Shown: positions 1 through 64,000 of the stretch, in pieces
Layout of the letters: each line of letters starts with the position of its first letter
How positions within the stretch are numbered: the first letter of the stretch is position 1
Assembly (NCBI GenBank): GCA_049968235.1
Contig: JBMFRC010000012.1
Location: forward strand, 33,366 to 97,365
Direction: 5' to 3'
Length of the DNA: 64,000 nucleotides
Source of the DNA: Candidatus Hydrogenedens sp.
GTDB taxonomy: Bacteria > Hydrogenedentota > Hydrogenedentia > Hydrogenedentales > Hydrogenedentaceae
Notes under the pieces: generated by a model
Told to the model about the DNA's origin: nothing
Databases searched by the model: none
The model's input: only the letters and a program-made list of their open reading frames with translations
Position numbers and translations under genes: made by a program

Positions 1-35
1 TGAGATATTTAACTTATTAAGTAGCATTGTAATTA

Positions 36-1016
36 TTAAATAAACATACCTATGACTTCAGCCATGCCTGCATTTACAGGAGGAGTTCCGGCACCAGTTG
101 GGTTTAATGGGTCTTCCGCAACATAACGGATAAATTCCACATGCCCATCCATATATAGAACATTGGAACCTCCGGGGATATGATTAAATCCTTCAGGTTT
201 GGTAGAAACATGGTCAAGCATAATCCATACAGAACTCTGCGCCTGTGCGGAAGATGCTGGATTATTAATATCTGTAATTAAGAATCTTTCAATACCTTCT
301 CTTAGGCGATATACAGTACTACCACCACCATTACCATTACCTGCCGTTACAGTTACATCCTTGTCAACAAGATTAGGCCATTGTGCAGGATTCGCAAAAA
401 CAGGAACGAGGGTATTTAGTGCAAGTTCAATAAATTGACCGGGTCCGGTTACAGGCTGATTAATTAATGGAGGAACTGCAGGTAGTGTCATCGGATTGTC
501 TGTAGTTTTAGCACGGTCTAAAACCCAGCCGATATATACATAACTTTCGTCTATTGCAGCAGCACCATAGTGTTCGTTAGTGCATAGCCAGCCTGCGGTG
601 TTTTCTCCTGTTGCATCATTAGTAATATCTTTGATTGTGCTTTGTGCATCGGATGGACAAAAAATTATTGCCGGATCAGTTAAATATTCCGGATACAAAG
701 TCGTTAAATCGGGACCCATAGCAAGGAATACAGACCTTTGAAAAGTGGTGTATGCTGGATTGGCAACATCACAATCTCTATAAATAGGTTGTGAGCCTTC
801 CCTTACGAGAATTCTTGGGAATCTTTCACCTTTTGATTCCCCACAATACATTTTGAACACTAATCCCCATTGCTTCAAGTTATTTTGACAACTTGACCTT
901 CTTGCCGCTTCGCGAGCCCTTGCTAACGCAGGCAGTAAAATAGCAGCAAGAATTCCGATAATAGCAATGACGACTAACAATTCGATTAAAGTAAAACCTT
1001 TTTTACTTTTCTTCAT
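36..1016 (-). CDS. Prepilin-type N-terminal cleavage/methylation domain protein with DUF1559-like C-terminal domain (type II secretion pseudopilin-like)
   Basis: The N-terminus [26 protein letters not shown] is a class III signal / N-methylation motif. The C-terminal motif [17 protein letters not shown] matches the DUF1559 H-x-GG-x-N-x-L-x-x-DGHV signature. Confidence 0.8.
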
Positions 1017-1288
1017 ATAGGACCTCCTATCGTTAGTTTGTTAATTTTTTAATGAAACTATTTAAGATTAAAAATAGAATTATTATAAGAAGAAAAATAT
1101 GAAAAGTCAAATTTAAATTTTCTTTTCTTTTATAGTTGTATTGTAGATATTATTATTTGTAAAAGTGAAAATAAGTATCTTTTTTGTTGAAGATTCTTAT
1201 TTGTTGTATTTTAATAATATTATTATAAATTGATAAGAATAATGTGTTTTTTGATTATTTTTAATTTAATTAATAGGAAAATTTATTA

Positions 1289-2206
1289 ATGCAAAGAAGA
1301 GAACCTATATATTTAAATATTAATAAAGATAAAGAAGAAGAGTACCTTGAATGGGCAAGAAAATCTCTTCAAAATTGTTATGCATGTCCAAGACACTGTG
1401 GTGTTAATAGATATAAAAATCAATCGGGTCATTGTAAGATAGGTCAGTATGCACGAGTTTCAAGTGCTTTTCCTCACTTTGGGGAGGAATCGTGTTTAGT
1501 CGGTTGGCATGGTTCCGGTACAATTTTTTTTAGCGGATGTAATTTGAATTGTGTTTTTTGTCAAAATTATGAGATTAGCCAGTATCCATCAGGAGCGGAG
1601 TGTTCAGCAGAAATTATTGCAGAGATGATGTTAAACTTACAGTCTTTAGGTTGCCATAATATCAATCTTGTTACTCCTTCTCATGTAATTCCTCAAATTA
1701 TCGAAGTGCTGATTATTGCCAAACGAAGTGGATTACAAATCCCTATTGTTTATAACACAAATGCTTATGATAATATTGAATCATTAAAAATCCTTGAAAA
1801 CTGGATTGATATCTATATGCCTGATATAAAATATTGGGAAGAAGAAACAGCATGTAAATATTCGAATGCTAAAAATTATCCGGATATAGCAAAAGAGTCT
1901 ATAAAAGAGATGCATCGTCAGGTAGGAGATTTAATTATAAATTCTGATGGAATTGCTCAACGGGGATTATTGGTGAGGCATCTTGTGATGCCCGGATTAA
2001 TTCATGAAACGAAAGAGATTCTGAAATGGATAGCATCCGATATTTCTAAAAATACATATATTAATATCATGGGACAATACCGTCCCACATATAAAGTTCC
2101 TCATAATCCCTGTTATCTTAAAATTTCTCGAAGACCAATGCGTGAGGAAATTGAAGAAGTTATTCATTTTTCCAAATTATGTGGATTAACGAGAATTGCA
2201 GAATAA
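1289..2206 (+). CDS. Radical SAM protein, PflX-like (pyruvate formate-lyase activase homolog, COG1313 family)
   Basis: GCNLNCVFCQN gives the CxxxCxxC radical SAM motif. An N-terminal Cys cluster (CYACPRHCG) and a length of about 300 aa fit the PflX family. Confidence 0.65.
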   Translation: MQRREPIYLNINKDKEEEYLEWARKSLQNCYACPRHCGVNRYKNQSGHCKIGQYARVSSAFPHFGEESCLVGWHGSGTIFFSGCNLNCVFCQNYEISQYPSGAECSAEIIAEMMLNLQSLGCHNINLVTPSHVIPQIIEVLIIAKRSGLQIPIVYNTNAYDNIESLKILENWIDIYMPDIKYWEEETACKYSNAKNYPDIAKESIKEMHRQVGDLIINSDGIAQRGLLVRHLVMPGLIHETKEILKWIASDISKNTYINIMGQYRPTYKVPHNPCYLKISRRPMREEIEEVIHFSKLCGLTRIAE

Positions 2207-2247
2207 AAACCCCTTAAACACAAAGTATATTTAAGGGGTTTTTTTTT
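2205..2247. terminator. Bidirectional rho-independent terminator between convergent genes
   Basis: A 9-bp stem CCCCTTAAA (2210-2218) pairs with TTTAAGGGG (2230-2238) across an 11-nt loop. It is flanked by A5 upstream and T9 downstream, so it gives a U-tract on either strand. Confidence 0.7.
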
Positions 2248-2255
2248 CTGATTTT

Positions 2256-4478
2256 TTATCTTACATATTGTTTTCTGATATGTAATGCAGAACAGAAAGT
2301 CATTACACATACAATTAATACAATTGTTAATGTTGAACTAACAGGAACTTCATCTGAAATGATAACATGAAATTCATAAGTAGCATTGGTTTTCTGTCCA
2401 TCATCATATTCACAAATGTATATTCCTGTATCCTCAATTTGTGCGTTGGGAATCCAGAGGGAACGGCAATGAGTATTTAATCCTCTTTCTTCTAAACTAC
2501 CATTTAGTTTGGACCAATTAAATGAAGAATTCATAGATACAGGTTCCGGAACACGCAAGCATATATCAGACCCTGCTTTGAAAATTCCGCCCAATGTTGA
2601 AGAAGAATGGCATTCTTCACAATCCGAACCGGGATATACAACAGGATTTAATGCAGAATTAATATATGCCTGTTTTTTCTCTTCATAACTCATATGTGAA
2701 CGGACAAAATATTCATATTCCTGTTTATTTGTCCAGCCATCCCCATCCGCATCACCATCAGGACCGAAAAATTGAGGTAGAAGTTGATAGAAGGTAGGAA
2801 CAATGATATTTACATGTATATTGAAACTGGGGTCTATAGCCTGTGCTGCTATAGAAATTACAGTCGGTATCATCGTGGATTCTTGATTACCTAAGGTCAT
2901 GTATCCTGCTAACATTTGTGGCAAACCATAAAATATGGTATTTACGATACTTCCTTCACCACCACAGTCTGTAATCATTCGTTGCATGTTTTGGTTGAAA
3001 GCATTCACAGCAATTTGATGACTTATACCGCCATTGGCAGTAAAATCAATAGATGTATTGTTATAACATTCCGTGATAAGTGAAAATTCTAACGAATCTA
3101 ACATGCCATTTCCGGAAATAACAATAGGGTCTATAGATATTTGTCCACCATTCAAATCACATTCTTCAGGACTAAACGAAAGTCCTTCTGCTCCCTGGTC
3201 TCCTAATAAAACATAATATGCACTTAAATTTTCATGTAAATATTGCATACCTGCTACAATTTCATGGTCAGGTTGCCTTATAAAATCATGATACTCCCAA
3301 ACGCCGTTATAACAAAAATCTCCATTGCCTTCTGTATTTCCCGTGCCGGGTCCTCCTAATGGTTTTGAAGTGCTATCTACAATAGTATCATCATCAATTA
3401 CACAAAGTGTAACATTTCCTACTGCCCCTGCAGTATCTACAACCACATTGTAAACTTGATTACCCTGAACATTATTGACAGATAAGATAGAAAGGGGAGA
3501 GGATAAACTATCCTTTGCATTAAAATCAGATGTATCAACATTAGAAACAGGTTCACTAAAAGTTACAGAAAAAGTCATTGTATTTCCGTTAGAAGAAATA
3601 CTATTAATTAAATAAACTTTTGGATAATCCAACCATTGACTAATGAATTCCGACATGCATCTCTGGGCTAATATTTTATAACCTGCTTGAGATAAATGTA
3701 TATCCCCATCAAACAGTCCATCAGGATGAACTAATGAACATGGGTCTCCTCCGGGAAAAGGTGTATAGGTGGGATAATTACCTGGATAAGGGACAGAATG
3801 AGGGGGCAAATTTGTGGGAGTTGATGTCCCAAAATGATATTGCATTAACCCAAGATTATGAACATAATAAACTCGTGGCTTGCTATCTGCCAGAGCCTTT
3901 TTGGCTTGTTCAAATCTTACAAAAGCATTTTGCTGGTCACATATTGAACAACCACCACGGTCTCTGCCTGCAAAAGTATATCCACAAAGAGCAACGCGAA
4001 TATCGGGACGAACTGAAAGAATTTCATCAATAATACCACTCATATAATTTACAATCGTATTAATAATGTATTCTTCCTGGGATGGATTAGAAAGCATATC
4101 ACAATTCCAACGAGATGTTTGTGGAGTTCCTCGAAGGAAATCATTTCCTCCTAATGTTATCAATACAATATCAATTGTAGGATATTTTGCTAATTCTTCC
4201 TTTACATTTTGAATATAATTATATTCTTCAGGGTAAAATTCAAATGCTCGTGCTCCCATAATAGCAGTACGACTACCTATCTCTCTTAAATGTTCCATTC
4301 CAGGTGTTTCGTTAAAAATTTCTTTAAAGGTTCTAAATGCCCACATAAAACCAGTCCAACTATCACCGACTAATAGAACCCGTGGAATTTCCTCTTGAGA
4401 AAATGCAACAGAACTATCTATGAGAATAAGTAAAGATAAGAAACAAATCAAGAATAAACTTAAAATACTATGTTTCAT
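2256..4478 (-). CDS. Secreted multi-domain SGNH/GDSL-like hydrolase with C-terminal Ig-like region and hydrophobic anchor
   Basis: Signal peptide MKHSILSLFLICFLSLLILIDSSVA, then LLVGDSW (GDS block) and ITLGGNDF (GxND block) of SGNH hydrolases. The long C-terminal extension ends in a TM-like segment. Confidence 0.5.
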   Translation of the reverse strand: MKHSILSLFLICFLSLLILIDSSVAFSQEEIPRVLLVGDSWTGFMWAFRTFKEIFNETPGMEHLREIGSRTAIMGARAFEFYPEEYNYIQNVKEELAKYPTIDIVLITLGGNDFLRGTPQTSRWNCDMLSNPSQEEYIINTIVNYMSGIIDEILSVRPDIRVALCGYTFAGRDRGGCSICDQQNAFVRFEQAKKALADSKPRVYYVHNLGLMQYHFGTSTPTNLPPHSVPYPGNYPTYTPFPGGDPCSLVHPDGLFDGDIHLSQAGYKILAQRCMSEFISQWLDYPKVYLINSISSNGNTMTFSVTFSEPVSNVDTSDFNAKDSLSSPLSILSVNNVQGNQVYNVVVDTAGAVGNVTLCVIDDDTIVDSTSKPLGGPGTGNTEGNGDFCYNGVWEYHDFIRQPDHEIVAGMQYLHENLSAYYVLLGDQGAEGLSFSPEECDLNGGQISIDPIVISGNGMLDSLEFSLITECYNNTSIDFTANGGISHQIAVNAFNQNMQRMITDCGGEGSIVNTIFYGLPQMLAGYMTLGNQESTMIPTVISIAAQAIDPSFNIHVNIIVPTFYQLLPQFFGPDGDADGDGWTNKQEYEYFVRSHMSYEEKKQAYINSALNPVVYPGSDCEECHSSSTLGGIFKAGSDICLRVPEPVSMNSSFNWSKLNGSLEERGLNTHCRSLWIPNAQIEDTGIYICEYDDGQKTNATYEFHVIISDEVPVSSTLTIVLIVCVMTFCSALHIRKQYVR

Positions 4479-4628
4479 TTTTGTCTCCTTTTTATTTATG
4501 TTATGTAATAAAAAACAATAATTAAACTAAATAAATTATAGCAATAAAAAAAGAAAAAAATCAATAAAATATACTTAAGAGATATTTTTTTAATAAAAGA
4601 AAAAATTTTAATGAAAAGTATTTTAAAT

Positions 4629-4657
4629 TTGACAAGGAGTAAACAGTGTGCTATAAT
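4629..4657 (+). promoter_or_regulatory. Near-consensus sigma70 promoter (TTGACA-17nt-TATAAT) for rex-hydrogenase operon
   Basis: TTGACA at 4629-4634, a 17-nt spacer, and TATAAT at 4652-4657, lying 80 nt upstream of the rex ATG. Confidence 0.5.
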
Positions 4658-4675
4658 TTGTTCATAAATTCACAA
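4658..4675. promoter_or_regulatory. Rex operator-like inverted repeat 1 (TTGTTCATAAATTCACAA)
   Basis: An 18-nt palindrome-like site resembling the Rex box consensus TTGTGAAnnnnTTCACAA. It sits immediately after the -10 box, where a repressor would overlap the transcription start. Confidence 0.5.
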
Positions 4676-4701
4676 TTATACTTACAGGTAAGTATATAAA
4701 T

Positions 4702-4719
4702 TTGTTTGTAAATTCACAA
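4702..4719. promoter_or_regulatory. Rex operator-like inverted repeat 2 (TTGTTTGTAAATTCACAA)
   Basis: A second 18-nt site sharing the same half-sites (TTGT...TTCACAA), 26 nt downstream of site 1 and 18 nt before the rex ATG. Confidence 0.45.
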
Positions 4720-4736
4720 TTAAAAGTATAAAGTAT

Positions 4737-5432
4737 ATGGTATCTGAGAAAACAGTAGAAAGATTAAGTTTATACCGCCGAATACTTCAACAATTGAGGG
4801 TCGAGAGTAAAGAAACTATAATGTCCCATGAACTTGCGAATATGTTACACATAAAGCCAGCACAGGTACGCAGGGATATTATGCAATTAGGTTATTCAGG
4901 AATACCTAATAGTGGTTATAGAATTCGACCTCTTTTAGAGAGTATTGCAAATTTTTTAGATTCCCCGTTGCCTCAGAGTGCTGTTTTAGTAGGTGTTGGA
5001 CATTTAGGACTTGCGTTATTGGCTAACTTTGCAGGACGATGGAGGCAATTAGCTATTCGTGCCTCTTTTGATAAAGACCCTGCAAAAGTAGGACAGACTT
5101 TTCATGGTTGTCGTTGTTATGCTATGTGTGATTTGCAAAAAGTAATTGCGGAGACAAAAAGTGTAGTAGGCATCCTGGCAATACCGGGTGAAAGTGCCCA
5201 ATCTGTTTGTGACCTTCTTGTTCAGTCAGGTATTAGTGGCGTATTAAATTTTTCCCCATTGCGAATTAAAGTGCCTGATAATGTCTTTATAGAACATGTT
5301 GACCTTTCCGCTACGTTTGAAAAAGTTTCGTTCTTTGCAAGAAGAATGAAACATTATGCAGAAGAAGAAAAACGGAAAGTAGAAAATGAAATTACTGAGG
5401 GTGAATACGAAACATTAACAACCAATCAATAA
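4737..5432 (+). CDS. rex: Redox-sensing transcriptional repressor Rex (NADH/NAD+-responsive)
   Basis: N-terminal winged-helix with LSLYRRIL, then Rossmann GVGHLGLALLANF, then ILAIPGESAQSVCDLLVQSGISGVLNFSP. These are the canonical Rex blocks; the protein also has an acidic C-terminal tail. Confidence 0.85.
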   Translation: MVSEKTVERLSLYRRILQQLRVESKETIMSHELANMLHIKPAQVRRDIMQLGYSGIPNSGYRIRPLLESIANFLDSPLPQSAVLVGVGHLGLALLANFAGRWRQLAIRASFDKDPAKVGQTFHGCRCYAMCDLQKVIAETKSVVGILAIPGESAQSVCDLLVQSGISGVLNFSPLRIKVPDNVFIEHVDLSATFEKVSFFARRMKHYAEEEKRKVENEITEGEYETLTTNQ

Positions 5433-5458
5433 ATAAAAAATTTTGTAGGAGATAGAAT

Positions 5459-5983
5459 ATGAATGAAGAATCAAAGCATGCGTGTATGGAAGAAGCAAGT
5501 GAAGAAGAACTGCTTGCTCGGCTTGATGAAGTAATTGCAGAATATAAGGACAAGCCCGGTGCTCTTATTCCTGTTCTGCAGATTGCTCAGGCTATGTTTG
5601 GTTATCTACCCGAAAGTGCATTAAAAAAGATTAGTTTGGGACTGAACAAACCGTATAGTGAAGTTGCAGGTGTGGTAACATTTTACTCATTCTTTTCAAC
5701 CCAGCCTCGTGGAAAACATATGATTCGTGTCTGTTTAGGAACTGCTTGTTATGTCCGTGGTGGCAAACAGGTTCTTTCTGCAATTAAGGATAAACTCCAT
5801 ATTGATGTTGGAGAGACCACGAAAGACCGTATGTTCTCTTTAGAGGTGGCTCGTTGTTTTGGTGCTTGTGGGCTTGCTCCTGCCATTATGGTGGATAACG
5901 ATGTGCATCAACGGGTAAAACCTGCCCGAATTCAGGCTATTTTAGACCAGTATTTAGACAAAAACACAGAAAAAAATAAATAA
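5459..5983 (+). CDS. hndA: NuoE-like [2Fe-2S] subunit of multimeric [FeFe] hydrogenase (HndA/HydC-like)
   Basis: Thioredoxin-like 2Fe-2S fold with the Cys pattern CLGTACYVRGG ... CFGACGLAPA, typical of NuoE/HoxE/HydC. A good RBS (TAGGAGATAGAAT-ATG) precedes the start. Confidence 0.8.
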   Translation: MNEESKHACMEEASEEELLARLDEVIAEYKDKPGALIPVLQIAQAMFGYLPESALKKISLGLNKPYSEVAGVVTFYSFFSTQPRGKHMIRVCLGTACYVRGGKQVLSAIKDKLHIDVGETTKDRMFSLEVARCFGACGLAPAIMVDNDVHQRVKPARIQAILDQYLDKNTEKNK

Positions 5984-6005
5984 GAAATAAATAAGGAGAA
6001 AAGCC

Positions 6006-6377
6006 ATGTCAAATATTATTCATTCTCCAGAAGACCTTAATGCTTTACGAGAAAAGGCAATTAAGGACATTGAGATTCGTAATTCACATAAAGATTTGGT
6101 GATTACTGTTCACATGGGAACATGTGGTATTGCTGCGGGTGCCAGAGAAGTATTAAAAAATATCATCTCTGAAATTTCTGCTATAGGTATAACCAATGTT
6201 ACAGTCCGTCAATCTGGATGTGCAGGTCTCTGCGACCGTGAACCCATGATTACGGTTACTCATAAATCCTCCGGTTCTGAATATCGTTATGGAAAATTAA
6301 ACACGGAAAAGATACGAGAAATTGTGAAACAGCATATTGCAGAAGGTAAACCTGTGATGGAATATTTAATTTCCTGA
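6006..6377 (+). CDS. hndB: Thioredoxin-like [2Fe-2S] ferredoxin (HndB-like small hydrogenase subunit)
   Basis: 123 aa with cysteine motifs HMGTCGIAAGA and CAGLCDREP of 2Fe-2S Trx-like ferredoxins. It sits between the NuoE-like and NuoF-like genes, as in hnd operons. Confidence 0.7.
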   Translation: MSNIIHSPEDLNALREKAIKDIEIRNSHKDLVITVHMGTCGIAAGAREVLKNIISEISAIGITNVTVRQSGCAGLCDREPMITVTHKSSGSEYRYGKLNTEKIREIVKQHIAEGKPVMEYLIS

Positions 6378-6460
6378 TGAAGAAATACAGGGTAAATTCG
6401 GATTCCCATAAAGTGGTTGAGATGAACATGTATAGCAAAATAAGAAAGAATGATATAGAA

Positions 6461-7906
6461 ATGAAAATGAACATATTACATCTATTTCTTATTTTATTTT
6501 TATGTTCATCCGCAACCTTTACTGAAATATCTGATTGGGAAACCATCTCACTTTCGGATACAGGAGAAGCATTACAAAATCCCGGCATGGGATGGGTATT
6601 ACATTTTTACGATAATGTTCCTGAAAATTATGGTTCTAAATTAGCCCCTTCAGATACTGTTGATGAATTCCCTGCCCTTTCAGTTATTTATTTGCGAATA
6701 GCATGGTCGTTTTTAGAACCTGAAGAAGGAAAGTATAACTGGTCTATATTGGATACTCCTTCTCAACGATGGATTTCTAAAGGGAAACAAATTGCTTTGC
6801 GCATTACCTGTAGTGAAACTCCTATTCCATGGGCGACACCAAAATGGGTTTATGAAGCAGGAGCCAAAGGTAATTTCTTCATTCCTACCCAGGGGATAAA
6901 AGAAAATGGGACACATTGGGAACCCGAATTTGATGACCCTGTTTTCTTGGATAAGTTGGATAATTTTTTAGCAGTGTTAGCAAAGAGATATGATGAAAAT
7001 CCGGAAATAGCCTTCATAGATATGGGTTCATTAGGAGTGTGGGGAGAAGGTCATGTATGGCATTCCACACAAAAACATATTTCGACGGAAACCATAAAAA
7101 AACACATTGATTTGCACATAAAGCACTTTAAAAACACAATAATTGCTCTAAATGATGACCTTATCACAAATGGGCAAAAATTGGATGTAATTCCCGAAGA
7201 GAAAAAAGAACTCCTCAATTATGCTATCAAAAATGGGTTAACACTTCGCGATGATAGTATTCTTGTTCAGGGTGGAGATAATGTATATTTTAGTGCAAGC
7301 CTTGCGGAATACTTCTGGCGAAATAGACCTATCATTTTAGAATCTGAACATTATGGACCATCAAAGGCTGAAAGGCATTGGGGGGACGGAAGTAAATATT
7401 TACAGGCTGTAGAAGATTACCATGCAAGTTATACTTCTATTCATTGGTGGCCAAGGGAGTTTTTACAAGAAAACAAAGATTTGATAGATAAAATCAATCT
7501 TCGTTTGGGGTATCGTATTGTCCCTACCGAAGTTAAATGGCAAAAGACAGTAAAAATATCCGAGAAAAAATGGGATATATCCTACCGTTGGGCAAATAAA
7601 GGAGTGGCACCTTGTTATCGGGATGTATATCCCATTATTACATGGAAAGATGAGAAAGGAGGAATTGTTGCTGTTTTTACAGATGAGACATTTAATCTCA
7701 AACAATTACCAATAGGGAAGCAGGATGAATTAAAAGAAATTGAGGTAAAAAAATCTTTTTTTATTCCTTTTTTATTGAAAGAAGGAAATTATACAGTATT
7801 CATTTCAGCGGGTTCTATTACGGGCACGCCTGAAATTCAATTACCGTTAAACAACACAGACCATGAAAAAAGATATGTTATAGGTAAAGTTAATGTTGTT
7901 TTGTGA
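6461..7906 (+). CDS. Secreted TIM-barrel glycoside hydrolase-like protein (GH42/GH35-like N-terminal motif; DUF4832-like)
   Basis: Signal peptide MNILHLFLILFLCSSATF. AWSFLEPEEGKYNW matches the GH42/GH35 W-x-x-LEP-x-x-G-x-Y motif, and GSLGVWGEGH matches GH42-like blocks. The most likely start is internal, at the MKMNILH methionine at 6461. Confidence 0.5.
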   Translation: MKMNILHLFLILFLCSSATFTEISDWETISLSDTGEALQNPGMGWVLHFYDNVPENYGSKLAPSDTVDEFPALSVIYLRIAWSFLEPEEGKYNWSILDTPSQRWISKGKQIALRITCSETPIPWATPKWVYEAGAKGNFFIPTQGIKENGTHWEPEFDDPVFLDKLDNFLAVLAKRYDENPEIAFIDMGSLGVWGEGHVWHSTQKHISTETIKKHIDLHIKHFKNTIIALNDDLITNGQKLDVIPEEKKELLNYAIKNGLTLRDDSILVQGGDNVYFSASLAEYFWRNRPIILESEHYGPSKAERHWGDGSKYLQAVEDYHASYTSIHWWPREFLQENKDLIDKINLRLGYRIVPTEVKWQKTVKISEKKWDISYRWANKGVAPCYRDVYPIITWKDEKGGIVAVFTDETFNLKQLPIGKQDELKEIEVKKSFFIPFLLKEGNYTVFISAGSITGTPEIQLPLNNTDHEKRYVIGKVNVVL

Positions 7907-7977
7907 AAAAAAATATAAAGATATAAATAAAAACTTCAGAAATGAAGCATACACAAGTTATGGAAAGGAGAAAAAAA

Positions 7978-10900
7978 ATGAGTCCATTTCGAAGTCATGT
8001 ATTAATCTGTGCAGGTGCAGGATGCGTGGCATCAGGTTCGATGGAAGTAAGTTCCGCCTTTTCGGAGGCACTTGCCAAACATGGGCTAAATGAAGAAATT
8101 CAAGTAGTCCATACAGGATGTTTAGGACCCTGTGCTATTGGTCCCGTGGTCGTGATTTATCCAGATGCTATTTTTTATCAAGGTGTTAAAACAACAGATG
8201 TTGAAGATATTGTTGTTGAGCATCTGTTAAAAGGTCGGCCTGTTAGTCGCTTGAATTTCAAATCTACTACCACATCACAAATTATTCCTGCACTGCAGGA
8301 GATTGGTTTTTTCAAGCAACAGACAAAGATAGTTTTAAGGAACTGTGGTATTATAGACCCTACAAAAATTGAGGAGTATATTGCGAGAGATGGGTATCAG
8401 GCTTTAGCAAAAGTACTGACAAAAATGACTCCACAGCAGGTAGTAGAAGAAGTGAAAAAATCTGGACTTCGGGGAAGAGGTGGTGCAGGATTCCCAACAG
8501 GTATAAAGTGGGAGTTAACTCAAAAAGCCCACGGAGATAAGAAATATGTTCTTTGTAATGCTGATGAAGGTGACCCGGGCGCATTTATGGACAGAAGTGT
8601 TTTGGAAGGTGACCCCCATAGTGTTATTGAAGCTATGATTATAGCAGGATATGCCATTGGTTCTGACCAGGGATATATTTATGTTCGAGCAGAATATCCT
8701 TTAGCGGTAGAGAGATTAAATATAGCGATAAAGCAAGCCAGAGAATATGGTTTGTTAGGTAAGAATATTATGGGAACGAATTTTAATTTCGACCTTGAAA
8801 TACGAATGGGTTCAGGTGCTTTTGTGTGTGGAGAAGAAACCGCATTGATGCGTTCTATCGAAGGGAAACGCGGAGAACCCAGACCCCGTCCACCGTTCCC
8901 TGCATATAAAGGTTTATGGGAAAAACCCAGTTTATTAAATAATGTAGAAACCTATGCAAACATCCCTGTAATTATATTAAAAGGTGCTGATTGGTTTGCT
9001 TCCATAGGAACAGGTAAAAGTAAAGGAACAAAAGTGTTTGCCTTAGCAGGTGCTGTAAACAACACAGGATTGGTCGAAATTCCGATTGGTACACCATTAG
9101 GTGAAATTATTTATGATATTGGCGGTGGAATTCCGCGAGGCAAACAATTTAAGGCAGCGCAAATTGGAGGTCCTTCCGGCGGTTGTATTCCAAAACAACA
9201 TCTGAATGTGCCGGTAGATTACGAGTCATTACAGGAATTAGGAGCGATTATGGGTTCCGGTGGATTAATTGTTATGGATGAAGACACATGTATGGTCGAT
9301 ATGGCTCGTTTCTTCCTTGACTTTGTTCAGGATGAGTCATGTGGAAAATGTGTCCCATGCCGGGTCGGAACGAAAAGAATGTTGGAAATTGTGACAAGGA
9401 TTTGTGAGGGTCGGGGAGAAGAAGGCGATATTGAAAAACTTATTGAATTAGGACAACAGATTAAAGATGCATCGTTATGTGGATTAGGGCAGACAGCTCC
9501 AAACCCTGTTCTTTCTGCAATACGGCACTTCCGTGATGAATTTGAAATTCATATTCGTGAACATAAATGTCCGGCGGGTGTCTGTCCATCTCTTGTTCGT
9601 GCTCCTTGTATGAGTGCTTGCCCGGCAAATGTTTACATTCCGGGTTTTGTCTCATTAATATCTGAAAAACGATATGCGGAAGCACTTCGTGTGCATCGTG
9701 ACCAGAACCCCTTTGCATCTGTATGTGCCCGTGTGTGTTTCCATACTTGTGAGGACAAATGTAGAAGAGCTACTCTGGATGAAGCGGTATCCATACGCGG
9801 ATTGAAGCGATTTATGGTAGAGCAAGAAGTTACAATACAACTACCTGAAATTCGTGAAAATGAACAAAATCTTCGCAAAAAGGTGGCTATTATAGGAGCA
9901 GGTCCTGCAGGTCTAACCTGTGCTTATTTCCTTGCACGATTAGGCTATCAACCCCGTGTTTTTGAATCTGCACCCAGGCCCGGCGGTATGTTAGTTCAAA
10001 CAATTCCCGCTTATCGGTTACCCCGAGAAGAATTGGCTCGAGAAATTCGTATGATAGAAAGAATGGGCGTTGTCATAGAAACTGAAAAAGCCTTAGGTCG
10101 TGATTTTACATTACAAAGCCTTCGTGATGATGGATATGAGGCTATTTTTCTCGGAATAGGTGCTCCATCAGGTCAAAAATTGAGAATTCCAGGCGAAGAT
10201 GCGGATGGCGTTGTCGAAGCCATAGACTTCCTTCGTGAATACAATCTCCGTGGTTCTGTTCCTGTAGGGAAAAATGTTGTTATTATAGGAGGTGGTAATG
10301 CAGCTATTGATGCGGCAAGAACTGCCATTCGTTTAGGAGCAAAAAAAGCAACGATTCTTTACCGCAGAACAAGAGAAGAGATGCCTGCGTATAAAGAAGA
10401 GATCGAAGAAGCAGTTAATGAAGGTGTTATTTTAAAAATGTTAGTAACTCCACTGGAGATTTTGACAGAAAACGGAAAAGTTGTTGGTGTAAAATGTCAA
10501 CACATGTGGTTAGGAGAATATGACCGTTCCGGTAGAAGAAGACCTGAAGCCAAAAAGGGTGAAGAACCCTTTGTTGAAGAAGCAGACCAGGTTATTGCAG
10601 CAATAGGGCAAACTGTTGATTTAAAACGTTACCTGGATGGATTAAATGTTAAGTTAACACCTTCTGGTTTCTTGTGGGTAGACCAATTATATGGTCAGAC
10701 CTCTATTGAATGGTTATTTGCAGGTGGTGATATTAGTTCAGGTCCTTCTTCCGTAGCAGAAGCAATCGGTGCTGGTGAAAGAGCTGCAGTTGGAATTGAT
10801 AAGTATCTTACTGGAGAAGAACATGCTTTCTGGCGCGAACCCTATATGGTAGATACAGAATTTGACCCAGATTCCGACCCGGTAGATTTCCCAAGAGCAA

Positions 10901-11049
10901 AAATGAAACTTTTACCTGTTGAAAAGAGGGTACACAACTTTAATGAAGTTGAAATCCCGTTTACGGAAACATTAGCGGTAAGAGAGGCACGCCGTTGCTT
11001 ACGTTGTGATTATCGTGAAACAAAAATAAGTTTAAATACACAACAATAA
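7978..11049 (+). CDS. hndC: Fusion flavoprotein: HndC/HydB (NuoF-like, FMN/NADH, Fe-S) + GltD/NfnB-like FAD/NAD(P)H oxidoreductase domain
   Basis: The N-terminal Trx-like 2Fe-2S domain is CAGAGC...CLGPC. The NuoF blocks are GLRGRGGAGFPTGIKW, CNADEGDPGAF and 4Fe-4S CGKCVPCRVG. From about residue 540 come the GltD-like Fe-S region (CPAGVCP...CMSACP), FAD site VAIIGAGPAGLTCAY and NAD(P)H site VVIIGGGNAAIDAA. I chose the start at MSPFRSH (7978) because it has a GGAAAGGAG RBS. Confidence 0.8.
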   Translation: MSPFRSHVLICAGAGCVASGSMEVSSAFSEALAKHGLNEEIQVVHTGCLGPCAIGPVVVIYPDAIFYQGVKTTDVEDIVVEHLLKGRPVSRLNFKSTTTSQIIPALQEIGFFKQQTKIVLRNCGIIDPTKIEEYIARDGYQALAKVLTKMTPQQVVEEVKKSGLRGRGGAGFPTGIKWELTQKAHGDKKYVLCNADEGDPGAFMDRSVLEGDPHSVIEAMIIAGYAIGSDQGYIYVRAEYPLAVERLNIAIKQAREYGLLGKNIMGTNFNFDLEIRMGSGAFVCGEETALMRSIEGKRGEPRPRPPFPAYKGLWEKPSLLNNVETYANIPVIILKGADWFASIGTGKSKGTKVFALAGAVNNTGLVEIPIGTPLGEIIYDIGGGIPRGKQFKAAQIGGPSGGCIPKQHLNVPVDYESLQELGAIMGSGGLIVMDEDTCMVDMARFFLDFVQDESCGKCVPCRVGTKRMLEIVTRICEGRGEEGDIEKLIELGQQIKDASLCGLGQTAPNPVLSAIRHFRDEFEIHIREHKCPAGVCPSLVRAPCMSACPANVYIPGFVSLISEKRYAEALRVHRDQNPFASVCARVCFHTCEDKCRRATLDEAVSIRGLKRFMVEQEVTIQLPEIRENEQNLRKKVAIIGAGPAGLTCAYFLARLGYQPRVFESAPRPGGMLVQTIPAYRLPREELAREIRMIERMGVVIETEKALGRDFTLQSLRDDGYEAIFLGIGAPSGQKLRIPGEDADGVVEAIDFLREYNLRGSVPVGKNVVIIGGGNAAIDAARTAIRLGAKKATILYRRTREEMPAYKEEIEEAVNEGVILKMLVTPLEILTENGKVVGVKCQHMWLGEYDRSGRRRPEAKKGEEPFVEEADQVIAAIGQTVDLKRYLDGLNVKLTPSGFLWVDQLYGQTSIEWLFAGGDISSGPSSVAEAIGAGERAAVGIDKYLTGEEHAFWREPYMVDTEFDPDSDPVDFPRAKMKLLPVEKRVHNFNEVEIPFTETLAVREARRCLRCDYRETKISLNTQQ

Positions 11050-11066
11050 TAAAAGGAGAATAAGCC

Positions 11067-12839
11067 ATGCCAAAATTAACTATAGATGGAATTCCCGTAG
11101 AAGTTCCGGAAGGAACAACAATACTTCAAGCGGCAAAGCAAATAGGATTAAAAATACCGACACTTTGTTATCTTGAAGAAGTTCAAGCCATCGGTGCCTG
11201 TCGTGTTTGCGTTGTTGAAGTTGAAGGAGCACGAACTTTGGTCGCTTCTTGTGTTGCTCCTGTTGCGGAAGGAATGAAAGTCCATACAAATTCAAAAAGA
11301 GCCCGTGAGGCACGAAAAACAGTTGTAGAATTGTTACTATCCGACCATGATGGCGATTGCCAGATTTGTGTTCGAAATGAAGATTGTGAACTTCAGGAAT
11401 TGGCACGAACACTTGGGATAAAGGAAATTCGCTATCAAGGTGAGAAGAGAAAACGGATTGTGGATGAAAGCACTCCCGCTGTTGTTCGTGATACATCGAA
11501 ATGTGTCTTATGTAGAAGATGTATAACGGTTTGCAATGAGGTTCAGGGTGTTGGCGGACTGTTCCCACAAAATCGTGGCTTTGAAACGGTAATAGGTCCC
11601 GCATTTTGTAGTGATTTGGATGATGTCGTATGTGTTCAGTGTGGTCAATGTAGTGCGGTTTGTCCTGTGGGTGCTATTGTAGAAAGAGACCAGATTGCGG
11701 ATGTCTTTTCTGCATTAGATGACCCGACAAAAACAGTCGTTGTCCAGACAGCCCCTGCAATTCGTGCCGCATTGGGAGAATGTTTTGGTTTACCACCCGG
11801 AACTTTAGTAACAGGGAAGATGGTTACCGCACTTCGTAGACTGGGTTTCCATGCCGTTTTTGATACTAACTTTGCCGCTGACCTTTGTATTATGGAAGAA
11901 GGTACAGAACTGCTAACTCGATTGAAGAAAAAACTGGTAGATGGGGAGAATATTGCTCTTCCTATGTTTACCAGTTGTTCTCCGGGGTGGATTAAGTTTT
12001 TAGAACATTTCTACCCGGATATGATTCCAAATGTATCTACATGCAAATCCCCACAGCAAATGTTTGGTGCTATAGCAAAGACCTATTATTCCAAGAAAAT
12101 TGGTAAGAAACCCGAAGATATTGTTGTTGTTTCTATTATGCCCTGTACAGCGAAGAAATATGAACATCAGCGTCCCGAGATGAACAGTTCCGGTGTTCGT
12201 GATGTGGACTATGTGCTTACAACGCGTGAATTGGGTCGGATGATAAAACAGGCAGGCATTGATTTTGTAAATCTACCCGATGACAAGCAAGACTCACCAT
12301 TAGGACTATCCTCTGGTGCTGCGGATATTTTTGCGAATACCGGGGGTGTTATGGAAGCGGCAATTCGAACTGTTTATGAAATAGTAACAGGACGCGAATT
12401 ACCATTCGATGGACTTCATGTTGCTCCTATCGAAGGATTAGAAGGAATCAAGGAAGCCTCCTTGAAGATAGAAAAATGTGTGCCTGAATGGTCTTTCTTA
12501 GAAGGGGCTACCGTAAATGTTGCTGTGGCTCATGGATTGGGTAATGCCAGAGCATTAATAGAGCGAGTTCGCTCAGGTGAAAAGGCGTATCACTTTATAG
12601 AAATTATGACCTGTCCCGGTGGATGTATTGGTGGAGGAGGACAACCTCGCTTTACAGATAATTCAGTTCGTCTTGCTCGTATTCAGGCCATATACAAAGA
12701 GGATGAAGGGAAACAACTTCGTAAGTCCCATGTAAATCCTGACATACAAAAATTGTATAAGGAATTTTTAGGACATCCGAATAGTGAAGTTTCACATCAT
12801 CTATTACATACGCATTACAATCCGAGAACAAAAGTATAA
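11067..12839 (+). CDS. hydA: [FeFe]-hydrogenase catalytic subunit (HydA/HndD) with N-terminal 2Fe-2S and 4Fe-4S ferredoxin domains; non-canonical L1 motif TSCSPGW
   Basis: The N-terminal plant-type 2Fe-2S is CYLEE...CRVC, and the 4Fe-4S Fd motifs are CVLCRRCITVC and CVQCGQCSAVCP. For the H-cluster, L2 is MPCTAKKYE and L3 is EIMTCPGGCIGGGGQP, both canonical. L1 reads FTSCSPGW where TSCCPxW is expected. Confidence 0.9.
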   Translation: MPKLTIDGIPVEVPEGTTILQAAKQIGLKIPTLCYLEEVQAIGACRVCVVEVEGARTLVASCVAPVAEGMKVHTNSKRAREARKTVVELLLSDHDGDCQICVRNEDCELQELARTLGIKEIRYQGEKRKRIVDESTPAVVRDTSKCVLCRRCITVCNEVQGVGGLFPQNRGFETVIGPAFCSDLDDVVCVQCGQCSAVCPVGAIVERDQIADVFSALDDPTKTVVVQTAPAIRAALGECFGLPPGTLVTGKMVTALRRLGFHAVFDTNFAADLCIMEEGTELLTRLKKKLVDGENIALPMFTSCSPGWIKFLEHFYPDMIPNVSTCKSPQQMFGAIAKTYYSKKIGKKPEDIVVVSIMPCTAKKYEHQRPEMNSSGVRDVDYVLTTRELGRMIKQAGIDFVNLPDDKQDSPLGLSSGAADIFANTGGVMEAAIRTVYEIVTGRELPFDGLHVAPIEGLEGIKEASLKIEKCVPEWSFLEGATVNVAVAHGLGNARALIERVRSGEKAYHFIEIMTCPGGCIGGGGQPRFTDNSVRLARIQAIYKEDEGKQLRKSHVNPDIQKLYKEFLGHPNSEVSHHLLHTHYNPRTKV

Positions 12840-12858
12840 GATAAGATTTAATAATAAA

Positions 12859-12882
12859 GGGGAGTGTGAGTGAGCACTCCCC
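12859..12882 (+). terminator. GC-rich hairpin after hydA (possible weak terminator/attenuator)
   Basis: GGGGAGTG-tgagtgag-CACTCCCC forms an 8-bp stem 20 nt after the hydA stop codon, but no U-tract follows it. Confidence 0.25.
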
Positions 12883-12964
12883 ATACAATCCTATGAAGTT
12901 GTATAATAGGAATATAGGTAGGAGTAAGTAGGTTTATGAGTGTCTAATATTTAGGAAAGAAAAA

Positions 12965-13360
12965 ATGGAAAATAAAATTATAATGGTCGTTGATGATGAT
13001 ATTGATGTTCAGGATTTCTGTAAAATTGTATTAGGAAGAGAGGATTATCAGGTTATAACATTTTCCAACTCAGAGAGTGCACTCGAATATTTATCGTCGA
13101 ACACTCCCTCTGTAATTATTACCGATTTAATGATGGGTGGAATTGATGAGGGTGTCCAATTTGTTAATAAGATTAGAGGATTCGATAATGAGAAGGCAAA
13201 AATTCCAATTATAATGATTACAGGCATAAATTCAAAATTAGGATATGACATCACTCCCCGTTCCGATGAAGAAAAAAAACAAATGAAAATCGATGAATTT
13301 ATATCAAAACCTTTAAATCCAAAACAGTTAATAACAGCACTAAAAAAAGTAATCAAATAG
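12965..13360 (+). CDS. Single-domain response regulator (CheY-like receiver only)
   Basis: 131 aa with acidic pocket VVDDD, a phospho-acceptor in SVIITDLMMGG and a conserved K in FISKP. There is no output domain. Confidence 0.75.
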   Translation: MENKIIMVVDDDIDVQDFCKIVLGREDYQVITFSNSESALEYLSSNTPSVIITDLMMGGIDEGVQFVNKIRGFDNEKAKIPIIMITGINSKLGYDITPRSDEEKKQMKIDEFISKPLNPKQLITALKKVIK

Positions 13361-13412
13361 AAATTTGTTTCGTATAGATACTGTTTAATTTATAAATATA
13401 AGGAAATGAGTT

Positions 13413-14810
13413 ATGAGTTCAAATGTAGAAACTGTTCCTATTAATGAGGAATTTATTTTTGATACTTTAAAAAATAGTGTCAAGAAAGATGCGGTTTACA
13501 TCAAAGAAATTCTTGCAAAAGCCCTTGAATTAAAGGGATTAGATGCGACAGAAGTAGCCACGCTTGCAACAATAAGTGACCCTGACCTGTTAAAAGAACT
13601 TTTCGATACAGCCCGAAAAGTCAAAGAGGAGATTTACGGTAAACGATTAGTTCTTTTTGCCCCACTTTATGTATCAAATCTTTGCAAGAATGAATGCTTA
13701 TATTGTGCTTTCCGTAAAAGTAACAAGATGGTTCGTAGAAAAGCATTGACACAAGAAGAAGTCCGTAGAGAGGTTGAAACATTGGTTGACCAGGGGCATA
13801 AACGCATTCTATTAGTGGCAGGCGAGTCCTATCCTTCCGAAGGATTTGATTATGTTATTCATTGTATCGAAACAATATATAGTGTAAAGCGGGATAGGGG
13901 AGAGATACGACGCGTAAATGTGAATATAGCACCCTTATCGTTAGAGGAATTTAAAAGGCTGAAATCAGCAAAAATTGGGACATATCAGTTATTTCAAGAA
14001 ACATACCACAGAGAAACATACCAAAAAGTCCATGTAGGTGGACTTAAAAAGGATTTTGACTGGAGAATTACCGCTATGGACCGTGCTATGAAAGCTGGCA
14101 TTGATGATGTGGGTGTTGGCGTTCTTTTTGGCTTATTTGATTGGAGATTTGAAATACTTGCTTTAATGCAACATATTAAACATTTAGAAGATACCTTCGG
14201 TGTAGGATGTCACACGATAAGTGTACCTCGCCTTGAACCTGCTATAGGTTCAGACCTGGCTTCACATCCCCCTTATCCGGTATCAGACCTTGATTTCAGA
14301 AAAATTGTAGCTATACTAAGACTTGCTGTGCCCTATACAGGAATAATAATGTCCACTCGTGAAACTCCCAATATACGAAGAGAAACCTTTGCACTGGGTG
14401 TATCACAAATATCAGCAGGCAGTAGAACGAATCCAGGTGGGTATACAGGCAGTGAAGAAGAGGATATGAGCCAATTCTCATTAGGTGACCATCGCAGTCT
14501 GGATGAGGTTATTCGTGATGTTACAAAATTAGGTTATATCCCATCCTTCTGCACGGCTTGTTATCGTTTAGGCAGAACAGGTGCTGACTTTATGGACCTT
14601 GCCAAGCCGGGTCTTATCAAGAACCATTGTGAAGTTAATGCTTTAAGCACTTTTGCTGAATATCTGGAAGATTATGCATCCTCCGAAACAAAACAAATAG
14701 GTTGGGCAAAGATTGAGGAAATTTTAAATACAATGCCTGAAGTTCGGAAAAAACGTACCGAAGGGATGTTGGCTCGTGTAAAAGCCGGTGAACGGGATGT
14801 ATATGTGTAA
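13413..14810 (+). CDS. hydG: [FeFe]-hydrogenase maturase HydG (radical SAM tyrosine lyase)
   Basis: The radical SAM motif is CKNECLYCAF. The C-terminal auxiliary-cluster motif CTACYR...(22)...HC (Cx2Cx22C) separates HydG from ThiH. A length of about 465 aa fits. Confidence 0.9.
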   Translation: MSSNVETVPINEEFIFDTLKNSVKKDAVYIKEILAKALELKGLDATEVATLATISDPDLLKELFDTARKVKEEIYGKRLVLFAPLYVSNLCKNECLYCAFRKSNKMVRRKALTQEEVRREVETLVDQGHKRILLVAGESYPSEGFDYVIHCIETIYSVKRDRGEIRRVNVNIAPLSLEEFKRLKSAKIGTYQLFQETYHRETYQKVHVGGLKKDFDWRITAMDRAMKAGIDDVGVGVLFGLFDWRFEILALMQHIKHLEDTFGVGCHTISVPRLEPAIGSDLASHPPYPVSDLDFRKIVAILRLAVPYTGIIMSTRETPNIRRETFALGVSQISAGSRTNPGGYTGSEEEDMSQFSLGDHRSLDEVIRDVTKLGYIPSFCTACYRLGRTGADFMDLAKPGLIKNHCEVNALSTFAEYLEDYASSETKQIGWAKIEEILNTMPEVRKKRTEGMLARVKAGERDVYV

Positions 14811-14815
14811 ATCTT

Positions 14816-16237
14816 ATGTCAGACTACCGAATTGAAACCGACTTATTGGGTGAAAAAAAGATACCTGCGGATGTCTATTGGGGTATACATACTGCTCGTG
14901 CAGTAGAAAATTTTCCTGTTTCCCGACTCTCGGTTCATTCAGAATTAATCCAATCTTATGGAATTGTAAAACTTGCATGTGCAAAAATAAATTATTCGTT
15001 AGGATACTTATTACATCCTCCTGATAAATCATCTGCCATATTTAACGCTTGCGAAGAAGTAGCAATTGGTAAATGGAATGACCATATTATCGTGGATGCT
15101 CTACAGGGTGGAGCAGGAACCAGCACAAATATGAATATTAATGAGGTTATTGCCAACCGTGCCCTAGAAATATTGGGCTTACCACGGGCAAAATATGACA
15201 TTATTTCCCCATTAGATGATATAAATCTTCACCAATCGACTAACGATACTTATCCTACCGCCCTGAAACTTGCTACGATAAGGATGTTAAGAAAATTAGA
15301 ATCAGAAATTATTCTTCTTTTAGAGACATTTCAAACACTTGAAAAACAATTTTCGGACATAGTAAAAATTGGAAGGACAGAACTTCAAGATGCAACGCCT
15401 ATTACATTAGGTAGGGAGATGGGTGCTTATGCAGATGCCCTAGTAAGAGACCGTTGGCGTATCTATAAGTGTGAAGAAAGATTGCGAGTAGTTAATTTAG
15501 GAGGCACCGCAATAGGAACAGGTTTAGGAGCACCAAGGGATTATATTTTCCGTGTTGTAGATAATCTGCGAGAGTTATCAAATATCGGTTTTTCGCGAGC
15601 AGAAAATTTAGTAGATGCAACTCAAAATCTCGATGTATTTGGGGAAGTATCAGGTATCATTCGTTCCTATGCCATAACGCTTAATAAAATAGCCAATGAT
15701 TTGAGACTAATGTCATCCGGACCCGAAGCAGGTCTCCGTGAAATTCAACTTCCACAATTACAAGCGGGTTCATCTATTATGCCAGGGAAAGTGAACCCTG
15801 TTTTGCCTGAAGCGGTATGCCAGGTTGCAATGCTAACATTTGGATTCGACCAGATTATCACATATGGCTGTTCTTCCGGAAACCTTGAACTAAATCCTTT
15901 TGTCCCTTTGATTGCTCATTGTTTGTTAAATATGATTGAAATGTTAACAAATGTAACAAAATTATTTACGGAAAAATGTATTAAAGGAATTTCGCCGAAC
16001 CGAGAGGTTTGTGTTTCCTATGTGAATAATTCTACAGCAACTCTAACCGCACTTATACAGAAGATAGGATATGAAAAAGCATGTATGATTGCTAAAAAAA
16101 CAAGTAATTTGAAAAAGAGTATTCGAGAAATTGTATTGGAAGAAGGAGTTTTGACTCCTGAAGAATTTGATACTCTTTTAAGTCCTGAGTCCGTTTGTAA
16201 ATTAGGATTTGTTGACACCAGTAATGAGATAGATTAG
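14816..16237 (+). CDS. aspA: Aspartate ammonia-lyase (aspartase/fumarase class II family) homolog embedded in hyd maturase cluster
   Basis: RIETDLLGEKKIPADVYWGIHTARAVENF, QGGAGTSTNMNINEVIAN and the signature GSSIMPGKVNP match aspartase closely and are closer to AspA than to FumC. Confidence 0.8.
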   Translation: MSDYRIETDLLGEKKIPADVYWGIHTARAVENFPVSRLSVHSELIQSYGIVKLACAKINYSLGYLLHPPDKSSAIFNACEEVAIGKWNDHIIVDALQGGAGTSTNMNINEVIANRALEILGLPRAKYDIISPLDDINLHQSTNDTYPTALKLATIRMLRKLESEIILLLETFQTLEKQFSDIVKIGRTELQDATPITLGREMGAYADALVRDRWRIYKCEERLRVVNLGGTAIGTGLGAPRDYIFRVVDNLRELSNIGFSRAENLVDATQNLDVFGEVSGIIRSYAITLNKIANDLRLMSSGPEAGLREIQLPQLQAGSSIMPGKVNPVLPEAVCQVAMLTFGFDQIITYGCSSGNLELNPFVPLIAHCLLNMIEMLTNVTKLFTEKCIKGISPNREVCVSYVNNSTATLTALIQKIGYEKACMIAKKTSNLKKSIREIVLEEGVLTPEEFDTLLSPESVCKLGFVDTSNEID

Positions 16238-16246
16238 GAAGGAAAT

Positions 16247-17500
16247 ATGCTTAGAGCATCACCAAAATCATTTCGACTGCATATTGGTTTTTTTGGTAGA
16301 AGGAATGTTGGAAAATCCAGTTTACTTAATGCAATTACACGACAAAATGTCTCAATTGTTTCTGAATCCGCAGGAACCACAACAGACCCCGTGGAAAAAC
16401 CTATGGAACTACTACCTTTAGGTCCTGTTCTATTCATTGATACTGCGGGCATTGATGATATAGGTGCTTTAGGAGAATTACGGATACAAAAAACAAGACA
16501 AATTTTTGACCGAACCGATGTTGCGGTTGTTGTTACAGAAGCCGGTATATGGGGAGAATTTGAGGAAGGCTTGTGTAATGAGTTTAAGTCAAGAAATGTT
16601 CCTATCGTAGTTGTGTTTAACAAAGTGGACCTGCATGAACCTGATGAAACATTGTGTAATAGGTTGAAAAATGAGAAAATTCTATATGTAAAGACTATTG
16701 CATCAAAGCAGGATGGTATTAGTGAACTCAAAAATGCACTTATTTCTTCAGCCCCCGATGATTTTATAAATAGTCCAACGATTTTAGGAGATTTGGTAGC
16801 TCCTGGTGAATTGGCTGTGCTTGTCGTGCCTATAGATAAAGAAGCACCTAAAGGAAGACTTATTATGCCTCAGGTTCAATCCATCCGTGATTTGTTAGAT
16901 AACGATGCTATGTGTGTTGTCGTAAAAGAAAGAGAACTCCGGCGAATTTTAGAACAATTAAAAATTCTTCCAAAGATTGTTGTTACTGATTCCCAGGCAT
17001 TCTTAAAAGTCGTCGCAGATACTCCTTCCAATGTATGGGTTACAAGTTTTTCAATATTATTTTCAAGATTCCGCGGAGATTTAATTACACAGGTGGAAGG
17101 AACACTTGCTATCGAATCATTGAAACCCGGAGATAAAATACTTATTGCAGAATCATGCTCGCATCACCCTATTGCCGATGATATAGGAAGGGTTAAAATA
17201 CCAAGATGGTTAATGCAATATATCGGTGGAAAATTAGAATTTGATACTGTTCAGGGAAATGATTTTTTTTCAGATTTAACAAAATATAAAATGGTTATAC
17301 ACTGTGGAGCATGCACACTCAATCGCCGTGCTATGTTAAATCGTATTATGCATTGCAAAAAACAAGGGATACCAATAAGTAATTACGGGTTAACTATAGC
17401 CTATTCTTTAGGTATCCTCGAAAGGGCATTAGAACCATTCCCATCCGCATTGGAAATATATAAACAGAAAACAACAAAAAAGTTGCAAAACATTAAATAA
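16247..17500 (+). CDS. hydF: [FeFe]-hydrogenase maturase GTPase HydF
   Basis: The GTPase G1 motif is GRRNVGKSSLLNA and G3 is DTAG. The C-terminal cluster motif is CSHHP...HCGAC (CxHx(n)HCxxC). Confidence 0.85.
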   Translation: MLRASPKSFRLHIGFFGRRNVGKSSLLNAITRQNVSIVSESAGTTTDPVEKPMELLPLGPVLFIDTAGIDDIGALGELRIQKTRQIFDRTDVAVVVTEAGIWGEFEEGLCNEFKSRNVPIVVVFNKVDLHEPDETLCNRLKNEKILYVKTIASKQDGISELKNALISSAPDDFINSPTILGDLVAPGELAVLVVPIDKEAPKGRLIMPQVQSIRDLLDNDAMCVVVKERELRRILEQLKILPKIVVTDSQAFLKVVADTPSNVWVTSFSILFSRFRGDLITQVEGTLAIESLKPGDKILIAESCSHHPIADDIGRVKIPRWLMQYIGGKLEFDTVQGNDFFSDLTKYKMVIHCGACTLNRRAMLNRIMHCKKQGIPISNYGLTIAYSLGILERALEPFPSALEIYKQKTTKKLQNIK

Positions 17501-17508
17501 AATAAAAC

Positions 17509-18561
17509 ATGGATAAAAAAAATATTATTAATTGGCTTCGTGAAAAAAACGAAGATAAATTAAACGAACTATGGGAATTGGCGGATTCTATCCGCAGTAA
17601 ATATGTAGGAGAAGAGGTGCATCTTCGAGGTTTGATAGAAATATCAAACTATTGCAAAAAAAACTGTCTATACTGTGGAATACGAATTTCTAATAGAAAA
17701 TTAACCCGATATAGAATGGAAGACAGCGAGATTTTGGAATGTGTGGAATTTGCCAAAAGAAATGGCTATGGAACAATAGTCCTTCAATCCGGCGAAGACC
17801 CCGATTTTACAAAAGAAAAAATCGCCGAATTAATTAGAAAAATAAAAGAAAATGCAAATGTGGCTATTACATTAAGTTTAGGAGAGCAGGAAAAACACAC
17901 ATTAGAATTATGGAAATCTGCCGGAGCCAATCGTTATCTTCTTCGTTTTGAAACCTCAGATGAAATCCTATTTAAAAGAATCCATTCGTCAGAACAAGCA
18001 AAAAGTTTAGAGAATAGAATTAAACAACTAAAAATACTTAAACAATTAGGCTACGAAGCAGGAAGTGGGATAATGATTGGAATACCCTATCAAACTTATG
18101 AAAGCATCGCTAATGATATCCTACTTTTCAAACAATTAGACCTTGATATGATAGGAATAGGACCATACATTCCTCATCCCGATACACCTTTAGGACAGGA
18201 ATATCTTAATAAATATAAAAAAGATGATGAAAAATTTGTCCCAAACACAGAATTAATGACATATAAAGTCCTTGCATTAACCCGAATTATATGTCCAACC
18301 GTAAACATTCCTGCCACCACTGCCCTTGCAACTGTGAATACACGAGAAGGTCGCATTTTAGCCCTGAAGAGGGGAGCCAATGTTATCATGCCGAATCTCA
18401 CTCCACCAAAATATAAAAAATTGTATGAAATTTATCCAGGTAAATCGTCTGCTGATGAACCTCCAGAAATTATTCATCAAAGTATAATGAAGATTATAGA
18501 AAAGGCAGGAAGAAAAGTAGGAACAGGGATGGGAAATCGCAAAAAAATCATAGATATTTAA
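17509..18561 (+). CDS. hydE: [FeFe]-hydrogenase maturase HydE (radical SAM, BioB-like)
   Basis: CKKNCLYCG radical SAM motif, a BioB-like TIM barrel length of 350 aa, and a position at the end of the hydG-hydF cluster. Confidence 0.85.
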   Translation: MDKKNIINWLREKNEDKLNELWELADSIRSKYVGEEVHLRGLIEISNYCKKNCLYCGIRISNRKLTRYRMEDSEILECVEFAKRNGYGTIVLQSGEDPDFTKEKIAELIRKIKENANVAITLSLGEQEKHTLELWKSAGANRYLLRFETSDEILFKRIHSSEQAKSLENRIKQLKILKQLGYEAGSGIMIGIPYQTYESIANDILLFKQLDLDMIGIGPYIPHPDTPLGQEYLNKYKKDDEKFVPNTELMTYKVLALTRIICPTVNIPATTALATVNTREGRILALKRGANVIMPNLTPPKYKKLYEIYPGKSSADEPPEIIHQSIMKIIEKAGRKVGTGMGNRKKIIDI

Positions 18562-19188
18562 TATAAACATATATTGATTAATCAGCAAAAAATAATTGCT
18601 AACATTCAATAGAATATCTTTCTACGTAACACAAACGCCCTACCTGTTTTTTTTAATGTTCAATTCTTTCCTCCATATCCTCTGTGATTCATTTATTTTC
18701 CAAATGTAAGTGTAGTGGGAGCATCCCTGCTCCCTTAAAAAAATAAACATTGATATGCAATCTATCCATTTGGTAGCAAGGATAAGTCTGTTACATACAT
18801 TCACTCTTCAGGGCAGACGCATGGGTCTGCTACTACAAATAATTCCTCACGGGCAGGAGTGCCTATGGTAATTTATAAGACATAATTTTTTTTAAGTTGT
18901 TAGGAATATCTGTGTTCTTTTTAAGATTAAATTGTCTCAAAACTTTATTCTTCATCTTTTATACATCTACATCCTCCACATAAAGAATTATGCCAAGAAA
19001 TACGCAAATTGTAATATATGAATTACAGAAGAGCTTTGGACATAAAGGATAAAGAGAATTTATGGATAGATAACAAGGTAATTTATAAAAGGAAAGATAT
19101 GATTAAAGTTTGTTATAATATTACCCCTTCTTGATGAAATAAAATTGTAAAGAGTAAGATTATATTTATAAATAAGAAAGGAAATGCA

Positions 19189-20601
19189 ATGCCAAAAAAC
19201 ATTTATGAAAAGATATGGGATGCACATTTGGTTCATACACCTGATGACCAGGACCCTATTATCTATATCGACAGGCACTATATCCATGAAGTAACATCAC
19301 CGCAAGCATTTGAAGGACTAAGAATTACTGGTAGAAAAGTGCGTCGTCCTGATTTGACTTTTGCTACGATGGACCATAATATACCGACAACGAATCGTGA
19401 TAAACCGATTGCAGACCCGATGTCTGCGTTACAGGTAGAGACATTAAAAAATAATTGCAAGGAATTTGGTATCCAGTGTTTTGATATGTATGACCCACGA
19501 AATGGGATAGTTCATGTTGTGGGTCCGGAGTTAGGATTAACACAACCAGGGATGACGATTGTTTGTGGAGATTCTCATACTTCAACACACGGTGCTTTTG
19601 GTGCACTTGCGTTTGGTATTGGAACAAGTGAAGTGGAGCATGTCCTTGCTACGCAAACATTATTGCAAAGAAAATCTAAGACAATGGAAATTCGTATCAC
19701 AGGCAAACTACCTATAGGTGTTACTGCAAAAGACCTTATTATGCATATTATCGGGAAAATAGGAACAGATGGTGGCACGGGTTATGTAATTGAATACACA
19801 GGAGAAGTTGTTAGAAACCTTTCTATGGAAGGTCGTATGACTTTGTGCAATATGACCATAGAGGCAGGTGCACGAGCAGGGCTAATTTCTCCTGATGAGA
19901 CGACTGTGAAATATTTATTAGGAAGACCTTATATTCCAAAACATATCCCCGAAGAAGAACTGATAAAACTCTGGTTGTCATGGGCATCTGACTCTGGCTG
20001 TTCTTATGATAAAACAATAATTATTAATGCTAAGGATGTAGAACCGCAAGTAACATGGGGAACATCTCCCGAAATGGTTGCTCCTATTTCAGGCAGAGTT
20101 CCTGTGTTAAATGAGATACAGGATACAAACCGCAGAAATGCGGTTAACAAAGCCCTCCAATATATGGGTCTTGAAGAAGGAACTCCTATCGAAGCCATCG
20201 AAGTCGATAAGATATTTATTGGTTCCTGTACAAATGGAAGAATTGAAGATTTACGAGAAGTGGCAAAAGTTGTGAAGGGTTATAAAGTTAACCAAAGAAT
20301 AAAGCAGGCAATAATTGTTCCAGGTTCGATGTTAGTAAAGGGACAAGCAGAACAGGAAGGATTACACAATATTTTTATAGAAGCAGGTTTTGAATGGAGA
20401 GAACCAGGTTGCTCCATGTGCCTCGCAATGAACGATGACCGATTAAATCCGGGGGAACGTTGTGCCTCCACTTCAAATCGTAACTTTGAAGGTCGTCAAG
20501 GTAAAGGAGGACGCACACACCTTGTTAGTCCAGCCATGGCTGGAGCCTGTGCTATTACTGGACATTTCGTTGATATTCGCAAATGGAAATTTAATGAATA
20601 A
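19189..20601 (+). CDS. leuC: 3-isopropylmalate dehydratase large subunit
   Basis: The aconitase-family domain with the GSCTNGR and CSMCLAMN Cys ligands, at the typical LeuC length of 470 aa. Confidence 0.9.
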
Positions 20602-20615
20602 AAGGAGATAGAACA

Positions 20616-21215
20616 GTGGAGAAATTTACTGTATTAAAAGGAATTGTCGCACCTTTAGATGCGAGAAATGTGGATACAGACCAGATAGTTCCGAAACAAT
20701 TTTTGAAACGAATACAGAGAACAGGTTATGAAGATGTCCTTTTTTATGATTGGCGTTATCTCAATGATGGGAAAACACTCAATCCGCAATTTGAGATGAA
20801 CGCACTACGTTATAAAGGTGCTACTATTTTATTGACACGTGACAATTTCGGTTGTGGTTCATCACGCGAGCATGCACCATGGGCATTAAAAGATTATGGT
20901 TTCCGTTGTATTCTGGCTATTTCATTTGCTGATATTTTTTACAATAATTGTTTTAACAATGGAATTTTACCCATTACTCTTTCTCTGGAAGTTATTGAAC
21001 AACTTTTTATAGAAGTTCGTTCGCAAGAAAATTATATGTTAGAAATAGATTTAGTAAATCAATTAATTACAAAACCGGATGGAAAACAGATTCATTTTGA
21101 CATCCATTCGTTTCTTAAAGAGCGTTTATTAAATGGATGGGACCAGATAGGTCTTACATTACGATATGAACAATTAATAAGCGAATTTGAACAAAAGCAT
21201 CCACTGAAATTGTGA
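20616..21215 (+). CDS. leuD: 3-isopropylmalate dehydratase small subunit
   Basis: Aconitase swivel domain ([13 protein letters not shown]), 199 aa, immediately downstream of leuC. Confidence 0.9.
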
Positions 21216-21245
21216 AAAACATGATTTAAGAAAGGAGAAAGGAAC

Positions 21246-21545
21246 ATGCCTTTATACACATATCAGGTAATTCACAAAGATGGTAGCGAAGGTGAGATTA
21301 TCGAGGTGTTTCAAAAGGCAGGTGAGCCTCCTTTACAATTTCATCCACAAACAGGCGAAAAAGTAATTCGGATATTTAAGCCTGCACATATTGCAGGTTG
21401 GGCTAATGAACGGATGGCAAAACAAATGTTAAGTGACAAAAACCTTGCTGAAAAAGGTTTTGCAAAGTATGTTCGCTCAGGTAAAGGTTATTATGAAAAG
21501 ACAACAGGAAAAGAAGGACCCCCAACAATCAATATAAATGACTGA
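21246..21545 (+). CDS. Small FmdB-like zinc-ribbon family protein lacking the cysteines
   Basis: MPLYTYQ...HPQTGEKVIRIF follows the FmdB pattern MPIYEYxCxxCG...CPxCGxxVxRl, with all four Cys replaced. Confidence 0.3.
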   Translation: MPLYTYQVIHKDGSEGEIIEVFQKAGEPPLQFHPQTGEKVIRIFKPAHIAGWANERMAKQMLSDKNLAEKGFAKYVRSGKGYYEKTTGKEGPPTININD

Positions 21546-21624
21546 TACTGAGTTTGATTATACACATATTACTTTTATATGCTTTATTAAAATCTACATG
21601 AATACCAATTTAGGAGGATAAAGA

Positions 21625-22128
21625 ATGAAAAGTATAAAAAGATATTTTTCAACAGTAGTAATTATAATGTTGCTTTCTACTTTACTAATGTCTTTGGGAT
21701 GTGGTTCTATGCCATGGAAAAAGAAAAATGAGCAACCTCCTCCTGTCGAATTATTAGATGAAACAAAAACGGAAAACACAAACACATTACCGGGAGAAGG
21801 TACTACTCTTGTTCCGGGACCACAACGATTTAAAGATGTTCCATTACCGGATAAAGTAAAAGAAGATTTTGACCGCTCTTATGTCTATGAATCAAGCACA
21901 TTACAGGTAGGCAGGATGGTGTATTCTATTCGTGCCGATGCCAATGATGTAGCACAATTTTATGTAAAAGAATGTCCCAAATATGGTTGGAAATTAGATA
22001 ATGTAATACAAGGTGATGGAGTGCAGTTAAATTATTCTAAAGAAGGTAAAAAATTACAGGTAAATGTTCGACCTCAGGGAATTGGAAGACCCAAACAGTT
22101 AGTTTTAATTTTAACACCGTCAGAATAA
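21625..22128 (+). CDS. Hypothetical lipoprotein
   Basis: Signal peptide with lipobox LMSLGC. There are no recognisable catalytic motifs. Confidence 0.4.
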   Translation: MKSIKRYFSTVVIIMLLSTLLMSLGCGSMPWKKKNEQPPPVELLDETKTENTNTLPGEGTTLVPGPQRFKDVPLPDKVKEDFDRSYVYESSTLQVGRMVYSIRADANDVAQFYVKECPKYGWKLDNVIQGDGVQLNYSKEGKKLQVNVRPQGIGRPKQLVLILTPSE

Positions 22129-22138
22129 AATTACTTCG

Positions 22139-22648
22139 ATGAAAATAATAAGAAATAGAAAATTAAGAGAATCATATTTTAAAGGTGTTCTATTTGTTTT
22201 TTCTTTACAATTATCTCTTTTTCTTTTCTCCTGTGGAACCATAAAAAAAATAGATATTCCTCTTATAAATAGAAATTCTTCTACGGAGCAGGAAAAAATC
22301 GCTACCATTTTAGATACAGTAGAAAAACTAATAGAGCGGAAACAGGTAAAAAAAATAATGGTTTATGTTTCTCTTGAATATCGAGATGAACAAAATCGAA
22401 AATATAATGATATTAGAGAATATCTTCAAAGTATAGTTAGAGATTACAGAGTAATTCGAATTACAAGAGCAACTCCGGATATAAAAATAGACGGGAACAC
22501 TGCAACGGTTATAGATACCTTTGGAACAGTTGCAGAACCTTATGACCCGGTTCAAGGCGTTCCTGTGAATGTGCAGGGTAAAGTTATTATTTCCCTGCAA
22601 AAAGAGCCTGATGGCTGGAAAATTAAATCGTGGAGTCCACTTTTGTAA
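22139..22648 (+). CDS. Hypothetical lipoprotein (NTF2/SnoaL-like fold possible)
   Basis: Signal peptide with lipobox LFSCG. About 170 aa. Confidence 0.35.
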   Translation: MKIIRNRKLRESYFKGVLFVFSLQLSLFLFSCGTIKKIDIPLINRNSSTEQEKIATILDTVEKLIERKQVKKIMVYVSLEYRDEQNRKYNDIREYLQSIVRDYRVIRITRATPDIKIDGNTATVIDTFGTVAEPYDPVQGVPVNVQGKVIISLQKEPDGWKIKSWSPLL

Positions 22649-22719
22649 TTTTATTCTGACCACTCTTAATTATTATAATCCATAACCTTAGAAACAATAA
22701 AAGAAGGGAATTTGTATCT

Positions 22720-23541
22720 ATGCCTATTCGCAGACAGAAAAAAAGAAAAACGGAAGTAAAAGACATTATACCCAACATTGATGAACCCAAGAATCAACTA
22801 CTTCTTTGGTGGTCACACATTAGAGAAAACTTATATTTATATATCTTTTCAACATTGTTTATCCTTTTATGTGTTGTAATAGGGCTAATTTATGGTTCAT
22901 ACAATAATTGGAAAAGTAAGGACATTATGACCCGCTATGCCAGTGCTGTCCTTAAAGAAGATTTACAGGAAAAATTAGATGCTCTAAAACCTCTTGTGGA
23001 TACAAATTCATCGTTAACCCCAGAAATTCTTTATGTTTACGCAGAGACTGCTTTTACATTGGGAAAAATTGATGAAGCGGAGACTATATGGAAAAAACTT
23101 TGTGATAAATACCCTCAGTCCGAATGGGTTCCCAATGCAAAAGAAGGACTGGGCTATTTAGAAGAATTAAGAAAGAATTATGATAATGCTATAAATATTT
23201 ACAGAGAAATAAAAGAAAAATGGGGTAATTCGTTTATAGCAAAAAGACAATCTTTTAATATTGGACGGGTGTTAGAAGCAAAACAAGATTTACAAGGTGC
23301 TATAGAAGCATATAAAAAACAAGAAGAGGAATTCCCTGAATCATCAATTGGAAACAAGGCAAAATCGGCTCTTGAAAAAATAAAAAGTGAACACCCGGAA
23401 CTATTTCCTGAGGAAAAGAAAGAAGAAACCCCACAAGATACAACAAAGAAAGAGTTAAAAGAAAATACTGCCAGTTTACCAGCAGATACTACTACAAAAG
23501 AACAAGAAAATACTCCACCTCCACAACAAAATCAGCAATAA
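22720..23541 (+). CDS. Membrane-anchored TPR-repeat protein with Pro/Gln/Thr-rich tail
   Basis: N-terminal TM helix, TPR-like helical repeats and a low-complexity C-terminus. Confidence 0.4.
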   Translation: MPIRRQKKRKTEVKDIIPNIDEPKNQLLLWWSHIRENLYLYIFSTLFILLCVVIGLIYGSYNNWKSKDIMTRYASAVLKEDLQEKLDALKPLVDTNSSLTPEILYVYAETAFTLGKIDEAETIWKKLCDKYPQSEWVPNAKEGLGYLEELRKNYDNAINIYREIKEKWGNSFIAKRQSFNIGRVLEAKQDLQGAIEAYKKQEEEFPESSIGNKAKSALEKIKSEHPELFPEEKKEETPQDTTKKELKENTASLPADTTTKEQENTPPPQQNQQ

Positions 23542-23602
23542 AATTAATTTTTCAATATAATCTACATTAAATAAAAACATATCATCAGGGGTCTTTACGA
23601 TT

Positions 23603-26404
23603 ATGAATCAAGAGAAAAAAACTATTCATGTAGTTGTCAACACACATTGGGATAGAGAATGGGTTTATCCATTTGAAGAAACGCGATTATTATTGGTTGA
23701 GTTTATGGACCAATTAATCCAAATTTTAAAAAATGACTCGGATTTCCATTCTTTTACATTGGATTCACAAACGGTGTGTCTTGAAGATTATCTCGAATTG
23801 AGACCTGAGAAAAGAGAAGATATTGTAACCTTGGTTAAATCTGGAAAACTTATAATCGGTCCGTGGTATTCTCTGCCAGAAGAATTTATTGTTAATGGCG
23901 AATCATTAGTTCGTAATCTATTAATTGGGCATCGTGTCGCTCAATCTTTCGGAAAAGTTTCAAAAATTGGATATACTCCTTTCAGTTATGGGCAAACTTC
24001 TCAAATGCCACAAATTTATAACGGGTTTGGTATAGATACCATTATTTTTTATCGCGGGATTAATACCCCTAAAAGCGAATTTATTTTTGAAGGAGCCGAT
24101 GGTTCAAGATTATTAGGGATGCGCTTTGGGTGTTTGAGTCGTTTTAGTTATTACATTTATGTTTATAGAGTGTTGCGATACGGTTCAGACGATGTTTATG
24201 CTTTTTATAATTGGGATAGGGGGGCTGGTCCTTTCCGTCTTGCCTCATCTAACAGACCTCGGGCTCATTATTATATTACAGACCCTTCCAACAAAATGTG
24301 GAATGTAGAACCCATTCGGGAACAACTACAGAAATTAATTAAAGATGAGTCCCAACATTTCACTACGCCTCATATATGTTGTATGGAAGGGTTTGATAGT
24401 TCAGCACCGGATGAAAAAGAGTCCGAAATTATTAAATTATGTCAAAAACTTCTAACAGACCATGAAATTCGTCTATCAAATTTAGAAGAATTTATGAACG
24501 CAATGCGTAAATATGTAAAAAATCCCCCAGTAATTTATGGGGAAAGTAGAGACCCGGGAGCAACAGGGAAATGGACACACCTTATGGGAGATGTTATTAG
24601 TGCCCGATTCCGTGTTAAAAAGGCAAACCACCAATCGGAGATGATTTTACAAAGGGGAGCGGAACCTTGGTGTGCCATATCAAATATATTAGGTAAAGAA
24701 TATTTTAGAAGTGCATTGACAAGAGCATGGAAACTTTTACTACAAAATCATCCCCACGACACAATCACAGGTGGTGGTATAGACCAGATGGAAAAAGATG
24801 CTATATCAAGAGCAGAGCAAGTGTCTATTATAAGTGATGGACTAATGCGTCGAGCACTTCAGCATGTTTATTCCCGTATTAATTTATCTGATATATCACC
24901 TAAAGAAAGTGTTCTGGTTGTTTTTAACTCAAGTCCTTTTGAGCGACAACAAGTCATATCCACATATATTGATATACCAGATAATATGGGTTATGAATCA
25001 TTCCAGATTATAAATCCAGATACTAACACACCATGTAAGTTACAAATACAACAACAATTTGAAACAGGGACACTTGTAAGAAATCTTCAGGATATTTCTA
25101 TTGAATTGAGGTCAAAACGATTCTTAACTTATATAGATGTGGGAAATATACCAGCATTAGGTTATAAAACTTTCTATATTAAGCCTGCTGAAGATACGCC
25201 CGTTACGGAGGACAACAATATCTATAAATCTCCATTTATACTTGAAAATGAATACCTTTTAGTTTCTTTTAATAATGATGGAACTTTTGACCTTCTAAAC
25301 AAAGAAACAAATGATAAGTTTTATAATTTGCATTATTTTGAGGATACCGGAGAAACAGGACATTCTTGGATACACATGGAACCTGATGAAAATGAAACGA
25401 TATATTCTCATGGAAGCCCTGCTAAATTTGTTGTAGAAGTTACGGGTCCCTTATTATCTCGTGTTAGAGTTGATTATGTGTTAATGATACCATCCGGTCT
25501 TGAAAGAGATATAACCGAATTGGACAGAGAAGCAGAGAAAAATCATACGCAAAGAAAAAAAGAAAAAGTAGCATTAGAAATTTCAAGTTATTTTACTTTA
25601 AGAAAAGGTAGTCGTCAATTAGAAATTATCACAAAAGTAAAAAATAATGCTAAAAACCACCGATTAAGAGTTATATTCCCTACAGGTATAAAAAAAGCGA
25701 CACATAGTTTTGCAGAAGTTGCGTATGATGTCGTTAAAAGACCTATTCATATTTCTCCGGAGAATCCCTATTACGGTAAGCCAAATCCCCAATACCCGAT
25801 GCATCGTTTTGTAGATGTATCAGACGAAAGGATGGGGCTTGCAATATTAAATAACTCGGGGTTAAGAGAATATGAAGTTATGGATGAACCTATACATCCA
25901 GTTGCCATAACACTTTTCCGTGCATTTACATTCAGAAATGCACCTATTTTCGGAAGGTGGGATGTCTATCCGGAAATGGAATTATCTCAGTGTTTAGGAG
26001 AACTTGAGTTTTCTTACGCTGTTTACCCACACAAAGGAAACTGGGAAAATGGTGTTATTAAGGAAGCGGAAAAACTAAATGTAAACTTAGAACCTGTTCA
26101 GGCAGGTCCAATAAAAGGAGGTTCATTGCCTCTATCCTATAGTTTTATAGAGATAGAAGGAAGTAATTTACAGGTTAATGCCATAAAAATAGCAGAAGAT
26201 AAAGAGAAAACTTTGATTGTAAGATTCTTTAATCCTTCGGATAAAGAAGTGATAAGCACTATAAAATTCGGTTTTCCTGTGCAAAGTATATGGATGACAA
26301 ATTTGAATGAAGAAGCAATCAAAAAAATCTCAGAAAAGGAACAAACAGTAGAAATAAAAATTAAAGCGAAAAAGATAATTACTTTAGCGATTGAATTTAT
26401 TTAA
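23603..26404 (+). CDS. Glycoside hydrolase family 38 alpha-mannosidase (cytoplasmic)
   Basis: The N-terminal HVVVNTHWDREW motif (GH38 H-x-H-x-D metal site), 933 aa, and no signal peptide. Confidence 0.8.
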   Translation: MNQEKKTIHVVVNTHWDREWVYPFEETRLLLVEFMDQLIQILKNDSDFHSFTLDSQTVCLEDYLELRPEKREDIVTLVKSGKLIIGPWYSLPEEFIVNGESLVRNLLIGHRVAQSFGKVSKIGYTPFSYGQTSQMPQIYNGFGIDTIIFYRGINTPKSEFIFEGADGSRLLGMRFGCLSRFSYYIYVYRVLRYGSDDVYAFYNWDRGAGPFRLASSNRPRAHYYITDPSNKMWNVEPIREQLQKLIKDESQHFTTPHICCMEGFDSSAPDEKESEIIKLCQKLLTDHEIRLSNLEEFMNAMRKYVKNPPVIYGESRDPGATGKWTHLMGDVISARFRVKKANHQSEMILQRGAEPWCAISNILGKEYFRSALTRAWKLLLQNHPHDTITGGGIDQMEKDAISRAEQVSIISDGLMRRALQHVYSRINLSDISPKESVLVVFNSSPFERQQVISTYIDIPDNMGYESFQIINPDTNTPCKLQIQQQFETGTLVRNLQDISIELRSKRFLTYIDVGNIPALGYKTFYIKPAEDTPVTEDNNIYKSPFILENEYLLVSFNNDGTFDLLNKETNDKFYNLHYFEDTGETGHSWIHMEPDENETIYSHGSPAKFVVEVTGPLLSRVRVDYVLMIPSGLERDITELDREAEKNHTQRKKEKVALEISSYFTLRKGSRQLEIITKVKNNAKNHRLRVIFPTGIKKATHSFAEVAYDVVKRPIHISPENPYYGKPNPQYPMHRFVDVSDERMGLAILNNSGLREYEVMDEPIHPVAITLFRAFTFRNAPIFGRWDVYPEMELSQCLGELEFSYAVYPHKGNWENGVIKEAEKLNVNLEPVQAGPIKGGSLPLSYSFIEIEGSNLQVNAIKIAEDKEKTLIVRFFNPSDKEVISTIKFGFPVQSIWMTNLNEEAIKKISEKEQTVEIKIKAKKIITLAIEFI

Positions 26405-26415
26405 TAAAGATATTA

Positions 26416-27516
26416 TTATCCAACTTCTACCTTTTCGGTGATATTCAAACAGTTTAATATTTCCTTTTCATTCGGTTCTACGGTAATGGGCTGTTCAGCC
26501 ACAGCAACGGCATTATCTGGGTCTTTCAACCCATGTCCAGTTAATATACAAACAATTTGCAGTTTCTCGGAGGCAAAAGGTTTCTGATTATCAAAATATC
26601 CATTTTCTGCAAGTTTAATAACTCCTGCAATACTTGCAGCACTTGCAGGTTCTACAAAAACGCCCTCAGTTCGCGCTAATAATTTATAAGCATTGCGAAT
26701 TTGCTGGTCGGTAACCATTCCAATAACGCCACCCGACTCATCCCTTGCGTTTTCTGCACCTTTCCAACTTGCGGGATTCCCTATACGAATAGCCGTTGCA
26801 AATGTTTGAGGATTTTCAACAGGATGTCCGAGGACAATGGGTGCAGAACCTGAAGCTTGAAATCCTAACATTTTAGGTAAGTTTTTTGACCTTCCTGCTT
26901 GATAATATTCTTTATATCCTTTCCAATATGCCGTTATATTCCCTGCATTACCTACGGGCATACATTGAAAATCAGGAGCAAAACCATTAAAAGAGTCAAC
27001 TATTTCAAAAGCACCTGTTTTTTGTCCTTCAATACGGTAGGGATTTACAGAATTTACAAGTGCTATGGGGTGGTCATTACATATTTTACGTACCAATCGT
27101 AACGCATCATCAAAGTTCCCTTTTATCTGTATAACTTTTGCTCCATGTATCATGGCTTGTGATAATTTACCCAGAGCAATTTTCCCTTCAGGTATTAGAA
27201 CTGCACATTGAAGTCCTGCCCGTGCTGAATATGCTGCTGCAGAAGCAGATGTATTTCCGGTGGACGCACACATAACTACTTTGTACCCCTCCTCTCTGGC
27301 TTTTGTAACTGCAACCGTCATACCTCTATCTTTAAATGAGCCTGTTGGGTTCATGCCTTCATATTTTAACCAGATATTTATATGAGGGTGTATCGCAGAA
27401 CTTAATGCAGGAGCCTGGATTAAAGGAGTTCCACCTTCATTTAAGGTAACAATGGGTGTGTTAATTCCTACGGGTAGAAATTCACGATAGCGTTCAATGA
27501 TACCGATGTTTTGCAT
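26416..27516 (-). CDS. thrC: Threonine synthase
   Basis: PLP-lysine motif GSFKDRGM and the ThrC family architecture. Confidence 0.9.
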
Positions 27517-27536
27517 AAAATTACTCCATTATATAT

Positions 27537-28820
27537 TTATTGTAATACTCTTATTACATGTGTCGGTTCAACAATACAATCTAATTGGTCTATATCTGTT
27601 ACAGCACTTTGAAGACTTGATTCAATCGATTCATGAGTCATAATAATCACATGAACAGGAAGTTCTTTATGGTATGATAAAGTCTCTTTTTGGTGACATG
27701 AAGAAATACTGACTTGATGTTTTCCAAGAATCGTGCATATTTGCCCTAATACACCGGGATAGTCCTTAGTTGTGAAACGGAGATAATAGCGACTCCGAAG
27801 CAATCCCATATCACGAACATTGAGATTATGATAATAAATAAAAGGCGGAAGGGAAGGGGATTCTTTACGATAAGCAAGGTCTAACAAATTGCTAATTACC
27901 GCCGTTGCTGTAGGGAATCTTCCTGCTCCTTTGCCATAATATAATGTGGGTCCAGCAGAATCACTTTCAACATAAACTGCGTTAAACTCATTTCGAACCG
28001 ATGCTAATAAATGGTTTTGTGGAACAAGAGTGGGATGGACACGTGCTTCAATTTCCCCATTTACTTTACGGATAATTGCAAGTAGTTTAATGACATATCC
28101 CATTTCGTTGGCATAATCAACATCATTATGGGTAATCTTTGTAATTCCTTCTACATAAATTTTATCAAAGGGTACAGGAGTACCAAAGCATAAACTTGCA
28201 AGAATCTGGCATTTGTGTGCGGTATCAAATCCTTCTATATCCAAATCAGGTGGTGTTTCTGCATACCCATTTGCTTGTGCTTCTTTTAACACAGGTTCAA
28301 AATCCAATCCCTCGTAGGTCATTCGGCTGAGGATATAATTACATGTCCCGTTAACGATTCCATATATAGATTCTATATGAGTAGTGGATAAAACTTCTTT
28401 TAGTGTTTTAATAATTGGAATAACACCGGCTACTGCCGCTTCATATTTCAACTCTTTTCCTGATTCCTGTGCTATTTTACATAATTCATCACCATATTTA
28501 GCCAGAAGCATCTTATTGGCGGTTACTACATGTTTTCCTGATTTTAATGCTTTGATAATAAAAGTTTTTGCAGGTTCCAATCCTCCTATAAGTTCACAAA
28601 CGACATCAATATCCGGGTTGTTTATAAGTGTATCAATATCGGAGGAGACAGTAACATTGCTTAAATCAAAAGGCTTTAACAAATTGGGTTTTATTTCAAC
28701 GATATGTTTTAATTCTAATTCTACCCCTGTTTGATTTTTTATATGTTCATAATGATTCAAAAGAAGGTGGATTACCCCACCTCCTACAGTACCTGCACCA
28801 ATAACACCAATTTTCAGTTT
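27537..28820 (-). CDS. hom: Homoserine dehydrogenase with C-terminal ACT domain
   Basis: NAD-binding IGVIGAGTVGGGV and the catalytic domain. I chose the start at MKLKIG, which is preceded by an AGGAG RBS; the ORF track extends 6 codons further upstream. Confidence 0.85.
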   Translation of the reverse strand, partial: KLKIGVIGAGTVGGGVIHLLLNHYEHIKNQTGVELELKHIVEIKPNLLKPFDLSNVTVSSDIDTLINNPDIDVVCELIGGLEPAKTFIIKALKSGKHVVTANKMLLAKYGDELCKIAQESGKELKYEAAVAGVIPIIKTLKEVLSTTHIESIYGIVNGTCNYILSRMTYEGLDFEPVLKEAQANGYAETPPDLDIEGFDTAHKCQILASLCFGTPVPFDKIYVEGITKITHNDVDYANEMGYVIKLLAIIRKVNGEIEARVHPTLVPQNHLLASVRNEFNAVYVESDSAGPTLYYGKGAGRFPTATAVISNLLDLAYRKESPSLPPFIYYHNLNVRDMGLLRSRYYLRFTTKDYPGVLGQICTILGKHQVSISSCHQKETLSYHKELPVHVIIMTHESIESSLQSAVTDIDQLDCIVEPTHVIRVLQ

Positions 28821-28864
28821 CATTAAACAACTCCTCATTCATAAAGCAATTATTAAAGGCAAAG

Positions 28865-29119
28865 TTATTCTTCTTTAATATTTATTATACATATAGGATT
28901 ATCAGGACTAAAAAACTGCCCCTCCTCAATAAAAACCTTTTTCAGTATTCCGGATACCGGTGCTGTGATAACATATACTGCTTTATCCGTGCATATTTCT
29001 ACAAGTTCCATACCTTTTTCCACAGATTCTCCTACTTTGAACAACCATTGGGATATTTGAACTTGTAAATCATTTTCTTCAGGTTTGGCTTCTTCTGGAA
29101 TATAAACCTTATAATCCAT
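28865..29119 (-). CDS. Stand-alone lipoyl/biotinyl-attachment-domain protein (84 aa)
   Basis: KVGESVEKGMELVEICTDKAVYVITAPVSGIL matches the lipoyl domain core (E/x-TDKA with the modifiable Lys). It lies directly downstream of lipA. Confidence 0.5.
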   Translation of the reverse strand: MDYKVYIPEEAKPEENDLQVQISQWLFKVGESVEKGMELVEICTDKAVYVITAPVSGILKKVFIEEGQFFSPDNPICIINIKEE

Positions 29120-29124
29120 GATTG

Positions 29125-30006
29125 CTATTCCTCTTGTTCTTTACACCAAAAATCGGCATGATACGAACTTCTAACTTCGGGACCTGCAATAACTTTTAAT
29201 GATAGATTCTTTCCTGCCCACTCTTCATAAAAACGAAATTCATCAGGGGATATAAAATTAGATACAGGCAATTGTCGGGGTGTAGGTTGTAGATATTGTC
29301 CAATAGTAACTATTGAACAACCAACACTGTCAAGGTCTTTTAATGTTTGTAAAACTTCATCCTGAGTTTCAGATAAACCTACCATAATACCGGATTTTGT
29401 CTTTGTTACCCGCGATATTTCTTTAACTTTATTCAGGACAGATAAAGAAACCTGATAGGAACATTTTTTATCTCTTACAATAGGGTGTAATCGTTCAACA
29501 GTTTCGAGATTATGAGAAAAAACATCGGGATTTGCTTTAAGAATCGTTTCTAATGAAGACATATTCCCTTGAAAATCAGATACAAGAACTTCAACTTTTC
29601 TTTTGGGGAATACTTTTTTGAGAGATGAGACAATCTCAAAAATATGATTAGCTCCACCATCTAACAAGTCATCTCGAGTTACCATTGTTAAAATAATATA
29701 TTGTAACCCCATTACCTCGACAGCCTTTAATATTTTATCTTTTTCAAAAGGGTCCGGTGATAACGGTTGTCCTTTTTTCACTGCACAAAATGAACATCTG
29801 CGAGAACATATATCACCAAGAAGTAGAAAAGTGGCTGTTTTACGCGACCAGCATTCTGCTCGATTAGGACATAAAGCACTTTTACAAACGGTAGATATTC
29901 CTAACTCTTCTAATAAAGAAGAAACCTGCTTTATTCCATTTGTATCAGGAACTCTAAAACGTATCCATTTAGGAAATGATTTCTTTGTATATGTTTTGCA
30001 GTCCAT
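29125..30006 (-). CDS. lipA: Lipoyl synthase
   Basis: The N-terminal auxiliary cluster is CPNRAECW and the radical SAM motif is CSRRCSFC. 293 aa. Confidence 0.9.
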   Translation of the reverse strand: MDCKTYTKKSFPKWIRFRVPDTNGIKQVSSLLEELGISTVCKSALCPNRAECWSRKTATFLLLGDICSRRCSFCAVKKGQPLSPDPFEKDKILKAVEVMGLQYIILTMVTRDDLLDGGANHIFEIVSSLKKVFPKRKVEVLVSDFQGNMSSLETILKANPDVFSHNLETVERLHPIVRDKKCSYQVSLSVLNKVKEISRVTKTKSGIMVGLSETQDEVLQTLKDLDSVGCSIVTIGQYLQPTPRQLPVSNFISPDEFRFYEEWAGKNLSLKVIAGPEVRSSYHADFWCKEQEE

Positions 30007-30132
30007 AGGTATGTCTCGTGAGTTGAATTGAAAAGGAATTATATCATGAATATGTAAAGATGATAAAATGTTTCATATTTGATATAATTAATATCCATAA
30101 TACAAAATAAATTTAAACTCGTCTAAAAGGAT

Positions 30133-30882
30133 TTGATAATGAGCAAGGACGAGGAAAAAAAAGAATCAAAAAGTTTATTTGGGAAACTACGGTTTGGGAA
30201 TTTAAATGAGGTCTGGTCTGCAAATCGCAAACCTCAAGAAGAGATTGTAAAACCACAGGAAAAAGTAGAAGAGAAAAAGACCGTAGTTCCACAAGAGCCT
30301 ACTCGTCAGATAGTTAAAGAAAATGAATCTATAACAATCTCAAAACCCCAAAAAACAGGACTTAAAATTATGGTTATTCCCGAGAATGTTTATATTGAAG
30401 GTTCCATTAGAGGTGAATGTGATTCGGAAATATATGGAAAAATAAATGGAAATATCCAAATAAAAGGAAATCTCGTGTTGGGGAAAACAGCAGAGGTAAA
30501 GGGAAGTATTAAATCGATGTCCGCTTCTATTGATGGTATTGTCGAAGGAAAAATTGAAACTACCAACGATGTAGAAATTGGTCCTAATAGTAAAATTCAA
30601 GCAGAATTAATATCAGGACAGAAGATAATTGTATCCGGACAGGTCAATGGAAGTATTTGTGCAGAAGTTGGAGTAAAACTTCAACAATCTGCAAAATTAA
30701 ATGGTGATATAATAGCGTTAAAGTGGTTTAGCATTCAGGAAGGGGCTGTTTTTAATGGAAATTGTTCTATGAAGCGAACAGAACAGACCCCAAAACCTCA
30801 ACCAACAGAACAACCTAAAAATATTCAACAATCCAGTCCTTCTGTTCATGTCAATCTACAAAATCAACAAATAAAAAAGTGA
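30133..30882 (+). CDS. Bactofilin-family cytoskeletal protein with N- and C-terminal low-complexity extensions
   Basis: Central beta-helical DUF583 repeats (IEGSIRGECDSEIYGKINGNIQIKGNLVLGKTAEVKGSI...). Confidence 0.75.
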   Translation: MIMSKDEEKKESKSLFGKLRFGNLNEVWSANRKPQEEIVKPQEKVEEKKTVVPQEPTRQIVKENESITISKPQKTGLKIMVIPENVYIEGSIRGECDSEIYGKINGNIQIKGNLVLGKTAEVKGSIKSMSASIDGIVEGKIETTNDVEIGPNSKIQAELISGQKIIVSGQVNGSICAEVGVKLQQSAKLNGDIIALKWFSIQEGAVFNGNCSMKRTEQTPKPQPTEQPKNIQQSSPSVHVNLQNQQIKK

Positions 30883-30960
30883 AATTAGGGGTTACTATTA
30901 ACTTTTTCTATATCTTAATCGTATCTATAATAAAATATAGAAAAAAGAAAGGAGAGAAAT

Positions 30961-31662
30961 ATGCCAATATATATGTTTCATCCTGCTGATTTGTTGATTA
31001 TTCCCGCTGCATTATTTGCAATCTGGGCACAACTAAAAGTAAAAAGTACCTACCAGAAATATGCTTCTATGCCTACACAACGAAAAATAACAGGTCTAGA
31101 TGTAGCACGATGGATACTTCAAAGAGAAAATATCCATGATGTTGATGTCGAAATTACAGAAGGAGAATTAACAGACCATTTTGACCCAATAAGCAAAAAG
31201 GTCCGTTTATCTGAACCTGTATATTATGGTGATAGTATTGCTTCAGTAGGAATTTCTGCCCATGAATTAGGACATGTTATACAGCATGCAAGGAATTATG
31301 CTCCTATGCAGGTTCGACAATTTATTTATCCAGTAAGTTCATTAGGTTCAAACCTCGCTTTCCCGTTAATTATATTTGGTATTCTTTTAACTTATCTAGG
31401 TATTCATGCACAATGGCTAATTAGCGCAGGAATCTATATGTTTTCTTTAGCAGTTTTGTTTACAGTTATTACCTTACCTGTTGAATTCAATGCGAGCAAA
31501 AGAGCCATAAAAATACTATCCGATGGAAGATTACTTACAGAAGAAGAGTTAGATGGAGTTCGTGCAGTATTAAGTGCAGCCGCATTAACTTATGTCGCTG
31601 CAGCCGCAACTGCAATATTACAATTAATTCGACTATTAATAATTTTTAGAGGCCGTGAATGA
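30961..31662 (+). CDS. Membrane zinc metallopeptidase (neutral zinc metallopeptidase family)
   Basis: HExxH motif HELGHVIQH and several TM helices. 233 aa. Confidence 0.7.
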   Translation: MPIYMFHPADLLIIPAALFAIWAQLKVKSTYQKYASMPTQRKITGLDVARWILQRENIHDVDVEITEGELTDHFDPISKKVRLSEPVYYGDSIASVGISAHELGHVIQHARNYAPMQVRQFIYPVSSLGSNLAFPLIIFGILLTYLGIHAQWLISAGIYMFSLAVLFTVITLPVEFNASKRAIKILSDGRLLTEEELDGVRAVLSAAALTYVAAAATAILQLIRLLIIFRGRE

Positions 31663-32813
31663 TATTCCTGCAAAAATGCAGAGAAAAAATAATAATTCTT
31701 CTTACGATTTTAATTTTAACTGCTATTTTTATTCCTGTAATAGGCGAAGAAGTATCCGAAGCTATCCGTATTCGTGCTGAAGGTTATGCAGAAGGTCCTT
31801 CGTATCTGGTTCGACAGATGGCATTAGGGGAAGCACAAAAAAACGCTATAGAAAAGTATCTCCTTTCAATCTTATCTGAAGAGCATCTAAAATATTTAAA
31901 TCCCTTACTTAATAAATCATCTCTTTATATAATATCGTTTAAAATCTTAAACGAAAATACAACAAATGATAAATCTGTTGTCGAATTAGATGTTGAGATA
32001 AATGATGAATTAATAAACAAAGATATTACAACACTATTAATCCCTTACAGAACTGACCTACCCACAATTTCAATGTACATACTTGATTTATATACACAAG
32101 ATAAGAATTCAAATTTTTTAGAGTGTATAAATGCCTATGAAGTTATAGAAAAGAAACTAACTAACCTTAAATTTTCAGTTAAAAAAACAAATATTGAGAA
32201 CAATTATAGTAAAAGTGACATTTTTCAATTAATAGAAGATGGACTGGCAGGGAAAAAAAAGATTGCTATGAGTCAGGATTCTGATGTTTTTGTTCTGGGA
32301 GTAAATCAATACGAAATCATTGGAGATATTTATAATACCCAGATGCAAAAAGTTCGATGTAATCTTACCTTAGAATTATTTAGAGTATCTGATGGGAAAC
32401 TATTGGATGCTTTTACCGTATCTGCCTCTGTTCAAGGTAAAAATTCTTCAGATGCACAGAAACAATCTGCGGAAGATTGTGCCTTAAAATCAATTCAAAA
32501 AATAATTACCTGCTCTTTTTTATCAACACTGAATTGTCCAAAAAACATAAAAGATGTCTTTCTTTATTTTGATAATTTTAACGACAAAAATCTAATAAAG
32601 AAGATTATAGATTATCTGGAAGTAGTTACCTATGGAGGTAAAACAGAACTGATTTTTGAGACACCTAAAAGAACAAAGTATTTATTAATGTTTGATGGTC
32701 CTATAGTTCATATAGTTGATTCCATTTATAATAACAACCAACTAAAGAACAAGATTATTATAAAAAAAGTAGTAGACCGTGATATTTATTTGATAAATTC
32801 TAATAGCAATTAA
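31659..32813 (+). CDS. Hypothetical exported protein
   Basis: N-terminal TM/signal sequence. Its start overlaps the upstream stop (ATGA). No recognisable motifs. Confidence 0.3.
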   Translation: MIFLQKCREKIIILLTILILTAIFIPVIGEEVSEAIRIRAEGYAEGPSYLVRQMALGEAQKNAIEKYLLSILSEEHLKYLNPLLNKSSLYIISFKILNENTTNDKSVVELDVEINDELINKDITTLLIPYRTDLPTISMYILDLYTQDKNSNFLECINAYEVIEKKLTNLKFSVKKTNIENNYSKSDIFQLIEDGLAGKKKIAMSQDSDVFVLGVNQYEIIGDIYNTQMQKVRCNLTLELFRVSDGKLLDAFTVSASVQGKNSSDAQKQSAEDCALKSIQKIITCSFLSTLNCPKNIKDVFLYFDNFNDKNLIKKIIDYLEVVTYGGKTELIFETPKRTKYLLMFDGPIVHIVDSIYNNNQLKNKIIIKKVVDRDIYLINSNSN

Positions 32814-33445
32814 TTTCTATCAAGTTCACTTTCTATGGTTTCAATAACTTTGGAATCGTCAGGCTTTACTTTGGGTTCAAAACGGGCTACTGTTTTACCA
32901 TCTTTGCCAATGAGAAATTTTGTAAAATTCCATTTGATACTTCCGTCAAAAGGAGCATTATCTTTAGATGTAAGAAATTTGTACAGAGGACAAATATCGG
33001 AACCGTCAACAGAAACTTTTTCAAATAAAGGAAATGATATTTTATAGTTAATGTCACAAAACTTTTTAATCTCTTCATTACTTCCAGGTTCTTGATTCAT
33101 AAAATTATTTGCAGGAAATCCAAGAATAACAAAACCACGGTCTTTATATTTCTGATATAGACTTTCTAATTGTTGATATTGCGGTGTAAAACCACACCGC
33201 GACGCAGTATTAACAATCATGACAACTTTCCCTTTATATTGTTGCAAATCTACCTCTTGACCCTCTATGGACTTAACCTTAAATTTAAGAGGTGTGTCTT
33301 GAGACCTTTGTTCTGCAGTTATATTCTTTTGTGGTAGGAAACTAAACACAAAAGAAACTAACAAACTGAATATAAATCTGTAAAGTAAATAAATATTTTT
33401 CATTATTTTTTCTCCTAAAATATTTGACTTCTCATATAGTAACAA
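32810..33445 (-). CDS. Glutathione peroxidase family protein (secreted)
   Basis: GPx blocks VVMIVNTASRCGFT (catalytic Cys) and ILGFPANNF, with an N-terminal signal peptide. Confidence 0.85.
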   Translation of the reverse strand: MLLYEKSNILGEKIMKNIYLLYRFIFSLLVSFVFSFLPQKNITAEQRSQDTPLKFKVKSIEGQEVDLQQYKGKVVMIVNTASRCGFTPQYQQLESLYQKYKDRGFVILGFPANNFMNQEPGSNEEIKKFCDINYKISFPLFEKVSVDGSDICPLYKFLTSKDNAPFDGSIKWNFTKFLIGKDGKTVARFEPKVKPDDSKVIETIESELDRN

Positions 33446-33544
33446 AAAACTTATAACTACTATTTCACAATAAATAGAAAGTTACAAATAACATCAACAC
33501 AAATATAAATGATAAAATTAGATATAAAAAAAGAAGGGAAGAAT

Positions 33545-36031
33545 ATGACAGTTAATAAGAAGACAATACATTTAATTGGACATGCCCATATAGACCCGGT
33601 ATGGTTATGGAGATGGACAGAAGGTTATACTGAAGTCCGAAGTACTTTTCAGAGTGTAATTAACTTAATGAAAGAATACCCCGAATTTAAGTTTACTTCA
33701 AGCAGTTCCTGTTTTTATGAATGGATTGAAGCATCAGAACCAGAATTATTACAAGAAATTAAGAAAAGGGTTGAAGAAAGAAGATGGGAAATTACAGGAG
33801 CTTTTTATGTAGAACCCGATTGTAATATTCCTTCCGGAGAATCATTTGTTCGACATGGTTTATATTCCCAACGATTGTTCCAAAGATTATTTAATAAAAA
33901 ACCAAAAGTTGCATTTGCTCCAGATAGTTTTGGACATGCAGGAACATTGCCCCAAATATTGAGTAAATTAGGAATAAAATACTATATTTATATGAGACCT
34001 TCACCTGGTAAAGAAAAAGAGTATCCTGATGGGACCACATTTAAATGGGTTTCCCCTGATGGCACACATATAATTACATCAGTAATCCCTGAGAGTTATG
34101 GTGGTGAGTATGAAGAAGTATTCCAAAAAATTGAAAATATAGAAAAATATCCGTATTGGAATAAAAACCAACAAGAATTCTTATGCTTTTTTGGAGTTTG
34201 TAATCACGGAGGAGGTCCTACACGAATAACATTAGAAAACATTCAAAACAAACAAAAGAAAATAAAAAAATACAAATCACAATTTTCTACACTTGAAGAA
34301 TATTTCAATCAAATAATAAAAAAACAAAAAAATATACCTGTTATAAAAGATGAACTACAACATCACGCAAGAGGATGTTATAGTGTCCTATCAGATATAA
34401 AAAAATTAAACAGACAATTAGAACATAAAATACTTATGGCAGAAAGATGTGCCACAGCAGGATGGTTATTGAAAGAGACAAAATACCCGGAAACAGTATT
34501 TGAAGCAATCTGGAAAGATTTGTTATTTAATCAATTCCACGATATTTTAGCAGGAACAAGTATTATAGAAGCCTATCAAGATACAAGAGACCAGTTAGGT
34601 GCGGGAAGGCATAGAGCAGATATAATTATCAATCTAACAATACAGAAGATTGCGAAGAGCATCAATACACAAGGTGAAGGAAACGCTATTGTTGTTATAA
34701 ATCCTCTTGCCTGGCCTGTTAAACAACCCGTAATTGTTTCTGAAATAATATCTCGCAATATATGCACCCGGGAGGGAGATATAGAATTGATAAATGATGA
34801 ACAAATCTGCTGTTCTATTCAAACTATACAATCAAGTAGACCTGGTTCAAAGAAGTATGTATTTATCGCAGAAGTTCCTTCTTTGGGGTATAGGGTGTAT
34901 TATGCCCGACAGGAGTGTGAAGAACATAAGAAAATTCACAAATTAAAAATTAAGCCCCATACTATTCCATGTCCACCAATAATAGATAAGAACCGTTTAG
35001 AAAATAATTTTTGGAATATAGAGTTTGATTTTGTTCGTGGAGGTATTTCTCGTTTATATGATAAAACACATAAAATTGATGTAATTAAACATTTAGGAAT
35101 GCCTATTTCTTTAGTAGATGCTTCAGATACATGGAGCCATGATGTATCAGAATATCGTGTAGAAACGGGGAAATTTACTCTTACGGATATGGTAATAAAA
35201 GAAAGAGGTGAGGTCCTTGCCAGTATGGTTCAGGAATTTCAATACAATCAATCAAAGGTTATACAAGAAGTTATATTATATAAAGACATAGAAGATATAG
35301 ATATTCATTTGACTATACTCTGGTTAGAAAAATATAAAGTATTGAAATGGCTTGCGGATACAAATATTCTCAATGGAATAGCTACTTATGAAGTTCCTTA
35401 TGGTATTCAAATTCGTCCTTGTAATGGGGAAGAGGAGGTAGGGCAACAATGGATAGACCTATCTGGAGATATTGATGGGAAATCCTATGGGCTATCAGTT
35501 ATTACCGATAGCAACTATGGTTACGATATTAAAGAAGGTATTATCCGAATAACACTTTTACGTAGTCCTGCTTATGCGCATCATGACCCAGAAAGATATC
35601 ACGTTTCGAGTAATTACCCTATTATAGACCAGGGATGGAAAGAAATGAGACTTAGGCTTATTCCACATACTGGTAGTTGGAAAGATACGAGAGTTATAAA
35701 ATCTGCATGGGAACTTAATGTTCCTCTAATAGCACAATATGAGCATTCCCATCCGGGGAGAAGAGGTCTTCAAGCCACATTATTAGGAACAGAAGCAGAG
35801 AACATTCTTATTTCTGTTGTTAAGAAAAGTGAAGATGGCAATGACTTAATCATAAGGGCTTATGAAACTCATGGTAAAGAAACATTTACAAACTTACACC
35901 TTACCTTTGCACAATTTGTTCATCCGCTCAAATTCAGCCCTTTTGAAATTAAAACAGTGAGGATTAATCTCAGCAAGAAAGAAGTAATAGAAACAAACCT
36001 TTTGGAAGAGATAAACAATGGAGAAGATTGA
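33545..36031 (+). CDS. Glycoside hydrolase family 38 alpha-mannosidase (second copy)
   Basis: HLIGHAHIDPVWLWRW GH38 motif. I chose the start at MTVNKK, which is preceded by an AAGGGAAG RBS. Confidence 0.8.
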   Translation: MTVNKKTIHLIGHAHIDPVWLWRWTEGYTEVRSTFQSVINLMKEYPEFKFTSSSSCFYEWIEASEPELLQEIKKRVEERRWEITGAFYVEPDCNIPSGESFVRHGLYSQRLFQRLFNKKPKVAFAPDSFGHAGTLPQILSKLGIKYYIYMRPSPGKEKEYPDGTTFKWVSPDGTHIITSVIPESYGGEYEEVFQKIENIEKYPYWNKNQQEFLCFFGVCNHGGGPTRITLENIQNKQKKIKKYKSQFSTLEEYFNQIIKKQKNIPVIKDELQHHARGCYSVLSDIKKLNRQLEHKILMAERCATAGWLLKETKYPETVFEAIWKDLLFNQFHDILAGTSIIEAYQDTRDQLGAGRHRADIIINLTIQKIAKSINTQGEGNAIVVINPLAWPVKQPVIVSEIISRNICTREGDIELINDEQICCSIQTIQSSRPGSKKYVFIAEVPSLGYRVYYARQECEEHKKIHKLKIKPHTIPCPPIIDKNRLENNFWNIEFDFVRGGISRLYDKTHKIDVIKHLGMPISLVDASDTWSHDVSEYRVETGKFTLTDMVIKERGEVLASMVQEFQYNQSKVIQEVILYKDIEDIDIHLTILWLEKYKVLKWLADTNILNGIATYEVPYGIQIRPCNGEEEVGQQWIDLSGDIDGKSYGLSVITDSNYGYDIKEGIIRITLLRSPAYAHHDPERYHVSSNYPIIDQGWKEMRLRLIPHTGSWKDTRVIKSAWELNVPLIAQYEHSHPGRRGLQATLLGTEAENILISVVKKSEDGNDLIIRAYETHGKETFTNLHLTFAQFVHPLKFSPFEIKTVRINLSKKEVIETNLLEEINNGED

Positions 36032-36470
36032 AAGAATTGAAGAAATATGCTTATCTGTTCTTAAAGAAAGCCAGGACCCCTGGGTTCCCTTAGATATATT
36101 GATTCAGAAATGTAAGGAAATGATAGGAGAAGATAGAGTTGATGAATCGATAATTGTTTCATTTCTAAAAAATCATCCTGAAGTAAAGATATTTGCCCCG
36201 CTTTTTCCGGATATTCAAGAAATGAAAAGTGTATTGGTAGAGAAGGGATTAAAAATACAACCCATAGTTATCTTAAAAAGGCGATTACCTGACGAAAAAG
36301 ATATTTTTTTATGGATGTATAAACATTTAGAAAATTTATTGGTTATGCTTGGGAATATGGAAAAAGAAGCAAGAACAGAAACAAAAAAACAACAAATCGG
36401 TATAGTTATAGATAAAACAAAAAAATTATTAGAAAAACTGAAAAATTTAGCCAGTAGAAAAAATACATAG
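36018..36470 (+). CDS. Hypothetical protein
   Basis: 150 aa with no motif. It overlaps the GH38 stop by 14 nt. Confidence 0.3.
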   Translation: MEKIERIEEICLSVLKESQDPWVPLDILIQKCKEMIGEDRVDESIIVSFLKNHPEVKIFAPLFPDIQEMKSVLVEKGLKIQPIVILKRRLPDEKDIFLWMYKHLENLLVMLGNMEKEARTETKKQQIGIVIDKTKKLLEKLKNLASRKNT

Positions 36471-36473
36471 AAT

Positions 36474-37829
36474 ATGTTATTAATGGGTTTTTTATATACA
36501 TTTATTTTCATGGAACCGGAAGTAATAACCTTGAATTTGTCTCCAGTAATTCGTGATATTATTGTAGAAGATATAAATGGGGATGATAAGAAAGATTTGA
36601 TTGTCTTTTCTTCAGAAGAAGATGGATACGAAAAGAAATTAACAATTTATTATCAGCGAACAGAGACGCCCAAATTTGATAAAAACTATTCATTCAGTTC
36701 CCGGATAAATGTGCCATGTTCTGTGATATTTCCAACAAAAATAAAAAACAATCATAATTTTCTCGTTATTGCAAATAGTGAAAATCTTCATGTTTACAAG
36801 TTTGAAAAAGATGTAATGTCGTTGGAGGACACAGTACAGTATCTCAATGCCTTTTCATATAACGCAAAAGAGCCTGTAGTTATGCGTGATATATCGTTTG
36901 ATTTAGATAATGATGGTACTGATGAATGGTTTATTCCAACTTCAAAAGGGGTTACAATATTTAAAGATTTATCACCAATTTCAGAAATAGATTTCCATAT
37001 ATTCCATGAAATCTATTCAGGTAATAACATGACACTTTTTTATCAATTTCCTGTAATATATCCACTAAAAAAGAGTAAAGAAAATCCAAAACCGGTCAGT
37101 TTTTTAGGTGATAAAGAAATAACGTTTGCATACGGAGAAAATTGGAAGTTAACAAAAAAAATAAAGATAGAAAGAAAAAATCCAGAAAAGTGGGATTCAA
37201 CATATAGATTGGGAGATATAAATAATGATGGGTTCCCCGATATTTTATTTACCGAAACACAAGGTACAATAAATTTAAAGACAATACTTTACATATATAT
37301 ATCAGAGGGAGCGTATAAATATCCAGCAAATCCACAATTTGAATATAAAATAAAAGGTGCAGTTTCTTTGCCTATTATAAAAGATATAAATAATGACGGT
37401 AAAGATGATTTAATACTTTTCAATATTCCTTTAGGTTTGACAAATTTCATAAACTTCTTTTTGAGAGGTAAAATGTCTGTTGAGACAAAGGTATTTTTAG
37501 CAAATACTAATTATCTCTCTTCAAAACCTGATTACCAGACAACGATGACTATGGATGCTCCGGACGGAAAAGACCAGATTGCTTACGCAATAGATGACTT
37601 TTCAGGTGATGGTATTCTTGATATTGCCTATGGACAATCTCAAAATACAATACAAATCAACATAGGTCTGCAAGAGGGAAATTTGAAAACGAAACAATGG
37701 ACAAAAGTGAGTGTTCCTGCATTCGGTATTATAAGAACAAGTTATATAAATGATAATAAGAGTAAAGATATAATTATATACCGTCCAACAGGTAAAAATA
37801 AGGAACGAGTAGATATTATCCTTTTTTAA
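36474..37829 (+). CDS. FG-GAP/VCBS-like repeat protein
   Basis: Repeated D-x-N-x-D-G-x-x-D loops (DINGDDKKDLIV, DLDNDGTDEW, DINNDGFPDILF, DINNDGKDDLILF, DFSGDGILDIAYG). Confidence 0.4.
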   Translation: MLLMGFLYTFIFMEPEVITLNLSPVIRDIIVEDINGDDKKDLIVFSSEEDGYEKKLTIYYQRTETPKFDKNYSFSSRINVPCSVIFPTKIKNNHNFLVIANSENLHVYKFEKDVMSLEDTVQYLNAFSYNAKEPVVMRDISFDLDNDGTDEWFIPTSKGVTIFKDLSPISEIDFHIFHEIYSGNNMTLFYQFPVIYPLKKSKENPKPVSFLGDKEITFAYGENWKLTKKIKIERKNPEKWDSTYRLGDINNDGFPDILFTETQGTINLKTILYIYISEGAYKYPANPQFEYKIKGAVSLPIIKDINNDGKDDLILFNIPLGLTNFINFFLRGKMSVETKVFLANTNYLSSKPDYQTTMTMDAPDGKDQIAYAIDDFSGDGILDIAYGQSQNTIQINIGLQEGNLKTKQWTKVSVPAFGIIRTSYINDNKSKDIIIYRPTGKNKERVDIILF

Positions 37830-37852
37830 AGCTCGTAATAAACCATAGTTAG

Positions 37853-40980
<3,128 letters not shown>

Positions 40981-40992
40981 AAGGAAAAGACG

Positions 40993-41760
40993 GTGTCAAA
41001 AGAAGTTATTCTTAAAGTAGAGTCACTGCAGGTACAATACGGAGATAGAGTAATCTTAAAAGATGTATCCTTTGAAGTCTACTCAGGAGAAATATTTTTA
41101 ATCGTAGGGGGTAGTGGTTGCGGGAAAACAACATTACTAAAAGCAATATGTGGCTTACTGAAACCAACAAATGGTAATGTCTATATCCAGGGACAAAATA
41201 TAACTTTGCTGGACGAAGAAGAATTACAAAAAATACAGCAGAATATTGGTATCGCCTTTCAATCAAGTGGTTTAATTAATTCTATTACTATAGGTGATAA
41301 TGTAGCATTACCGCTTAGAGAATATGGTATGGTTGACCCACATATTCTTAATGAAGTAGTCCGCATTAAGTTAAGTTTAGTTGGATTGGCAGGAATTGAA
41401 GATAGGATGCCCGAAGAATTATCAGGTGGAATGAAAAAACGAGCAGGATTAGCACGTGCATTAGCATTAGACCCCCCCTTGGTGTTTTTCGATGAACCTT
41501 CGGCAGGTTTAGACCCTATTATTGCCTGCGAATTAGATGAATTGATTATAAATTTAAGAAATCTTTTAGGAATAACCTTTATTATTGTAAGTCATGAACT
41601 TGAGTCCATTAAGAAAATTGCTGATCGTATTCTAATGCTTGATGAAGGACATGCAATTTTTTGTGGTACTATGGAAGAAGTAAAATATACTTCTATACCA
41701 AAAGTTAAACAGTTTTTTGAAAGAAAACCTAATGAACAAAAATATGTATTTATACACTAA
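40993..41760 (+). CDS. mlaF: ABC transporter ATP-binding protein MlaF-like
   Basis: Walker A GGSGCGKTT, signature LSGGMKKRAGLARAL and Walker B LVFFDEP. Confidence 0.85.
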   Translation: MSKEVILKVESLQVQYGDRVILKDVSFEVYSGEIFLIVGGSGCGKTTLLKAICGLLKPTNGNVYIQGQNITLLDEEELQKIQQNIGIAFQSSGLINSITIGDNVALPLREYGMVDPHILNEVVRIKLSLVGLAGIEDRMPEELSGGMKKRAGLARALALDPPLVFFDEPSAGLDPIIACELDELIINLRNLLGITFIIVSHELESIKKIADRILMLDEGHAIFCGTMEEVKYTSIPKVKQFFERKPNEQKYVFIH

Positions 41761-41795
41761 TTATTATTCATATAAAAAATCACAAGGATAAAACA

Positions 41796-42785
41796 GTGGC
41801 TACCCGTAAACAAAAATTTCAGGTATTTATATTTCTCTTTGTTTGTTTGTTAATAACTCTTATGATTATTTATTTCGTCTCAGGTATGTACAGTAATTAT
41901 GGCATTCAATACTGGATTGAATTTGACGAGTCGGTATTAGGGGTGTATGAGGGTGGAGTTGTTGAATATTTAGGTGTGCCTGTCGGTAAAGTGGAAGAAA
42001 TTAGAGTAAGTTCTGAAGGCAAACCAATTGTTGTAGTTAACATAGACAGCAAAAAAGTAACGCTTCATGAGGGAGTTGAAGCCAATATCGTGATTTATAG
42101 TCTTGCAGCAGGAACAATGGCAATTTCACTCAGTGGAGGAAATCCTCAATCCCCAATCCTTCCGCCGGGGAGCAAAATACCTGCACGCCGTTCTACAATT
42201 TCAGCAGTGAGTTCGAGAATTGAAGAACTTATGGATGACATGAAAAATATATTGTCACCATTAAAAACAGGCCTTGAAGGGATAAAATCAGGGGATATAA
42301 CAGAGATAGCAAAAAAGGTAGATAAAGTATTAGAAAAAGGAGAAACTCTTTTAGATGATTTACAAAAGACAGTGAAAAATATTAATGCAACGATAGAAAA
42401 AATAGAACCCCAAATAAGTCAAACGATGAATAGCGGAGAACAGACTGTCCATAAAATCAAACAACTTTCTGAAAAGGCAGATAAACTTGTTACCGTTATT
42501 ACAGAAAAAACGGAACAATTAGATATCCAAAAGATGCAGAATAATCTGAACTCAACAATTGAGAGAATAAAAAATCTTTCCGATAATGTCGATGGATTAG
42601 TCTCTGAATTAAAGGATATTACAAATACAGCCTCTTATAAGGCAGATAACATAGAATTTTCTTTCCAAAAAACCTTGCAGGAGATTAACTATACATTAGA
42701 ATCGCTTAGAAATTTACTCGAATCAATTCGCAAAAATCCTTCTTCTCTCGTTAGAGGTAAGGTAGTAGATAAGGAGGGAAAATAA
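41796..42785 (+). CDS. mlaD: MCE-domain protein (MlaD-like) with long C-terminal coiled coil
   Basis: N-terminal TM, then an MCE domain (GVYEGGVVEYLGVPVGKV), then about 180 aa of heptad-like coiled coil. Confidence 0.75.
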   Translation: MATRKQKFQVFIFLFVCLLITLMIIYFVSGMYSNYGIQYWIEFDESVLGVYEGGVVEYLGVPVGKVEEIRVSSEGKPIVVVNIDSKKVTLHEGVEANIVIYSLAAGTMAISLSGGNPQSPILPPGSKIPARRSTISAVSSRIEELMDDMKNILSPLKTGLEGIKSGDITEIAKKVDKVLEKGETLLDDLQKTVKNINATIEKIEPQISQTMNSGEQTVHKIKQLSEKADKLVTVITEKTEQLDIQKMQNNLNSTIERIKNLSDNVDGLVSELKDITNTASYKADNIEFSFQKTLQEINYTLESLRNLLESIRKNPSSLVRGKVVDKEGK

Positions 42786-42787
42786 TC

Positions 42788-43393
42788 ATGAAAAAGAAAA
42801 TACCTTATAATTTTATTTTAGTGACCCTTTTTTCTATAGGGTTTAGTGGATGTTTAACACCCGTAAAAACAGAATATTCTATTAAATATTATATCAATCC
42901 TAATATAGGTGAAATGAAAGGGGAGTATACAGGGCTAATTCTTGCAATTCGAGGATTAGGATATACAAGGTCGATTACAAATTATGTGACATTTTTAGAA
43001 CAAGGAAAATTATATTATAGAGAAGGATTGGAATGGGCAGAACACCCTGTTGAAGTTATTGAAAGACTTTTAATTAAAACTATCGAAAAAACAGGTAGAT
43101 TTCAAGATGTATCCAACAGTATAGAAATTAAAAATCCAGACCTAATTTTAACAGGAGAGATAGAACAGTTTTACTGTGTGAGAGAAAATAATTCAGAAAA
43201 AGTTCTTGTATCCTTAAATATAAGAATAAGGGATAGAAAAACAAATAAGATTGCATTTAGCAAAGAATTTGTAGTCGAAAGACTATTTGATAGCAAAAAT
43301 GAGTATATTAATGATGCAATAAACAATGCTCTTGCGGAATTGTCCCAAAAGATACAGGAAGAAATTAATAAGGCAGAATTTGAAAGAATATAA
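42788..43393 (+). CDS. ABC-transport auxiliary lipoprotein (PF03886-like)
   Basis: Lipobox FSGC, about 200 aa, immediately downstream of the MCE gene as is typical. Confidence 0.5.
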   Translation: MKKKIPYNFILVTLFSIGFSGCLTPVKTEYSIKYYINPNIGEMKGEYTGLILAIRGLGYTRSITNYVTFLEQGKLYYREGLEWAEHPVEVIERLLIKTIEKTGRFQDVSNSIEIKNPDLILTGEIEQFYCVRENNSEKVLVSLNIRIRDRKTNKIAFSKEFVVERLFDSKNEYINDAINNALAELSQKIQEEINKAEFERI

Positions 43394-43449
43394 TCGGATA
43401 ATTATTTGTTTAATTATAAAAGTTAATAATTGTTTGAGAAAGAATAGTA

Positions 43450-44760
43450 ATGTTATTTGTTTATAATTTTATATATATTATTAGTGAAATGGCTCCTTAC
43501 CTGCTATTTGGATTTTTAGTAGCCGGCGTTCTGTCTCAAATTATCCCAACTTCATGGGTCCAACAACATCTGGCAGGTAGAGGATATTCACCTATAATAA
43601 AAAGTGCAATGATAGGAATCCCTTTACCACTCTGTTCCTGTGGAGTAATCCCTGTAATGGCTTCATTACGAAAGCAAGGTGCTAATATTCCCGCAATGCT
43701 ATCCTTTATCTTATCCACACCCCAGACAGGTGTGGATTCCATACTGGCTACCTATGCTTTATTAGGTTTACCTATGGCGATATACCGACCCTTTATAGCA
43801 TTAATAACAGCCCTTTTAGGTGGTTCTATTTACTACTGGACAAGCAAAAAAGAAATAGAACAAGAAACAGAAAAATTAGAGATGGAAAAAGAAACAATCC
43901 GTAAAGATACATATATAAAATACAAAGCCAATATAATTCATATCCTATCTGAAAGTATCCATTATGGCTTTATCACCTTACCCCATGAAATTTCTCGGAC
44001 GCTTCTCTTTGGTATTTTTATAGCAGGTATAATAACTACCTTTATTCCACCCGGCATTATTACTAATTTTTTGAATATTGGAGTATTGCAAATATTTATA
44101 GCAATATTAGTAGGTATTCCTATTTATGTTTGTGCAACAGCATCCATTCCAGTTGCACTTAGTCTCATTTATTTAGGGGCTTCTCCCGGTTCGGCACTTG
44201 CTTTTCTTATCGCAGGACCTGCAACAAATATTGCAACCATCTCCGTAGTTAAACAGTTTTTAGGTAATAAAGCAGTAGTAATATATATACTTACTATGGT
44301 TTTTTCTGCCCTATTTTTTGGTATTACATTTGATTATTTAGTTGATTTATTCCCATTTTTTAATATTTCACATATACAACATATTCAACATTCGAGTGAA
44401 ATATTTCATCATCCATTAAAAATATCATCATTGATATTGTTTGTTCTTATACTCATATTAAGTCTTCTCAACATAGACCCATGGGTCTATATAAAAAAAG
44501 CAACAAAGGAAAATTCACAGACAAACGGTTATATAAAAGTAAAAATCAACGGAATGACATGTAACCATTGTGTTCAAAGAATTTCTACATTAATAAAAAA
44601 TATTTCTAATGTTGTGGATATAAATATATCTCTTGAGGATAAAACAGCAATTATTTATGGAAATCCATCATTAGAAGAGGTTAATCGCGTTCTTAATCTA
44701 GAAGGGTATTCCGCCGAAATAGATGAAAATAAAATAGCATGTGATTGCAATTGCCACTAA
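43450..44760 (+). CDS. DUF318/COG0701 permease fused to C-terminal heavy-metal-associated (HMA) domain; putative Cu/Zn efflux transporter
   Basis: Multiple TM helices with LPLCSCGVIP, a C-terminal HMA fold containing GMTCNHC, and a terminal CDCNCH. Confidence 0.6.
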   Translation: MLFVYNFIYIISEMAPYLLFGFLVAGVLSQIIPTSWVQQHLAGRGYSPIIKSAMIGIPLPLCSCGVIPVMASLRKQGANIPAMLSFILSTPQTGVDSILATYALLGLPMAIYRPFIALITALLGGSIYYWTSKKEIEQETEKLEMEKETIRKDTYIKYKANIIHILSESIHYGFITLPHEISRTLLFGIFIAGIITTFIPPGIITNFLNIGVLQIFIAILVGIPIYVCATASIPVALSLIYLGASPGSALAFLIAGPATNIATISVVKQFLGNKAVVIYILTMVFSALFFGITFDYLVDLFPFFNISHIQHIQHSSEIFHHPLKISSLILFVLILILSLLNIDPWVYIKKATKENSQTNGYIKVKINGMTCNHCVQRISTLIKNISNVVDINISLEDKTAIIYGNPSLEEVNRVLNLEGYSAEIDENKIACDCNCH

Positions 44761-44771
44761 ATATAAAATTC

Positions 44772-46244
44772 TTATTTCACTTCTAAGATATTCGGAGGAA
44801 GTTCCTGCAATATAGATTTAACGCCACTTTGAAAACTATTGTTTATAGTTTCTTTAATAAGAATATTTGAAATTTCATTATTTATCTGATTTAATGAATT
44901 TAATAAATCAAAATTAGGGTACTTTCCGGAAAAATTCTTTGCACTCTCCAGTAATTGCCCTTTCAGTTCTTGAATTCTTGCATTAACAATACGAATTCCC
45001 TTATTTTTTTGCTGATTTTCTAAAGGAAATTCATCAGATACTTCATCATAAGTAGCTAAAGCTTGCCTTAGAAGAACGATAGATTCAGCAATTCTTCCAG
45101 TTAATGCCTCTTGTTCTGCTGTGCTTTGTAGTTTTTCTGCTCTTTCCAGTGCATCTTTTGTTTGTGCTAATCGTGCATCTCGTTCTTTTATACTATGTTC
45201 TGCTTCCAGTCGTAGTCTTTCTGCTTCAGGATGTAATGGGTCTGCAGAAATAGCATTATTAAATAATTCTAAAGCCTCTTCTAATTTTTTGGTTTCCAAC
45301 GCTTTATTCCCCCGCTCCACATAGAAATCCGCTATTTTCCTTGAAATATCTTTCCGATTTGGATTTAAAGCCAGAGCATTTTTGTATAGTTCAATAGCAA
45401 GTTCATTAATATCCATTCCAATAAGAACATCCGCTATCTGGATATACATATCTTCTGTAAAAGGCACTAAATCATTCAATTTTTGCATATTTGCTTTTAT
45501 CTCTTCCTCATTTCCCCTTTTAGCATAAAACAGTCCACCCTGTAAGGCATAATCCCTGAGGGTTACCTCACTTACATTACTTACTACCTGCCCCGGAATT
45601 AATATAGTAAACCATACATCCGCTACAGCATTTAATGATATACTAACGCATTCAGAAAGGGTAGTAGATGCTGTTCCCTTAAATCCAATATTGGATTTAT
45701 ATTCCTGTTCAAATATCTTATCTCTTGATAGAATTTGCCGTTTAAGCTGGGAAAAATATACAGGAGGGTTTACTTTTTGTCGGGCAGTTGTACGTAATGA
45801 AACATTTTCTATCATTTTTTCGACATCAGAATTGTAAAGGATTCTAATGGTTGGGTCTGCATCTTGTAGAGGAGATGTAGCCTGTACTATCAGTTTCCCC
45901 AAAACACCAAGGCGGAATGCATAATAGGGGTCAATTCTTTTCGGTTTAACTGCAATTAATAAATTCATTTCTGATTCAATGGCTTGAATAAGGTTTGTTT
46001 TTGCAGTTGGGACAATCATATAAAAAGTCTCATCTGTAATAGCCGCTCCATTTTTTATTTCATTTTCCAATTTTTTTAACGACGCATTTAACTCTTTATC
46101 AATTAAATGTATTGCATTACTGACTATTGATATTTGAGAAGTGGGACCCCATGAATAACATGTAAAAGAAATAAGAAAGAAAATAAAGAAAAAATTATAT
46201 TTTATTTTTTTCATAATTCTACAATCCTTATTGTGTTGTAGCAT
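44772..46244 (-). CDS. Secreted TPR/coiled-coil protein
   Basis: Signal peptide and TPR-like repeats. It is the last gene of a three-gene minus-strand unit. Confidence 0.35.
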   Translation of the reverse strand: MLQHNKDCRIMKKIKYNFFFIFFLISFTCYSWGPTSQISIVSNAIHLIDKELNASLKKLENEIKNGAAITDETFYMIVPTAKTNLIQAIESEMNLLIAVKPKRIDPYYAFRLGVLGKLIVQATSPLQDADPTIRILYNSDVEKMIENVSLRTTARQKVNPPVYFSQLKRQILSRDKIFEQEYKSNIGFKGTASTTLSECVSISLNAVADVWFTILIPGQVVSNVSEVTLRDYALQGGLFYAKRGNEEEIKANMQKLNDLVPFTEDMYIQIADVLIGMDINELAIELYKNALALNPNRKDISRKIADFYVERGNKALETKKLEEALELFNNAISADPLHPEAERLRLEAEHSIKERDARLAQTKDALERAEKLQSTAEQEALTGRIAESIVLLRQALATYDEVSDEFPLENQQKNKGIRIVNARIQELKGQLLESAKNFSGKYPNFDLLNSLNQINNEISNILIKETINNSFQSGVKSILQELPPNILEVK

Positions 46245-47766
46245 TTGTTTGAGATGGAGTGGGATTATTTACAAGGGTTTGTTCTATTTGTTCAATTAAA
46301 ACTTCGATTTCTGCAGTTGAATAATTGGGAACTGTATTTTTAACAATCTGAATATATGTCTTTAAGTGTTTTAATCCTTCTGAAAGAACACCCTTTTGGA
46401 TATAAAGCAAACCATTTTCTAAATAAGCCGGTGCATAGTTGGGGTCTTTTTGAATTGCATTCGCAAAACATTGTTGAGCAAAGGTGGAGTCGTTATTTAC
46501 CAATGCAATTCTACCCTCAATAAGATAACACCGGGGAGTTTGTTGTCCCTTATTCTTTATACTTTGTATCAATTCAGTCGCTTTACTTATATTATCCTGC
46601 TGGAAATATATTAACGCCAGGTCTAAAGAGGCATCATTGGAATAATTTCCTTCCGAATTTTTTATTTTTTCTAATTCTATAATAGCTTCCGTTGTAAGTC
46701 CTGAATTAAGCAATGTTAAAGCATATAAATAATTGAGTACGGATGGAAGTTTTTCCCTATTTTTTAATGACTGTAATATTTGTAAGGTTTTATTGTTATC
46801 ACCCGATTTTAATACCTGACACGCAAGAAGAGCCTTTTCCGTATCACTTAATTCCTGAATATTTTTTTCAATTGTTACAAGATATTCTTGTCTATTCTGT
46901 TCATTTTTCATTTTTTCAGATAAAATCAAAAGAAGTAATGCAGTTCTGGGAGATATGTCCTTATCCCTGATTAAATTTAATACTTCACTATAGTTACCTT
47001 GAGAAAGTAATAAAGCAATAATACCACTTTTGTTTATTTCTGAACCAGCGGATAACGAAAATAATTGTTCAAAATTAGTGATATTTGAGATATTTCCTTC
47101 TCCGAGAAGATTTAGAAGTTTTAAATCATTTCTTTCCGGATATTTCTCAATTAATTTTTTTATATATTTTAATTGTTGTTCCTTATCATTCTTCTTTGTT
47201 GAAGCAAGCAAAGCGAGCCAGATAACATCATTGTCTTTATCATTTATAGTTATAACCTTATCAAATTCTGTCAATGCCTCATCTATTTGATTGTTATTCA
47301 GATAAAGTTTTCCTAAAACCAGATGTGCACGAAGACTTTGAGGATTTTTAGCAATGTATTTCTGCAAAATATCAATAGCACCTAATACATTTGTTTGACT
47401 GAGGTTTATCGCACTTGCGATAGGGTCGTAAGTAATGTAGATAATCCCAAAACCTACGATTAGTAATAAAAAAATAACAACAAGTCCATATAAGAAATAT
47501 TTTTTGTTGATAGATGGTAAGATATTCTTTTTATCCTTAGGCGGTTCTGCTAATATTTTTGTTCCTGTAAGAAGGTTTGTCCCGCAGTAGATACAAATTA
47601 TATCTGTTTTATTAACGGGTGATTTACAATTGGGGCAGATACCCTGCAACTTAGGTTCGGTATTGGTTTGAATAGGTATTGTAGATGCTTTGATAGGTGC
47701 TCCACAGTGGGGGCATTGTGTTGTGTTTTCATTTATTGGTTTTTCGCAAAACGGACATTGGGACAT
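46228..47766 (-). CDS. Double zinc-ribbon / single-TM / TPR-repeat membrane protein
   Basis: N-terminal CPFCEKPI...CPHCGAPI and CPNCKSP...CIYCG, a TM helix, then long TPR repeats. Confidence 0.4.
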   Translation of the reverse strand: MSQCPFCEKPINENTTQCPHCGAPIKASTIPIQTNTEPKLQGICPNCKSPVNKTDIICIYCGTNLLTGTKILAEPPKDKKNILPSINKKYFLYGLVVIFLLLIVGFGIIYITYDPIASAINLSQTNVLGAIDILQKYIAKNPQSLRAHLVLGKLYLNNNQIDEALTEFDKVITINDKDNDVIWLALLASTKKNDKEQQLKYIKKLIEKYPERNDLKLLNLLGEGNISNITNFEQLFSLSAGSEINKSGIIALLLSQGNYSEVLNLIRDKDISPRTALLLLILSEKMKNEQNRQEYLVTIEKNIQELSDTEKALLACQVLKSGDNNKTLQILQSLKNREKLPSVLNYLYALTLLNSGLTTEAIIELEKIKNSEGNYSNDASLDLALIYFQQDNISKATELIQSIKNKGQQTPRCYLIEGRIALVNNDSTFAQQCFANAIQKDPNYAPAYLENGLLYIQKGVLSEGLKHLKTYIQIVKNTVPNYSTAEIEVLIEQIEQTLVNNPTPSQTNATTQ

Positions 47767-47769
47767 AAG

Positions 47770-47982
47770 TTATTCCTTTAAATCTTTGTGAGAATGTTCT
47801 GTTTGATGAAGCATAGAAGTATAATCTTGTTCAATCCTTTTATCACAGTGTTTACAATATGTCCTGCTAATAACATTACGCTTTCCACAAAACTTGCACT
47901 TAGGGAAGAAAAGAGAAGGTACAGTTATAAAGGTAATGAATAAAGTAATGCTAACCATTATAAACAAGTAACCTAAACGCAT
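47770..47982 (-). CDS. Small TM protein with C-terminal zinc ribbon
   Basis: TM helix followed by CKFCGKRNV...CKHCDKRI. 70 aa. Confidence 0.3.
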   Translation of the reverse strand: MRLGYLFIMVSITLFITFITVPSLFFPKCKFCGKRNVISRTYCKHCDKRIEQDYTSMLHQTEHSHKDLKE

Positions 47983-48064
47983 TTCTACATTTATTCTCCT
48001 TTTATATTCTATAAAATCTCTTTACAGAATTATAACTCTATATGTATATATCAAATATAAATAT

Positions 48065-48844
48065 TCAGGGAATTATTTCCTCAACAGAATTAACAATTCG
48101 TGTTGGGAGATATGGATATTTCTCTACATCTTCGATTTTTGTTACCCCTGTAAGAACAAGTATTGTCTCTACACCTGTTTGAATACCAGCAACAATATCC
48201 GTATCCATGCGGTCTCCGATAATTACTGTATTTTCTGAATGCACCCCCAGGTAATTCATAGCACTTCTCATCATAAATGGATTGGGTTTACCTATGTAAA
48301 AAGGCGCCCTACCCGATGCTTTTTCTATAAGTGCGGCCATAGCCCCACAAGCAGGAACAATCCCCGATTCCGTCGGACCTAAAGGGTCGGGATTGGTCGC
48401 TATAAACTTTGCTCCATTGCGTATCAATCGGACAGCCCATGTAATTTGGTCAAAATTAAAGTTGGAGGATTCACCCAGAATTACATAATCGGGATTATAT
48501 TCCGTAATAACATATCCTGCCTGGTGTATCGCAGTAGTAAGTCCACTTTCACCCAATACATAAGCAGTTCCATTGGGTTTCTGCATTTTTAAAAACATAC
48601 CTACCGCCATAGCGGATGTAAAAATGTTGGTAGAAGGTATTTCAAGTTTATGAACTTTTAACCGGTGAGATAAGTCCTCAGGTGTAAATTTAGGATTGTT
48701 TGTGAGAACCAAAAATTTACATTTATTTTCAATTAATCGTTCTATAAATTGATTGGCACCTGGTATAATTGTATTTCCCTTTACTAAAACACCATCCATA
48801 TCAATAAGATAGTTTTTTGTAACTTTATTTGTGATATTACTCAT
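48065..48844 (-). CDS. HAD-IIA family sugar-phosphatase-like hydrolase (NagD-like)
   Basis: Motif I LIDMDGVL, motif II LTNN, and a motif III/IV GDRMDTD-like region. Confidence 0.7.
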
Positions 48845-48958
48845 TTATGAACTCCAGTTATATTTTAATAAGACATTTGATATAATCAATAAAAAAAGAT
48901 GATGATATATTACCAAATTTTCACTATAACACCAAAAGTTTTTGTGGGAGATAGAAAA

Positions 48959-49396
48959 ATGAAAGTAATAAATATATCAGCTTTGATAAGTATAGGAATA
49001 ATCCTACTTTTATGCTGTTCTGCTTGTAGAACTATCGCAGGACAACCCTCTATAAAAACTGCTGAGATTATCCCAGTGGAAATATCTCCTGGAGAGAATG
49101 CAATCATACAGACAGTTATAAAAGATAAGCATCATTTAATACAAAAAGTAGAAGCAGTAATAAAAGAAGACCCCAGAATAAAACTTAAACTTAGAGATGA
49201 TGGCGTTGAACCAGATAAAAAAGCAAATGATGGAATATGGGTTTTGAAAGTAGATGTTCCTCAAGAAGCACCGTTAGGAAATTATAAATTAGAAATTATG
49301 ACCTATACGAAAGATGGTTCACCAGTTAAAATAAAAAATAAAAATGGAGAAGTAGTAAATTTAGCGACAGAAATACCTGTAATCATAAAAAAATGA
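48959..49396 (+). CDS. Hypothetical lipoprotein
   Basis: MKVINISALISIGIILLLCCSAC lipobox. The ORF-track start at 48899 lacks a signal peptide, so I chose this one. Confidence 0.35.
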   Translation: MKVINISALISIGIILLLCCSACRTIAGQPSIKTAEIIPVEISPGENAIIQTVIKDKHHLIQKVEAVIKEDPRIKLKLRDDGVEPDKKANDGIWVLKVDVPQEAPLGNYKLEIMTYTKDGSPVKIKNKNGEVVNLATEIPVIIKK

Positions 49397-49414
49397 AGAA
49401 TATAAACATATCGG

Positions 49415-50704
49415 ATGTATATTAGTCTTATTATATACTTTTGTGTATTTGCTCAAAATGCAGGGAATACTACTTGTTGCCCAAACATATTAATCATATC
49501 TGTAGATACCCTTAGGGCAAACCACTTATCTTGTTATGGTTATGAATATCTCACTTCACCCAATATAGACAAACTTGCCCAGGAAGGAGTTGTATTCGAT
49601 AATTGCATTACTGAAGTTCCTCTTACATGTCCTTCTTTTTCTGCAATGTTTACCTCTAAATTCCCCAGAACAATCGGTGTAACAAGGAATGGATTAGGCA
49701 TTTCAAAGGGTGAAATAACCATCACAGAACTATTTAAAGAAAAAGGGTATTTCACTTTTTGTGTGCAGAGTAATTGGACATTAAAAGCAAAGTTAAGCGG
49801 ATTAAATAAAGGTTTTGATGTTTATGATGATGATTTCCATGTAAAAAGGTGGGGAATTTTTTCACCGGAACGAATCGCTGACGAAGTAACTCGGAAATCT
49901 ATTGATATTCTAAACAAACTTCCTGAAAATAAACCCTTTTTCGGTTGGGTCCATTATAGTGACCCTCATGCTCCGTATCATTTCCATAAGGAGTATAATG
50001 TCCACCGTGAGAAAAAGGAAAAAATAAGTGATAAGAAATATAATAAAGTAAAATCTTATGATTCAGAAATAAGGTTTACAGATGAACAAATCGGCGTTTT
50101 ACTTAAACACATTCCTGAAAATACAACAATTGTCTTTGTTGCAGACCATGGTGAAAGTTTATACGAACATAATTATCTGGGACATGGGAGAAAACTGTAT
50201 CAGAACGAAGTAAGAATACCTTTTATAATCGTTTCTTCGAAGATTAAAGCAAGACGGACAGATATACCTGTAAGAGGAATTGATATAGGTCCTACAATTT
50301 TAGGTATAGCAGGTATACACAAAACTAAAAGTATGTTAGGAAAGGATGTGCTTAATGAAAATATAAATAAAGAAAGAGTTAGGGTAATTGAGACTTATGG
50401 TGGTGCAGTTCCCAAGATACCTATTTTAAGGTCTTTAATGAAAAAATCCGGTCCAATTATGCAATCGGTTATAGTTGAAAATTGGAAGTTAATCGTAAAA
50501 AATGACAGAAAAGAACTCTATAATATTGCAGAAGACCCCGAAGAACTCAACAATATAGGGAAAAAATATCCAGAAAAAGTTTTGGAACTTCAAAAAGTAA
50601 TTAAAAAATGGACAGAAAACACACCTATAAATACAAGAAAAGATGAACAAAAGTTATCAGAGGAAGATTTAGAAGTTCTTCGTTCTATGGGTTATTTACA
50701 ATAA
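49415..50704 (+). CDS. Alkaline-phosphatase-superfamily sulfatase/NPP-like metalloenzyme
   Basis: PNILIISVDTLRANHL is the N-terminal metal-site block. The TCPSFSAMFTS nucleophile region does not match the canonical sulfatase C-x-P-x-R. Confidence 0.55.
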   Translation: MYISLIIYFCVFAQNAGNTTCCPNILIISVDTLRANHLSCYGYEYLTSPNIDKLAQEGVVFDNCITEVPLTCPSFSAMFTSKFPRTIGVTRNGLGISKGEITITELFKEKGYFTFCVQSNWTLKAKLSGLNKGFDVYDDDFHVKRWGIFSPERIADEVTRKSIDILNKLPENKPFFGWVHYSDPHAPYHFHKEYNVHREKKEKISDKKYNKVKSYDSEIRFTDEQIGVLLKHIPENTTIVFVADHGESLYEHNYLGHGRKLYQNEVRIPFIIVSSKIKARRTDIPVRGIDIGPTILGIAGIHKTKSMLGKDVLNENINKERVRVIETYGGAVPKIPILRSLMKKSGPIMQSVIVENWKLIVKNDRKELYNIAEDPEELNNIGKKYPEKVLELQKVIKKWTENTPINTRKDEQKLSEEDLEVLRSMGYLQ

Positions 50705-50712
50705 AAGACTCT

Positions 50713-53700
50713 TTATTTGCCTCGCCACCCTTTATCCGGGATACTACAAGCAGACCATTTGTTCACATATGTCCCTTCTTTCTCTCTTGCACGAATCCAG
50801 TAATAGTAAACGACAGGGATTATTTTACTCCCTGAGCAGGAAAAGCCTTTTTTAATCACAGGGATTTCTGCTGTATAGTCACAATAATAGGGGAGAGAGG
50901 ATATTCCAAGGGAGATAGCGGTATTACAATTATCTTCCTTGTTTCTTAAAACTTCAAACTCATATTTACTTTTATCATTATCTATTTCCCACTCTATTAA
51001 TACATATTCAGAGTATTTGCCATCGGATGCAGTAACATGATACGGAACAGGAATAACAGAAGGGACTTCCCCTTCTTTTTCCCCTTCTGAAATTCCTTCC
51101 AACTCACCTTCTTTAAGAATAGTTCCTTCACCTGAACTATCTCCTTCCATAACTCCTTCATTTATCCCTTCATATATCCCTTCACCTATACCTTCAAATA
51201 CACCTTCGGTTATTCCCTCATGCGTTCCTTCCCATATCCCTTCTCCCTCGTTTATTCCTTCATTTATTCCTTCTATTACTCCTTCTTCGGGACCTTCGGT
51301 TATACCTTCATATCCACCTTCCACTGAACCTTCTCCATCTGGATTCCCTTCTTCAATTACAGGCTCTGGGTCAATATAATCCGGAATACCATTGTTATTT
51401 TTATCTTCGGTCCCTTCTATATAATCCGGAATACCATCATTATCACTATCGATATCGAGAAGATTAGGTATGTTATCACCATCGGTGTCGTCAATTCCCT
51501 CTACAATGTCAGGAATTCCATCTTTATCTGTGTCTTCAGATGTAATAATAGGTATAAATTGTAATCTATTATTTTTAGGATTATGCGTGATAAAAGAAAG
51601 TAAACCATAAGTATTGTATTTAAAATAATTTTCATTAATGATGGATATATAAGCAAATAGGTTATTATGTGCGAAGGAAAATACATTTGATATATATTCT
51701 GATTTAATTTGAAAAGACTTTTCTTTTAGGTTATATATAAATCTCTTTTTAGGTTGGCTGGGTATTTGCTCCGGTACCTGGTCAATATTTACAGGTATAT
51801 CTTTAATAAATCTTGATTCACAAAAAAATCCGATAGTGCTATTATCGTTATCTAATTTTAAATCGCTTGCTTTAACACCGAGAACCATTACATTAGATTT
51901 AAATAAATTAACATCAAATTCGGAAGCATTAAAAATATTTAATGGATATTGGACTTTAGCATCATCTTTTAAATTGGAAAGGACAGAAACAAACACATCA
52001 GAAGAAAGGGGAGGACTATCCCCGGAATAGGTTGTGGAATTATAAAGAGAATAGTCTGTTTTTCCGTCATTGTCGGCATCAATATAAATTATAAAATGAA
52101 CCTGATTCGGAGAACTCCATGATGAATAAGTAGAAACTAAAAAGTAAATTGAGGCATCTTCAATATTTCTCCCCTCAGGTAAATAAAATAAATTATCAGT
52201 AACTCCTAAATATTGAATATCTGCACAGGACATATATACAGGAAGATAATTTTGTCTTTTACTTATACCTTTTGATTCAAAAAAAGATATAAATGCACTT
52301 AAATCATAAGGGAAATTTTCACCTGTATATAATTCTCTACCCTCAACAGATAAGGATGCTGTATTTGATGTAGATAAATCTAAATAGGATGGATATAAAT
52401 TCAGGTTGGCAGTAGGTTGAATTTGAGCATATAGCGGAAGATATAAGATATTGTTGTTGGTTGTATCTTTTAAAGAAAGTATTCCACTCAATTCACTAAT
52501 CCACGAGCGATTGGGTTCATTATAACGGAAATCCAGAGAAGGGTCTCTATCATGTTTTAGCAACGATATATTTATATTTAGTAGAACCGGTAGGTCGGCA
52601 AACGAACCTGGACTTATAGTTGAGGAGATATTTTGGGGTAAAACAATATCTACACCTGAGATTGTTGTTCTTGGTAAATAAGATAATTCAAAACTTTTAG
52701 GTTGCATTGAACGATTTTCAATACGAATCCATCTCTCTTCCGACATTGACTCATAGACCTCCTGAGTATCAAATGTAAGAGAGACTAAATAAGGATTATC
52801 TTTGTCATAAAATAAAAAATCTGTGATTATACCATTAGAAAAATTGTTTCTACCTGCTCCTCCTATTTGTGGAGGAGCATAAATAGTCTCTCCTGTTTTA
52901 TATAAATAAGTATCATATGTCGCATTATTTATCAATATCGTTTTTATATTCTGGGCAGTTAATTCAGGTTTAATTTCCATTAACAAAGCGGAAAGTCCCG
53001 AGATATGTGGGGCAGACATGGATGTTCCCGAACTTAAACGATTAATAGGGTTAGAACCTAAATTTGCCGAATAAATATGTAACCCGGGAGCAGATATATC
53101 CGGTTTTAATACGATTTTCCCTGTGGAATACATAGCAGGTCCGCGTGAAGAAAAATAGGCAATTCGCGAAGGGATATTTCCTGTTAAACTTGTATCAGCA
53201 TCTTCACATGCGGAAACTGCAATAACACTTTCTGCCGAAGCGGGTGTCCCGAGTGAAAAGAAAGCATCCCCTCGATTTCCTGCAGAGACAACAATTAAAA
53301 TGCCTACTTTTGACGCATTATTACAAGCAACTGCCTCAGGAGTATCCGAAAAACCGAAGTCTTCACCTAAAGATAAATTTAATACATCTAAATGGTCTGA
53401 GAAATCATTATCCTGATTAGGGTCAATAGCCCATTCAATAGCAGGTATCAATATTTCGCTTTTAGGTGCATTAGAGAATATTTTTAAAGCATAGAGTTCT
53501 GTTTGGGGTGCAACACCGGGATAGACAGAAAAAGGACAATTGATAACTTGTTGTGTGTATCCTGATGTATAAGTTATACCATTCAATACGCCGTAACCAC
53601 CAATGATGCCAGCGACATGTGTCCCATGTCCATGTTGGTCAAAAGGGTCAGGGTCGGGAATAGGTATATTTTTCCCATATACTTCAGGGTCATAATCTTC

Positions 53701-54330
53701 CCCTACAAAATCGTATCCACCTGCTATTTTCTTTGTAGGAAATGGCACATCCCCTATGATAGTTGGGTCGTTGTTCCTATAATCTTGCTGTATCCCAGAG
53801 CCTCCAAAATCTTTATGTATATAATCAATTCCCGTGTCAATAATACCGACCTTTATCCCTTTTCCTGTGGCTCTATAATTACTCCATACCGTAGGTGCCC
53901 CTGTAAAAGGCAAACTCTTTGATAAACTAATACTTACACGGGATAAAGGATAAATTGCTTTTATATCGTTATCTGATTGCAATTTTTGAACATGGTCTAA
54001 TTCCAGATATGCACCAATTCCGTTAAATACTTTTTGAACAGTAAAAAGTATATTTTCTTCAACACTTTTCTTTTTTGTAATTTTGTTTATAAATGCCTTT
54101 TGTTCGTCTTCGATTTTTTTTATATATTCTTTAATCTGTATAGAATTTTCAGTTGATAATGTTTTGTCCATTTTTAATTGAGAAAAATATTCGACGCCAC
54201 ATGGAGTATTTAACTCAATAATAACGGGGATACGATCTGTAGATGAAGCGTTATATATACTAAAAAAAAGTACTAATATAAAAGCAATAATTAAGATTTT
54301 TGCTTTTGAGAATAAGCAGTGGTTTTTCAT
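50713..54330 (-). CDS. Large secreted subtilisin-like serine protease (peptidase S8) with PA-like insert, Asp-rich Ca-binding-like repeats and EG-rich repeat tail
   Basis: The catalytic triad blocks are VGIIDTGID (Asp), HGTHVAGII (His) and [11 protein letters not shown] (Ser). I chose the start at MKNHC, which has a signal peptide. Confidence 0.85.
51067..51354 (-). repeat. In-frame tandem EG-x-x repeat region (about 24 copies of E-G-[ITV]-x, 12-nt period) inside the S8 protease gene
   Basis: The protein reads [56 protein letters not shown]. On the plus strand, ccttc-containing 12-mers recur. Confidence 0.7.
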
Positions 54331-54390
54331 GCTATAATAAAAAATTCTATTTATTGTAATTATATAAACAATAACTATCACTTCTACATT

Positions 54391-55293
54391 ATGCCACAAA
54401 TTCACTATGATAAGAATTATAAAAAACAGTTAACACAAGTTACATTATTAGGTTTAATACTTAATATAACACTGGTTGCTTTCAAGGTTTGTGTAGGTTA
54501 TATTACACGAAGTCAAGCCCTTATTGCGGATGGTATACACAGTCTTTCCGACGCAATAACAGACCTCGCTGTGATACTGGGAGAACCTTTTTGGACAGCA
54601 CCTGCTGATATGGACCATCCCCATGGACATGGAAGAATAGAGATGATAATCACAATACTCATTGGCCTTTTACTTGGGGCAGTTGGTCTATTATTGGGTT
54701 TTCAGGCTATAAAATCTATTATTTCGTTTGAAAAAGAAAAAATTATATACTCTTTACCTATGACGATTGTTGCATTTATATCTGTAGTTACAAAAGAAGC
54801 ATTATATCAGTATACCGTCTTTGTAGGTAAAAGGATACATTCTTCGGCGGTTATAGCAAATGCATGGCATCATCGTTCTGATAGTCTGAGTTCAATCCCT
54901 GTGGTAATTGCAGGGATTGCAATTATGGTTAATCCTGCATATAGTATTTTAGACTCCATAGGTGCTTTAATAGTCTGTGTTCTAATTATATACTCTGCAT
55001 ATCGGATAATTATTCCCATGTTGAATATTTTGGTGGATAGCGGTATTACAGAGGAAGAAATGTCACGATTAAACGATATTGCTTCATCTATAGATGGAGT
55101 AAAAAGTATCCATGCAATAAGAAGTCGTAATATCGGCGGGGGATTTGCTATAGATTTGCATGTATTGGTTGACCCCCAGATGTCAGTCTTTGATGGGCAT
55201 ATCATAGCAGGAAAGGTAAAACATGCACTTTTAGAAAAAGGTCAAGATATTGTAGATGTTCTTATTCATATTGAACCTTATGAAAAAAAATAA
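54391..55293 (+). CDS. Cation diffusion facilitator (CDF) family metal efflux transporter
   Basis: CDF signature [10 protein letters not shown] and a second site HHRSDSLSS. Six TM helices plus a C-terminal cytoplasmic domain. I chose the start at MPQIHY (54391). Confidence 0.85.
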
Positions 55294-55314
55294 CAATATA
55301 TTGATAAGTAAAGA

Positions 55315-56450
55315 TTAAAATACTTGAAAAATAGCACATTTAAGATATGATAATTCAGGCATGATTAAAATTTCGGGATGGTCCGGTGAAGCACCATGCT
55401 GTTCTAATAACCGTATATCTCTCGACTCATTTCTCGATGCCCTTTTAATAATCTCACGAAAATCGGAAAATGAAATAAAATGAGAACAAGAACAAGTAAT
55501 AAGAAACCCTCCCTTTTTTATATGTTTCATTGCTATAGAATTAATTCTCTGATATTTCAAGAATGCTTTTTTAAAATCGTTTTTTTTCTTTGCATAAGCA
55601 GGTGGGTCTAATATAATTACATCAAAATCTTCTTTCAAATTTTGTTGGAAATATTCCTCAACATCAATATTATAAAAATCTGCATAATGGATATATTTGT
55701 TAATTTCTAAATTTTTTTTTGCTATATCAATGGCTTCTTTAGAAGAATCTACTCCTATAACATATTTTGCGCCCGCCTGAATACTATGACATGTCCACAA
55801 TCCCACATAACAAAAACAATCAAGAATTTTTGCTTCTTTTGTATATTTTTGTGAATAGAGGTAATTAAGTCTCTGGTCAAGAAAAAGCCCCGTTTTTTGT
55901 GCCTTTTTGATAGGAACAATAATATTGAGTTTATTTATATTGCATACAATCTCATTGGGGATATCTGGGAATAAGTCTTCTTGTAGTTTGTTGTATACAT
56001 GTTGGATACCCTCGAATTTTTTTATTGCTTCTAATAAATAATGACTATAGACATTGTAAAACTTACATTGAGAATTTATAATGACTATCGATTGGTATCT
56101 ATCAACAATAAGCCCTGGCAGTTTGTCACTTTCTGCATGTATCCAGCGATAAATATCGGAATTACTGAATAATTTGTTTCTAAGGTGTAGAGCGGTAGAT
56201 AATCGCTTTAAGAAAAAATGGGTATTTATTTCTTCTTGATGATAGGTTAATACGCGGGCAAAAATATTTCCTTCTGCCTGGTAAAACCCTCTACAAATGA
56301 AACGACCCTTCAAATTATATATATCAACAATATCTCCGTCATTAACAGGTTCATATTTTAATATTTCATTTTTATATACCCATAAATGTCCGCGCAATAT
56401 TCTTTTTTCTTCATTTTCTTTTATACAAGCAGTTGGTATATGTTTATTCA

Positions 56451-56451
<1 letters not shown>
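55315..56451 (-). CDS. rlmI: Class I SAM-dependent rRNA methyltransferase, RlmI/RlmK-like (PUA-like N-terminus)
   Basis: SAM-binding ILDCFCYVGLWT...VIGVDSS and an N-terminal PUA-like region. Its start overlaps the atpC stop. Confidence 0.7.
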
Positions 56452-58270
<1,819 letters not shown>

Positions 58271-58277
58271 TTAAATC

Positions 58278-59153
58278 CTATTCCATTGATTCTGTCCCAC
58301 TTATTACTTCCAACATCTCTTTCGTGATAAGTTCTTGCCTGGTTTTATTAAAAACTACTCTCAGATTTTGTAAAGTTTCCTCTGCATTTTTAGTTGCAAC
58401 TTCCATGGCTTGCCTTCGGGCTAATTGCTCGCAGGCTAATGATTCATGAAAAATACGATGCATCTCGGAAATCAAAAATAATTCACAAGTTCGCGTTACG
58501 ACATCATCGATATGGGGTTCTATAAGCCAATTATATTGCTTTATATTTTCAGGATTATCCTGATTTCCCTTAATAGTGAGAGGTAGTAATTGCTCCATTT
58601 CTATTTTTGTAGTATAAGAAAGACCTAATTTTGTATAAATAATAAATACAGAATCGGTAACACCATTTATAACATACCTTGATAATTCATGAACCAAAGA
58701 TGAGACTTTATCCAGAGAATAATCTTCAAAAAAATTACGATATGATTTCTTTACGGATATATGGTGGTATTTAAATGCGTCATTACCTTTATTACCTAAA
58801 GAAATTAAATCTATATTTTTACCGTGAAACATATTTTTTAATATATCTTTTGTCTTTTGGACAATAGCAGTATTAAAACCACCGCATAAACCGTGGTCAC
58901 TTGTGATTACCAGAATGGATATATTTTGAATTGTTTTTCGGGGCGAAATTAGAGGATGATTGGGTTGAAAGTCAGATAAAGTATTAAGATATTGCCATAA
59001 TTTATTTAATTCATCAGGAAGAATCCGACTTACAATAAGGGCGTTTTGGGCTCGTTTGAGCCGAACCGTCGCAACCATTTTAATTGCTTTTGTTATTTTC
59101 TGGGTGTTTTCGATTGTATTTATTTTGTTCCGTAACTCTTGGATGCTACTCAT
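58278..59153 (-). CDS. atpG: F-type ATP synthase gamma subunit
   Basis: [28 protein letters not shown] is the canonical gamma N-terminus. I chose this start because it overlaps the atpA stop. Confidence 0.9.
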
Positions 59154-60679
59154 AAATGTGCACCTTCTTTCCATTTCTCAGAAAGGAAACGATGAATAAG
59201 GTTATCCATCTGATTTTGAATTTCATCTGTCCATTTGTTATTTGTTCCGAGATATTCATAAAGAGAGGGATTTTCTGTTTTTATATAGGCAATTAATTCC
59301 TTTTCAAATCGAGGTAATGCATTCACTGATATATTATCAAGCATTCCGGAAATACCAGCATGAATAATAATAATTTCATCGGCTAATGGAAGGGTTTCAA
59401 AACGATTTTGAACCAAAATTTTTGTAAGCCTTTTACCCCTTTCCAATTGAGCCTTTGAGGATTCATCAAGTTCACTTCCAAATTGAGCAAATACCTCTAA
59501 TTCACGGTACTGTGCCATTAAAACACGCAATGTTCCCGCAATCTTTTTCATAATAGGGGTTTGTGCAGAACCACCTACACGGGATACACTAATTCCAGGA
59601 TTTATCGCTGGTCGTATCCCTGAATGAAATAGAGATGATTCCAAGTATATTTGTCCATCTGTTATCGAAATCACATTTGTTGGAATGTAGGCAGAAACAT
59701 CTCCTTCCTGGGTTTCAATAATAGGAAGAGCAGTTAAAGTTCCCCCCCCTAAAGAAGGGTGAAGACAAGCAGATCTTTCCAGTAAACGGCTGTGTAAATA
59801 GAAAATATCACCCGGGTAAGCTTCCCTTCCCGGTGGTCTCCTTAGTAATAGAGATATTTGACGATAAGCACTTGCATGTTTTGATAAATCATCATAAACA
59901 ATAAGAACATGCTTACCTTTATCACGAAAATACTCTCCAATCGCACAACCTGAAAAAGGAGCCAAATATTGCATTGGGGCAGGTTCTGAAGCCGTTGCGG
60001 AAACAACAACTGTATATTTCATTGCACCGTAGTTTATAAGGTCACTTACAATTTGTGCCACTGTTGAACGCTTTTGTCCTATAGCCACATAGATACAAAT
60101 AATATCTTTATCTTTTTGATGTATGATAGTATCGATGGCTATGGATGTTTTACCTGTTTGTCTATCTCCAATTATTAATTCACGTTGTCCTCTACCGATA
60201 GGTACCATAGAATCAATGGCTTTTATACCTGTATGTAGGGGTACAGTTACGGGTGTTCTATCAATAATGCCCGGGGCAATTCTTTCAACTGGATAATGTT
60301 CTTCCGCTTGAATAGGTCCTCCAGTATCAACAGGCTCACCAATGGCATTAACTACACGACCCAAAATGGATTCTCCAACAGGAACAGAGGATATTCTCCA
60401 TGTTCTTTTAGCAACATCACCTTCTTTTATTAGTTCGTAATCGCCGAGAAGTATAATCCCTACATGGTCTTCTTCTAAACTAAAAACAATTCCTTTCACT
60501 CCATGGGGCAAAACAATTAATTCCCCTATAAAAGCATTTTCTAATCCAAATACACGAGCAATCCCATCACCGCTTTGAATAACTGTTCCTGTTTCTGAAA
60601 CATCAATAGCACTCGAATATAGACTTATTTGTTGTTTGATAAGGTTGGTAATCTCATCAATTCGCGGATTATATGACAT
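59150..60679 (-). CDS. atpA: F-type ATP synthase alpha subunit
   Basis: P-loop GDRQTGKT and a length of 509 aa. Confidence 0.95.
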
Positions 60680-61241
60680 GGATAGAAATTTCCTTTTTCA
60701 TAATTTCTTCTTTTAACTTTTCCAATTGCGTCCTATAACTAAAATCGAAAGAAAAACCATAGAAATGGATAATAATTCCTCCTAATATACCCGGATTAAT
60801 ATGCTTTATCAGTCGCACTTTTTTTTCAGTAAATCGTTCCAGTGTTTTAATAAGCGATTTTTCAGATTCTTCAGGTAAATGTGTTGCAGTTGTAACTTCA
60901 ACTTCAATTCTATTTAACCAGGGGTCAATTTTATCTGAAAATACTTTTGATATTTCTCTTATTATTCCGACACGATTATGTTTTACAAGAAAGTTAGCAA
61001 AATTTCTAAAATATTCAGGAGAATCAGTAATGTCAAGAATTTGATTTAGTACCTTCTTTTTTAGTTCAAAAGGAATAACTGGATTAGTTAGAAAAGTAAG
61101 GAGTTTCGGTTCTCTTTTTAATAAATATGTAAGTAGCTGATAAGTTTTATTCACTTTAATGAGGTCTTTTTCGTCTTTTATAAAAGACTTCAGAGCCTCT
61201 GCATATCTTTGGGCTAATCTATTTCGTACTGTAAAGTTCAT
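60669..61241 (-). CDS. atpH: F-type ATP synthase delta (OSCP) subunit
   Basis: 190 aa, helical OSCP-like, sitting between atpF and atpA. Confidence 0.75.
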
Positions 61242-61256
61242 TTCCTTTTCCCAAAT

Positions 61257-62042
61257 TTATGAAATCATAGTTATCAAAAAATTGAATTTTTCAACGGTCT
61301 GTGCCAATCGTTCTGGTGTCTCTGTTGCCATTAATTCTTGTTCAGCCTTTTTTATTGATTCTTCTATGAGTTGCTTTTTTACTTCATTAATACAATGCAA
61401 GATTGCTTCTCGTTTTCTTGTTTCCAATAAAAATTTAATTTGTTCTAAAGCCTGTTGGTTTTGAGTTTCAATTTCAGATAGTCGTTGAGCCAGAAAGGAT
61501 TCTTTGTAATACTCCTTTTCTTTTATTACTGATGGTAGCGTTTGGTAAACATTCTTTGCCTCTTCCATTTCTTTACTACTTTGTCGTATACGATTATCAA
61601 TTTCATTTTGTTTGTCTAATATATGCCTCTGGTAGGTATGTATGTAATCCAGTAAAGGTTTCCAGCCAAAGTGAAAAACAATAAAAATAATAATAAAAAA
61701 ATCTAATGTTTTGAACCACAATGTGTAATAAAAAATTCTGTTTTTCTCTTTAAGAAAATCAGGACTTTTTTCATAGTTTAATGCAAAATGAAATTTATCC
61801 AATTCTTCAGGTGTCCCTTTATATAAATGGGGTCTCTGTAAAAATTTGTAATAATTAGCATTTTTACGAATTTCTTTATAAATACCATGTTCCTTTTCAT
61901 ATTTTTGCAAATAATTTTTTGATAAATTAGGTGAATGAAAAAAATAAATTCCCCCTATTATACCTATAAGGTAAAATATTAAAATCCTTATAAAGAATTT
62001 CTTATGTTGACCTAAAAAATTCGTTTTTGTTGTAACAGGCAT
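61257..62042 (-). CDS. atpF: F-type ATP synthase b subunit with ~100-aa N-terminal extension containing an extra TM helix
   Basis: The C-terminal 150 aa form a TM helix plus a long coiled coil, typical of b. The N-terminal 100 aa have no counterpart in standard b subunits. Confidence 0.55.
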   Translation of the reverse strand: MPVTTKTNFLGQHKKFFIRILIFYLIGIIGGIYFFHSPNLSKNYLQKYEKEHGIYKEIRKNANYYKFLQRPHLYKGTPEELDKFHFALNYEKSPDFLKEKNRIFYYTLWFKTLDFFIIIFIVFHFGWKPLLDYIHTYQRHILDKQNEIDNRIRQSSKEMEEAKNVYQTLPSVIKEKEYYKESFLAQRLSEIETQNQQALEQIKFLLETRKREAILHCINEVKKQLIEESIKKAEQELMATETPERLAQTVEKFNFLITMIS

Positions 62043-62443
62043 TGGATTATCTTCTCTGATAACATTTCTGCATGTGTTTTAATCTCTATATTATTCATAC
62101 AAAATTGTTTTTCTAATTCATTTCGGAAAAGGATTAGTTGCTCATGTGCTTTTTTTTGTTCCTTTTCAATTAATGCTCTTTGTTGAATGTAGGCATCATG
62201 TATCGTATTATCTATTTTGAGATCAAGTGCTTTTTGAACCTGTTCTATTTTTCTTTTGTAATCTTCCCTAAACTCTTTTGTCTTCTGATTTATACTTTCA
62301 ATTTCAGTTTCTTTTTTTTGGAAATAATCTTCTCGTTCTTTAATTGTTCGCAAAAGGGGCTTCCAGATATATTTCCTTGCAACAATAAAAAATAGAAGGA
62401 ATAAAATAAATTCAATGAATAATGTTAAGTTTATACTAATCAT
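62012..62443 (-). CDS. F-type ATP synthase b-prime subunit
   Basis: 143 aa with a single N-terminal TM (FILFLLFFIVARKYIWKPL) and a charged coiled coil. Confidence 0.65.
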   Translation of the reverse strand: MISINLTLFIEFILFLLFFIVARKYIWKPLLRTIKEREDYFQKKETEIESINQKTKEFREDYKRKIEQVQKALDLKIDNTIHDAYIQQRALIEKEQKKAHEQLILFRNELEKQFCMNNIEIKTHAEMLSEKIIQCLLQQKRIF

Positions 62444-62454
62444 ATATCACAGAT

Positions 62455-62760
62455 TTACACCATAAAGAAAAGGATAATAATTGCTATTACCAATGCATAT
62501 ATAACAACCGATTCTGTAACGGCTTGACCTATTATCATTGTTCGTGTTACAAGTCCCGTTGCTTCAGGATTCCGTGCTACTCCTTCACACGCCTTTCCTG
62601 CTGCATAGCCTTCGGAAAGAGCTGCTCCTAAACCTGCCACTGCAATAGTCAAACCCGCAGATATGCACGCAAATATTACTCGTAAATCTTCCCCTGTAAT
62701 AGGAATAGCAGAATTCTGTTGGGCTGTTTCTGCCGTTTGGACGAAAACAAAATCTAGCAT
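62455..62760 (-). CDS. atpE: F-type ATP synthase c subunit (proteolipid)
   Basis: Two-TM hairpin GLGAALSEGYAAGKACEGVARNPEA...IIGQAVTESVVIYALVIA with the conserved carboxylate. I chose the start at MLDFVF. Confidence 0.85.
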   Translation of the reverse strand: MLDFVFVQTAETAQQNSAIPITGEDLRVIFACISAGLTIAVAGLGAALSEGYAAGKACEGVARNPEATGLVTRTMIIGQAVTESVVIYALVIAIIILFFMV

Positions 62761-62801
62761 GTTATACCATGTGTGAATACCCATAAATTATCTCCTTATA
62801 G

Positions 62802-63566
62802 TTAATTATTTTCTGCTAAGTAAGATGAAATATATACTGTTGTTAAAGAAGCAAAAACAAATGCTTGAATAAATGCCTCAAAACCGGTTAATAACATATT
62901 AAAAATAATAGGTACAAAAATATAGAAAGTGAGTGTCGCAATAACAACACTTACAATGCCTGAACCTAAAGTGTTTCCAAAAAGACGACATGAGAGGGAA
63001 ATCACCTTAGAAATTTCCTCTATAATTTTGAAAGGGAAGAAAAAGAGGACAGAAAGTTTCTGTAATGTACTTTTTTGAGAACCCTCACTTTCATCATTAT
63101 ATAAAGGTCCTTGAAATTCGCGAATAAATCCACGCATTCCTTTATATTTTAGAGCAGTAATCCAACTATAAATAAGAGAGAAGAGAGCCAGAGCCACGGT
63201 GCAATTCAAATCGCTTGTTGGTTCTTCCATATAGGGAAGGGGAATTAAAGAAAATAAGATAGCAAAAAATATAAAAGAGAAGAGGGAAGAGACAAATGGT
63301 AATACTTCGTATAAAATATTAGCGTTGGAGGTTTCTAAAATTGGTTCAATTAAAGACTTAAACCATAGAATAACTATTTCAAGTAATGACTGTGTTCTTG
63401 TAGGAATGTGTTGAAAACGATGAGAAAACATATAACTTATAAAGAGTAAAGTCAATACTATAAAAAATGAAGATAGCACAGTAAAGACATGTATTCCCCC
63501 ACCCGGTATCAATATATCCGTACCGGGTATGTAATACAGAACCCATCGTCTTCCTATTTCTTCCAT
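62802..63566 (-). CDS. atpB: F-type ATP synthase a subunit
   Basis: Conserved R in LSCRLFGNTLGSGIV, 5-6 TM helices, 254 aa. Confidence 0.85.
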   Translation of the reverse strand: MEEIGRRWVLYYIPGTDILIPGGGIHVFTVLSSFFIVLTLLFISYMFSHRFQHIPTRTQSLLEIVILWFKSLIEPILETSNANILYEVLPFVSSLFSFIFFAILFSLIPLPYMEEPTSDLNCTVALALFSLIYSWITALKYKGMRGFIREFQGPLYNDESEGSQKSTLQKLSVLFFFPFKIIEEISKVISLSCRLFGNTLGSGIVSVVIATLTFYIFVPIIFNMLLTGFEAFIQAFVFASLTTVYISSYLAENN

Positions 63567-63637
63567 TATAAATGCCTGCTAATGTAATAATATATAAAAA
63601 TACATCAGATATTTCTACAATATGTAATCACAATAAT

Positions 63638-63997
63638 TTATGGTAAACTTGTATAATATGATACAACTCTTATTGTAATAGGTGCAATGAGTAGCCCTAA
63701 AAAAATTAAAAAAACCGTTGAAATTTCTCTTTCAGAAAAGTAAATCGTTAATGTAAAAAAAGATGTAATAAGAAACAATTTCATAACGCTACATAAAACA
63801 AAAAAGTTAACTTTTTTTGACAACAAATAAGATTCAAGATATGTATTATAAAGAACGGTTAAAGTTATATTAAATAAAGATGAAGTAGCAAAATAAATCG
63901 TTTTCAGTCCCAAAAAAATAGAAAAAAATATCGTAAAAAGAAATGATATAAATATCCCGGTAATAAAAAATGTCGAAATAAATTTTTGCCTACTCAT
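63638..63997 (-). CDS. Small hydrophobic protein upstream of atpB (AtpI-like)
   Basis: 119 aa with four predicted TM helices, in the atpI position. Confidence 0.4.
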   Translation of the reverse strand: MSRQKFISTFFITGIFISFLFTIFFSIFLGLKTIYFATSSLFNITLTVLYNTYLESYLLSKKVNFFVLCSVMKLFLITSFFTLTIYFSEREISTVFLIFLGLLIAPITIRVVSYYTSLP

Positions 63998-64000
63998 TTT

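What the first reader, a model, noticed from the sequence alone, without database searches (positions are those of the whole stretch)
4620..4740. Near-consensus sigma70 promoter followed by two Rex-box-like inverted repeats ahead of rex-hnd
TTGACA, 17 nt, then TATAAT at 4629-4657 is a textbook promoter. Directly after it come TTGTTCATAAATTCACAA (4658-4675) and TTGTTTGTAAATTCACAA (4702-4719). Both share the TTGT/TTCACAA half-sites of the Rex operator consensus TTGTGAAnnnnTTCACAA and sit where a repressor would block initiation and elongation. With rex as the first gene, this predicts NADH/NAD+-dependent autoregulated control of the hydrogenase operon, as known for Rex regulons in Firmicutes and Thermotogae.
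Basis: partly seen in the sequence, partly recalled or inferred. Interest (0 to 1): 0.55.

Follow-up and report, generated by a model that had tools for sequence, protein, structure and literature searches.

The report
Rex-repressed promoter of a hydrogenase operon
This is the promoter and operator region of a redox-sensor gene (rex) and the hydrogenase operon it heads in an uncultured Hydrogenedentota bacterium; it is an ordinary, well-known kind of switch, but it also holds a third, strictly conserved palindrome that nobody can yet explain.

Summary
TTGACA-17-TGcTATAAT lies at 4629-4657 and is the only 12/12 promoter match in the window. Two Rex-box-like repeats lie at 4658-4675 and 4702-4719, 17 nt before rex.

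On sequence alone the boxes are only modestly unlikely. Shuffles of this intergenic region gave two or more such sites with P=0.002. Comparison settles it. In 37 rex leaders from Hydrogenedentota (Rex identity 46-94%, GC 35-64%) the promoter hexamers and Box 1 are kept while the surrounding bases are not. Box 2 is kept throughout the AT-rich Hydrogenedens clade.

The gene is a bona fide Rex, and it keeps the Arg-Arg pair that reads the operator. The downstream genes encode the "sub-type I BfuABCD" [FeFe] hydrogenase.

The best reading is NADH/NAD+-controlled autorepression of rex-bfu. This is a known mechanism in a phylum where it has not been described, and binding itself remains untested.

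It occurs in 37 of 37 rex leaders and nowhere else in 339 kb. It is absent from bfu operons that lack rex. It matches no Rfam family and no published sequence. Its partner is unknown.

The parts
4629..4634 (+). -35 hexamer TTGACA of the rex-bfu promoter
   Evidence: Read. It belongs to the only 12/12 promoter match in the window. It is 100% identical across 10 AT-rich-clade leaders, while the spacer is 33% identical. The GC-rich clade has TTGCAT/TTGCAA at the same place.
4649..4657 (+). Extended -10 element TGcTATAAT
   Evidence: TG before the second hexamer. TGnTATAAT or TGnTATAGT was found 16-18 nt after the -35 in 33 of the 37 leaders; the script found no promoter in the other four (two lack upstream sequence). 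Identity is 0.84. The inferred transcription start is near A4664; this is an inference, not a mapped site.
4658..4675 (.). Box 1 (proposed Rex operator O1), TTGTTCATAAATTCACAA; abuts the -10 and spans the inferred start site
   Evidence: It has 2 mismatches to TTGTGAANNNNTTCACAA. It is present in all 37 leaders as TYGTT-N6-TTCACRA, 0-11 nt after the -10. Half-site identity is 0.90 and 0.98 against 0.67 for the centre. Position 2 and its dyad partner tend to change together: TTGT..ACAA in 9, TCGT..ACGA in 9, mixed in 8.
4678..4695 (.).
   Evidence: It is the only exact match in the window. It occurs in 37 of 37 Hydrogenedentota rex leaders, and only one other one-mismatch hit exists in 339 kb. 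The arms are almost invariant from 35% to 64% GC while the flanks cannot be aligned. One pair covaries: C-G 11, T-A 11, T-G 2, other 1. The RNA hairpin is weak, -2.6 to -7.8 kcal/mol. There is no Rfam match and no literature match. It is absent from rex-less bfu operons.
4702..4719 (.). Box 2 (proposed Rex operator O2), TTGTTTGTAAATTCACAA; about +39 to +56 of the inferred transcript, 17 nt before the rex ATG
   Evidence: It has 3 mismatches to the consensus. It is conserved in every AT-rich-clade leader, 44-45 bp after Box 1 (40 bp in the L005 lineage). Half-site identity is 0.75 and 0.97 against 0.53 for the centre and 0.33 for the next 17 nt. It has no canonical counterpart in the GC-rich clade.
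4737..5432 (+). rex, redox-sensing transcriptional repressor (231 aa)
   Evidence: NCBIfam Rex NF003995 scores 192 bits against a cutoff of 126. Pfam finds PF06971 and PF02629. Solved Rex structures match at E=3e-33 to 4e-26. The motif A42-Q-V-R45-R46-D47 aligns with the base-reading Ala47/Arg50/Arg51 of S. agalactiae Rex. The GxGxxG motif is invariant.
5459..5983 (+). NuoE/HndA-like [2Fe-2S] subunit (BfuC)
   Evidence: PF01257, E=1.9e-51. It starts 26 nt after the rex stop, with an AGGAG ribosome-binding site.
6006..6377 (+). HndB-like small [2Fe-2S] subunit (BfuD)
   Evidence: Weak PF01257 match. Conserved position in all loci.
6377..7906 (+). DUF4832/GH42-like protein with an N-terminal hydrophobic signal-like segment, inserted inside the hydrogenase operon
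   Evidence: PF16116 and PF02449. Present only in the AT-rich clade and absent in L008, L011, L012, L042 and L043.
7942..11049 (+). NuoF-like subunit fused to a GltD/DPD-like FAD/NAD(P) module (BfuB, sub-type I)
   Evidence: PF01512, PF10589, PF14691 and PF07992. This architecture is described for Hydrogenedentota in PMC11406978.
11067..12839 (+). [FeFe] hydrogenase catalytic subunit (BfuA/HydA)
   Evidence: NCBIfam NF040763 'NADH-dependent [FeFe] hydrogenase, group A6' scores 907 bits against a cutoff of 765. Pfam finds PF02906 and PF02256.

Best explanation
The segment 4629-4719 is the sigma-70-type promoter and operator region of an autoregulated rex-bfuCD(B)A operon in a Candidatus Hydrogenedens-like bacterium.

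Shown by the sequence and by comparison:
- The promoter is consensus, with an extended -10.
- Box 1 abuts the -10 and covers the inferred start site (about -6 to +12).
- A conserved palindrome lies at about +15 to +32.
- Box 2 lies at about +39 to +56.
- All four elements are under purifying selection.
- The first gene encodes a Rex that keeps the DNA-reading Arg-Arg pair and the NAD(H)-binding Rossmann motif.

Inferred from established Rex biology:
- When NADH/NAD+ is low, Rex dimers occupy Box 1 and Box 2. At Box 1 they block RNA polymerase binding or open-complex formation. At Box 2 they act as a second operator or roadblock, possibly cooperatively with Box 1, 44 bp away.
- When NADH rises, NADH-bound Rex leaves the DNA.
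- The cell then makes more Rex together with the NAD(H)-linked [FeFe] hydrogenase, which disposes of reducing equivalents as H2. The negative feedback resets the system.

The palindrome is a further, independent cis-element specific to rex leaders of this phylum. Its arm sequence, rather than merely its pairing, is conserved across a large GC range. I therefore think it is most likely a sequence-specific protein-binding site, an operator for an unidentified dimeric regulator acting on the DNA. This last step is a weak inference.
For: Sequence and statistics.

Gene identities.

Phylogenetic footprint:
- 12 genome loci, 24 metagenome loci of which 20 carry the architecture, and 4 further loci were examined.
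- All 37 Hydrogenedentota leaders have Box 1 and the palindrome, in the order promoter, Box 1, palindrome; the script located the promoter hexamers in 33 of them.
- Per-element identity is: -35 1.0, spacer 0.33, -10 0.84, Box 1 halves 0.90 and 0.98, Box 2 halves 0.75 and 0.97, following 17 nt 0.33.

Rex DNA-reading residues:
- Arg50 and Arg51 of S. agalactiae Rex contact G5 and G7 of the operator (PMC8376106).
- They align with the invariant R45 and R46 here.

Precedent:
- The consensus is TTGTGAANNNNTTCACAA.
- Rex binds upstream of [FeFe]-hydrogenase genes and hydG and autoregulates in C. bescii, shown by EMSA (PMC6391272).
- TTGTTAA-type sites occur at hfs, hydG and ech, and there are two sites at adhE, in T. 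saccharolyticum (PMC5886521).
- A Rex site is predicted at hnd in S. fructosivorans (PMC10084766).

Rex-like boxes also precede sub-type I bfu operons in other phyla that have no adjacent rex.

Palindrome.
Against: - No binding, transcription-start or expression data exist for this organism.
- The left half-sites (TTGTTCA, TTGTTTG) lack the second G that Arg51 reads in the canonical site. Box 2 has 3 of 14 mismatches.
- Consensus-level hits with 3 or fewer mismatches are not enriched in the window as a whole.
- No second Rex target was found in 64 kb, so a regulon is unproven.
- The wing residue that makes a minor-groove base contact in S. agalactiae Rex (Arg62) is Pro57 here, invariant in the clade. 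Specificity may therefore differ in detail.
- Box 2 has no canonical equivalent in the GC-rich clade.
- For the palindrome, nothing identifies the binding partner. The data do not separate a DNA operator from an RNA hairpin: T.G intermediates occur in 3 lineages, but C.A, A.G and G.A mismatches occur as well.
Confidence: 0.8

Rival explanations
1. The conserved leader elements act in the transcript rather than on DNA. In this view the palindrome forms a hairpin in the 5' untranslated region. The hairpin could be extended by pairing of Box 1's right half with Box 2's left half. It would control mRNA stability, processing or translation of rex, or be bound by an RNA-binding protein.
For: - The palindrome always lies downstream of the inferred start site and in the same orientation.
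- One pair switches between T-A and C-G, and three lineages carry T.G, which pairs in RNA only on this strand.
- The local hairpin folds better than shuffles in some loci, with z of -2.9 to -1.9.
- rex lacks a Shine-Dalgarno sequence in the AT-rich clade.
Against: - The hairpin is weak, at -2.6 to -7.8 kcal/mol. It is indistinguishable from shuffles in L004, L025 and L030.
- The whole leader folds no better than shuffles (z=0.11).
- The consensus fold of 13 GC-rich leaders finds only these 6 pairs, with a covariation term of 0.04.
- Only 1 of 7 pairs ever covaries and the other arm positions are essentially invariant (five show no or only one or two changes; the outermost pair is unpaired in 15 of 25 sequences). 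This points to sequence recognition, not structure.
- C.A, A.G and G.A mismatches are tolerated.
- No Rfam family matches.
- This rival does not explain the conservation of Box 1 upstream of and across the start site.
Confidence: 0.12
2. Boxes 1 and 2 are operators for a regulator other than Rex that happens to recognise a similar AT-rich dyad. One example is an ArgR-type ARG box, TNTGAATWWWWATTCANW (recalled from memory).
For: - The right halves, AAATTCACAA, fit both motifs.
- The left halves deviate from the Rex consensus at positions 5-7.
- Nothing in the window proves which protein binds.
Against: - The conserved outer bases are TYGT...ACRA, the hallmark of Rex sites, and they tend to change symmetrically.
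- The sites sit in front of rex itself in 37 of 37 loci.
- Similar boxes precede the same hydrogenase operon in other phyla.
- Rex control of hydrogenase and rex genes is experimentally established elsewhere.
- ARG boxes normally occur as adjacent pairs (from memory). These two are 26 bp apart edge to edge.
Confidence: 0.04
3. The boxes are chance matches in an AT-rich intergenic region, and only the promoter is functional.
For: - Hits with 3 or fewer mismatches to the Rex consensus are as frequent in the window as in shuffles (6 against 8.8).
- At least one such site arises in 7% of shuffles of this intergenic region.
Against: - Two non-overlapping sites arise in only 0.24% of shuffles.
- Exact TTGT-N7-TTCACAA is expected 0.07 times per window and occurs twice, 44 bp apart.
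- The half-sites are 75-98% identical across relatives whose neighbouring bases are 33% identical. Box 1 survives at 46-55% Rex identity and up to 64% GC.
Confidence: 0.01

Closest known systems
Rex operators (ROP) and rex autoregulation in Firmicutes and Actinobacteria, e.g. Caldicellulosiruptor bescii Rex (PMC6391272) and Staphylococcus aureus Rex (PMC2883068)
   Same: - An 18-bp dyad of the TTGTGAA-N4-TTCACAA type overlaps the core promoter.
- The repressor gene is itself a target.
- [FeFe]-hydrogenase structural genes are targets.
- The protein has the same two-domain architecture and the same Arg-Arg reading pair.
   Different: - The phylum differs: Hydrogenedentota is not mentioned in connection with Rex in the phylum's own hydrogenase survey (0 occurrences).
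- The left half-sites are TTGTTCA or TCGTTTA rather than TTGTGAA.
- The wing Arg is replaced by Pro.
- rex is fused into the hydrogenase operon as its first gene.
- An extra conserved palindrome sits between the two operators.
Clostridial/Thermoanaerobacter-type Rex sites TTGTTAA-N4-TTAACAA (T. saccharolyticum predictions, PMC5886521)
   Same: - The left halves here (TTGTTCA, and TTGTTAA in L004, L005 and L013) are of this T-at-position-5 type.
- Targets include hfs [FeFe] hydrogenase and hydG.
- Two sites at one promoter occur at adhE.
   Different: - The right halves here are the canonical TTCACAA, so the sites are hybrids.
- No Rex site was found before hydG in this window.
Sub-type I BfuABCD electron-bifurcating-type [FeFe] hydrogenase of Hydrogenedentota (PMC11406978)
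   Same: The gene order is C-D-B-A, with BfuB carrying a DPD_II domain plus an FAD/NAD(P) domain. L008 comes from the very genome used as the example in that paper.
   Different: - That paper does not discuss rex or any promoter element.
- The AT-rich clade carries an extra DUF4832/GH42-like gene between bfuD and bfuB.
Hnd/HydABC operons with a predicted Rex site (Solidesulfovibrio fructosivorans hnd, PMC10084766)
   Same: An NAD(H)-linked multimeric [FeFe] hydrogenase is predicted to be under Rex control.
   Different: There rex is not the first gene of the operon, and only a single predicted site is mentioned.
CsoR/RcnR-family operators (ATACC-N8-GGTAT / TACT-N7-AGTA type; recalled from memory only)
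   Same: The palindrome reads ATACC-N8-GGTAT in the GC-rich clade and ATACT-N8-AGTAT in the AT-rich clade.
   Different: - It has no G/C tract in the centre.
- No CsoR-like gene was seen in any fetched sequence (a crude motif screen).
- The resemblance is untested and may be fortuitous.

Membership tests
Rex family repressor (protein at 4737-5432) | Matches a curated Rex model above its cutoff | tested here: met
   NF003995 scores 192.4 bits against a cutoff of 126, and NF003994 scores 175 against 130.
Rex family repressor (protein at 4737-5432) | N-terminal winged-helix DNA-binding domain plus C-terminal Rossmann NAD(H) domain with GxGxxG | tested here: met
   PF06971 covers residues 2-48 and PF02629 covers 81-174. 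G86, G88 and G91 are invariant in 13 relatives. The protein aligns end to end with the solved Rex structures 2vt2, 3keo, 1xcb and 3wg9.
Rex family repressor (protein at 4737-5432) | Recognition-helix residues that read the operator (Ala47, Arg50, Arg51 in S. agalactiae Rex) | tested here: met
   They align with A42, R45 and R46. Q43-V-R-R-D47 is invariant in the clade.
Rex family repressor (protein at 4737-5432) | Wing arginine making the minor-groove base contact (Arg62 in S. agalactiae Rex) | tested here: not met
   It aligns with Pro57, which is invariant in the clade within the motif G55-x-P57-x-x-G60-Y61. This is a detail of one structure rather than a family-defining residue, but it may shift specificity.
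Rex family repressor (protein at 4737-5432) | DNA binding released by NADH | not testable with these tools
   Needs EMSA or footprinting with purified protein, with and without NADH and NAD+.
Rex operator (ROP) | 18-bp inverted repeat matching TTGTGAA-N4-TTCACAA | tested here: met
   Box 1 matches 12 of 14 specified positions and Box 2 matches 11 of 14. The right halves are perfect, and the left halves keep TTGT only.
Rex operator (ROP) | Located in or overlapping the core promoter of a redox or fermentation target | tested here: met
   Box 1 starts at the base after the -10. The target is rex plus an NAD(H)-linked hydrogenase.
Rex operator (ROP) | Conserved in orthologous promoters (the criterion of comparative regulon reconstruction) | tested here: met
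   Box 1 is present in 37 of 37 leaders. Box 2 is present in all AT-rich-clade leaders.
Rex operator (ROP) | Bound by Rex in vitro or in vivo | not testable with these tools
Sigma-70-type promoter | -35 and -10 hexamers with 16-18 nt spacing, conserved in relatives | tested here: met
   The match is 12/12 with an extended -10 TG. The hexamers are conserved and the spacer is not. The transcription start is not mapped.
Known RNA families (Rfam 15) for the leader and palindrome | Covariance-model match | tested here: not met
   Only noise hits, at E=6.6 and 3.1 and far below the gathering scores.
CsoR/RcnR-type operator (for the palindrome) | AT-rich inverted arms flanking a G/C tract, with a cognate DUF156 regulator | tested here: inconclusive
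   The arm pattern resembles the family, but there is no G/C tract. No CsoR-like motif appears in the six-frame translation of the window and loci. The regulator could lie anywhere in the genome.

The most novel reading that the evidence does not exclude
The palindrome TACYTA-N4-TARGTA may be the operator, or the RNA target, of a so far unknown factor that co-controls rex expression throughout Hydrogenedentota. That would make the rex leader a composite switch integrating a second signal with NADH/NAD+. The most unconventional variant the data do not exclude is that Rex itself, a Rossmann-fold protein, recognises this hairpin in its own mRNA. The evidence is as follows.

- The element is present in 37 of 37 rex leaders and absent from 339 kb of other Hydrogenedentota DNA.
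- It is absent from the same hydrogenase operon in phyla where rex is not the first gene.
- Its arm sequence is kept from 35% to 64% GC.
Probability: 0.4. Interest if true: 0.55.

Novelty: new member of a known kind. Interest (0 to 1): 0.33.

Why it matters
Hydrogenedentota are uncultured, globally distributed fermenters and syntrophs. Their unusual hydrogenases were catalogued only recently (PMC11406978), with nothing said about how they are controlled.

This locus gives a concrete, testable regulatory model. The sub-type I Bfu hydrogenase is switched on by a rising NADH/NAD+ ratio through an autoregulated Rex encoded as the first gene of the operon. That would fit an H2-producing, NADH-disposing role for the enzyme.

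The locus also supplies a phylum-specific Rex motif, TYGTT-N6-TTCACRA, for regulon reconstruction in metagenome-assembled genomes.

The mechanism itself is textbook, so the result is confirmatory rather than surprising. The only open question of wider interest is the invariant palindrome, which hints at a second, unidentified input.

Tried and rejected
1. Further Rex sites in the window. A matrix scan found nothing above the shuffle level; the best other hit scored 14.0 bits at 54354, equal to the mean best score of shuffles.

2. Rfam search of the leader in the window and in a GC-rich relative. Only noise hits appeared.

3. A larger structured leader RNA. The 82-nt leader folds no better than shuffles (z=0.11). 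RNAalifold on 13 GC-rich leaders returns only the 6-bp palindrome stem, with no covariation.

4. A second copy of the palindrome half-sites, TAGGTA-GGAG-TAAGTA at 12915-12930 before the response-regulator gene.
   - It looked promising, because it is the only other half-site pair at offset 10 in the window.
   - In L040, however, the second half is TATGTA.
   - In L041 the same TAGGTAGGAG is simply the ribosome-binding site of another gene.
   - I rejected it as an SD-rich remnant.

5. A CsoR/RcnR-like regulator gene. A motif screen of all six frames of the window and loci found none. This is uninformative about the rest of the genome.

6. A literature search for six variants of the palindrome sequence returned 0 papers.

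7. Whether the palindrome travels with the hydrogenase operon. It does not. Six sub-type I bfu operons without adjacent rex lack it (L037-L039 and L044-L046; two are named Phycisphaerae or Planctomycetota, the rest unnamed), though most have Rex-like boxes.

8. CsrA-type GGA motifs, alternative promoters within the palindrome and a leader peptide were considered by eye and dropped. They lack conserved GGA, -10/-35 spacing or start codons.

9. Ravcheev et al. 2012 (PMC3294762) could not be read. The consensus is therefore cited through PMC6391272.
Full report
**Observation**

- TTGACA lies at 4629-4634, followed by 17 nt and TATAAT at 4652-4657. A TG at 4649-4650 makes it an extended -10.
- Box 1, TTGTTCATAAATTCACAA, lies at 4658-4675.
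- Box 2, TTGTTTGTAAATTCACAA, lies at 4702-4719.
- The next ATG, at 4737, opens a 231-aa ORF.
- The promoter is the only 12/12 match in 2000-16500 and the only zero-mismatch match in the window.

**Is it more than chance?**

Against TTGTGAANNNNTTCACAA the boxes have 2 and 3 mismatches. At that threshold the window holds 6 hits against 8.8 expected. The consensus match alone is therefore not evidence.

Other measures are stronger.
- The two boxes are the only exact TTGT-N7-TTCACAA matches in 64 kb, where 0.07 are expected.
- Dinucleotide shuffles of the 258-nt intergenic region give at least one site in 7% of trials. They give at least two non-overlapping sites in 0.24%.
- A matrix from related sites scores the boxes at 27.1 and 23.2 bits. 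The next hit scores 14.0, the level of shuffles.

**Genes**

- The ORF at 4737-5432 is Rex. NCBIfam NF003995 scores 192 bits against a cutoff of 126. Pfam finds PF06971 and PF02629. Solved Rex structures match at E=3e-33 to 4e-26.
- After Rex come, in order, a NuoE-like subunit, an HndB-like ferredoxin, a DUF4832/GH42-like protein and a 1035-aa NuoF-GltD/DPD fusion.
- The cluster continues with a [FeFe] hydrogenase (NF040763, 907 bits), a receiver-only response regulator, HydG, an aspartase-like protein and HydF.
- No terminator-like site lies between rex and the next gene.
- The hydrogenase is the "sub-type I BfuABCD" described for Hydrogenedentota in PMC11406978. That paper never mentions Rex.

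**Origin and relatives**

The Rex protein retrieves 12 genome loci, all Hydrogenedentota or unclassified MAGs. The closest is Candidatus Hydrogenedens terephthalaticus at 94% identity. A profile of these retrieves 24 metagenome loci. Four more loci came through BfuB homologues.

In every one, rex is followed by the same hydrogenase genes. GC content ranges from 35% to 64%.

**Phylogenetic footprint**

All 37 Hydrogenedentota leaders show the same order of elements.
- First comes a -35 (TTGACA or TTGCAT/A), 16-18 nt, then TGnTATAAT or TGnTATAGT.
- Box 1 (TYGTT-N6-TTCACRA) follows 0-11 nt later.
- A palindrome with core TACYTA-N4-TARGTA follows Box 1.

The AT-rich clade comprises the window, L001-7, L013-20, L040 and L041. 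In it, Box 2 follows 44-45 bp after Box 1 (40 bp in one lineage).

Identity to the window across 10 AT-rich leaders is as follows.

| Element | Identity |
|---|---|
| -35 | 1.0 |
| Spacer | 0.33 |
| -10 | 0.84 |
| Box 1 left half, centre, right half | 0.90, 0.67, 0.98 |
| Palindrome 5' arm, centre, 3' arm | 1.0, 0.72, 0.92 |
| Box 2 left half, centre, right half | 0.75, 0.53, 0.97 |
| Next 17 nt | 0.33 |

Conserved half-sites around a variable centre are the signature of dyad operators. In Box 1, position 2 and its dyad partner tend to change together: TTGT..ACAA in 9, TCGT..ACGA in 9, mixed in 8.

In the GC-rich clade the rest of the 110-240-nt leader cannot be aligned.

**Does the protein fit the site?**

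In the S. agalactiae Rex-DNA structure, Arg50 and Arg51 of the recognition helix read G5 and G7 of the operator. Ala47 makes water-mediated contacts, and Arg62 of the wing reads an adenine in the minor groove (PMC8376106).

The HMMER alignment places A42, R45 and R46 of the window protein at the first three positions. Q43-V-R-R-D47 is invariant in the clade. The wing Arg corresponds to an invariant Pro57.

The right half-sites (the complement of TTCACAA is TTGTGAA) offer both guanines. The left halves (TTGTTCA, TTGTTTG) offer only the first. The same is true of the TTGTTAA-type sites of Thermoanaerobacterium (PMC5886521).

**Mechanism**

- Shown: a conserved consensus promoter; a conserved Rex-type dyad across the inferred start site (about -6 to +12 if transcription starts near A4664); a second dyad at about +39 to +56; and a Rex gene as first cistron.
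- Inferred from established Rex biology: with low NADH/NAD+, Rex occupies the operators and blocks initiation. The downstream site acts as an auxiliary operator or roadblock. NADH releases Rex, and rex and the NAD(H)-linked hydrogenase are then co-expressed under negative feedback.
- The precedent for this inference is the set of EMSAs on hydrogenase and rex promoters in C. bescii (PMC6391272).

Rex-like boxes also precede sub-type I bfu operons in Phycisphaerae, Planctomycetota and unnamed lineages that lack an adjacent rex. L037 has three at 40-41-nt spacing, and single boxes occur in L038, L044, L045 and L046. The link between Rex and this hydrogenase is therefore older than the gene fusion of rex into the operon.

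**The third element**

ATACTTA-CAGG-TAAGTAT lies at 4678-4695 between the boxes.
- It is the only exact match in the window.
- It is present in 37 of 37 Hydrogenedentota rex leaders. Only one other one-mismatch hit, inside a gene, occurs in 339 kb.
- It lies 20 nt after the start of Box 1 in the AT-rich clade and 33-49 nt after it in the GC-rich clade. It is therefore not phased with Box 1.
- Five of the six core pairs keep the same bases, with no or only one or two exceptions. One pair switches between T-A (11) and C-G (11), with T.G in 2 and C.A in 1. Further variants carry A.G or G.A mismatches.
- As RNA the hairpin is weak, at -2.6 to -7.8 kcal/mol, and sometimes no better than shuffles.
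- The consensus fold of 13 leaders finds only this stem, with no covariation support.
- Rfam has no match, and the sequence occurs in no searchable paper.
- It is absent from a sister group of rex leaders (L033-36, 42-52% identity in the matched segment). Those have two adjacent TTAAC-type boxes instead.
- It is absent from rex-less bfu operons.

Sequence conservation, rather than pairing conservation, across a 30-point GC range argues for sequence-specific recognition. I favour a DNA operator for an unidentified dimeric regulator, but an RNA target cannot be excluded.

A resemblance to CsoR/RcnR-type operators (ATACC-N8-GGTAT) is from memory only. A crude screen found no such gene in the fetched DNA.

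**Leads that failed**

- A second half-site pair at 12915-12930 turned out to be a Shine-Dalgarno-rich remnant.
- No further Rex site exists in the window.

**Verdict**

This is a new member of a well-known kind: an autoregulated Rex operator-promoter controlling a hydrogenase, in a phylum where it had not been described. The one unexplained feature is the invariant palindrome.

Noticed in passing
window 4678-4695: The palindrome ATACTTA-CAGG-TAAGTAT lies between the two Rex boxes. Its core TACYTA-N4-TARGTA is present in 37 of 37 Hydrogenedentota rex leaders and essentially nowhere else in 339 kb. It matches no Rfam family and no published sequence, and its partner is unknown.
   Followed up: yes
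window 6377-7906: A gene for a DUF4832/GH42-like protein with a hydrophobic signal-like N-terminus sits inside the cytoplasmic hydrogenase operon, between bfuD and bfuB. It is present in all AT-rich-clade loci (482-494 aa) and absent in GC-rich Hydrogenedentota and other phyla. This is an odd passenger for such an operon.
   Followed up: partly
window 4737-5432 (Rex residues 55-61 and 124-127): Two clade-specific features stand out. The wing reads G-x-P-(N/H)-x-G-Y, where other Rex proteins have G-(R/K)-(R/K)-G-x-G-Y, so the minor-groove Arg is lost. A G-C-x-C motif (C125, C127) is invariant in 13 relatives and absent from B. subtilis Rex. One metagenome relative (L021) lacks the first Cys.
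   Followed up: partly
window 4720-4736: rex has no Shine-Dalgarno sequence in the AT-rich clade (TTAAAAGTATAAAGTAT before the ATG). The next gene has AGGAG. Several GC-rich relatives have a conserved TTCAGGA before rex.
   Followed up: no
L010, L011, L021-L023, L030, L032 (8-10 nt after the palindrome): The GC-rich clade has a further conserved block, CATAACTTTTGTTyGCCATrCTwAAC. It is a GTTyr-N6-yrAAC dyad and a perfect 12-bp inverted repeat in L032. It looks like a Rex box with half-sites 2 bp further apart. It may be the counterpart of Box 2.
   Followed up: partly
L037 5717-5815; L038 2053; L044 4831; L045 3930; L046 3135; L039 2340-2360: Sub-type I bfu operons without an adjacent rex still carry Rex-like boxes upstream (L037 Phycisphaerae, L038 Planctomycetota, and the unnamed L044-L046). 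L037 has three at 40-41-nt spacing. L039 instead shows a sigma-54-type TGGCAT-N5-TTGCT promoter, with an enhancer-binding protein gene nearby.
   Followed up: partly
window 12859-12882 and 12902-12947: After hydA comes a G+C-rich hairpin (GGGGAGTG...CACTCCCC), then TATAAT, then TAGGTAGGAGTAAGTAGG and a 3-codon mini-ORF (ATGAGTGTCTAA). The mini-ORF is conserved as ATGGGTGTTTAA in L040. It looks like the remnant of the start of the gene that occupies this place in L041.
   Followed up: partly
window 12965-13360: A receiver-only response regulator (131 aa, no output domain) directly follows the hydrogenase gene. The same arrangement occurs in Phycisphaerae and Planctomycetota loci (L037-L039), where PHP, HATPase_c and, in L038 and L039, HydS-like sensor genes precede the operon instead of rex.
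   Followed up: no
window 4535-4564 (minus strand): A conserved divergent promoter, TTGATT-18-TGcTATAAT, serves the upstream GDSL-lipase-like gene (2256-4478). It is 71% identical across relatives and does not overlap the Rex boxes.
   Followed up: no
window 14816-16237: An aspartate-ammonia-lyase/fumarase-like gene is embedded between hydG and hydF. The same pairing (Lyase_1 next to HydF) occurs in L038 and L040.
   Followed up: no
L021 (~60 nt before the -35), L022/L023 (~120 nt before the promoter): Additional Rex-type boxes lie upstream of the promoter in some GC-rich relatives: TCGTTACTGGATTCACGT and TCGTTTCTTGATTCACTA. They suggest multi-operator arrangements.
   Followed up: no

What the first reader, a model, noticed from the sequence alone, without database searches (positions are those of the whole stretch)
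4737..18561. Complete [FeFe]-hydrogenase structural plus maturation locus in one co-directional 14-kb block
Eleven genes sit in a row on the + strand: rex, a NuoE-like gene, a 2Fe-2S Fd gene, a GH-like insert, the NuoF/GltD fusion, hydA, a receiver-only regulator, hydG, an aspartase homolog, hydF and hydE. Having regulator, all subunits and all three maturases contiguous is uncommon, because hydEFG are often scattered. The block is a good candidate for heterologous transfer as a unit, and it suggests that H2 metabolism is important in this organism.
Basis: partly seen in the sequence, partly recalled or inferred. Interest (0 to 1): 0.6.

Follow-up and report, generated by a model that had tools for sequence, protein, structure and literature searches.

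The report
Rex-controlled [FeFe]-hydrogenase and maturase gene cluster
This is a real, intact 14-kb gene cluster from an uncultured Candidatus Hydrogenedens bacterium that encodes a redox-regulated hydrogen-producing or hydrogen-consuming enzyme together with everything needed to build its metal cofactor; almost every part belongs to an already described family, so it is a tidy example rather than a discovery.

Summary
Eleven co-directional genes at 4737-18561 encode Rex, a NuoE-like subunit, a small 2Fe-2S protein, an exported DUF4832/GH-like protein, a NuoF::GltD fusion, HydA, a receiver-only regulator, HydG, aspartase, HydF and HydE.

- **Source:** the window comes from a Candidatus Hydrogenedens MAG.
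- **Hydrogenase:** it matches the "sub-type I BfuABCD" group A3 enzyme described bioinformatically for Hydrogenedentota in 2024. In that type the ferredoxin-binding end of HydB is replaced by a 2x[4Fe-4S] + FAD/NADP(H) module.
- **Known associations:** aspA next to hydF (2024) and Rex control of [FeFe]-hydrogenase genes were both already published.
- **Regulation:** a perfect sigma-70 promoter is followed by the window's two best Rex boxes, and all three are conserved in relatives.
- **Transcription units (inferred):** the only two intergenic GC-rich hairpins in 64 kb, after hydA and after hydE, suggest two units.
- **Rarity:** among 37 species-level orthologous loci with full flanks, 8 have all three maturases within 10 kb and 5 also have rex.
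- **GH-like gene:** it carries a signal peptide, is under purifying selection, and sits at the same operon position in 7 other distinct loci. It is a lineage-specific passenger gene.

No sign of chimeric assembly. Interest is modest; the untested NADP(H) coupling is the open question.

The parts
4629..4657 (+). Sigma-70-type promoter: TTGACA, 17-bp spacer, TATAAT, with a TGn extended -10
   Evidence: It is the only 12/12 match in 4300-19300. Both hexamers are invariant in the orthologous loci L001 and L004.
4658..4675 (+). Rex operator 1, TTGTTCATAAATTCACAA, directly abutting the -10 box
   Evidence: It is the best match in the whole 64-kb window to the Rex consensus TTGTGAANNNNTTCACAA, at 12/14. 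It is conserved in L001 and L004. The consensus is as quoted in PMC6391272.
4677..4696 (.). Perfect 9-bp inverted repeat, TATACTTAC-AG-GTAAGTATA, between the two Rex boxes. Function unknown: either the site of a second regulator or a 5'-UTR stem.
   Evidence: Read directly from the sequence. It is conserved in L001 and largely in L004.
4702..4719 (+). Rex operator 2, TTGTTTGTAAATTCACAA
   Evidence: It scores 11/14 to the consensus, and only 6 positions in 64 kb reach 11 or more. It is one of only two exact matches to TTGT-N7-TTCACAA in the window. Its right half-site is conserved in relatives.
4737..5432 (+). rex, the redox-sensing repressor, presumably autoregulated
   Evidence: NF003995 at 192 bits against a cutoff of 126; PF06971 plus PF02629. 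A Rossmann motif GVGHLG is present.
5459..5983 (+). hydC/hndA/bfuC: NuoE-like [2Fe-2S] subunit
   Evidence: PF01257 at 174 bits. The CxxxxC and CxxxC motifs are present.
6006..6377 (+). hndB/hydD/bfuD: small thioredoxin-like ferredoxin-type subunit of 123 aa, with only three Cys
   Evidence: PF01257 at 24.4 bits, just under the gathering cutoff. The gene occupies the same position in 14 of 37 orthologous loci.
6377..7906 (+). Exported DUF4832/clan GH-A-like glycoside hydrolase, a lineage-specific passenger gene. The likely true start is 6461, as in the NCBI model.
   Evidence: - PF16116 plus PF02449.
- 100% identical to a Ca. Hydrogenedens MAG protein.
- AF2 model with pLDDT 91: a TIM barrel plus a beta-sandwich.
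- Foldseek matches GH14, GH35, GH5 and GH30 enzymes.
- Signal peptide present.
- dN/dS of about 0.1.
- Same slot in 7 other distinct loci.
7942..11049 (+). hydB::gltD (sub-type I BfuB). Domains in order: N-terminal 2Fe-2S, FMN/NADH site, [4Fe-4S], then DPD_II 2x[4Fe-4S] plus an FAD/NADP(H) module in place of the ferredoxin-like C-terminus. An alternative start lies at 7978.
   Evidence: - Pfam and NCBIfam domain hits.
- Residues 14-553 match solved HydB chains 7t2r_B and 7q4v_B.
- Residues 553-1023 match the GltD modules of 9bov_A, StnC 8oh5_C and NfnA 9n5u_A.
- GxGxxG and GxGxxA motifs are present.
11067..12839 (+). hydA: M3-type group A [FeFe]-hydrogenase catalytic subunit
   Evidence: NF040763 at 907 bits. 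H-cluster motifs are TSCSPGW, MPCTAKKYE and EIMTCPGGCIGGGGQP. The best solved relative is A. woodii HydA1, 7q4v_A, at 650 bits, and it has the same TSCSPGW motif.
12859..12882 (+). GC-rich hairpin 20 nt after the hydA stop codon: a candidate partial terminator or mRNA-end stabiliser with no clear U-tract
   Evidence: Free energy -18.2 kcal/mol, z = -4.4. It is conserved, with changes on both arms, in L001, L074, L004 and L052. It is one of only two intergenic GC-rich hairpins in the window.
12902..12907 (+). Conserved TATAAT, the candidate -10 box of an internal promoter for the maturation unit (inferred)
   Evidence: Conserved as (A/T)GTATAAT in the window, L001, L074 and L052. There is no good -35 hexamer and no Rex box nearby.
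12965..13360 (+). Stand-alone CheY-like receiver protein of 131 aa
   Evidence: PF00072 at 68.6 bits with no output domain. D10/D11, D54, T86 and K115 are present. The gene is absent from L052.
13413..14810 (+). hydG: radical SAM maturase that makes the CO/CN synthon
   Evidence: TIGR03955 at 540 bits against 312. CX3CX2C and the C-terminal CX2CX22C motif are present.
14816..16237 (+). aspA-like aspartate ammonia-lyase, immediately upstream of hydF
   Evidence: NF008909 at 629 bits against 510. The GSSIMPGKVNP loop is present. The aspA-hydF pair recurs in L016, L046, L076 and L087. Its role as an ammonium donor was shown in vitro in PMC11736057.
16247..17500 (+). hydF: GTPase scaffold maturase
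   Evidence: TIGR03918 at 557 bits against 326, with the HydF dimer and tetramer domains. The P-loop and the CxH...HCxxC motif are present.
17509..18561 (+). hydE: radical SAM maturase
   Evidence: TIGR03956 at 331 bits against 255. The CX3CX2C motif is present.
18717..18734 (+). Second GGGAG...CTCCC hairpin, about 155 nt after hydE: the candidate end of the maturation unit
   Evidence: The pattern GGGAG-N(3-20)-CTCCC occurs only here and after hydA in 64 kb, against 0.21 expected. See also the hairpin scan. It was not found at this position in relatives.

Best explanation
The block is the hydrogen-metabolism locus of a Candidatus Hydrogenedens bacterium.

**Regulation (inferred).** A strong promoter overlapped by two Rex operators drives rex, hydC (NuoE-like), hndB, an exported glycoside-hydrolase-like gene, hydB::gltD and hydA. 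When the NADH/NAD+ ratio rises, Rex should leave the operators and the unit is transcribed.

**Enzyme.** The products, apart from the exported enzyme, assemble into a cytoplasmic Hnd/HydABC(D)-type group A3 [FeFe]-hydrogenase.
- Shown by sequence: HydB keeps the FMN/NADH core of the Bfu family, but its C-terminal 2x[4Fe-4S] ferredoxin-docking domain is replaced by a Stn-type GltD module (2x[4Fe-4S], FAD, GxGxxA NADP(H) site).
- Inferred: the branch that normally ends at ferredoxin is therefore wired to NADP(H). The enzyme most likely couples H2/H+ to both NAD(H) and NADP(H), with the more reducing NADPH pool helping NADH-driven H2 release at low H2 pressure, or the reverse reaction.

**Maturation unit.** A conserved hairpin after hydA and a conserved -10 box suggest a second, semi-independent unit: receiver protein, hydG, aspA, hydF, hydE. 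This unit builds the H-cluster. HydG makes the Fe(CO)2CN synthon. HydE and HydF assemble the 2Fe subcluster. AspA supplies ammonium for the dithiomethylamine bridge; that role is established in vitro for E. coli AspA, not for this protein.

**Passenger gene.** The glycoside-hydrolase-like gene is co-transcribed but is not part of the hydrogenase.
For: - **Gene identities:**
- **Source organism:** (100% match to a Ca. Hydrogenedens MAG protein).
- **Promoter and Rex boxes:**. They are conserved against an otherwise diverged AT-rich spacer in L001 and L004. Similar boxes lie upstream of rex or nuoE in L021, L041, L067, L069 and L077.
- **Rex precedent:** Rex represses [FeFe]-hydrogenase genes and hydG in C. 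bescii (PMC6391272).
- **HydB anatomy:**. It is the same architecture as 'sub-type I BfuB' (PMC11406978).
- **Ferredoxin site:** in a solved Bfu enzyme ferredoxin docks at the BfuB B3/B4 C-terminal domain, which is the part replaced here (PMC12018979).
- **GltD module:** the Stn GltD module binds NADPH/FAD and does not bifurcate (PMC10482914).
- **Conservation of the fusion:** it sits next to hydA in 36 of 37 orthologous loci across many phyla.
- **Two-unit model:**
- **aspA-hydF pairing:**, and PMC11736057.
- **Passenger status of the GH-like gene:** signal peptide; GH-A-like fold; homologues elsewhere are not beside hydrogenase genes; the gene is absent from most orthologous loci.
Against: - No transcript, binding or enzyme data exist for this organism. 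The operon boundaries, Rex control and substrate coupling are all inferences.
- The Rex boxes have degenerate left half-sites (5/7 and 4/7).
- The post-hydA hairpin lacks a U-tract in the window, so it may not terminate transcription at all.
- The internal promoter has no recognisable -35 hexamer.
- NADP(H) specificity rests only on a GxGxxA motif and on similarity to Stn/Nfn modules.
- The DPD_II clusters could still dock ferredoxin, as in NfnB.
- The GH-like gene is retained in the same operon slot in 7 other distinct loci under purifying selection. That is more persistent than expected for a pure passenger.
Confidence: 0.8

Rival explanations
1. The fused GltD module provides a second, canonical FAD bifurcation site, so the enzyme has two bifurcating centres (FMN-FeS and FAD). 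It would then work as a combined hydrogenase and Nfn-like transhydrogenase that still uses ferredoxin. This is the postulate of Zheng and Huang (2024).
For: The module belongs to the same superfamily as NfnB/NfnL, whose FAD does bifurcate (290 bits to 4ylf_B and 5jca_L). The paper raises this possibility explicitly.
Against: The module is closer to the Stn and Nfn-Bfu GltD domains (407, 365 and 342 bits) than to NfnB, and that domain in StnC has lost bifurcation. No NfnA-like partner (2Fe-2S plus a second FAD) is encoded in the block. The canonical ferredoxin-docking domain is missing.
Confidence: 0.15
2. The enzyme is a plain, non-bifurcating NAD(P)H-dependent hydrogenase. Either nucleotide can independently exchange electrons with the H-cluster, with no energetic coupling between them.
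For: HydABC enzymes whose HydB lacks the B3/B4 clusters are non-bifurcating NADH-dependent hydrogenases, as summarised. NCBI names this HydA family 'NADH-dependent [FeFe] hydrogenase, group A6'.
Against: The NuoE-like subunit with its C1 cluster and the N-terminal HydB 2Fe-2S domain, both parts of the bifurcating core, are retained and highly conserved (dN/dS 0.01-0.03). The fusion is maintained in 36 of 37 loci, which argues for a coupled function.
Confidence: 0.3
3. All eleven genes form one 14-kb operon transcribed from the Rex-controlled promoter, and the hairpin after hydA is only an RNA-stability element.
For: All genes are co-directional with short gaps. The hairpin has no U-tract in the window. 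No Rex box or strong promoter precedes the receiver gene.
Against: A TATAAT downstream of the hairpin is conserved in four relatives. In more distant orthologous loci the maturases lie elsewhere, so they must be transcribed independently there. A matching hairpin closes the second half of the block.
Confidence: 0.35
4. The DUF4832 protein is functionally tied to the hydrogenase. For example, Rex-controlled release of fermentable sugar could be matched to H2-disposal capacity. On this view it is not a neutral passenger.
For: The operon-embedded copies form one clade. They hold the same slot in 7 other distinct loci, down to 64% identity, under purifying selection comparable to hydE.
Against: The protein is exported and the hydrogenase is cytoplasmic. 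The sister clade and a paralog in the same genome are unlinked to hydrogenase genes. 34 of 37 orthologous loci lack it.
Confidence: 0.2
5. The contiguity is an assembly or binning chimera that joins unrelated contigs.
For: None was found. The source is a MAG, so the possibility had to be checked.
Against: The identical gene order recurs in independent assemblies from ENA, JGI and NCBI. GC3 is uniform. The flanking genes (radical SAM, 740-aa gene, leuCD) are conserved on both sides.
Confidence: 0.01

Closest known systems
Sub-type I BfuABC(D) group A3 [FeFe]-hydrogenase of Hydrogenedentota (Zheng and Huang 2024, mSystems, PMC11406978)
   Same: Same phylum and the same gene order, C-D-B-A. BfuB has its B3/B4 ferredoxin domain replaced by DPD_II plus a C-terminal FAD/NAD(P) domain. 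HydA has the M3a-type layout with Ser at the fifth position of the P1 motif.
   Different: The paper does not mention rex, the maturases, aspA, the receiver gene or the DUF4832 insert. Its general sub-type I cluster has no gene between bfuD and bfuB. No biochemistry exists for any member.
Hnd (HndABCD) of Desulfovibrio fructosovorans and HydABCD of Caldanaerobacter; HydABC of Acetobacterium woodii, Thermoanaerobacter kivui and Thermotoga maritima (PDB 7q4v, 8a6t, 7p5h)
   Same: NuoE-like, small Fd-like, NuoF-like and HydA subunits occur in the same order. HydA gives 650 bits to A. woodii HydA1 and the HydB core gives 835 bits to A. woodii HydB.
   Different: The canonical HydB ends in a 2x[4Fe-4S] ferredoxin-like domain where ferredoxin is reduced. 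Here that domain is replaced by about 480 residues of GltD-like module. The gene order of Hnd is recalled from my own knowledge and was not checked here.
Stn / Nfn-Bfu transhydrogenases (StnABC of Sporomusa ovata, PDB 8oh5; NfnABC of Thermococcus sibiricus, PDB 9n5u)
   Same: They have the same NuoE plus NuoF bifurcating core and the same sub-type of GltD-like NADPH/FAD module. These are the best PDB matches for residues 553-1023.
   Different: In Stn and Nfn-Bfu the GltD module is inserted into the NuoG-like subunit, which has no H-cluster, and feeds the mid-potential path, while StnB keeps its ferredoxin domain. Here the module is fused to the HydB C-terminus and the NuoG-like subunit is a true hydrogenase.
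hyd maturation clusters with aspA (Pagnier et al. 2024, JBC, PMC11736057)
   Same: hydG, hydE and hydF are clustered, with aspA adjacent to hydF.
   Different: Here the maturases are also contiguous with the structural genes and a Rex gene. The AspA of this organism is untested.
Rex regulon of anaerobes (consensus TTGTGAANNNNTTCACAA; C. bescii study PMC6391272)
   Same: An autoregulated rex, with operators in front of [FeFe]-hydrogenase genes.
   Different: Here rex is the first gene of the hydrogenase unit itself, and no Rex box precedes hydG. In C. bescii hydG has its own Rex site.

Membership tests
Group A3 multimeric (HydABC/Hnd/Bfu-type) [FeFe]-hydrogenase | HydA carries the three H-cluster motifs and an N-terminal 2Fe-2S plus 3x[4Fe-4S] (M3) region | tested here: met
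   The motifs are TSCSPGW, MPCTAKKYE and EIMTCPGGCIGGGGQP. Pfam finds Fer2_4, NADH-G_4Fe-4S_3, Fer4 domains, Fe_hyd_lg_C and Fe_hyd_SSU. NF040763 scores above its cutoff.
Group A3 multimeric (HydABC/Hnd/Bfu-type) [FeFe]-hydrogenase | Adjacent NuoE-like and NuoF-like (FMN/NADH) subunit genes | tested here: met
   PF01257 at 174 bits; PF01512 plus PF10589. The genes lie directly upstream of hydA.
Group A3 multimeric (HydABC/Hnd/Bfu-type) [FeFe]-hydrogenase | HydB C-terminal 2x[4Fe-4S] ferredoxin-like domain (B3/B4), the ferredoxin reduction site | tested here: not met
   Alignment to solved HydB chains stops at residue ~552 of the query and ~542 of ~599 in the chain. From there on the sequence is Fer4_20 plus Pyr_redox_2.
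Group A3 multimeric (HydABC/Hnd/Bfu-type) [FeFe]-hydrogenase | Electron bifurcation or confurcation between NAD(H), ferredoxin and H2 | not testable with these tools
   This needs the purified enzyme.
Sub-type I BfuABCD of Hydrogenedentota (PMC11406978) | BfuB with DPD_II plus a C-terminal FAD/NAD(P)-binding domain in place of B3/B4 | tested here: met
   compared with the description.
Sub-type I BfuABCD of Hydrogenedentota (PMC11406978) | Gene order C-D-B-A and Hydrogenedentota origin | tested here: met
   The order is shown. The organism follows. The difference is one extra gene between D and B.
HydE/HydF/HydG H-cluster maturases | Equivalog HMM above its curated cutoff, plus radical-SAM CX3CX2C (HydE, HydG), HydG CX2CX22C, and the HydF P-loop and CxH...HCxxC | tested here: met
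   for the scores; for the motifs, read from the translations.
Rex-regulated operon | Rex protein plus an 18-bp operator resembling TTGTGAANNNNTTCACAA in the promoter | tested here: met
   for Rex. Searches show the best (12/14) and one of the five next-best (11/14) sites in 64 kb. They are conserved in orthologous promoters.
Rex-regulated operon | NADH-sensitive binding of Rex to the operator, and derepression in vivo | not testable with these tools
   This needs EMSA and transcriptomics.
hyd-associated aspartate ammonia-lyase (PMC11736057) | An aspartase/fumarase-family gene next to hydF with an intact catalytic SS loop | tested here: met
   NF008909 at 629 bits against 510, while the aspA equivalog TIGR00839 scores 516, below its 681 cutoff. 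The GSSIMPGKVNP loop is present. The gene lies 9 bp upstream of hydF.
hyd-associated aspartate ammonia-lyase (PMC11736057) | Supplies ammonium for the dithiomethylamine bridge | not testable with these tools
   This has been shown in vitro only for E. coli AspA.
Stn / Nfn-Bfu transhydrogenase | A NuoG-like subunit without an H-cluster that carries the GltD insertion | tested here: not met
   HydA has a full H-domain, and the GltD module is fused to HydB instead. The locus is therefore not filed as Stn, although it shares that module.
Clan GH-A-like glycoside hydrolase (DUF4832 family) | A (beta/alpha)8 barrel with conserved acidic residues after strands 4 and 7 | tested here: inconclusive
   The barrel plus beta-sandwich fold is supported. 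E196 and E294 are invariant in 48 homologues and sit after predicted strands. Their assignment as the catalytic pair was made by eye, without a superposition.
CheY-like response regulator | Acidic pocket, phospho-acceptor Asp, and conserved Thr and Lys; no output domain | tested here: met
   PF00072 covers residues 6-126 of 131. D10/D11, D54, T86 and K115 were read. No partner kinase was identified; only the ORFs flanking the block were scanned.

The most novel reading that the evidence does not exclude
The HydB::GltD fusion turns a ferredoxin-dependent bifurcating hydrogenase into a ferredoxin-independent enzyme. Its low-potential branch would end at NADP(H), so that NADH and NADPH are confurcated to H2 (or H2 reduces both pools at once). 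That would be a coupling mode not yet shown biochemically for any hydrogenase.

The family is widespread: the fusion sits next to hydA in 36 of 37 orthologous loci, spread over many bacterial phyla. This self-contained Rex-to-hydE block would be a ready-made cassette for testing the idea.
Probability: 0.3. Interest if true: 0.65.

Novelty: new member of a known kind. Interest (0 to 1): 0.3.

Why it matters
If the inference about the fused HydB is right, this enzyme family links H2 directly to both pyridine-nucleotide pools without ferredoxin. That would change how redox balancing and H2 thresholds are modelled for Hydrogenedentota, Planctomycetota, Verrucomicrobiota, Spirochaetota and other uncultured anaerobes.

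The practical value of this window is that one lineage carries the structural genes, the three maturases, AspA and the regulator in a single 14-kb stretch. That makes it a convenient template for heterologous expression of an otherwise uncharacterised hydrogenase type.

As a genomic observation it is a well-preserved instance of published families, not a new system.

Tried and rejected
1. **Defective HydA?** I suspected that TSCSPGW, instead of the textbook TSCCPxW, marked a defective HydA. Rejected: 111 of 120 homologues have it, the active and structurally solved A. woodii HydA1 has it, and the 2024 paper notes it.
2. **Exact look-up of HydA** found nothing. The source was identified through the DUF4832 protein instead.
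3. **Foreign origin or chimera.** The raised GC at 8-12 kb comes from codon positions 1 and 2 only. GC3 is flat.
4. **Rfam scan** of the whole window gave no hits. There is therefore no known riboswitch or leader in the 627-bp hydE-leuC spacer or elsewhere.
5. **BLAST of that spacer** against the window and the loci found only the last ~80 bp before leuC conserved. Nothing repeated and no convincing small ORF.
6. **Sequence search of the DUF4832 protein against PDB** gave only marginal GH42 hits (E ~0.01). The fold search was needed.
7. **Is the DUF4832 family generally hydrogenase-linked?** Rejected by the contexts in L005 and L006.
8. **Earlier description of HydB-GltD hydrogenases.** Nothing was found in the Bfu classification paper, the FBEB evolution paper or broader searches.
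9. **Rex box in front of the maturation unit.** The best score there is 8/14.
10. **Modelling the 1035-aa HydB.** I did not do this, because model coordinates cannot be measured with these tools and the published work already shows predicted structures.

Full report
**Observation**

Profile searches identify them as follows:

- Rex (NF003995, 192 bits, cutoff 126).
- A NuoE/HoxE-like [2Fe-2S] subunit (PF01257, 174 bits).
- A 123-aa thioredoxin-like ferredoxin-type protein (24.4 bits, just under the Pfam cutoff).
- A 509-aa protein with weak DUF4832 and GH42 hits.
- A 1035-aa protein that joins an N-terminal 2Fe-2S domain, the NuoF FMN/NADH and [4Fe-4S] domains, a Fer4_20 (DPD_II) domain and a GltD-type Pyr_redox_2 domain.
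- HydA (NF040763, 907 bits, cutoff 765).
- A receiver-only protein.
- HydG, an aspartate ammonia-lyase, HydF and HydE, each above the curated cutoff of the model cited.

The expected motifs can be read in the translations:

- H-cluster motifs in HydA.
- CX3CX2C in HydE and HydG, and CX2CX22C in HydG.
- The P-loop and CxH...HCxxC in HydF.
- The GSSIMPGKVNP loop in the lyase.
- D10/D11, D54, T86 and K115 in the receiver.
- GxGxxG (FAD) and GxGxxA (NADP(H)-type) in the GltD part.

Gaps between genes run from -1 to 52 bp, except 125 bp after hydA. The block is bounded by a divergent 740-aa GDSL-like gene and by leuCD.

**Source and reality of the arrangement**

The GH-like protein, read from its second candidate start, is 100% identical to a protein annotated from a Candidatus Hydrogenedens MAG (lineage). 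The same gene order occurs in 7 other distinct loci from separate ENA, JGI and NCBI assemblies (L001/L014, L004, L052, L055, L074, L089, L090), and the same flanking genes are present too.

GC3 is flat at 0.21-0.30 across the block and its flanks. The raised GC at 8-12 kb therefore reflects amino-acid composition and not foreign DNA.

Against the closest relatives, synonymous sites are near saturation (dS about 1-1.5), while dN/dS is 0.01-0.11 for every gene. The order has therefore persisted through substantial divergence under purifying selection. A chimeric assembly is excluded for practical purposes.

**The hydrogenase**

HydA is closest to the solved electron-bifurcating HydA1 of A. woodii (650 bits) and T. 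kivui. I first thought its TSCSPGW motif might be a defect. However, 111 of 120 homologues share it, A. woodii HydA1 has it, and it was noted for Hydrogenedentota.

HydB residues 14-553 align with solved HydB chains (838 bits to 7t2r_B, 835 bits to 7q4v_B). The alignment stops about 55 residues before their C-termini, which is just before the 2x[4Fe-4S] ferredoxin-like domain. From residue 553 the best solved matches are GltD-like modules:

- 9bov_A: 407 bits.
- StnC, 8oh5_C: 365 bits.
- NfnA of the T. sibiricus Nfn-Bfu, 9n5u_A: 342 bits.
- NfnB/NfnL: about 290 bits.
- Glutamate synthase small subunit: about 200 bits.

This is the architecture that Zheng and Huang (2024, PMC11406978) call sub-type I BfuB, with gene order C-D-B-A. 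They give no biochemistry and do not mention maturases, Rex or DUF4832.

In the solved Nfn-Bfu enzyme the low-potential path runs from C1 through B3 and B4 to ferredoxin. Ferredoxin docks at the BfuB C-terminal domain (PMC12018979), which is the domain replaced here. In Stn the homologous GltD module is a non-bifurcating NADPH/FAD entry point (PMC10482914).

From this I infer that the branch which normally ends at ferredoxin is wired to NADP(H). The enzyme would then couple H2 to both NAD(H) and NADP(H). This is an inference from domain topology and nothing more. The alternatives are a second bifurcating FAD that still uses ferredoxin, or uncoupled NAD(P)H-dependent activity, and both remain open.

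**Comparative synteny**

A scan of one genome per species returned 80 loci with HydA at 54-96% identity. I annotated them by tblastn with the window's proteins. Among the 37 loci with at least 9 kb on both sides:

| Feature within 10 kb of hydA | Loci (of 37) |
|---|---|
| hydB::gltD fusion next to hydA | 36 |
| Small Fd gene | 14 |
| rex | 11 |
| All three maturases | 8 |
| rex plus all three maturases | 5 |
| DUF4832 gene | 3 (all at 91% HydA identity or more) |

The fusion type occurs in Hydrogenedentota, Planctomycetota, Verrucomicrobiota, Lentisphaerota, Spirochaetota, Bacteroidota, Omnitrophota, Bacillota and other phyla.

More distant Hydrogenedentota loci have only the four core genes, sometimes preceded by PHP and HATPase_c genes (L007/L008) or by rex (L010, L013). 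Full contiguity is therefore a minority state, roughly one locus in five. It is characteristic of the Ca. Hydrogenedens lineage. Published figures agree in spirit: 56% of hydF homologues have at least one other hyd gene within 20 ORFs.

**Regulation**

The only 12/12 sigma-70 match in the region, TTGACA-17-TATAAT with a TGn extension, lies at 4629-4657. Directly after it sits TTGTTCATAAATTCACAA (4658-4675). This is the best match in the whole window to the Rex consensus TTGTGAANNNNTTCACAA, at 12/14. A second site at 4702-4719 scores 11/14, and only six positions in 64 kb reach 11 or more (consensus as quoted).

The promoter hexamers, both boxes and a perfect 9-bp inverted repeat between them (4677-4696) are conserved in L001 and L004, inside otherwise diverged AT-rich DNA. 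Rex-like boxes also precede rex or nuoE in several distant loci. Rex repression of [FeFe]-hydrogenase genes, of hydG and of rex itself has been demonstrated in C. bescii.

No Rex box precedes the receiver gene or hydG; the best score there is 8/14.

**Transcription units (inferred)**

Twenty nucleotides after the hydA stop there is a hairpin with an 8-9 bp GC-rich stem (-18.2 kcal/mol, z = -4.4). Relatives keep it with changes on both arms. It is found at the same place in all Ca. Hydrogenedens loci that extend past hydA.

It is followed by a conserved TATAAT at 12902-12907. A similar GGGAG...CTCCC hairpin lies about 155 nt after hydE. These two are the only intergenic GC-rich hairpins in the whole window, and the motif is expected 0.21 times by chance.

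I therefore favour two units: rex to hydA, and receiver to hydE, with possible read-through. The weak points are the missing U-tract in the window and the absent -35 hexamer.

**Maturation genes and aspartase**

The order is hydG-aspA-hydF-hydE. The aspA-hydF pair recurs in L016, L046, L076 and L087, which carry different phylum labels. aspA is absent from the 84% relative L004.

This matches Pagnier et al. 2024 (PMC11736057). They showed in vitro that aspartate plus AspA can supply the nitrogen of the dithiomethylamine bridge, and they found aspA enriched close to hydF.

**The GH-like gene**

- **Fold.** An AlphaFold model built on 48 homologues (pLDDT 91) shows a (beta/alpha)8 barrel plus a C-terminal beta-sandwich. 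Foldseek matches GH14, GH35, GH5 and GH30 enzymes at 10-13% identity.
- **Candidate catalytic residues.** E196 and E294 are invariant. They sit after predicted strands and are candidate catalytic residues, assigned by eye.
- **Export.** All members have N-terminal signal peptides, so the protein is exported and cannot be a subunit of a cytoplasmic hydrogenase.
- **Family context.** The family is broad (Armatimonadota, Planctomycetota and others). Elsewhere it is not next to hydrogenase genes, and this includes a paralog in the same genome as L004.
- **Persistence.** The operon-embedded copies form a single clade. Every member checked sits between the small Fd gene and hydB, with dN/dS of about 0.1.

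The gene is best described as a functional, lineage-specific passenger. Why it has stayed in this slot is unexplained.

**Verdict**

The finding is real and correctly read. Each component belongs to a published family, and the hydrogenase type was described for this very phylum in 2024.

What this analysis adds:

- The Rex promoter and operator anatomy.
- The probable two-unit structure.
- A quantified frequency of contiguity.
- The nature and conservation of the embedded exported glycosidase-like gene.

The one open question of substance is the substrate coupling of HydB::GltD hydrogenases. It applies to the whole family, not just to this window.

Noticed in passing
window 4677-4696: A perfect 9-bp inverted repeat, TATACTTAC-AG-GTAAGTATA, lies between the two Rex boxes. 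It is conserved in L001 and largely in L004. It could be the site of a second regulator or a 5'-UTR stem.
   Followed up: partly
window 11067-12839 (HydA residue ~305): The P1 H-cluster motif reads TSCSPGW, not the textbook TSCCPxW. From memory, the second Cys of that motif is a [4Fe-4S]H ligand in CpI. The Ser is the norm in this clade (111 of 120 homologues) and is also present in the solved A. woodii HydA1. How the cluster is ligated there was not looked up.
   Followed up: partly
window 18562-19188: The non-coding spacer between hydE and leuC is 627 bp, against about 125 bp in L001 and 243 bp in L004. Only the last ~80 bp are conserved. The rest contains several GC-rich stems, gives no Rfam hit and is not repeated in the window.
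   Followed up: partly
window 6006-6377: The small HndB/BfuD-like protein has only three cysteines (C40, C72, C76). A His lies four residues before C40, close to where the first Cys of the CxxxxC...CxxxC thioredoxin-like 2Fe-2S motif is expected. Its cluster content is uncertain.
   Followed up: no
L052 11771-12211: In this relative (91% HydA identity) the receiver gene is missing. A 440-bp spacer with only a 72-aa ORF lies between hydA and hydG. The receiver is therefore dispensable in at least one lineage.
   Followed up: partly
L037, L041, L046, L048: In MAGs labelled Omnitrophota and Verrucomicrobiota, the fusion-type hydrogenase operon is followed directly by rex and a second, canonical A3 hydrogenase operon. 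In L037, L041 and L046, hydF, hydG and hydE then follow, with aspA as well in L046. The result is a tandem pair of hydrogenase types.
   Followed up: no
L019: A contig binned as a Bathyarchaeia archaeon carries a bacterial-type HydA at 76% identity and two NuoE/NuoF sets. This is probably a binning error, or else a horizontal transfer worth checking.
   Followed up: no
window 1289-2206 and 2256-4478: A 305-aa radical SAM gene and a divergent 740-aa GDSL/DUF459-like gene lie immediately upstream of the block. Both are conserved in synteny in L001, L004, L089 and L090. Any link of the radical SAM gene to hydrogenase maturation was not examined.
   Followed up: no
window 36-1016, 23603-26404 and 26416-28838: Other genes in the window include a type IV pilin-like N_methyl/DUF1559 protein, a GH38 alpha-mannosidase, and a PLP-dependent enzyme next to homoserine dehydrogenase. 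The PLP enzyme is a candidate threonine synthase or ammonia-lyase, which would be relevant to alternative ammonium sources.
   Followed up: no
window 7942-7978: The ORF for hydB::gltD starts at 7942 (1035 aa), but relatives are called at 1023 aa, which corresponds to a start at 7978. Likewise the DUF4832 gene may start at 6377, overlapping the previous stop codon, or at 6461 as in the NCBI model.
   Followed up: partly

What the first reader, a model, noticed from the sequence alone, without database searches (positions are those of the whole stretch)
6377..7906. Secreted GH42-like glycosidase gene inserted in the middle of the hydrogenase subunit operon
A signal-peptide-bearing TIM-barrel glycosidase-like gene (AWSFLEPEEGKYNW, GSLGVWGEGH) sits between hndB and the hndC-like gene on the same strand, with short spacers and no obvious terminator. 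It has no known functional relation to hydrogenases. Either it is a recent insertion that is now co-transcribed, which has consequences for subunit stoichiometry, or the protein has an unexpected role. Its likely start is the internal MKMNILH (6461), because the upstream 28 codons lack an RBS and signal-peptide logic.
Basis: partly seen in the sequence, partly recalled or inferred. Interest (0 to 1): 0.5.

Follow-up and report, generated by a model that had tools for sequence, protein, structure and literature searches.

The report
Secreted glycosidase-like gene inside hydrogenase operon
A gene for an exported, sugar-cleaving-type enzyme of unknown specificity sits in the middle of a hydrogen-producing enzyme's operon; this is an old insertion kept by one whole group of Hydrogenedentota bacteria, a curious but not revolutionary piece of operon evolution.

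Summary
ORF 6377/6461-7906 (+) encodes a signal-peptide-bearing TIM-barrel protein of Pfam family DUF4832, with a partial GH42-like match. It lies between hndB and the hndC-gltD fusion gene of a Rex-linked [FeFe]-hydrogenase operon of a Candidatus Hydrogenedens MAG.

It is not a recent insertion. About ten distinct related loci (DUF4832 64-84% identical) carry the same arrangement. Synonymous sites are near or at saturation, dN/dS is about 0.07-0.08, and GC3 matches the neighbouring genes.

Sister Hydrogenedentota lineages, and all loci with the same hydrogenase from other phyla (L011-L090, except L043), have hndB or hndA directly next to hndC. DUF4832 homologues at 63% identity or less are never next to hydrogenase genes. 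This points to one ancestral insertion, fixed in one clade.

I found no terminator or consensus promoter flanking the gene. In six lineages the only strong hairpin follows hndD. The only strong promoter lies upstream of rex, with two conserved Rex-like boxes. The gene is therefore probably co-transcribed. It also has a consistently weak ribosome-binding site.

Two near-invariant glutamates (E196 and E294, on the β4 loop and β7) and family fusions to carbohydrate-binding, surface-anchor and glycosidase domains suggest an active extracellular glycosidase. It is not a true GH42. Its substrate, and any link to hydrogen metabolism, are unknown.

The parts
4629..4657 (+). Sigma-70-type promoter, TTGACA-17 nt-TATAAT with an extended -10 TG. 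It is the only 12/12 match in 4400-13500.
   Evidence: CTTGACA...TATAAT is conserved in all 10 related loci.
4658..4719 (+). Two Rex-operator-like boxes, TTGTTCATAAATTCACAA (4658-4675) and TTGTTTGTAAATTCACAA (4702-4719). They flank a conserved palindrome, TATACTTAC-AG-GTAAGTATA (4677-4696).
   Evidence: The boxes sit 40-45 bp apart (44 bp in seven of ten loci) and are conserved in all ten related loci. No other such box occurs anywhere in those loci. Consensus as in PMC2883068.
4737..5432 (+). rex, the redox-sensing repressor and first gene of the unit.
   Evidence: Pfam Put_DNA-bind_N plus CoA_binding.
5459..5983 (+). hndA / bfuC, a NuoE-like 2Fe-2S subunit.
   Evidence: Pfam 2Fe-2S_thioredx, 174 bits.
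6006..6377 (+). hndB / bfuD, a small 2Fe-2S ferredoxin-like subunit.
   Evidence: JGI names homologues HndB.
6422..7906 (+). The DUF4832/GH42-like gene. The start is ambiguous: 6461 (NCBI, 481 aa), or 6422 as favoured by orthologues. 6377 is the longest ORF.
6461..6514 (+). Signal-peptide core (MKMNILHLFLILFLCSSA). Cleavage after SSA is my inference.
   Evidence: Sequence. The model has a helix at residues 3-16, then a low-confidence linker. Homologues all have hydrophobic N-termini.
6536..7510 (+). (β/α)8 barrel domain. It holds E196 (codon 7046-7048, GEGH motif after β4) and E294 (codon 7340-7342, end of β7).
7517..7900 (+). C-terminal β-sandwich domain, covered by most of the Pfam DUF4832 match.
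7907..7977 (+). AT-rich 71-nt spacer ending in the strong Shine-Dalgarno sequence GGAAAGGAG of hndC. It has no hairpin and no consensus promoter.
7978..11049 (+). hndC / bfuB, sub-type I: NuoF-like FMN module fused to a DPD_II 4Fe-4S domain and a GltD-like FAD/NAD(P) domain.
   Evidence: Pfam. Start 7978 is supported by the Shine-Dalgarno sequence and by 1021-1023-aa orthologues.
11067..12839 (+). hndD / bfuA, the [FeFe]-hydrogenase catalytic subunit.
   Evidence: Pfam Fe_hyd_lg_C, 330 bits.
12859..12882 (+). GC-rich hairpin GGGGAGTG-N8-CACTCCCC (-18.4 kcal/mol). It is the likely 3' end of the transcription unit.
   Evidence: An equivalent hairpin of -18 to -23 kcal/mol follows hndD in 6 of 6 lineages.

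Best explanation
What it is. The gene encodes an exported glycoside-hydrolase-type enzyme of the uncharacterised DUF4832 family. The protein has a Sec signal peptide, a (β/α)8 barrel and a C-terminal β-sandwich. Its likely catalytic pair is E196 (loop after β4) and E294 (end of β7).

How it got there. The gene was inserted once, between hndB and hndC, in the ancestor of one Hydrogenedentota sub-clade (the Candidatus Hydrogenedens group). It has been inherited vertically with the operon ever since, under purifying selection.

How it is expressed. It is transcribed as an internal cistron of a six-gene mRNA, rex-hndA-hndB-duf4832-hndC-hndD. That mRNA starts at a single strong promoter carrying two Rex operators and ends at a hairpin after hndD. 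The gene is therefore switched on together with the hydrogenase when the NADH/NAD+ ratio rises. Its weak ribosome-binding site keeps translation far below that of the hydrogenase subunits.

What is shown:
- the gene, its domains and its fold class;
- the conserved residues;
- the distribution of the arrangement, the empty sites and the selection regime;
- the absence of terminators and the strengths of the ribosome-binding sites.

What is inferred:
- co-transcription and Rex control;
- export of the protein;
- glycosidase activity;
- any adaptive link, for example glycan foraging or envelope and matrix glycan processing tied to the fermentative, H2-evolving state.
For: Identity of the gene:
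- Pfam DUF4832 plus a partial GH42 match.
- Confident model, pLDDT 92, with a barrel plus a β-sandwich.
- E196 and E294, with D98, are the only carboxylates conserved in at least 92% of 114 representatives at 33-55% identity.
- Family members are fused to F5/8-type-C (CBM32-like), SLH, Big, GH78 rhamnosidase and sulfatase modules.
- Hydrophobic N-termini in all 45 homologues whose N-termini were printed.

Old, single insertion:
- Same gene order in L001/2, L003-6, L007, L008/9, L091, L092 and L094-L100.
- 7 of 7 metagenome loci at 68% identity or more are in the operon; the loci at 63% or less show no hydrogenase-gene match in the tblastn table.
- The operon-borne copies form one clade in a neighbour-joining tree.
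- Empty sites of 37-50 nt in sister Hydrogenedentota loci L174, L176 and L178, whose HndC is 76-86% identical.
- No DUF4832 gene in any locus of the same hydrogenase from other phyla (L011-L090, except L043).
- dN/dS 0.07-0.08 with dS of 1.5 or more.
- GC3 of 0.27, against 0.25-0.30 for the neighbours.

One transcription unit:
- A 12/12 promoter at 4629-4657.
- Two conserved Rex-like boxes, found only there.
- No terminator-like site and no non-random structure around the gene.
- The only strong hairpin follows hndD, in 6 of 6 lineages.
- The hndB-duf spacer is 13 nt in L007 and L008.

Weak translation:
- Shine-Dalgarno/anti-Shine-Dalgarno pairing energy is -0.7 to -6.0 kcal/mol for duf, against -7.3 to -11.5 for hndA-D, in 7 lineages.
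Against: - There are no expression data. The AT-rich 55-80-nt spacer before hndC could hide a non-consensus promoter, and a promoter could lie inside hndB.
- One lineage (L001) has a -10.7 kcal/mol hairpin between hndB and duf.
- No family member has a demonstrated activity, and none has a solved structure by sequence search. The catalytic assignment rests on conservation and strand positions, not on a measured active-site geometry.
- Sister lineages run the same hydrogenase without the gene. Homologues elsewhere are stand-alone, with no recurrent partner. A functional tie to hydrogen metabolism is therefore not required.
Confidence: 0.65

Rival explanations
1. Neutral hitch-hiker. The gene landed in the operon by chance and is kept only because that is where its promoter now is. 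The protein is useful in its own right as an ordinary extracellular glycosidase, but co-regulation with the hydrogenase has no adaptive meaning. This differs from the best explanation only in denying any physiological logic to the linkage.
For: - Sister Hydrogenedentota and all other phyla operate the same hydrogenase without it.
- The homologues at 63% identity or less lie in unrelated, heterogeneous contexts.
- In Armatimonadota the closest homologues sit with PfkB kinase and sugar-isomerase-like genes, with GH1, GH15 and galactokinase genes nearby.
- The product is extracytoplasmic, whereas the hydrogenase is cytoplasmic.
Against: - The position has been retained across about ten distinct related loci, with saturated dS, while flanking genes were rearranged. 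For example, L003 lacks the response regulator and hydG downstream.
- The weak ribosome-binding site is uniform, which suggests tuned expression.
- Neither point excludes neutrality.
Confidence: 0.4
2. Transcriptionally insulated gene. The glycosidase-like gene has its own promoter within hndB or the upstream spacer, and hndC-hndD are re-started from a promoter in the AT-rich downstream spacer. The arrangement would then be nesting rather than co-expression.
For: - The downstream spacer is 55-80 nt and AT-rich in every lineage, long enough for a promoter.
- The scan only recognises sigma-70 consensus sites.
- L001 has a moderate hairpin upstream of the gene.
Against: - There is no promoter-like hit at either junction. 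The only + strand hit inside hndB is a 9/12 match at 6139-6166, and the region as a whole has no more hits than shuffles.
- The spacers are not conserved apart from the Shine-Dalgarno sequence.
- The upstream spacer is 13 nt in two lineages.
- No terminator lies on either side.
- Rex-like boxes occur only upstream of rex, so hndC and hndD would escape the regulator encoded in their own cluster.
Confidence: 0.15
3. Not an enzyme. The protein would be a catalytically dead barrel used as a glycan-binding or structural envelope protein, or would have a direct role in hydrogenase assembly or function.
For: - No member of the family has been characterised.
- The classical clan GH-A 'N-E' motif at the end of β4 is absent; the sequence there is IDMG.
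Against: - The two carboxylates expected for a 4/7-type glycosidase are the most conserved acidic residues in the family, and both are present here.
- dN/dS is low.
- The signal peptide places the protein outside the cytoplasm, away from the hydrogenase and its maturases.
- Family fusions are to carbohydrate-active modules.
Confidence: 0.07

Closest known systems
Pfam DUF4832 (PF16116) proteins, often annotated 'beta-galactosidase' or 'DUF4832 domain-containing protein'
   Same: Same domain signature. Thousands of homologues share it: 2776 word-index hits and 3112 cluster representatives. They have the same ~460-480-aa core with a signal peptide. The identical protein is already annotated this way by NCBI.
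   Different: No member has a known substrate. All other sampled members (63% identity or less) lie outside hydrogenase loci. Some carry extra C-terminal modules.
GH42 β-galactosidases (e.g. Thermus thermophilus A4, PDB 1kwg/1kwk)
GH14 β-amylases (PDB 3voc, 1b90)
   Different: Identity is 12% and there is no sequence-level match. GH14 is an inverting α-1,4-glucan exo-hydrolase, and nothing here indicates that specificity.
Sub-type I BfuABCD / HndABCD electron-bifurcating [FeFe]-hydrogenase clusters of Hydrogenedentota (Zheng & Huang 2024, PMC11406978)
   Same: Same subunits and order: C/HndA, D/HndB, B/HndC with DPD_II plus an FAD/NAD(P) domain, and A/HndD.
   Different: The main text and the held supplementary text of that paper do not mention a glycosidase or DUF4832 gene inside the cluster. 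Other genes are only marked 'X' in the legend of Fig. 4. Sister lineages and other phyla have D adjacent to B.
Rex-controlled hydrogenase and fermentation operons (e.g. the Caldicellulosiruptor bescii Rex regulon, PMC6391272; Staphylococcus aureus Rex box TTGTGAAW4TTCACAA, PMC2883068)
   Same: A rex gene lies next to hydrogenase genes, and inverted-repeat boxes of the TTGTnnnnnnnnnCACAA type sit at the promoter.
   Different: Here rex is the first cistron of the hydrogenase operon itself, there are two boxes 44 bp apart with an extra conserved palindrome between them, and an exported glycosidase-like gene belongs to the unit.

Membership tests
Pfam DUF4832 (PF16116) | Match to the family profile above the curated gathering score | tested here: met
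   39.3 bits against a cut-off of 29.2, residues 356-477 of the 509-aa ORF. NCBI names the identical protein as DUF4832 domain-containing.
GH42 β-galactosidase family | Full-length match to the GH42 catalytic domain (PF02449) | tested here: inconclusive
   33.1 bits, above the cut-off of 21, but only profile positions 32-131 of 376 match. PDB GH42 chains match at E 0.01-0.09 over about 100 residues.
GH42 β-galactosidase family | Trimerisation domain (Glyco_hydro_42M) and GH42 C-terminal domain | tested here: not met
   No such Pfam hit at E <= 0.01. The C-terminal part is a DUF4832-type β-sandwich.
GH42 β-galactosidase family | Acid/base Glu in an N-E motif at the end of β4 and nucleophile Glu at the end of β7 | tested here: inconclusive
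   β4 (residues 183-187) ends in I-D-M-G, not N-E. The conserved Glu (E196) lies 9 residues later in G-E-G-H. E294 is at the end of β7.
Clan GH-A-like / 4-7 superfamily (β/α)8 glycosidases | (β/α)8 barrel fold similar to known glycoside hydrolases | tested here: met
Clan GH-A-like / 4-7 superfamily (β/α)8 glycosidases | Two catalytic carboxylates after strands 4 and 7 | tested here: met
   E196 is conserved in 96% and E294 in 97% of 114 representatives. With D98 they are the only carboxylates conserved in at least 92%. Both are present in the window. Their catalytic role is inferred, not shown.
CAZy family assignment | Match to a dbCAN/CAZy family HMM | not testable with these tools
   No CAZy or dbCAN library is available. 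Literature searches for DUF4832 and DUF4874 found no characterised member.
Hnd/Bfu sub-type I bifurcating [FeFe]-hydrogenase operon | NuoE-like, small 2Fe-2S, NuoF-like with DPD_II plus FAD/NAD(P) domain, and H-cluster subunit genes in one same-strand cluster | tested here: met
   Pfam and NCBIfam hits. Matches the sub-type I description in PMC11406978.
Rex regulon member | Rex-type inverted-repeat operator at the promoter of the transcription unit | tested here: met
   Two boxes, at 2 and 3 mismatches from TTGTGAAN4TTCACAA. They are conserved in position in 10 of 10 related loci and absent elsewhere in those loci. On its own, the count in the window is not above chance (6 found, 8.8 expected); it is the positional conservation that carries the weight.
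Rex regulon member | Rex binding, and de-repression by NADH | not testable with these tools
   Needs EMSA or expression data.
Sec-exported protein | N-terminal signal peptide: basic n-region, hydrophobic h-region, small residues at -3 and -1 | tested here: inconclusive
   The sequence MNMYSKIRKNDIEMKMNILHLFLILFLCSSA|TF fits by eye, and all homologues inspected have comparable N-termini. No signal-peptide predictor was available.

The most novel reading that the evidence does not exclude
The linkage is functional. Under this reading the clade has wired an exported glycan-cleaving enzyme directly to its NADH/NAD+ sensor and its H2-evolving hydrogenase. Reductive stress would then simultaneously open the H2 valve and remodel extracellular or envelope glycans. 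The purpose could be to release fermentable sugar, or to reshape the matrix and so tighten contact with H2-consuming partners in syntrophic aggregates. DUF4832 genes also accompany Pel exopolysaccharide loci in Gram-positive bacteria (PMC7112168). If true, this would be a rare case of an extracellular CAZyme under direct redox (Rex) control inside a hydrogenase operon.
Probability: 0.12. Interest if true: 0.6.

Novelty: new variant of a known kind. Interest (0 to 1): 0.33.

Why it matters
- It gives a clean, datable example of a foreign cistron fixed inside an operon for a multi-subunit enzyme. Occupied and empty sites are both available in sister lineages, and the ribosome-binding-site strengths show how subunit stoichiometry can be protected.
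- It flags a large, uncharacterised family of glycosidase-like proteins, with thousands of members and a clear candidate catalytic pair, as worth biochemical study.
- It offers a marker (hndB-duf4832-hndC) for one Hydrogenedentota clade.
- If the co-regulation is adaptive, it would link extracellular glycan processing to cellular redox state in syntrophic or fermentative H2 producers. As it stands, this is a modest curiosity, not a new mechanism.

Tried and rejected
- Sequence and profile searches of the PDB found only marginal GH42 and GH35 matches over 60-100 residues. NCBIfam gave nothing for the protein.
- Foldseek against the PDB gave only low TM scores, 0.3-0.45. The afdb50 library was unavailable.
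- I looked for conserved neighbours of homologues outside Hydrogenedentota by clustering 279 flanking ORFs. There was no recurrent partner beyond lineage-level synteny in Armatimonadota and a few sulfatase or GFO-type oxidoreductase neighbours, so guilt-by-association gives no substrate.
- I looked for Rex boxes or promoters at the two junctions and found none.
- I looked for RNA structure in the spacers; they fold no better than shuffles.
- I looked for paralogues in the window and found none.
- I searched the main text and held supplements of the Hydrogenedentota hydrogenase paper for any mention of the inserted gene and found none.
- Lipoprotein reading rejected: the Cys in LFLCSS is not conserved in orthologues.
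- Start at 6377 considered unlikely, despite the TGATG overlap with the hndB stop codon: orthologous ORFs have no conserved start there.
- Recent horizontal transfer rejected on GC3, dS and phylogeny.
Full report
**1. The observation**

ORF 6377-7906 on the + strand is real and contains the quoted motifs.
- Pfam finds a partial Glyco_hydro_42 match: 33.1 bits, profile positions 32-131 of 376.
- Pfam also finds a DUF4832 match: 39.3 bits against a cut-off of 29.2.
- NCBIfam finds nothing.

The gene is flanked on the same strand by these genes:
- rex, 4737-5432
- hndA, 5459-5983
- hndB, 6006-6377
- a NuoF-like/DPD_II/GltD-like fusion (hndC), 7978-11049
- the [FeFe]-hydrogenase catalytic subunit (hndD), 11067-12839
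- a receiver-only response regulator, then hydG, an aspartase-like gene, hydF and a radical-SAM gene that is probably hydE

The identical 481-aa protein (start 6461) is in NCBI as 'DUF4832 domain-containing protein [Candidatus Hydrogenedens sp.]'. The window therefore comes from a Hydrogenedentota MAG. In the terms of Zheng & Huang 2024 (PMC11406978), the cluster is a 'sub-type I BfuABCD' hydrogenase.

**2. Is it a recent insertion? No.**

*Occupied sites.* Looking up homologues on their contigs shows exactly the same order, rex-hndA-hndB-DUF4832-hndC-hndD, in every case. These are separate contigs from different samples and assemblies. By their identities to the window they represent about ten distinct lineages.

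| Locus | DUF4832 identity to the window |
|---|---|
| L001/L002 | 80% |
| L091 | 71% |
| L092 | 70% |
| L003-L006 | 70% |
| L007 | 64% |
| L008/L009 | 64% |

*Metagenome scan.* A scan with the protein returned 80 loci.
- All 7 loci at 68% identity or more lie in this operon.
- The loci at 63% or less show no match to any of the operon genes in the tblastn table.

*Composition and selection.*
- Synonymous sites between the window and these relatives are near or at saturation (dS 1.0 to above 3).
- dN/dS of the gene is 0.07-0.08, similar to rex and hndB.
- Its GC3 is 0.27, against 0.25-0.30 for the neighbouring genes.
- In a neighbour-joining tree of 57 homologues the operon-borne copies form one clade.

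**3. Is hndB directly followed by hndC elsewhere? Yes.**

- A genome scan with the HndC fusion gave 80 loci from many phyla. Apart from the one Hydrogenedentota locus (L043, identical to L007), none has a DUF4832 gene. In these loci hndA or hndB abuts hndC, for example in L017, L023-L027 and L067.
- HndB homologues fall into two groups: one at 70% identity or more, the DUF-bearing clade, and a next group at 55-63%, many labelled Hydrogenedentes.
- Three contigs from that second group (L174, L176, L178) have HndC 76-86% identical to the window. They carry the operon with an empty 37-50-nt junction between hndB and hndC.

The insertion therefore happened once. It came after this split and before the radiation of the Candidatus Hydrogenedens group.

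**4. Transcription and translation signals**

*Promoter.* The only perfect sigma-70-type promoter in 4400-13500 is at 4629-4657. It is followed by three elements:
- a Rex-like box, TTGTTCATAAATTCACAA
- a palindrome, TATACTTAC-AG-GTAAGTATA
- a second Rex-like box, TTGTTTGTAAATTCACAA

In the window alone, matches to the Rex consensus are not more frequent than chance: 6 found against 8.8 expected. However, the promoter, both boxes (40-45 bp apart; 44 bp in seven of ten loci) and the palindrome core are conserved in all ten related loci. No other such box occurs in those loci.

*Terminators.*
- There is no terminator-like site on the + strand between 5199 and 8285.
- The spacers around the gene fold no better than shuffled sequence.
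- In six lineages the junctions around the gene have only weak local structure. One exception is a -10.7 kcal/mol hairpin in L001.
- A GC-rich hairpin of -18 to -23 kcal/mol follows hndD in all six lineages; in the window it lies at 12859-12882.

*Spacers.*
- The hndB-duf spacer is 13 nt in L007 and L008.
- The duf-hndC spacer is 55-80 nt and AT-rich. It is conserved only in the Shine-Dalgarno region.

*Ribosome-binding sites.* Pairing energy with the anti-Shine-Dalgarno sequence, over seven lineages:

| Gene | Energy (kcal/mol) |
|---|---|
| hndA-hndD | -7.3 to -11.5 |
| duf | -0.7 to -6.0 |
| rex | +1.9 to -3.7 |

The simplest model is a single Rex-controlled rex-to-hndD mRNA. On it, the regulator and the glycosidase-like cistron are translated weakly and the hydrogenase subunits strongly. 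This is inference; there are no expression data.

**5. What the protein is**

*Fold.*
- The AlphaFold model, built from 57 homologues, is confident: pLDDT 92, pTM 0.87.
- It shows an N-terminal helix (the signal peptide), an eight-stranded β/α barrel and a C-terminal β-sandwich.
- Foldseek agrees, but with low TM scores.
- No solved structure is a sequence relative.

*Conserved residues.* Across 114 cluster representatives at 33-55% identity, E196 (G-E-G-H, on the loop after β4) is conserved in 96% and E294 (end of β7) in 97%. With D98 they are the only carboxylates conserved in at least 92%. This is the arrangement of a 4/7-type glycosidase. The classical N-E motif at β4 is absent.

*Family architecture.* Family members are fused to F5/8-type-C (CBM32-like), SLH, Big_2/Big_4, GH78 rhamnosidase and sulfatase modules. 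All N-termini inspected are signal-peptide-like.

*Context elsewhere.*
- The closest homologues outside Hydrogenedentota are in Armatimonadota (61-63% identity). They sit beside PfkB kinase and sugar-isomerase-type genes, with GH1, GH15 and galactokinase genes nearby.
- Otherwise the neighbours are heterogeneous.

My conclusion is that this is an exported glycoside hydrolase of unknown specificity. It belongs to the uncharacterised DUF4832 family and is not a bona fide GH42, because the trimerisation and C-terminal domains are absent and only a quarter of the profile matches.

**6. Start codon**

- Orthologues carry a basic N-terminal extension of 10-17 residues. L095 and L091 have no Met nearer the hydrophobic core.
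- The closest relatives share the '...KVVEMN...' segment.
- This favours 6422 (MNMYSKIRKNDIEMKMNIL...).
- The ATG at 6377, which overlaps the hndB stop codon, has no conserved counterpart.
- The point is minor and unresolved.

**7. Comparison with what is known, and novelty**

- Both the hydrogenase cluster type and the protein family are already catalogued.
- The main text and the held supplementary text of the Hydrogenedentota hydrogenase survey do not mention this gene.
- Papers mentioning DUF4832 give no function. They report an accessory gene near Gram-positive Pel loci and a horizontally transferred gene in amphioxus.
- What is new here is the documented architecture: a clade-specific, anciently fixed insertion that is apparently co-transcribed and weakly translated, placing an exported CAZyme-like gene in a Rex-linked bifurcating-hydrogenase operon, with empty sites in sister lineages.
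- It is a new variant of a known kind and of moderate-to-low interest.
- A real physiological coupling, such as redox-gated glycan foraging or matrix remodelling in syntrophic H2 producers, is not excluded. It has no direct support.

Noticed in passing
window 4629-4719: The promoter architecture upstream of rex is highly conserved: CTTGACA-17-TATAAT, then two Rex-like boxes 44 bp apart, with a perfect palindrome between them (TATACTTAC-AG-GTAAGTATA, 4677-4696; conserved core TACTTA-N4-TAAGTA). It is present in 10 of 10 related loci. The palindrome could be a second operator or a 5'-UTR hairpin.
   Followed up: partly
window 7942-7980: The longest ORF for the hndC fusion starts at 7942. The strong Shine-Dalgarno sequence (GGAAAGGAG) and the 1021-1023-aa orthologues point to the ATG at 7978.
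   Followed up: yes
window 14816-16237: An aspartate ammonia-lyase-like gene (NF008909, 629 bits) sits between the [FeFe]-hydrogenase maturase genes hydG (13413-14810) and hydF (16247-17500)/probable hydE (17509-18561). The same placement after hydG is seen in L001, L091 and L092, but not in L008, where hydF follows hydG. A link to H-cluster maturation is possible but was not examined.
   Followed up: no
window 12965-13360: A receiver-only response regulator (131 aa) lies between hndD and hydG. It is conserved in most relatives (L001, L008, L091, L092) and in the sister lineage L176.
   Followed up: no
window 12859-12882: A GC-rich hairpin, GGGGAGTG-N8-CACTCCCC, follows hndD. Its T-run is on the minus-strand side only. 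An equivalent hairpin is present in 6 of 6 lineages and is the likely 3' end of the operon.
   Followed up: partly
window 2256-4478 (-): A 740-aa secreted protein with weak GDSL-lipase-like and Ig-like matches is transcribed divergently from rex. This neighbour is conserved in the DUF-bearing lineages examined (L001, L003-L008, L091, L092) but not in sister loci L174-L178.
   Followed up: no
window 23603-26404 and 33509-36031: Two GH38 α-mannosidase-type genes lie in the same window, consistent with a glycan-using heterotroph.
   Followed up: no
L178/L179 2443-3984 and 12337-14367: In a sister Hydrogenedentota lineage, the same sub-type I operon (without the DUF4832 gene) is flanked by two sensory [FeFe]-hydrogenase-like genes fused to histidine-kinase/HATPase domains.
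   Followed up: no
window 36-1016 (-): A type IV pilin-like protein with an N-terminal methylation motif plus DUF1559 (SBP_bac_10). This type is typical of the Planctomycetota-like lineages in which the family is expanded.
   Followed up: no

What the first reader, a model, noticed from the sequence alone, without database searches (positions are those of the whole stretch)
7978..11049. Hydrogenase flavoprotein subunit fused to an NfnB/GltD-like NAD(P)H:FAD oxidoreductase (1023 aa)
I can read every cofactor-binding motif in this one polypeptide. It has a Trx-like 2Fe-2S and a NuoF-like module with FMN/NADH sites and 4Fe-4S (GRGGAGFPTG, CGKCVPCRVG). Fused to that is a complete GltD-like module with a two-cluster Fe-S region (CPAGVCP...CMSACP), FAD (VAIIGAGPAGLTCAY) and NAD(P)H (VVIIGGGNAAIDAA) sites. 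By established knowledge, GltD-like modules are the NADPH-binding halves of NfnAB and of Sporomusa-type Stn transhydrogenases, whereas HydB/HndC normally end in ferredoxin-like domains. A covalent HydB-NfnB fusion inside an hndA-hndB-...-hydA operon therefore suggests a hydrogenase that couples H2 to both NAD(H) and NADP(H), possibly by bifurcation. That is inference, not shown by the sequence.
Basis: partly seen in the sequence, partly recalled or inferred. Interest (0 to 1): 0.75.

Follow-up and report, generated by a model that had tools for sequence, protein, structure and literature searches.

The report
Hydrogenase subunit fused to NADPH module
A real, widely conserved gene in a Candidatus Hydrogenedens genome encodes the flavoprotein subunit of an [FeFe]-hydrogenase in which an NADPH-binding flavoprotein module replaces the usual ferredoxin-docking end; this layout was already described in 2018 and 2024 but has never been tested biochemically.

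Summary
ORF 7978-11049 encodes a 1023-aa protein made of a HydB/BfuB-type core joined without a linker to a GltD-like module. The core has an N-terminal [2Fe-2S] domain, the FMN/NADH site, a [4Fe-4S] cluster and the Cys/His hinge site. The GltD-like module has two [4Fe-4S] clusters, FAD and an NAD(P)H site.

It is not a frameshift artefact. The identical protein is in NCBI (MGC8738806.1, Ca. Hydrogenedens sp.). More than 120 full-length homologues share a gapless junction. Sixty-two complete fused genes were found in over 15 phyla.

The neighbouring HydA keeps its H-cluster motifs, and hydG, hydF and hydE follow.

The architecture is already published as "sub-type I BfuB" of Hydrogenedentota (Zheng & Huang 2024) and as a HydB with a GltD domain in Vallitalea (2018). 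I found no biochemistry and no solved structure.

This analysis adds three points:
- The module is the circularly permuted, Lys-ligated type of StnC/NfnA (Nfn-Bfu), not the NfnB type.
- It replaces exactly the B3/B4 ferredoxin-like domain.
- The same fused subunit also partners formate-dehydrogenase-like and HdrA-like subunits.

Most likely function (inferred): a ferredoxin-independent hydrogenase that couples H2 to both NAD(H) and NADP(H) through the Bfu core.

The parts
4629..4657 (+). Sigma-70-type promoter, TTGACA-17-TATAAT with TG extension, upstream of rex
   Evidence: It is the only 12/12 match in 4400-19200. This is a consensus match only.
4658..4719 (+). Two Rex-operator-like sites: TTGTTCATAAATTCACAA (4658-4675) and TTGTTTGTAAATTCACAA (4702-4719)
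   Evidence: They have 2 and 3 mismatches to TTGTGAAnnnnTTCACAA. The window-wide count is not above chance. However, both sites lie within 80 nt upstream of rex, and the same tandem pair occurs upstream of rex in L081 and L001.
4737..5432 (+). rex, the redox-sensing (NADH/NAD+) transcriptional repressor
   Evidence: NCBIfam Rex subfamily NF003995, 192 bits against a cut-off of 126. Pfam Put_DNA-bind_N plus CoA_binding.
5459..5983 (+). hndA/hydC/bfuC: NuoE-like subunit with a thioredoxin-like [2Fe-2S] domain (cluster C1)
   Evidence: Pfam 2Fe-2S_thioredx, 1.9e-51, full length. NCBIfam NuoE/HoxE models. Its four Cys are visible in the sequence.
6006..6377 (+). hndB/bfuD: small thioredoxin-like subunit
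   Evidence: Weak 2Fe-2S_thioredx match of 24.4 bits, just below the cut-off of 24.8. It has three conserved Cys plus a conserved His (HMGTCG...SGCxGLC) in 28 homologues. Present upstream of 17 of the 62 complete fused genes.
6377..7906 (+). Inserted gene within the operon: a secreted-looking GH42/DUF4832-like protein of 509 aa. Probably not part of the enzyme.
   Evidence: Pfam DUF4832 and Glyco_hydro_42. N-terminal hydrophobic segment, and the start overlaps the hndB stop. Found only in close Ca. Hydrogenedens relatives (L001, L081, L082). Absent in L083 and in other phyla.
7978..11049 (+). The fused flavoprotein gene (hndC/hydB/bfuB::gltD-like), 1023 aa
   Evidence: AF2 model with pLDDT 86.6 and pTM 0.80.
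7978..8262 (+). N-terminal thioredoxin-like [2Fe-2S] domain (cluster B5; C11, C16, C48, C52)
   Evidence: Pfam 2Fe-2S_thioredx over 6-79. The Cys are conserved in 114-118 of 121 sequences.
8335..9567 (+). NuoF-like core: FMN/NADH site (GRGGAGFPTG), SLBB domain, and the [4Fe-4S] cluster B1 (C455, C458, C461, C501)
   Evidence: Gapless alignment to A. mobile HydB 7t2r_B residues 2-541, 840 bits. The Cys are invariant.
9550..9585 (+). Hinge segment H525-C536, which with C438 and C476 forms the BfuB-specific B2 ([2Fe-2S] or Zn) site
   Evidence: The positions coincide with the published B2 ligands C438, C476, H525, C531 and C536 of A. mobile HydB. They are conserved in the 121 close homologues, with one exception at position 438 (R in one sequence). 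In the 62 diverse fusions four are invariant and position 476 is Cys, Thr, Ser or Val.
9598..9837 (+). Fe-S region of the GltD-like module: C544, C548, C583, C587, C591, C595, and K610 as the presumed ligand of the FAD-proximal [4Fe-4S]
   Evidence: Pfam Fer4_20 profile positions 23-108. K610 aligns to StnC K170. All are invariant in 121 sequences.
9877..10812 (+). FAD (GAGPAG) and NAD(P)H (GGGNAAID...YRR) Rossmann domains
   Evidence: Pfam Pyr_redox_2 over 634-933. The motif 'ILYRRTREEMPA' matches the NADPH-using Csac NfnA, StnC and NfnB. YRR is invariant in the 62 fusions.
10903..11010 (+). C-terminal permuted segment ending in EARRCLRCD (C1007, C1010), which completes the two-cluster domain
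   Evidence: It aligns to the N-terminus of T. maritima NfnB (4ylf_B 8-43), and contiguously to StnC and Csac NfnA. Moving it in front of the module extends the Fer4_20 match from profile 29-108 (83.9 bits) to 1-108 (98.8 bits). pLDDT about 89-93.
11067..12839 (+). hydA/hndD/bfuA: M3-type [FeFe]-hydrogenase catalytic subunit with an intact H-cluster domain
   Evidence: NCBIfam FeFe_hydrog_A6, 907 bits against a cut-off of 765. Pfam Fer2_4, NADH-G_4Fe-4S_3, Fe_hyd_lg_C (1.1e-98) and Fe_hyd_SSU. Motifs P1 TSCSPGW (302), P2 MPCTAK (358) and P3 EIMTCPGGCIGG (512). Closest solved structures are A. woodii and T. kivui HydA1.
12965..13360 (+). Stand-alone response-regulator receiver protein
   Evidence: Pfam Response_reg, 6.5e-19. 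Its role was not examined.
13413..18561 (+). H-cluster maturation genes hydG (13413-14810), an aspA-like lyase (14816-16237), hydF (16247-17500) and hydE (17509-18561)
   Evidence: NCBIfam scores and cut-offs: HydG 540 against 312, AspA subfamily 629 against 510, HydF 557 against 326, HydE 331 against 255.

Best explanation
What it is (shown). This is the flavoprotein (B) subunit of a multimeric HydABC/HndABCD-type [FeFe]-hydrogenase of a Candidatus Hydrogenedens bacterium. The complete BfuB core is kept: the N-terminal [2Fe-2S] B5 domain, the FMN/NADH site, the [4Fe-4S] cluster B1 and the Cys/His hinge site B2. The C-terminal ferredoxin-like domain that carries clusters B3 and B4 is replaced. 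In solved Bfu enzymes that domain receives low-potential electrons and docks ferredoxin. Eight residues after the last hinge ligand, a circularly permuted GltD-like module begins. It carries two [4Fe-4S] clusters (the FAD-proximal one Lys-ligated), FAD and an NADPH-type dinucleotide site.

How it most likely works (inferred). Electrons from H2 pass from the H-cluster through the HydA clusters and B1 to the FMN. One pair leaves as hydride to NAD+. The other pair takes the route that normally leads to ferredoxin: the mobile [2Fe-2S] domain of HndA, then the clusters at the hinge. In this enzyme that route enters the two [4Fe-4S] clusters of the GltD module and ends on FAD, which reduces NADP+.

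The net reaction would be 2 H2 + NAD+ + NADP+ <-> NADH + NADPH + 2 H+, reversible and without ferredoxin. The FMN-based Bfu centre would do the coupling. The FAD would be an ordinary two-electron/one-electron converter, as in StnC.

During fermentation, the more reducing NADPH pool would help pull H2 formation from NADH. In the uptake direction, H2 would charge the NADPH pool.

The operon is probably controlled by Rex, and so by the NADH/NAD+ ratio.
For: Architecture:
- Domain scans.
- Gapless 840-bit alignment to A. mobile HydB up to residue 541, with the B1, B2 and B5 ligands and A202/M204 in place.
- In solved HydB structures the alignment ends at about 540-545, where their ferredoxin-like domain begins.
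- The junction is gapless and linker-free in 121 sequences.

The missing domain is the ferredoxin branch. Cryo-EM of Tsi NfnABC places ferredoxin 12.8 A from B3/B4 of the BfuB Fd-like domain. That domain hangs on the hinge that bears the B2/Zn site.

The module is an NADPH-oxidising, non-bifurcating type:
- Its best matches are Csac NfnA, StnC and Tsi NfnA (407, 365 and 342 bits), ahead of NfnB (291) and GltD (200). Foldseek gives the same order.
- It has the same circular permutation.
- K610 equals StnC K170 and Tsi NfnA K165, whereas bifurcating NfnB/NfnL has Glu.
- The FAD in StnC was shown experimentally not to bifurcate.
- The 'YRRTREEMPA' loop is identical in type to these NADPH enzymes and invariant in the 62 fusions.

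Only one Fe-S chain leaves the FAD, and no NfnA/NfnS-like partner was seen among the genes examined in the window.

A real hydrogenase is attached. HydA has motifs P1-P3, and hydG, hydF and hydE lie downstream. Of the 62 complete fusions, 34 are followed by an H-cluster HydA.

The fusion is inherited as a unit. Cofactor ligands are conserved across more than 15 phyla, and NJ trees of the two halves are broadly congruent.

The model is confident: pTM 0.80, with the junction and C-terminal tail well predicted.

Energetics are plausible. NADH alone (-280 mV) equilibrates at about 3 Pa H2. NADH plus NADPH (mean -330 mV) equilibrates at about 145 Pa.

Rex gene and Rex-like boxes sit at the promoter.
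Against: - No activity, cofactor or structural data exist for any member. The stoichiometry, the coupling and even NADPH versus NADH specificity at the FAD site are inferences from homology.
- At standard potentials NAD and NADP are isopotential, so bifurcation is not energetically required. The argument rests on assumed in vivo pool potentials.
- Whether the first GltD cluster lies within electron-transfer distance of the HndA C1 cluster or the hinge site could not be measured, because the tools return no coordinates.
- The proximal-cluster environment is a hybrid. It has Lys as in StnC but keeps the NfnB-like Cys583, and it lacks StnC's C114 (Ile/Val here). Its redox tuning may therefore differ from both.
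- NCBI's family name for the HydA partner is 'NADH-dependent, group A6'.
- HydA carries Ser at the position of the proton-relay Cys. The effect on catalysis is unknown.
Confidence: 0.42

Rival explanations
1. Uncoupled dual-specificity hydrogenase. The FMN site (NADH) and the FAD site (NADPH) are two independent entry or exit ports wired to the same H-cluster. The enzyme makes or uses H2 with either nucleotide without obligatory coupling. The Bfu-type hinge, B5 and HndA features would be inherited remnants.
For: - NAD and NADP have the same standard potential, so no thermodynamic need for bifurcation exists.
- Non-bifurcating NADH-dependent HydAB(C) enzymes exist and work at low H2.
- NCBIfam names the HydA family 'NADH-dependent'.
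- The same fused subunit is combined with several different catalytic partners, as expected for a generic nucleotide-coupling module.
Against: - An ungated wire between the two sites would act as an energy-dissipating NADPH:NAD+ transhydrogenase.
- Published non-bifurcating HydB homologues lack B2-B5 and the hinge His. Here these are kept in the 121 close homologues. In the 62 diverse fusions the hinge His and three of the four other B2 ligands are invariant, while the B5 Cys are lost in some members. This suggests selection on the gating apparatus.
Confidence: 0.27
2. Second, FAD-based bifurcation centre, as proposed by Zheng & Huang 2024. The GltD FAD itself bifurcates as in NfnAB, giving an enzyme with two bifurcating sites and probably a further, unseen partner such as ferredoxin.
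For: - The module is homologous to bifurcating NfnB/NfnL (291 bits; Foldseek 5jca_L).
- R680 aligns with NfnB R201.
- An NfnB-like Cys583 is retained.
- The idea is put forward in the literature.
Against: - The proximal cluster has Lys, not the Glu of NfnB/NfnL. Lys is the hallmark of the StnC/NfnA modules, whose FAD was shown not to bifurcate.
- A bifurcating flavin needs two exits. Only one Fe-S chain is encoded, and no NfnA/NfnS-like subunit lies in the operon.
- The canonical ferredoxin-docking domain is absent.
Confidence: 0.08
3. The GltD-like module serves something other than NADP(H). It could be a second NADH site, a link to glutamate synthase or glutamate metabolism (as suggested for Vallitalea), or a sulfide-dehydrogenase-like polysulfide or other acceptor activity.
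For: - GltD-family modules occur in glutamate synthase, dihydropyrimidine dehydrogenase, SudA and AegA/YgfK-type enzymes (NCBIfam hit list).
- Schouw et al. speculated on a glutamate link.
- Nucleotide specificity was not measured.
Against: - No gltB or other large-subunit gene lies in the operon or among the window genes examined.
- The module is far closer to the NADPH-oxidising modules of NfnABC/Stn than to GltD (407 against 200 bits).
- The YRR loop shared with the NADPH enzymes is invariant.
Confidence: 0.1
4. Artefact: two adjacent genes (hydB and a gltD-like gene) joined by a sequencing or assembly error.
For: None found.
Against: - The identical 1023-aa protein occurs in independent assemblies.
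- More than 120 full-length homologues share a gapless junction.
- Sixty-two complete fusions occur in over 15 phyla.
- The module's cluster-binding domain needs both the junction segment and the C-terminal tail.
- The single-chain model is confident.
Confidence: 0.01

Closest known systems
'Sub-type I' BfuABC(D) [FeFe]-hydrogenases of Hydrogenedentota (Zheng & Huang, mSystems 2024, PMC11406978)
   Same: The same phylum and the same gene order (C-D-B-A). The BfuB has its B3/B4 domain replaced by a DPD_II (Fer4_20) domain plus an FAD/NAD(P) domain. The HydA is M3a type with Ser in P1. The type is also reported in Planctomycetota, Verrucomicrobiota, Kiritimatiellota and Spirochaetota. The window gene is a member of this group.
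   Different: Nothing architectural. That paper proposes a possible second FAD bifurcation centre. The residue-level comparison here (Lys ligand, permuted Stn-type module, single exit chain) argues against that. The GH-like gene inserted between hndB and the fused gene was not looked for in that paper.
Electron-bifurcating HydABC/BfuABC hydrogenases (A. woodii 7q4v, T. kivui 8a6t, T. maritima 7p5h; A. mobile NiFe-HydABCSL 7t2r)
   Same: HydB core: 837-840 bits and up to about 64-70% identity over residues 2-541, with the B1, B2 and B5 ligands and the FMN/NADH site. HndA equals HydC. HydA is closest to A. woodii and T. kivui HydA1.
   Different: The C-terminal 2x[4Fe-4S] ferredoxin-like domain (B3/B4), which is the ferredoxin branch, is absent. 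A roughly 480-aa FAD/NADPH module replaces it.
StnABC / NfnABC (Nfn-Bfu) transhydrogenases (S. ovata 8oh5, C. saccharolyticus 9bov, T. sibiricus 9n5u)
   Same: They have the same kind of GltD-like module: circularly permuted, Lys-ligated proximal cluster, NADPH-type loop, 40-45% identity. It is combined with a BfuBC-type core.
   Different: There the module is inserted in the HydA-like A subunit, which has lost its H-cluster. It feeds mid-potential electrons to the FMN, and BfuB keeps its ferredoxin domain. Here the module sits on the B subunit in place of the ferredoxin domain, and the A subunit is a true hydrogenase. StnC C114 is Ile/Val here, and an NfnB-like Cys583 is present.
NfnAB / NfnSL (T. 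maritima 4ylf/4yry, P. furiosus 5jca)
   Same: The large subunit NfnB/NfnL has a homologous FAD/NADPH module with two [4Fe-4S] clusters (about 290 bits).
   Different: The topology is canonical, not permuted. The proximal cluster is ligated by Glu, not Lys. The FAD bifurcates and needs the NfnA/NfnS partner, which was not seen among the genes examined here.
HndABCD of Solidesulfovibrio (Desulfovibrio) fructosovorans
   Same: A four-gene layout of NuoE-like HndA, small HndB, NuoF-like HndC and hydrogenase HndD. This comparison is from my own knowledge of the system. The window shows the same order.
   Different: By established knowledge HndC ends in a 2x[4Fe-4S] domain and the enzyme uses ferredoxin plus NAD. 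Here the C-terminus is the GltD module. No direct sequence comparison with Hnd was run.
Non-bifurcating NADH-dependent HydAB(C) of Syntrophomonas wolfei and Syntrophus aciditrophicus
   Same: A multimeric [FeFe]-hydrogenase that lacks the B3/B4 ferredoxin domain and is ferredoxin-independent. The HydA here hits the NCBIfam 'NADH-dependent, group A6' model.
   Different: Those HydB subunits lack B2-B5 and the hinge His and have no FAD module. S. aciditrophicus HydAB does not reduce NADP+.
Trimeric hydrogenase peg.3894-3896 of Vallitalea guaymasensis L81 (Schouw et al. 2018, PMC6163223)
   Same: [quoted passage not shown] Firmicutes members of the fused family were recovered here.
   Different: The sequence was not compared directly. 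That enzyme is trimeric, with no HndB.

Membership tests
Bfu family sensu Schut et al. 2022 (BfuABC) | BfuB with an FMN/NADH site and the [4Fe-4S] cluster B1 | tested here: met
   Complex1_51K and NADH_4Fe-4S domains. C455, C458, C461 and C501 are invariant.
Bfu family sensu Schut et al. 2022 (BfuABC) | B2 site: two Cys, one Cys/Thr, one His and one Cys spanning the B1 motif. The His is absent from non-bifurcating homologues. | tested here: met
   C438, C476, H525, C531 and C536 lie at the published positions. H525 is invariant in 121 and in 62 sequences.
Bfu family sensu Schut et al. 2022 (BfuABC) | N-terminal [2Fe-2S] B5 in BfuB, and C1 [2Fe-2S] in BfuC | tested here: met
   Pfam 2Fe-2S_thioredx in the fusion (6-79) and in HndA (23-165). 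The Cys are conserved.
Bfu family sensu Schut et al. 2022 (BfuABC) | C-terminal ferredoxin-like domain with the [4Fe-4S] clusters B3 and B4 (IPR017896), the ferredoxin-reducing branch | tested here: not met
   No Fer4-type dicluster domain is found. The alignment to solved BfuB chains stops at about 540-545, and Fer4_20 plus Pyr_redox_2 follow. By the strict published definition it is therefore a variant and not a canonical member.
Bfu family sensu Schut et al. 2022 (BfuABC) | Catalyses ferredoxin- and NAD-dependent bifurcation | not testable with these tools
   This needs enzymology. None was found in the literature.
Sub-type I BfuABC(D) of Hydrogenedentota (Zheng & Huang 2024) | BfuB in which B3/B4 are replaced by DPD_II (Fer4_20) plus a C-terminal FAD/NAD(P) domain | tested here: met
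Sub-type I BfuABC(D) of Hydrogenedentota (Zheng & Huang 2024) | Gene cluster bfuC-(bfuD)-bfuB-bfuA with an M3a HydA, in a Hydrogenedentota genome | tested here: met
   The order is hndA-hndB-[inserted ORF]-fusion-hydA. The protein is NCBI MGC8738806.1 from Ca. Hydrogenedens sp.. P1 has Ser, as reported for this sub-type.
Stn / Nfn-Bfu transhydrogenases (StnABC, NfnABC) | GltD-like NADPH/FAD module with a Lys-ligated proximal [4Fe-4S] | tested here: met
   K610 aligns to StnC K170. It is invariant in 121 sequences and present in 61 of 63 in the diverse set, which is the query plus the 62 fusions.
Stn / Nfn-Bfu transhydrogenases (StnABC, NfnABC) | The module sits in the HydA/NuoG-like A subunit, which lacks an H-cluster, and BfuB retains the ferredoxin-like domain | tested here: not met
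   The module is in the B subunit. The A subunit has motifs P1-P3 and the Fe_hyd_lg_C domain.
NfnAB / NfnSL | Canonical (non-permuted) N-terminal two-cluster domain with a Glu-ligated proximal cluster | tested here: not met
   The topology is permuted. Lys stands at the Glu position.
NfnAB / NfnSL | NfnA/NfnS partner (FNR-like, [2Fe-2S] plus FAD) encoded alongside | tested here: not met
   No such gene was found among the window genes scanned. The rest of the genome was not seen.
Non-bifurcating NADH-dependent [FeFe]-hydrogenase (S. wolfei / S. aciditrophicus type; NCBIfam 'group A6' naming) | HydB lacking clusters B2-B5 | tested here: not met
   The B2 and B5 ligands are present.
Non-bifurcating NADH-dependent [FeFe]-hydrogenase (S. 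wolfei / S. aciditrophicus type; NCBIfam 'group A6' naming) | HydA scores above the NCBIfam NF040763 cut-off | tested here: met
   907 bits against a cut-off of 765. This tests only the family of the catalytic subunit, not the coupling.
[FeFe]-hydrogenase, group A (catalytically competent) | H-cluster motifs P1 (TSCxPxW), P2 (MPCxxKK) and P3 (ExMxCxxGCxxG), plus the maturases HydE, HydF and HydG | tested here: met
   P1 carries Ser305 instead of the usual second Cys.

The most novel reading that the evidence does not exclude
A ferredoxin-free, flavin/Fe-S-based bifurcating hydrogenase whose two outputs are both pyridine nucleotides: 2 H2 + NAD+ + NADP+ <-> NADH + NADPH + 2 H+. The Bfu FMN centre would split electron pairs between the oxidised NAD pool and the reduced NADP pool. 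The enzyme would then be a hydrogenase and an energy-conserving transhydrogenase in one complex.

The same fused B subunit is also found beside formate-dehydrogenase-like and HdrA-like A subunits. This would define a whole, uncharacterised branch of 'NAD/NADP-coupled' Bfu enzymes spread over more than 15 phyla.
Probability: 0.35. Interest if true: 0.75.

Novelty: already known. Interest (0 to 1): 0.4.

Why it matters
If the inferred reaction is right, this family links H2 metabolism directly to the NADPH pool without ferredoxin.

- It would change how redox balance and H2 thresholds are modelled for Hydrogenedentota, Planctomycetota, Kiritimatiellota, Spirochaetota, Syntrophales and many Firmicutes. 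The H2 ceiling would be about 145 Pa for NADH plus NADPH, against about 3 Pa for NADH alone.
- It is a natural experiment for the disputed Bfu mechanism. The low-potential branch ends in a two-electron hydride acceptor that can be followed optically, instead of in ferredoxin.
- Current genome annotation hides the family. The protein is simply called 'NuoF', and the hydrogenase is called 'NADH-dependent'.

As a discovery claim it carries little weight, because the architecture is already in print. The open problem is biochemical.

Tried and rejected
1. Frameshift or assembly artefact. Rejected.
2. 'NfnB-type' origin of the module. Rejected in favour of the Stn/Nfn-Bfu type on bit scores, the permutation and the Lys ligand.
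3. A search for biochemical or structural characterisation of a HydB-GltD hydrogenase. Five full-text searches (a sixth failed on syntax) and a Foldseek search of the PDB found only genomic descriptions. No solved chain covers both halves (best TMq 0.52).
4. Losey et al. 2020 was checked for a GltD-bearing HydB class. It has none.
5. Rex operator. The window-wide count of matches is not above chance. Only the position and the conservation of the tandem pair upstream of rex give it weight. No Rex-like site lies directly upstream of the fused gene or in most other phyla.
6. Intrinsic terminator after hydA. There is a strong hairpin at 12859-12882, but no T-run on the + strand. The operon end was left undecided.
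7. An attempt to see whether solved bifurcating HydA1 proteins also carry Ser in P1. The alignments printed were of other hydrogenases, so this is unresolved.
8. The genome scan's figure of 596 relatives cannot be read as a count of fusions, because the search patterns lie in the NuoF part. Only the 80 retrieved loci were evaluated.

Full report
**1.

The window has an uninterrupted + strand ORF ending at 11049. An AAGGAG ribosome-binding site lies just upstream. Homologues of 1013-1023 aa align from residue 2, so 7978 is the right start, not the ATG at 7942.

Pfam finds, in order:
- 2Fe-2S_thioredx, residues 6-79
- Complex1_51K, 159-330
- SLBB, 354-402
- NADH_4Fe-4S, 441-525
- Fer4_20, 535-617
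- Pyr_redox_2, 634-933

NCBIfam matches NuoF models over 127-526 and GltD-like models (PRK12771, PRK12814) over about 494-1013.

**2. It is not an artefact**

- The identical protein is NCBI MGC8738806.1. It is annotated only as 'NuoF' and comes from a Candidatus Hydrogenedens sp. MAG. It belongs to a 27-member 90% cluster assembled independently from several sources.
- The large protein database returns more than 120 full-length homologues at 71-98% identity with the same Pfam set.
- In an alignment of these, the junction ...H525-x5-C531-PAGV-C536-x7-C544-xxx-C548-P... has no gap in any of 121 sequences. The cofactor ligands are conserved throughout, with one exception at position 438.

**3. 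The surrounding genes**

| Coordinates | Gene |
|---|---|
| 4737-5432 | rex |
| 5459-5983 | NuoE-like hndA/bfuC |
| 6006-6377 | small hndB/bfuD |
| 6377-7906 | secreted-looking GH42/DUF4832-like ORF |
| 7978-11049 | the fused gene |
| 11067-12839 | hydA |
| 12965-13360 | response-regulator receiver |
| 13413-14810 | hydG |
| 14816-16237 | aspA-like lyase |
| 16247-17500 | hydF |
| 17509-18561 | hydE |

HydA scores 907 bits on NCBIfam FeFe_hydrog_A6 (cut-off 765). It has the H-cluster motifs TSCSPGW, MPCTAK and EIMTCPGGCIGG. Its closest solved relatives are the HydA1 subunits of the bifurcating A. woodii and T. kivui enzymes. The fused protein is therefore the B subunit of a real, maturable [FeFe]-hydrogenase.

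A perfect TTGACA-17-TATAAT promoter lies at 4629-4657. Two Rex-operator-like sites follow it directly, upstream of rex. The tandem pair recurs in two related loci.

**4. Anatomy of the N-terminal half**

[quoted passage not shown] They align almost as well to A. woodii HydB (7q4v_B, 837 bits).

Published numbering therefore transfers directly. The five ligands of the BfuB-specific B2 site are C438, C476, H525, C531 and C536, and all are present. So are the B1 cysteines, the N-terminal B5 cysteines, and A202/M204 of the Bfu signature. The published F182 could not be mapped.

According to Schut et al., the hinge His and clusters B2-B5 are missing from non-bifurcating homologues.

The alignment to every solved BfuB ends at about 540-545, exactly where their 2x[4Fe-4S] ferredoxin-like domain begins. 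That domain (B3/B4) hangs on the B2/Zn hinge. It receives electrons from the mobile [2Fe-2S] domain of BfuC, and in the Tsi NfnABC structure it lies 12.8 A from bound ferredoxin. It is the one piece of the Bfu core that is missing here.

**5. Anatomy of the C-terminal half**

Residues 541-1011 match, in order:

| Bits | Match |
|---|---|
| 407 | GltD-like module inside C. saccharolyticus NfnA (9bov_A 101-567) |
| 365 | S. ovata StnC (8oh5_C 101-569) |
| 342 | T. sibiricus NfnA |
| about 290 | T. maritima NfnB and P. furiosus NfnL |
| 200 | Glutamate synthase small subunit |
| 173 | Dihydropyrimidine dehydrogenase |

Three features tie it to the Stn/Nfn-Bfu type rather than to NfnB.

(a) Circular permutation. 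The segment '...NFNEVEIPFTETLAVREARRCLRCD' (residues 976-1011) aligns to the N-terminus of NfnB (4ylf_B 8-43). [quoted passage not shown] I cut residues 966-1012 and pasted them in front of residues 542-965. The Fer4_20 match then grew from profile positions 29-108 (83.9 bits) to 1-108 (98.8 bits).

(b) Lys ligand. K610 aligns with StnC K170 and Tsi NfnA K165, the Lys ligand of the FAD-proximal cluster. Bifurcating NfnB/NfnL has Glu there. K610 is invariant in 121 close homologues and is present in 61 of the 63 sequences of the diverse set, that is the query plus the 62 fusions.

(c) NADPH-type loop. The dinucleotide loop 'GGGNAAIDAA...ILYRRTREEMPA' is of the same type as in these NADPH-oxidising enzymes. 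YRR is invariant in the diverse set.

There are also differences from StnC. The C114 position is Ile/Val here, and an NfnB-like Cys583 is kept. R680 equals StnC R239 and NfnB R201, and it is uninformative from sequence alone.

An AF2 model has pLDDT 86.6 and pTM 0.80, with the junction and the C-terminal tail confidently predicted. Foldseek finds BfuB chains for the N half and 9bov_A, 8oh5_C, 9n5u_A and 5jca_L for the C half. No solved chain covers both halves (best TMq 0.52).

**6. Distribution**

I scanned one genome per species with an alignment spanning the junction and kept the 80 best loci. Junction-spanning matches came from:
- Hydrogenedentota, Planctomycetota, Verrucomicrobiota and Kiritimatiellota (including cultured Pontiella sulfatireligans F21)
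- Spirochaetota, Bacteroidota, Armatimonadota and Chloroflexota
- Bacillota (including Ca. Dichloromethanomonas)
- Syntrophales/Smithella and other Thermodesulfobacteriota
- Aminicenantes, Omnitrophota and others

Sixty-two loci hold a complete fused ORF of 982-1047 aa:
- 34 are followed by a HydA with H-cluster motifs. Of these, 31 have TSCSPGW.
- 18 are followed by a NuoG-like protein without an H-cluster.
- 10 end at a contig edge.

The non-hydrogenase partners examined are molybdopterin (formate-dehydrogenase-like) proteins or Pyr_redox_2/HdrA-like proteins.

The Fe-S, Lys, Arg and YRR positions are conserved throughout. The few exceptions are the B5 Cys and position 583 in some non-hydrogenase-linked members, and position 476, which varies among Cys, Thr, Ser and Val.

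NJ trees of the two halves recover the same major clades. These are rough trees without support values. The pattern fits an old fusion that has since been inherited and transferred as a unit.

At 50% clustering, about 13 representative clusters among the best 150 cover both halves.

**7. What is already known**

- Zheng & Huang (mSystems 2024) catalogued Hydrogenedentota hydrogenases and defined 'sub-type I BfuABC'. It is the sub-type in which the B3/B4 domain of BfuB is replaced by DPD_II plus an FAD/NAD(P) domain. They noted relatives in Spirochaetota, Planctomycetota, Verrucomicrobiota, Kiritimatiellota and Syntrophus gentianae. They speculated about a second, FAD-based bifurcation centre.
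- Schouw et al. [quoted passage not shown]
- Schut et al. (2022) selected BfuB sequences by InterPro domains that include the ferredoxin-type 4Fe-4S domain IPR017896. The main text does not mention a GltD-bearing BfuB. Such proteins would probably not have passed that filter, which is my inference.
- I found no enzymology.

The finding is therefore a correct re-discovery of a published, uncharacterised architecture.

**8. Mechanism (inference)**

In solved Bfu enzymes, mid-potential electrons reach the FMN via B1. One pair leaves as hydride to NAD+. The other pair leaves via the swinging C1 domain to B3/B4 and ferredoxin.

Here everything up to the hinge is conserved. Immediately after the hinge, the two-cluster domain of an NADPH:FAD module takes the place of B3/B4. 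The simplest reading is that the 'ferredoxin branch' now ends in FAD and NADP(H): 2 H2 + NAD+ + NADP+ <-> NADH + NADPH + 2 H+.

Three observations argue that the FAD is a plain 2e/1e converter rather than a second bifurcation site:
- The proximal cluster has Lys, not Glu.
- The module is closest to modules whose FAD was shown not to bifurcate.
- There is only one exit chain and no NfnA-like partner.

I used commonly assumed in vivo potentials: NAD about -280 mV (abstract of Schut et al.) and NADP about -380 mV (my own knowledge). NADH alone equilibrates with about 3 Pa H2, and NADH plus NADPH with about 145 Pa. Coupling would therefore extend fermentative H2 release, or let moderate H2 charge the NADPH pool.

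The main rival is an uncoupled two-port enzyme. The other rivals are given in the rival-explanations section.

**9. Verdict**

The thing is already known as a genomic type. Interest is moderate, because it is a widespread and biochemically blank variant of a much-debated enzyme family.

Noticed in passing
window 6377-7906 (+): A 509-aa ORF with a signal-peptide-like N-terminus and GH42/DUF4832 hits sits inside the hydrogenase operon, between hndB and the fused gene. Its start overlaps the hndB stop. The same insertion occurs in the closest Ca. Hydrogenedens relatives (L001, L081, L082). It is absent from a 79%-identical relative (L083) and from other phyla. Why a secreted glycoside-hydrolase-like gene is embedded in a cytoplasmic redox operon is unexplained.
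   Followed up: partly
window 4629-4719 (+): A perfect sigma-70 promoter (TTGACA-17-TATAAT) is followed by two Rex-operator-like sites just upstream of rex. The tandem pair is conserved in L081 and L001. This suggests autoregulated, NADH-responsive control of the operon.
   Followed up: partly
window 11970-11990 (HydA residues 302-308): The HydA P1 motif is TSCSPGW. Ser305 occupies the position of the second Cys of 'FTSCCP' in D. desulfuricans hydrogenase and HDCR HydA2. By established knowledge that Cys is the proton-relay residue next to the H-cluster. Of the 34 HydA partners of fused B subunits, 31 carry Ser. Zheng & Huang report Ser as common in four of their five sub-types.
   Followed up: partly
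window 14816-16237 (+): An aspartate-ammonia-lyase-family gene (NCBIfam 629 bits) lies between hydG and hydF. AspA-like genes also sit beside hyd maturase genes in L031, L051 and L052. This hints at a conserved association with H-cluster maturation.
   Followed up: no
loci L024, L035, L042, L047, L059, L062, L065, L068, L071, L075: The same fused NuoF-GltD subunit is followed not by a hydrogenase but by molybdopterin (formate-dehydrogenase-like) or Pyr_redox_2/HdrA-like NuoG-type subunits. Several of these ORFs stop at about 650 aa, possibly at selenocysteine codons. I did not find these partnerships in the papers I read.
   Followed up: partly
proteins P0212, P0221, P0229, P0235, P0251, P0253, P0267; P0223, P0226: Proteins of about 630-660 aa match only query residues about 407-1013, which is the NADH_4Fe-4S domain, the hinge and the GltD module without the FMN domain. 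Stand-alone permuted GltD modules of about 490-530 aa also exist. These suggest split or precursor forms of the fusion. NCBIfam PRK12771 likewise starts its match at residue 494.
   Followed up: no
window 6006-6377 (HndB-like): The small HndB/BfuD-like subunit has only three Cys (HMGTCG...SGCxGLC) plus a conserved His in 28 homologues. A few homologues lack even these Cys. Whether it binds a [2Fe-2S] cluster is unclear.
   Followed up: partly
window 12859-12882: A strong GC-rich hairpin (GGGGAGTG-N8-CACTCCCC) lies 20 nt after the hydA stop. The T-run is on the minus strand only. It may mark the end of the rex-hydA transcription unit.
   Followed up: no
window 23603-26404 and 33509-36031 (+): Two GH38 alpha-mannosidase-family genes, and other glycan-related genes, lie downstream. 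This fits a polysaccharide-degrading heterotroph.
   Followed up: no
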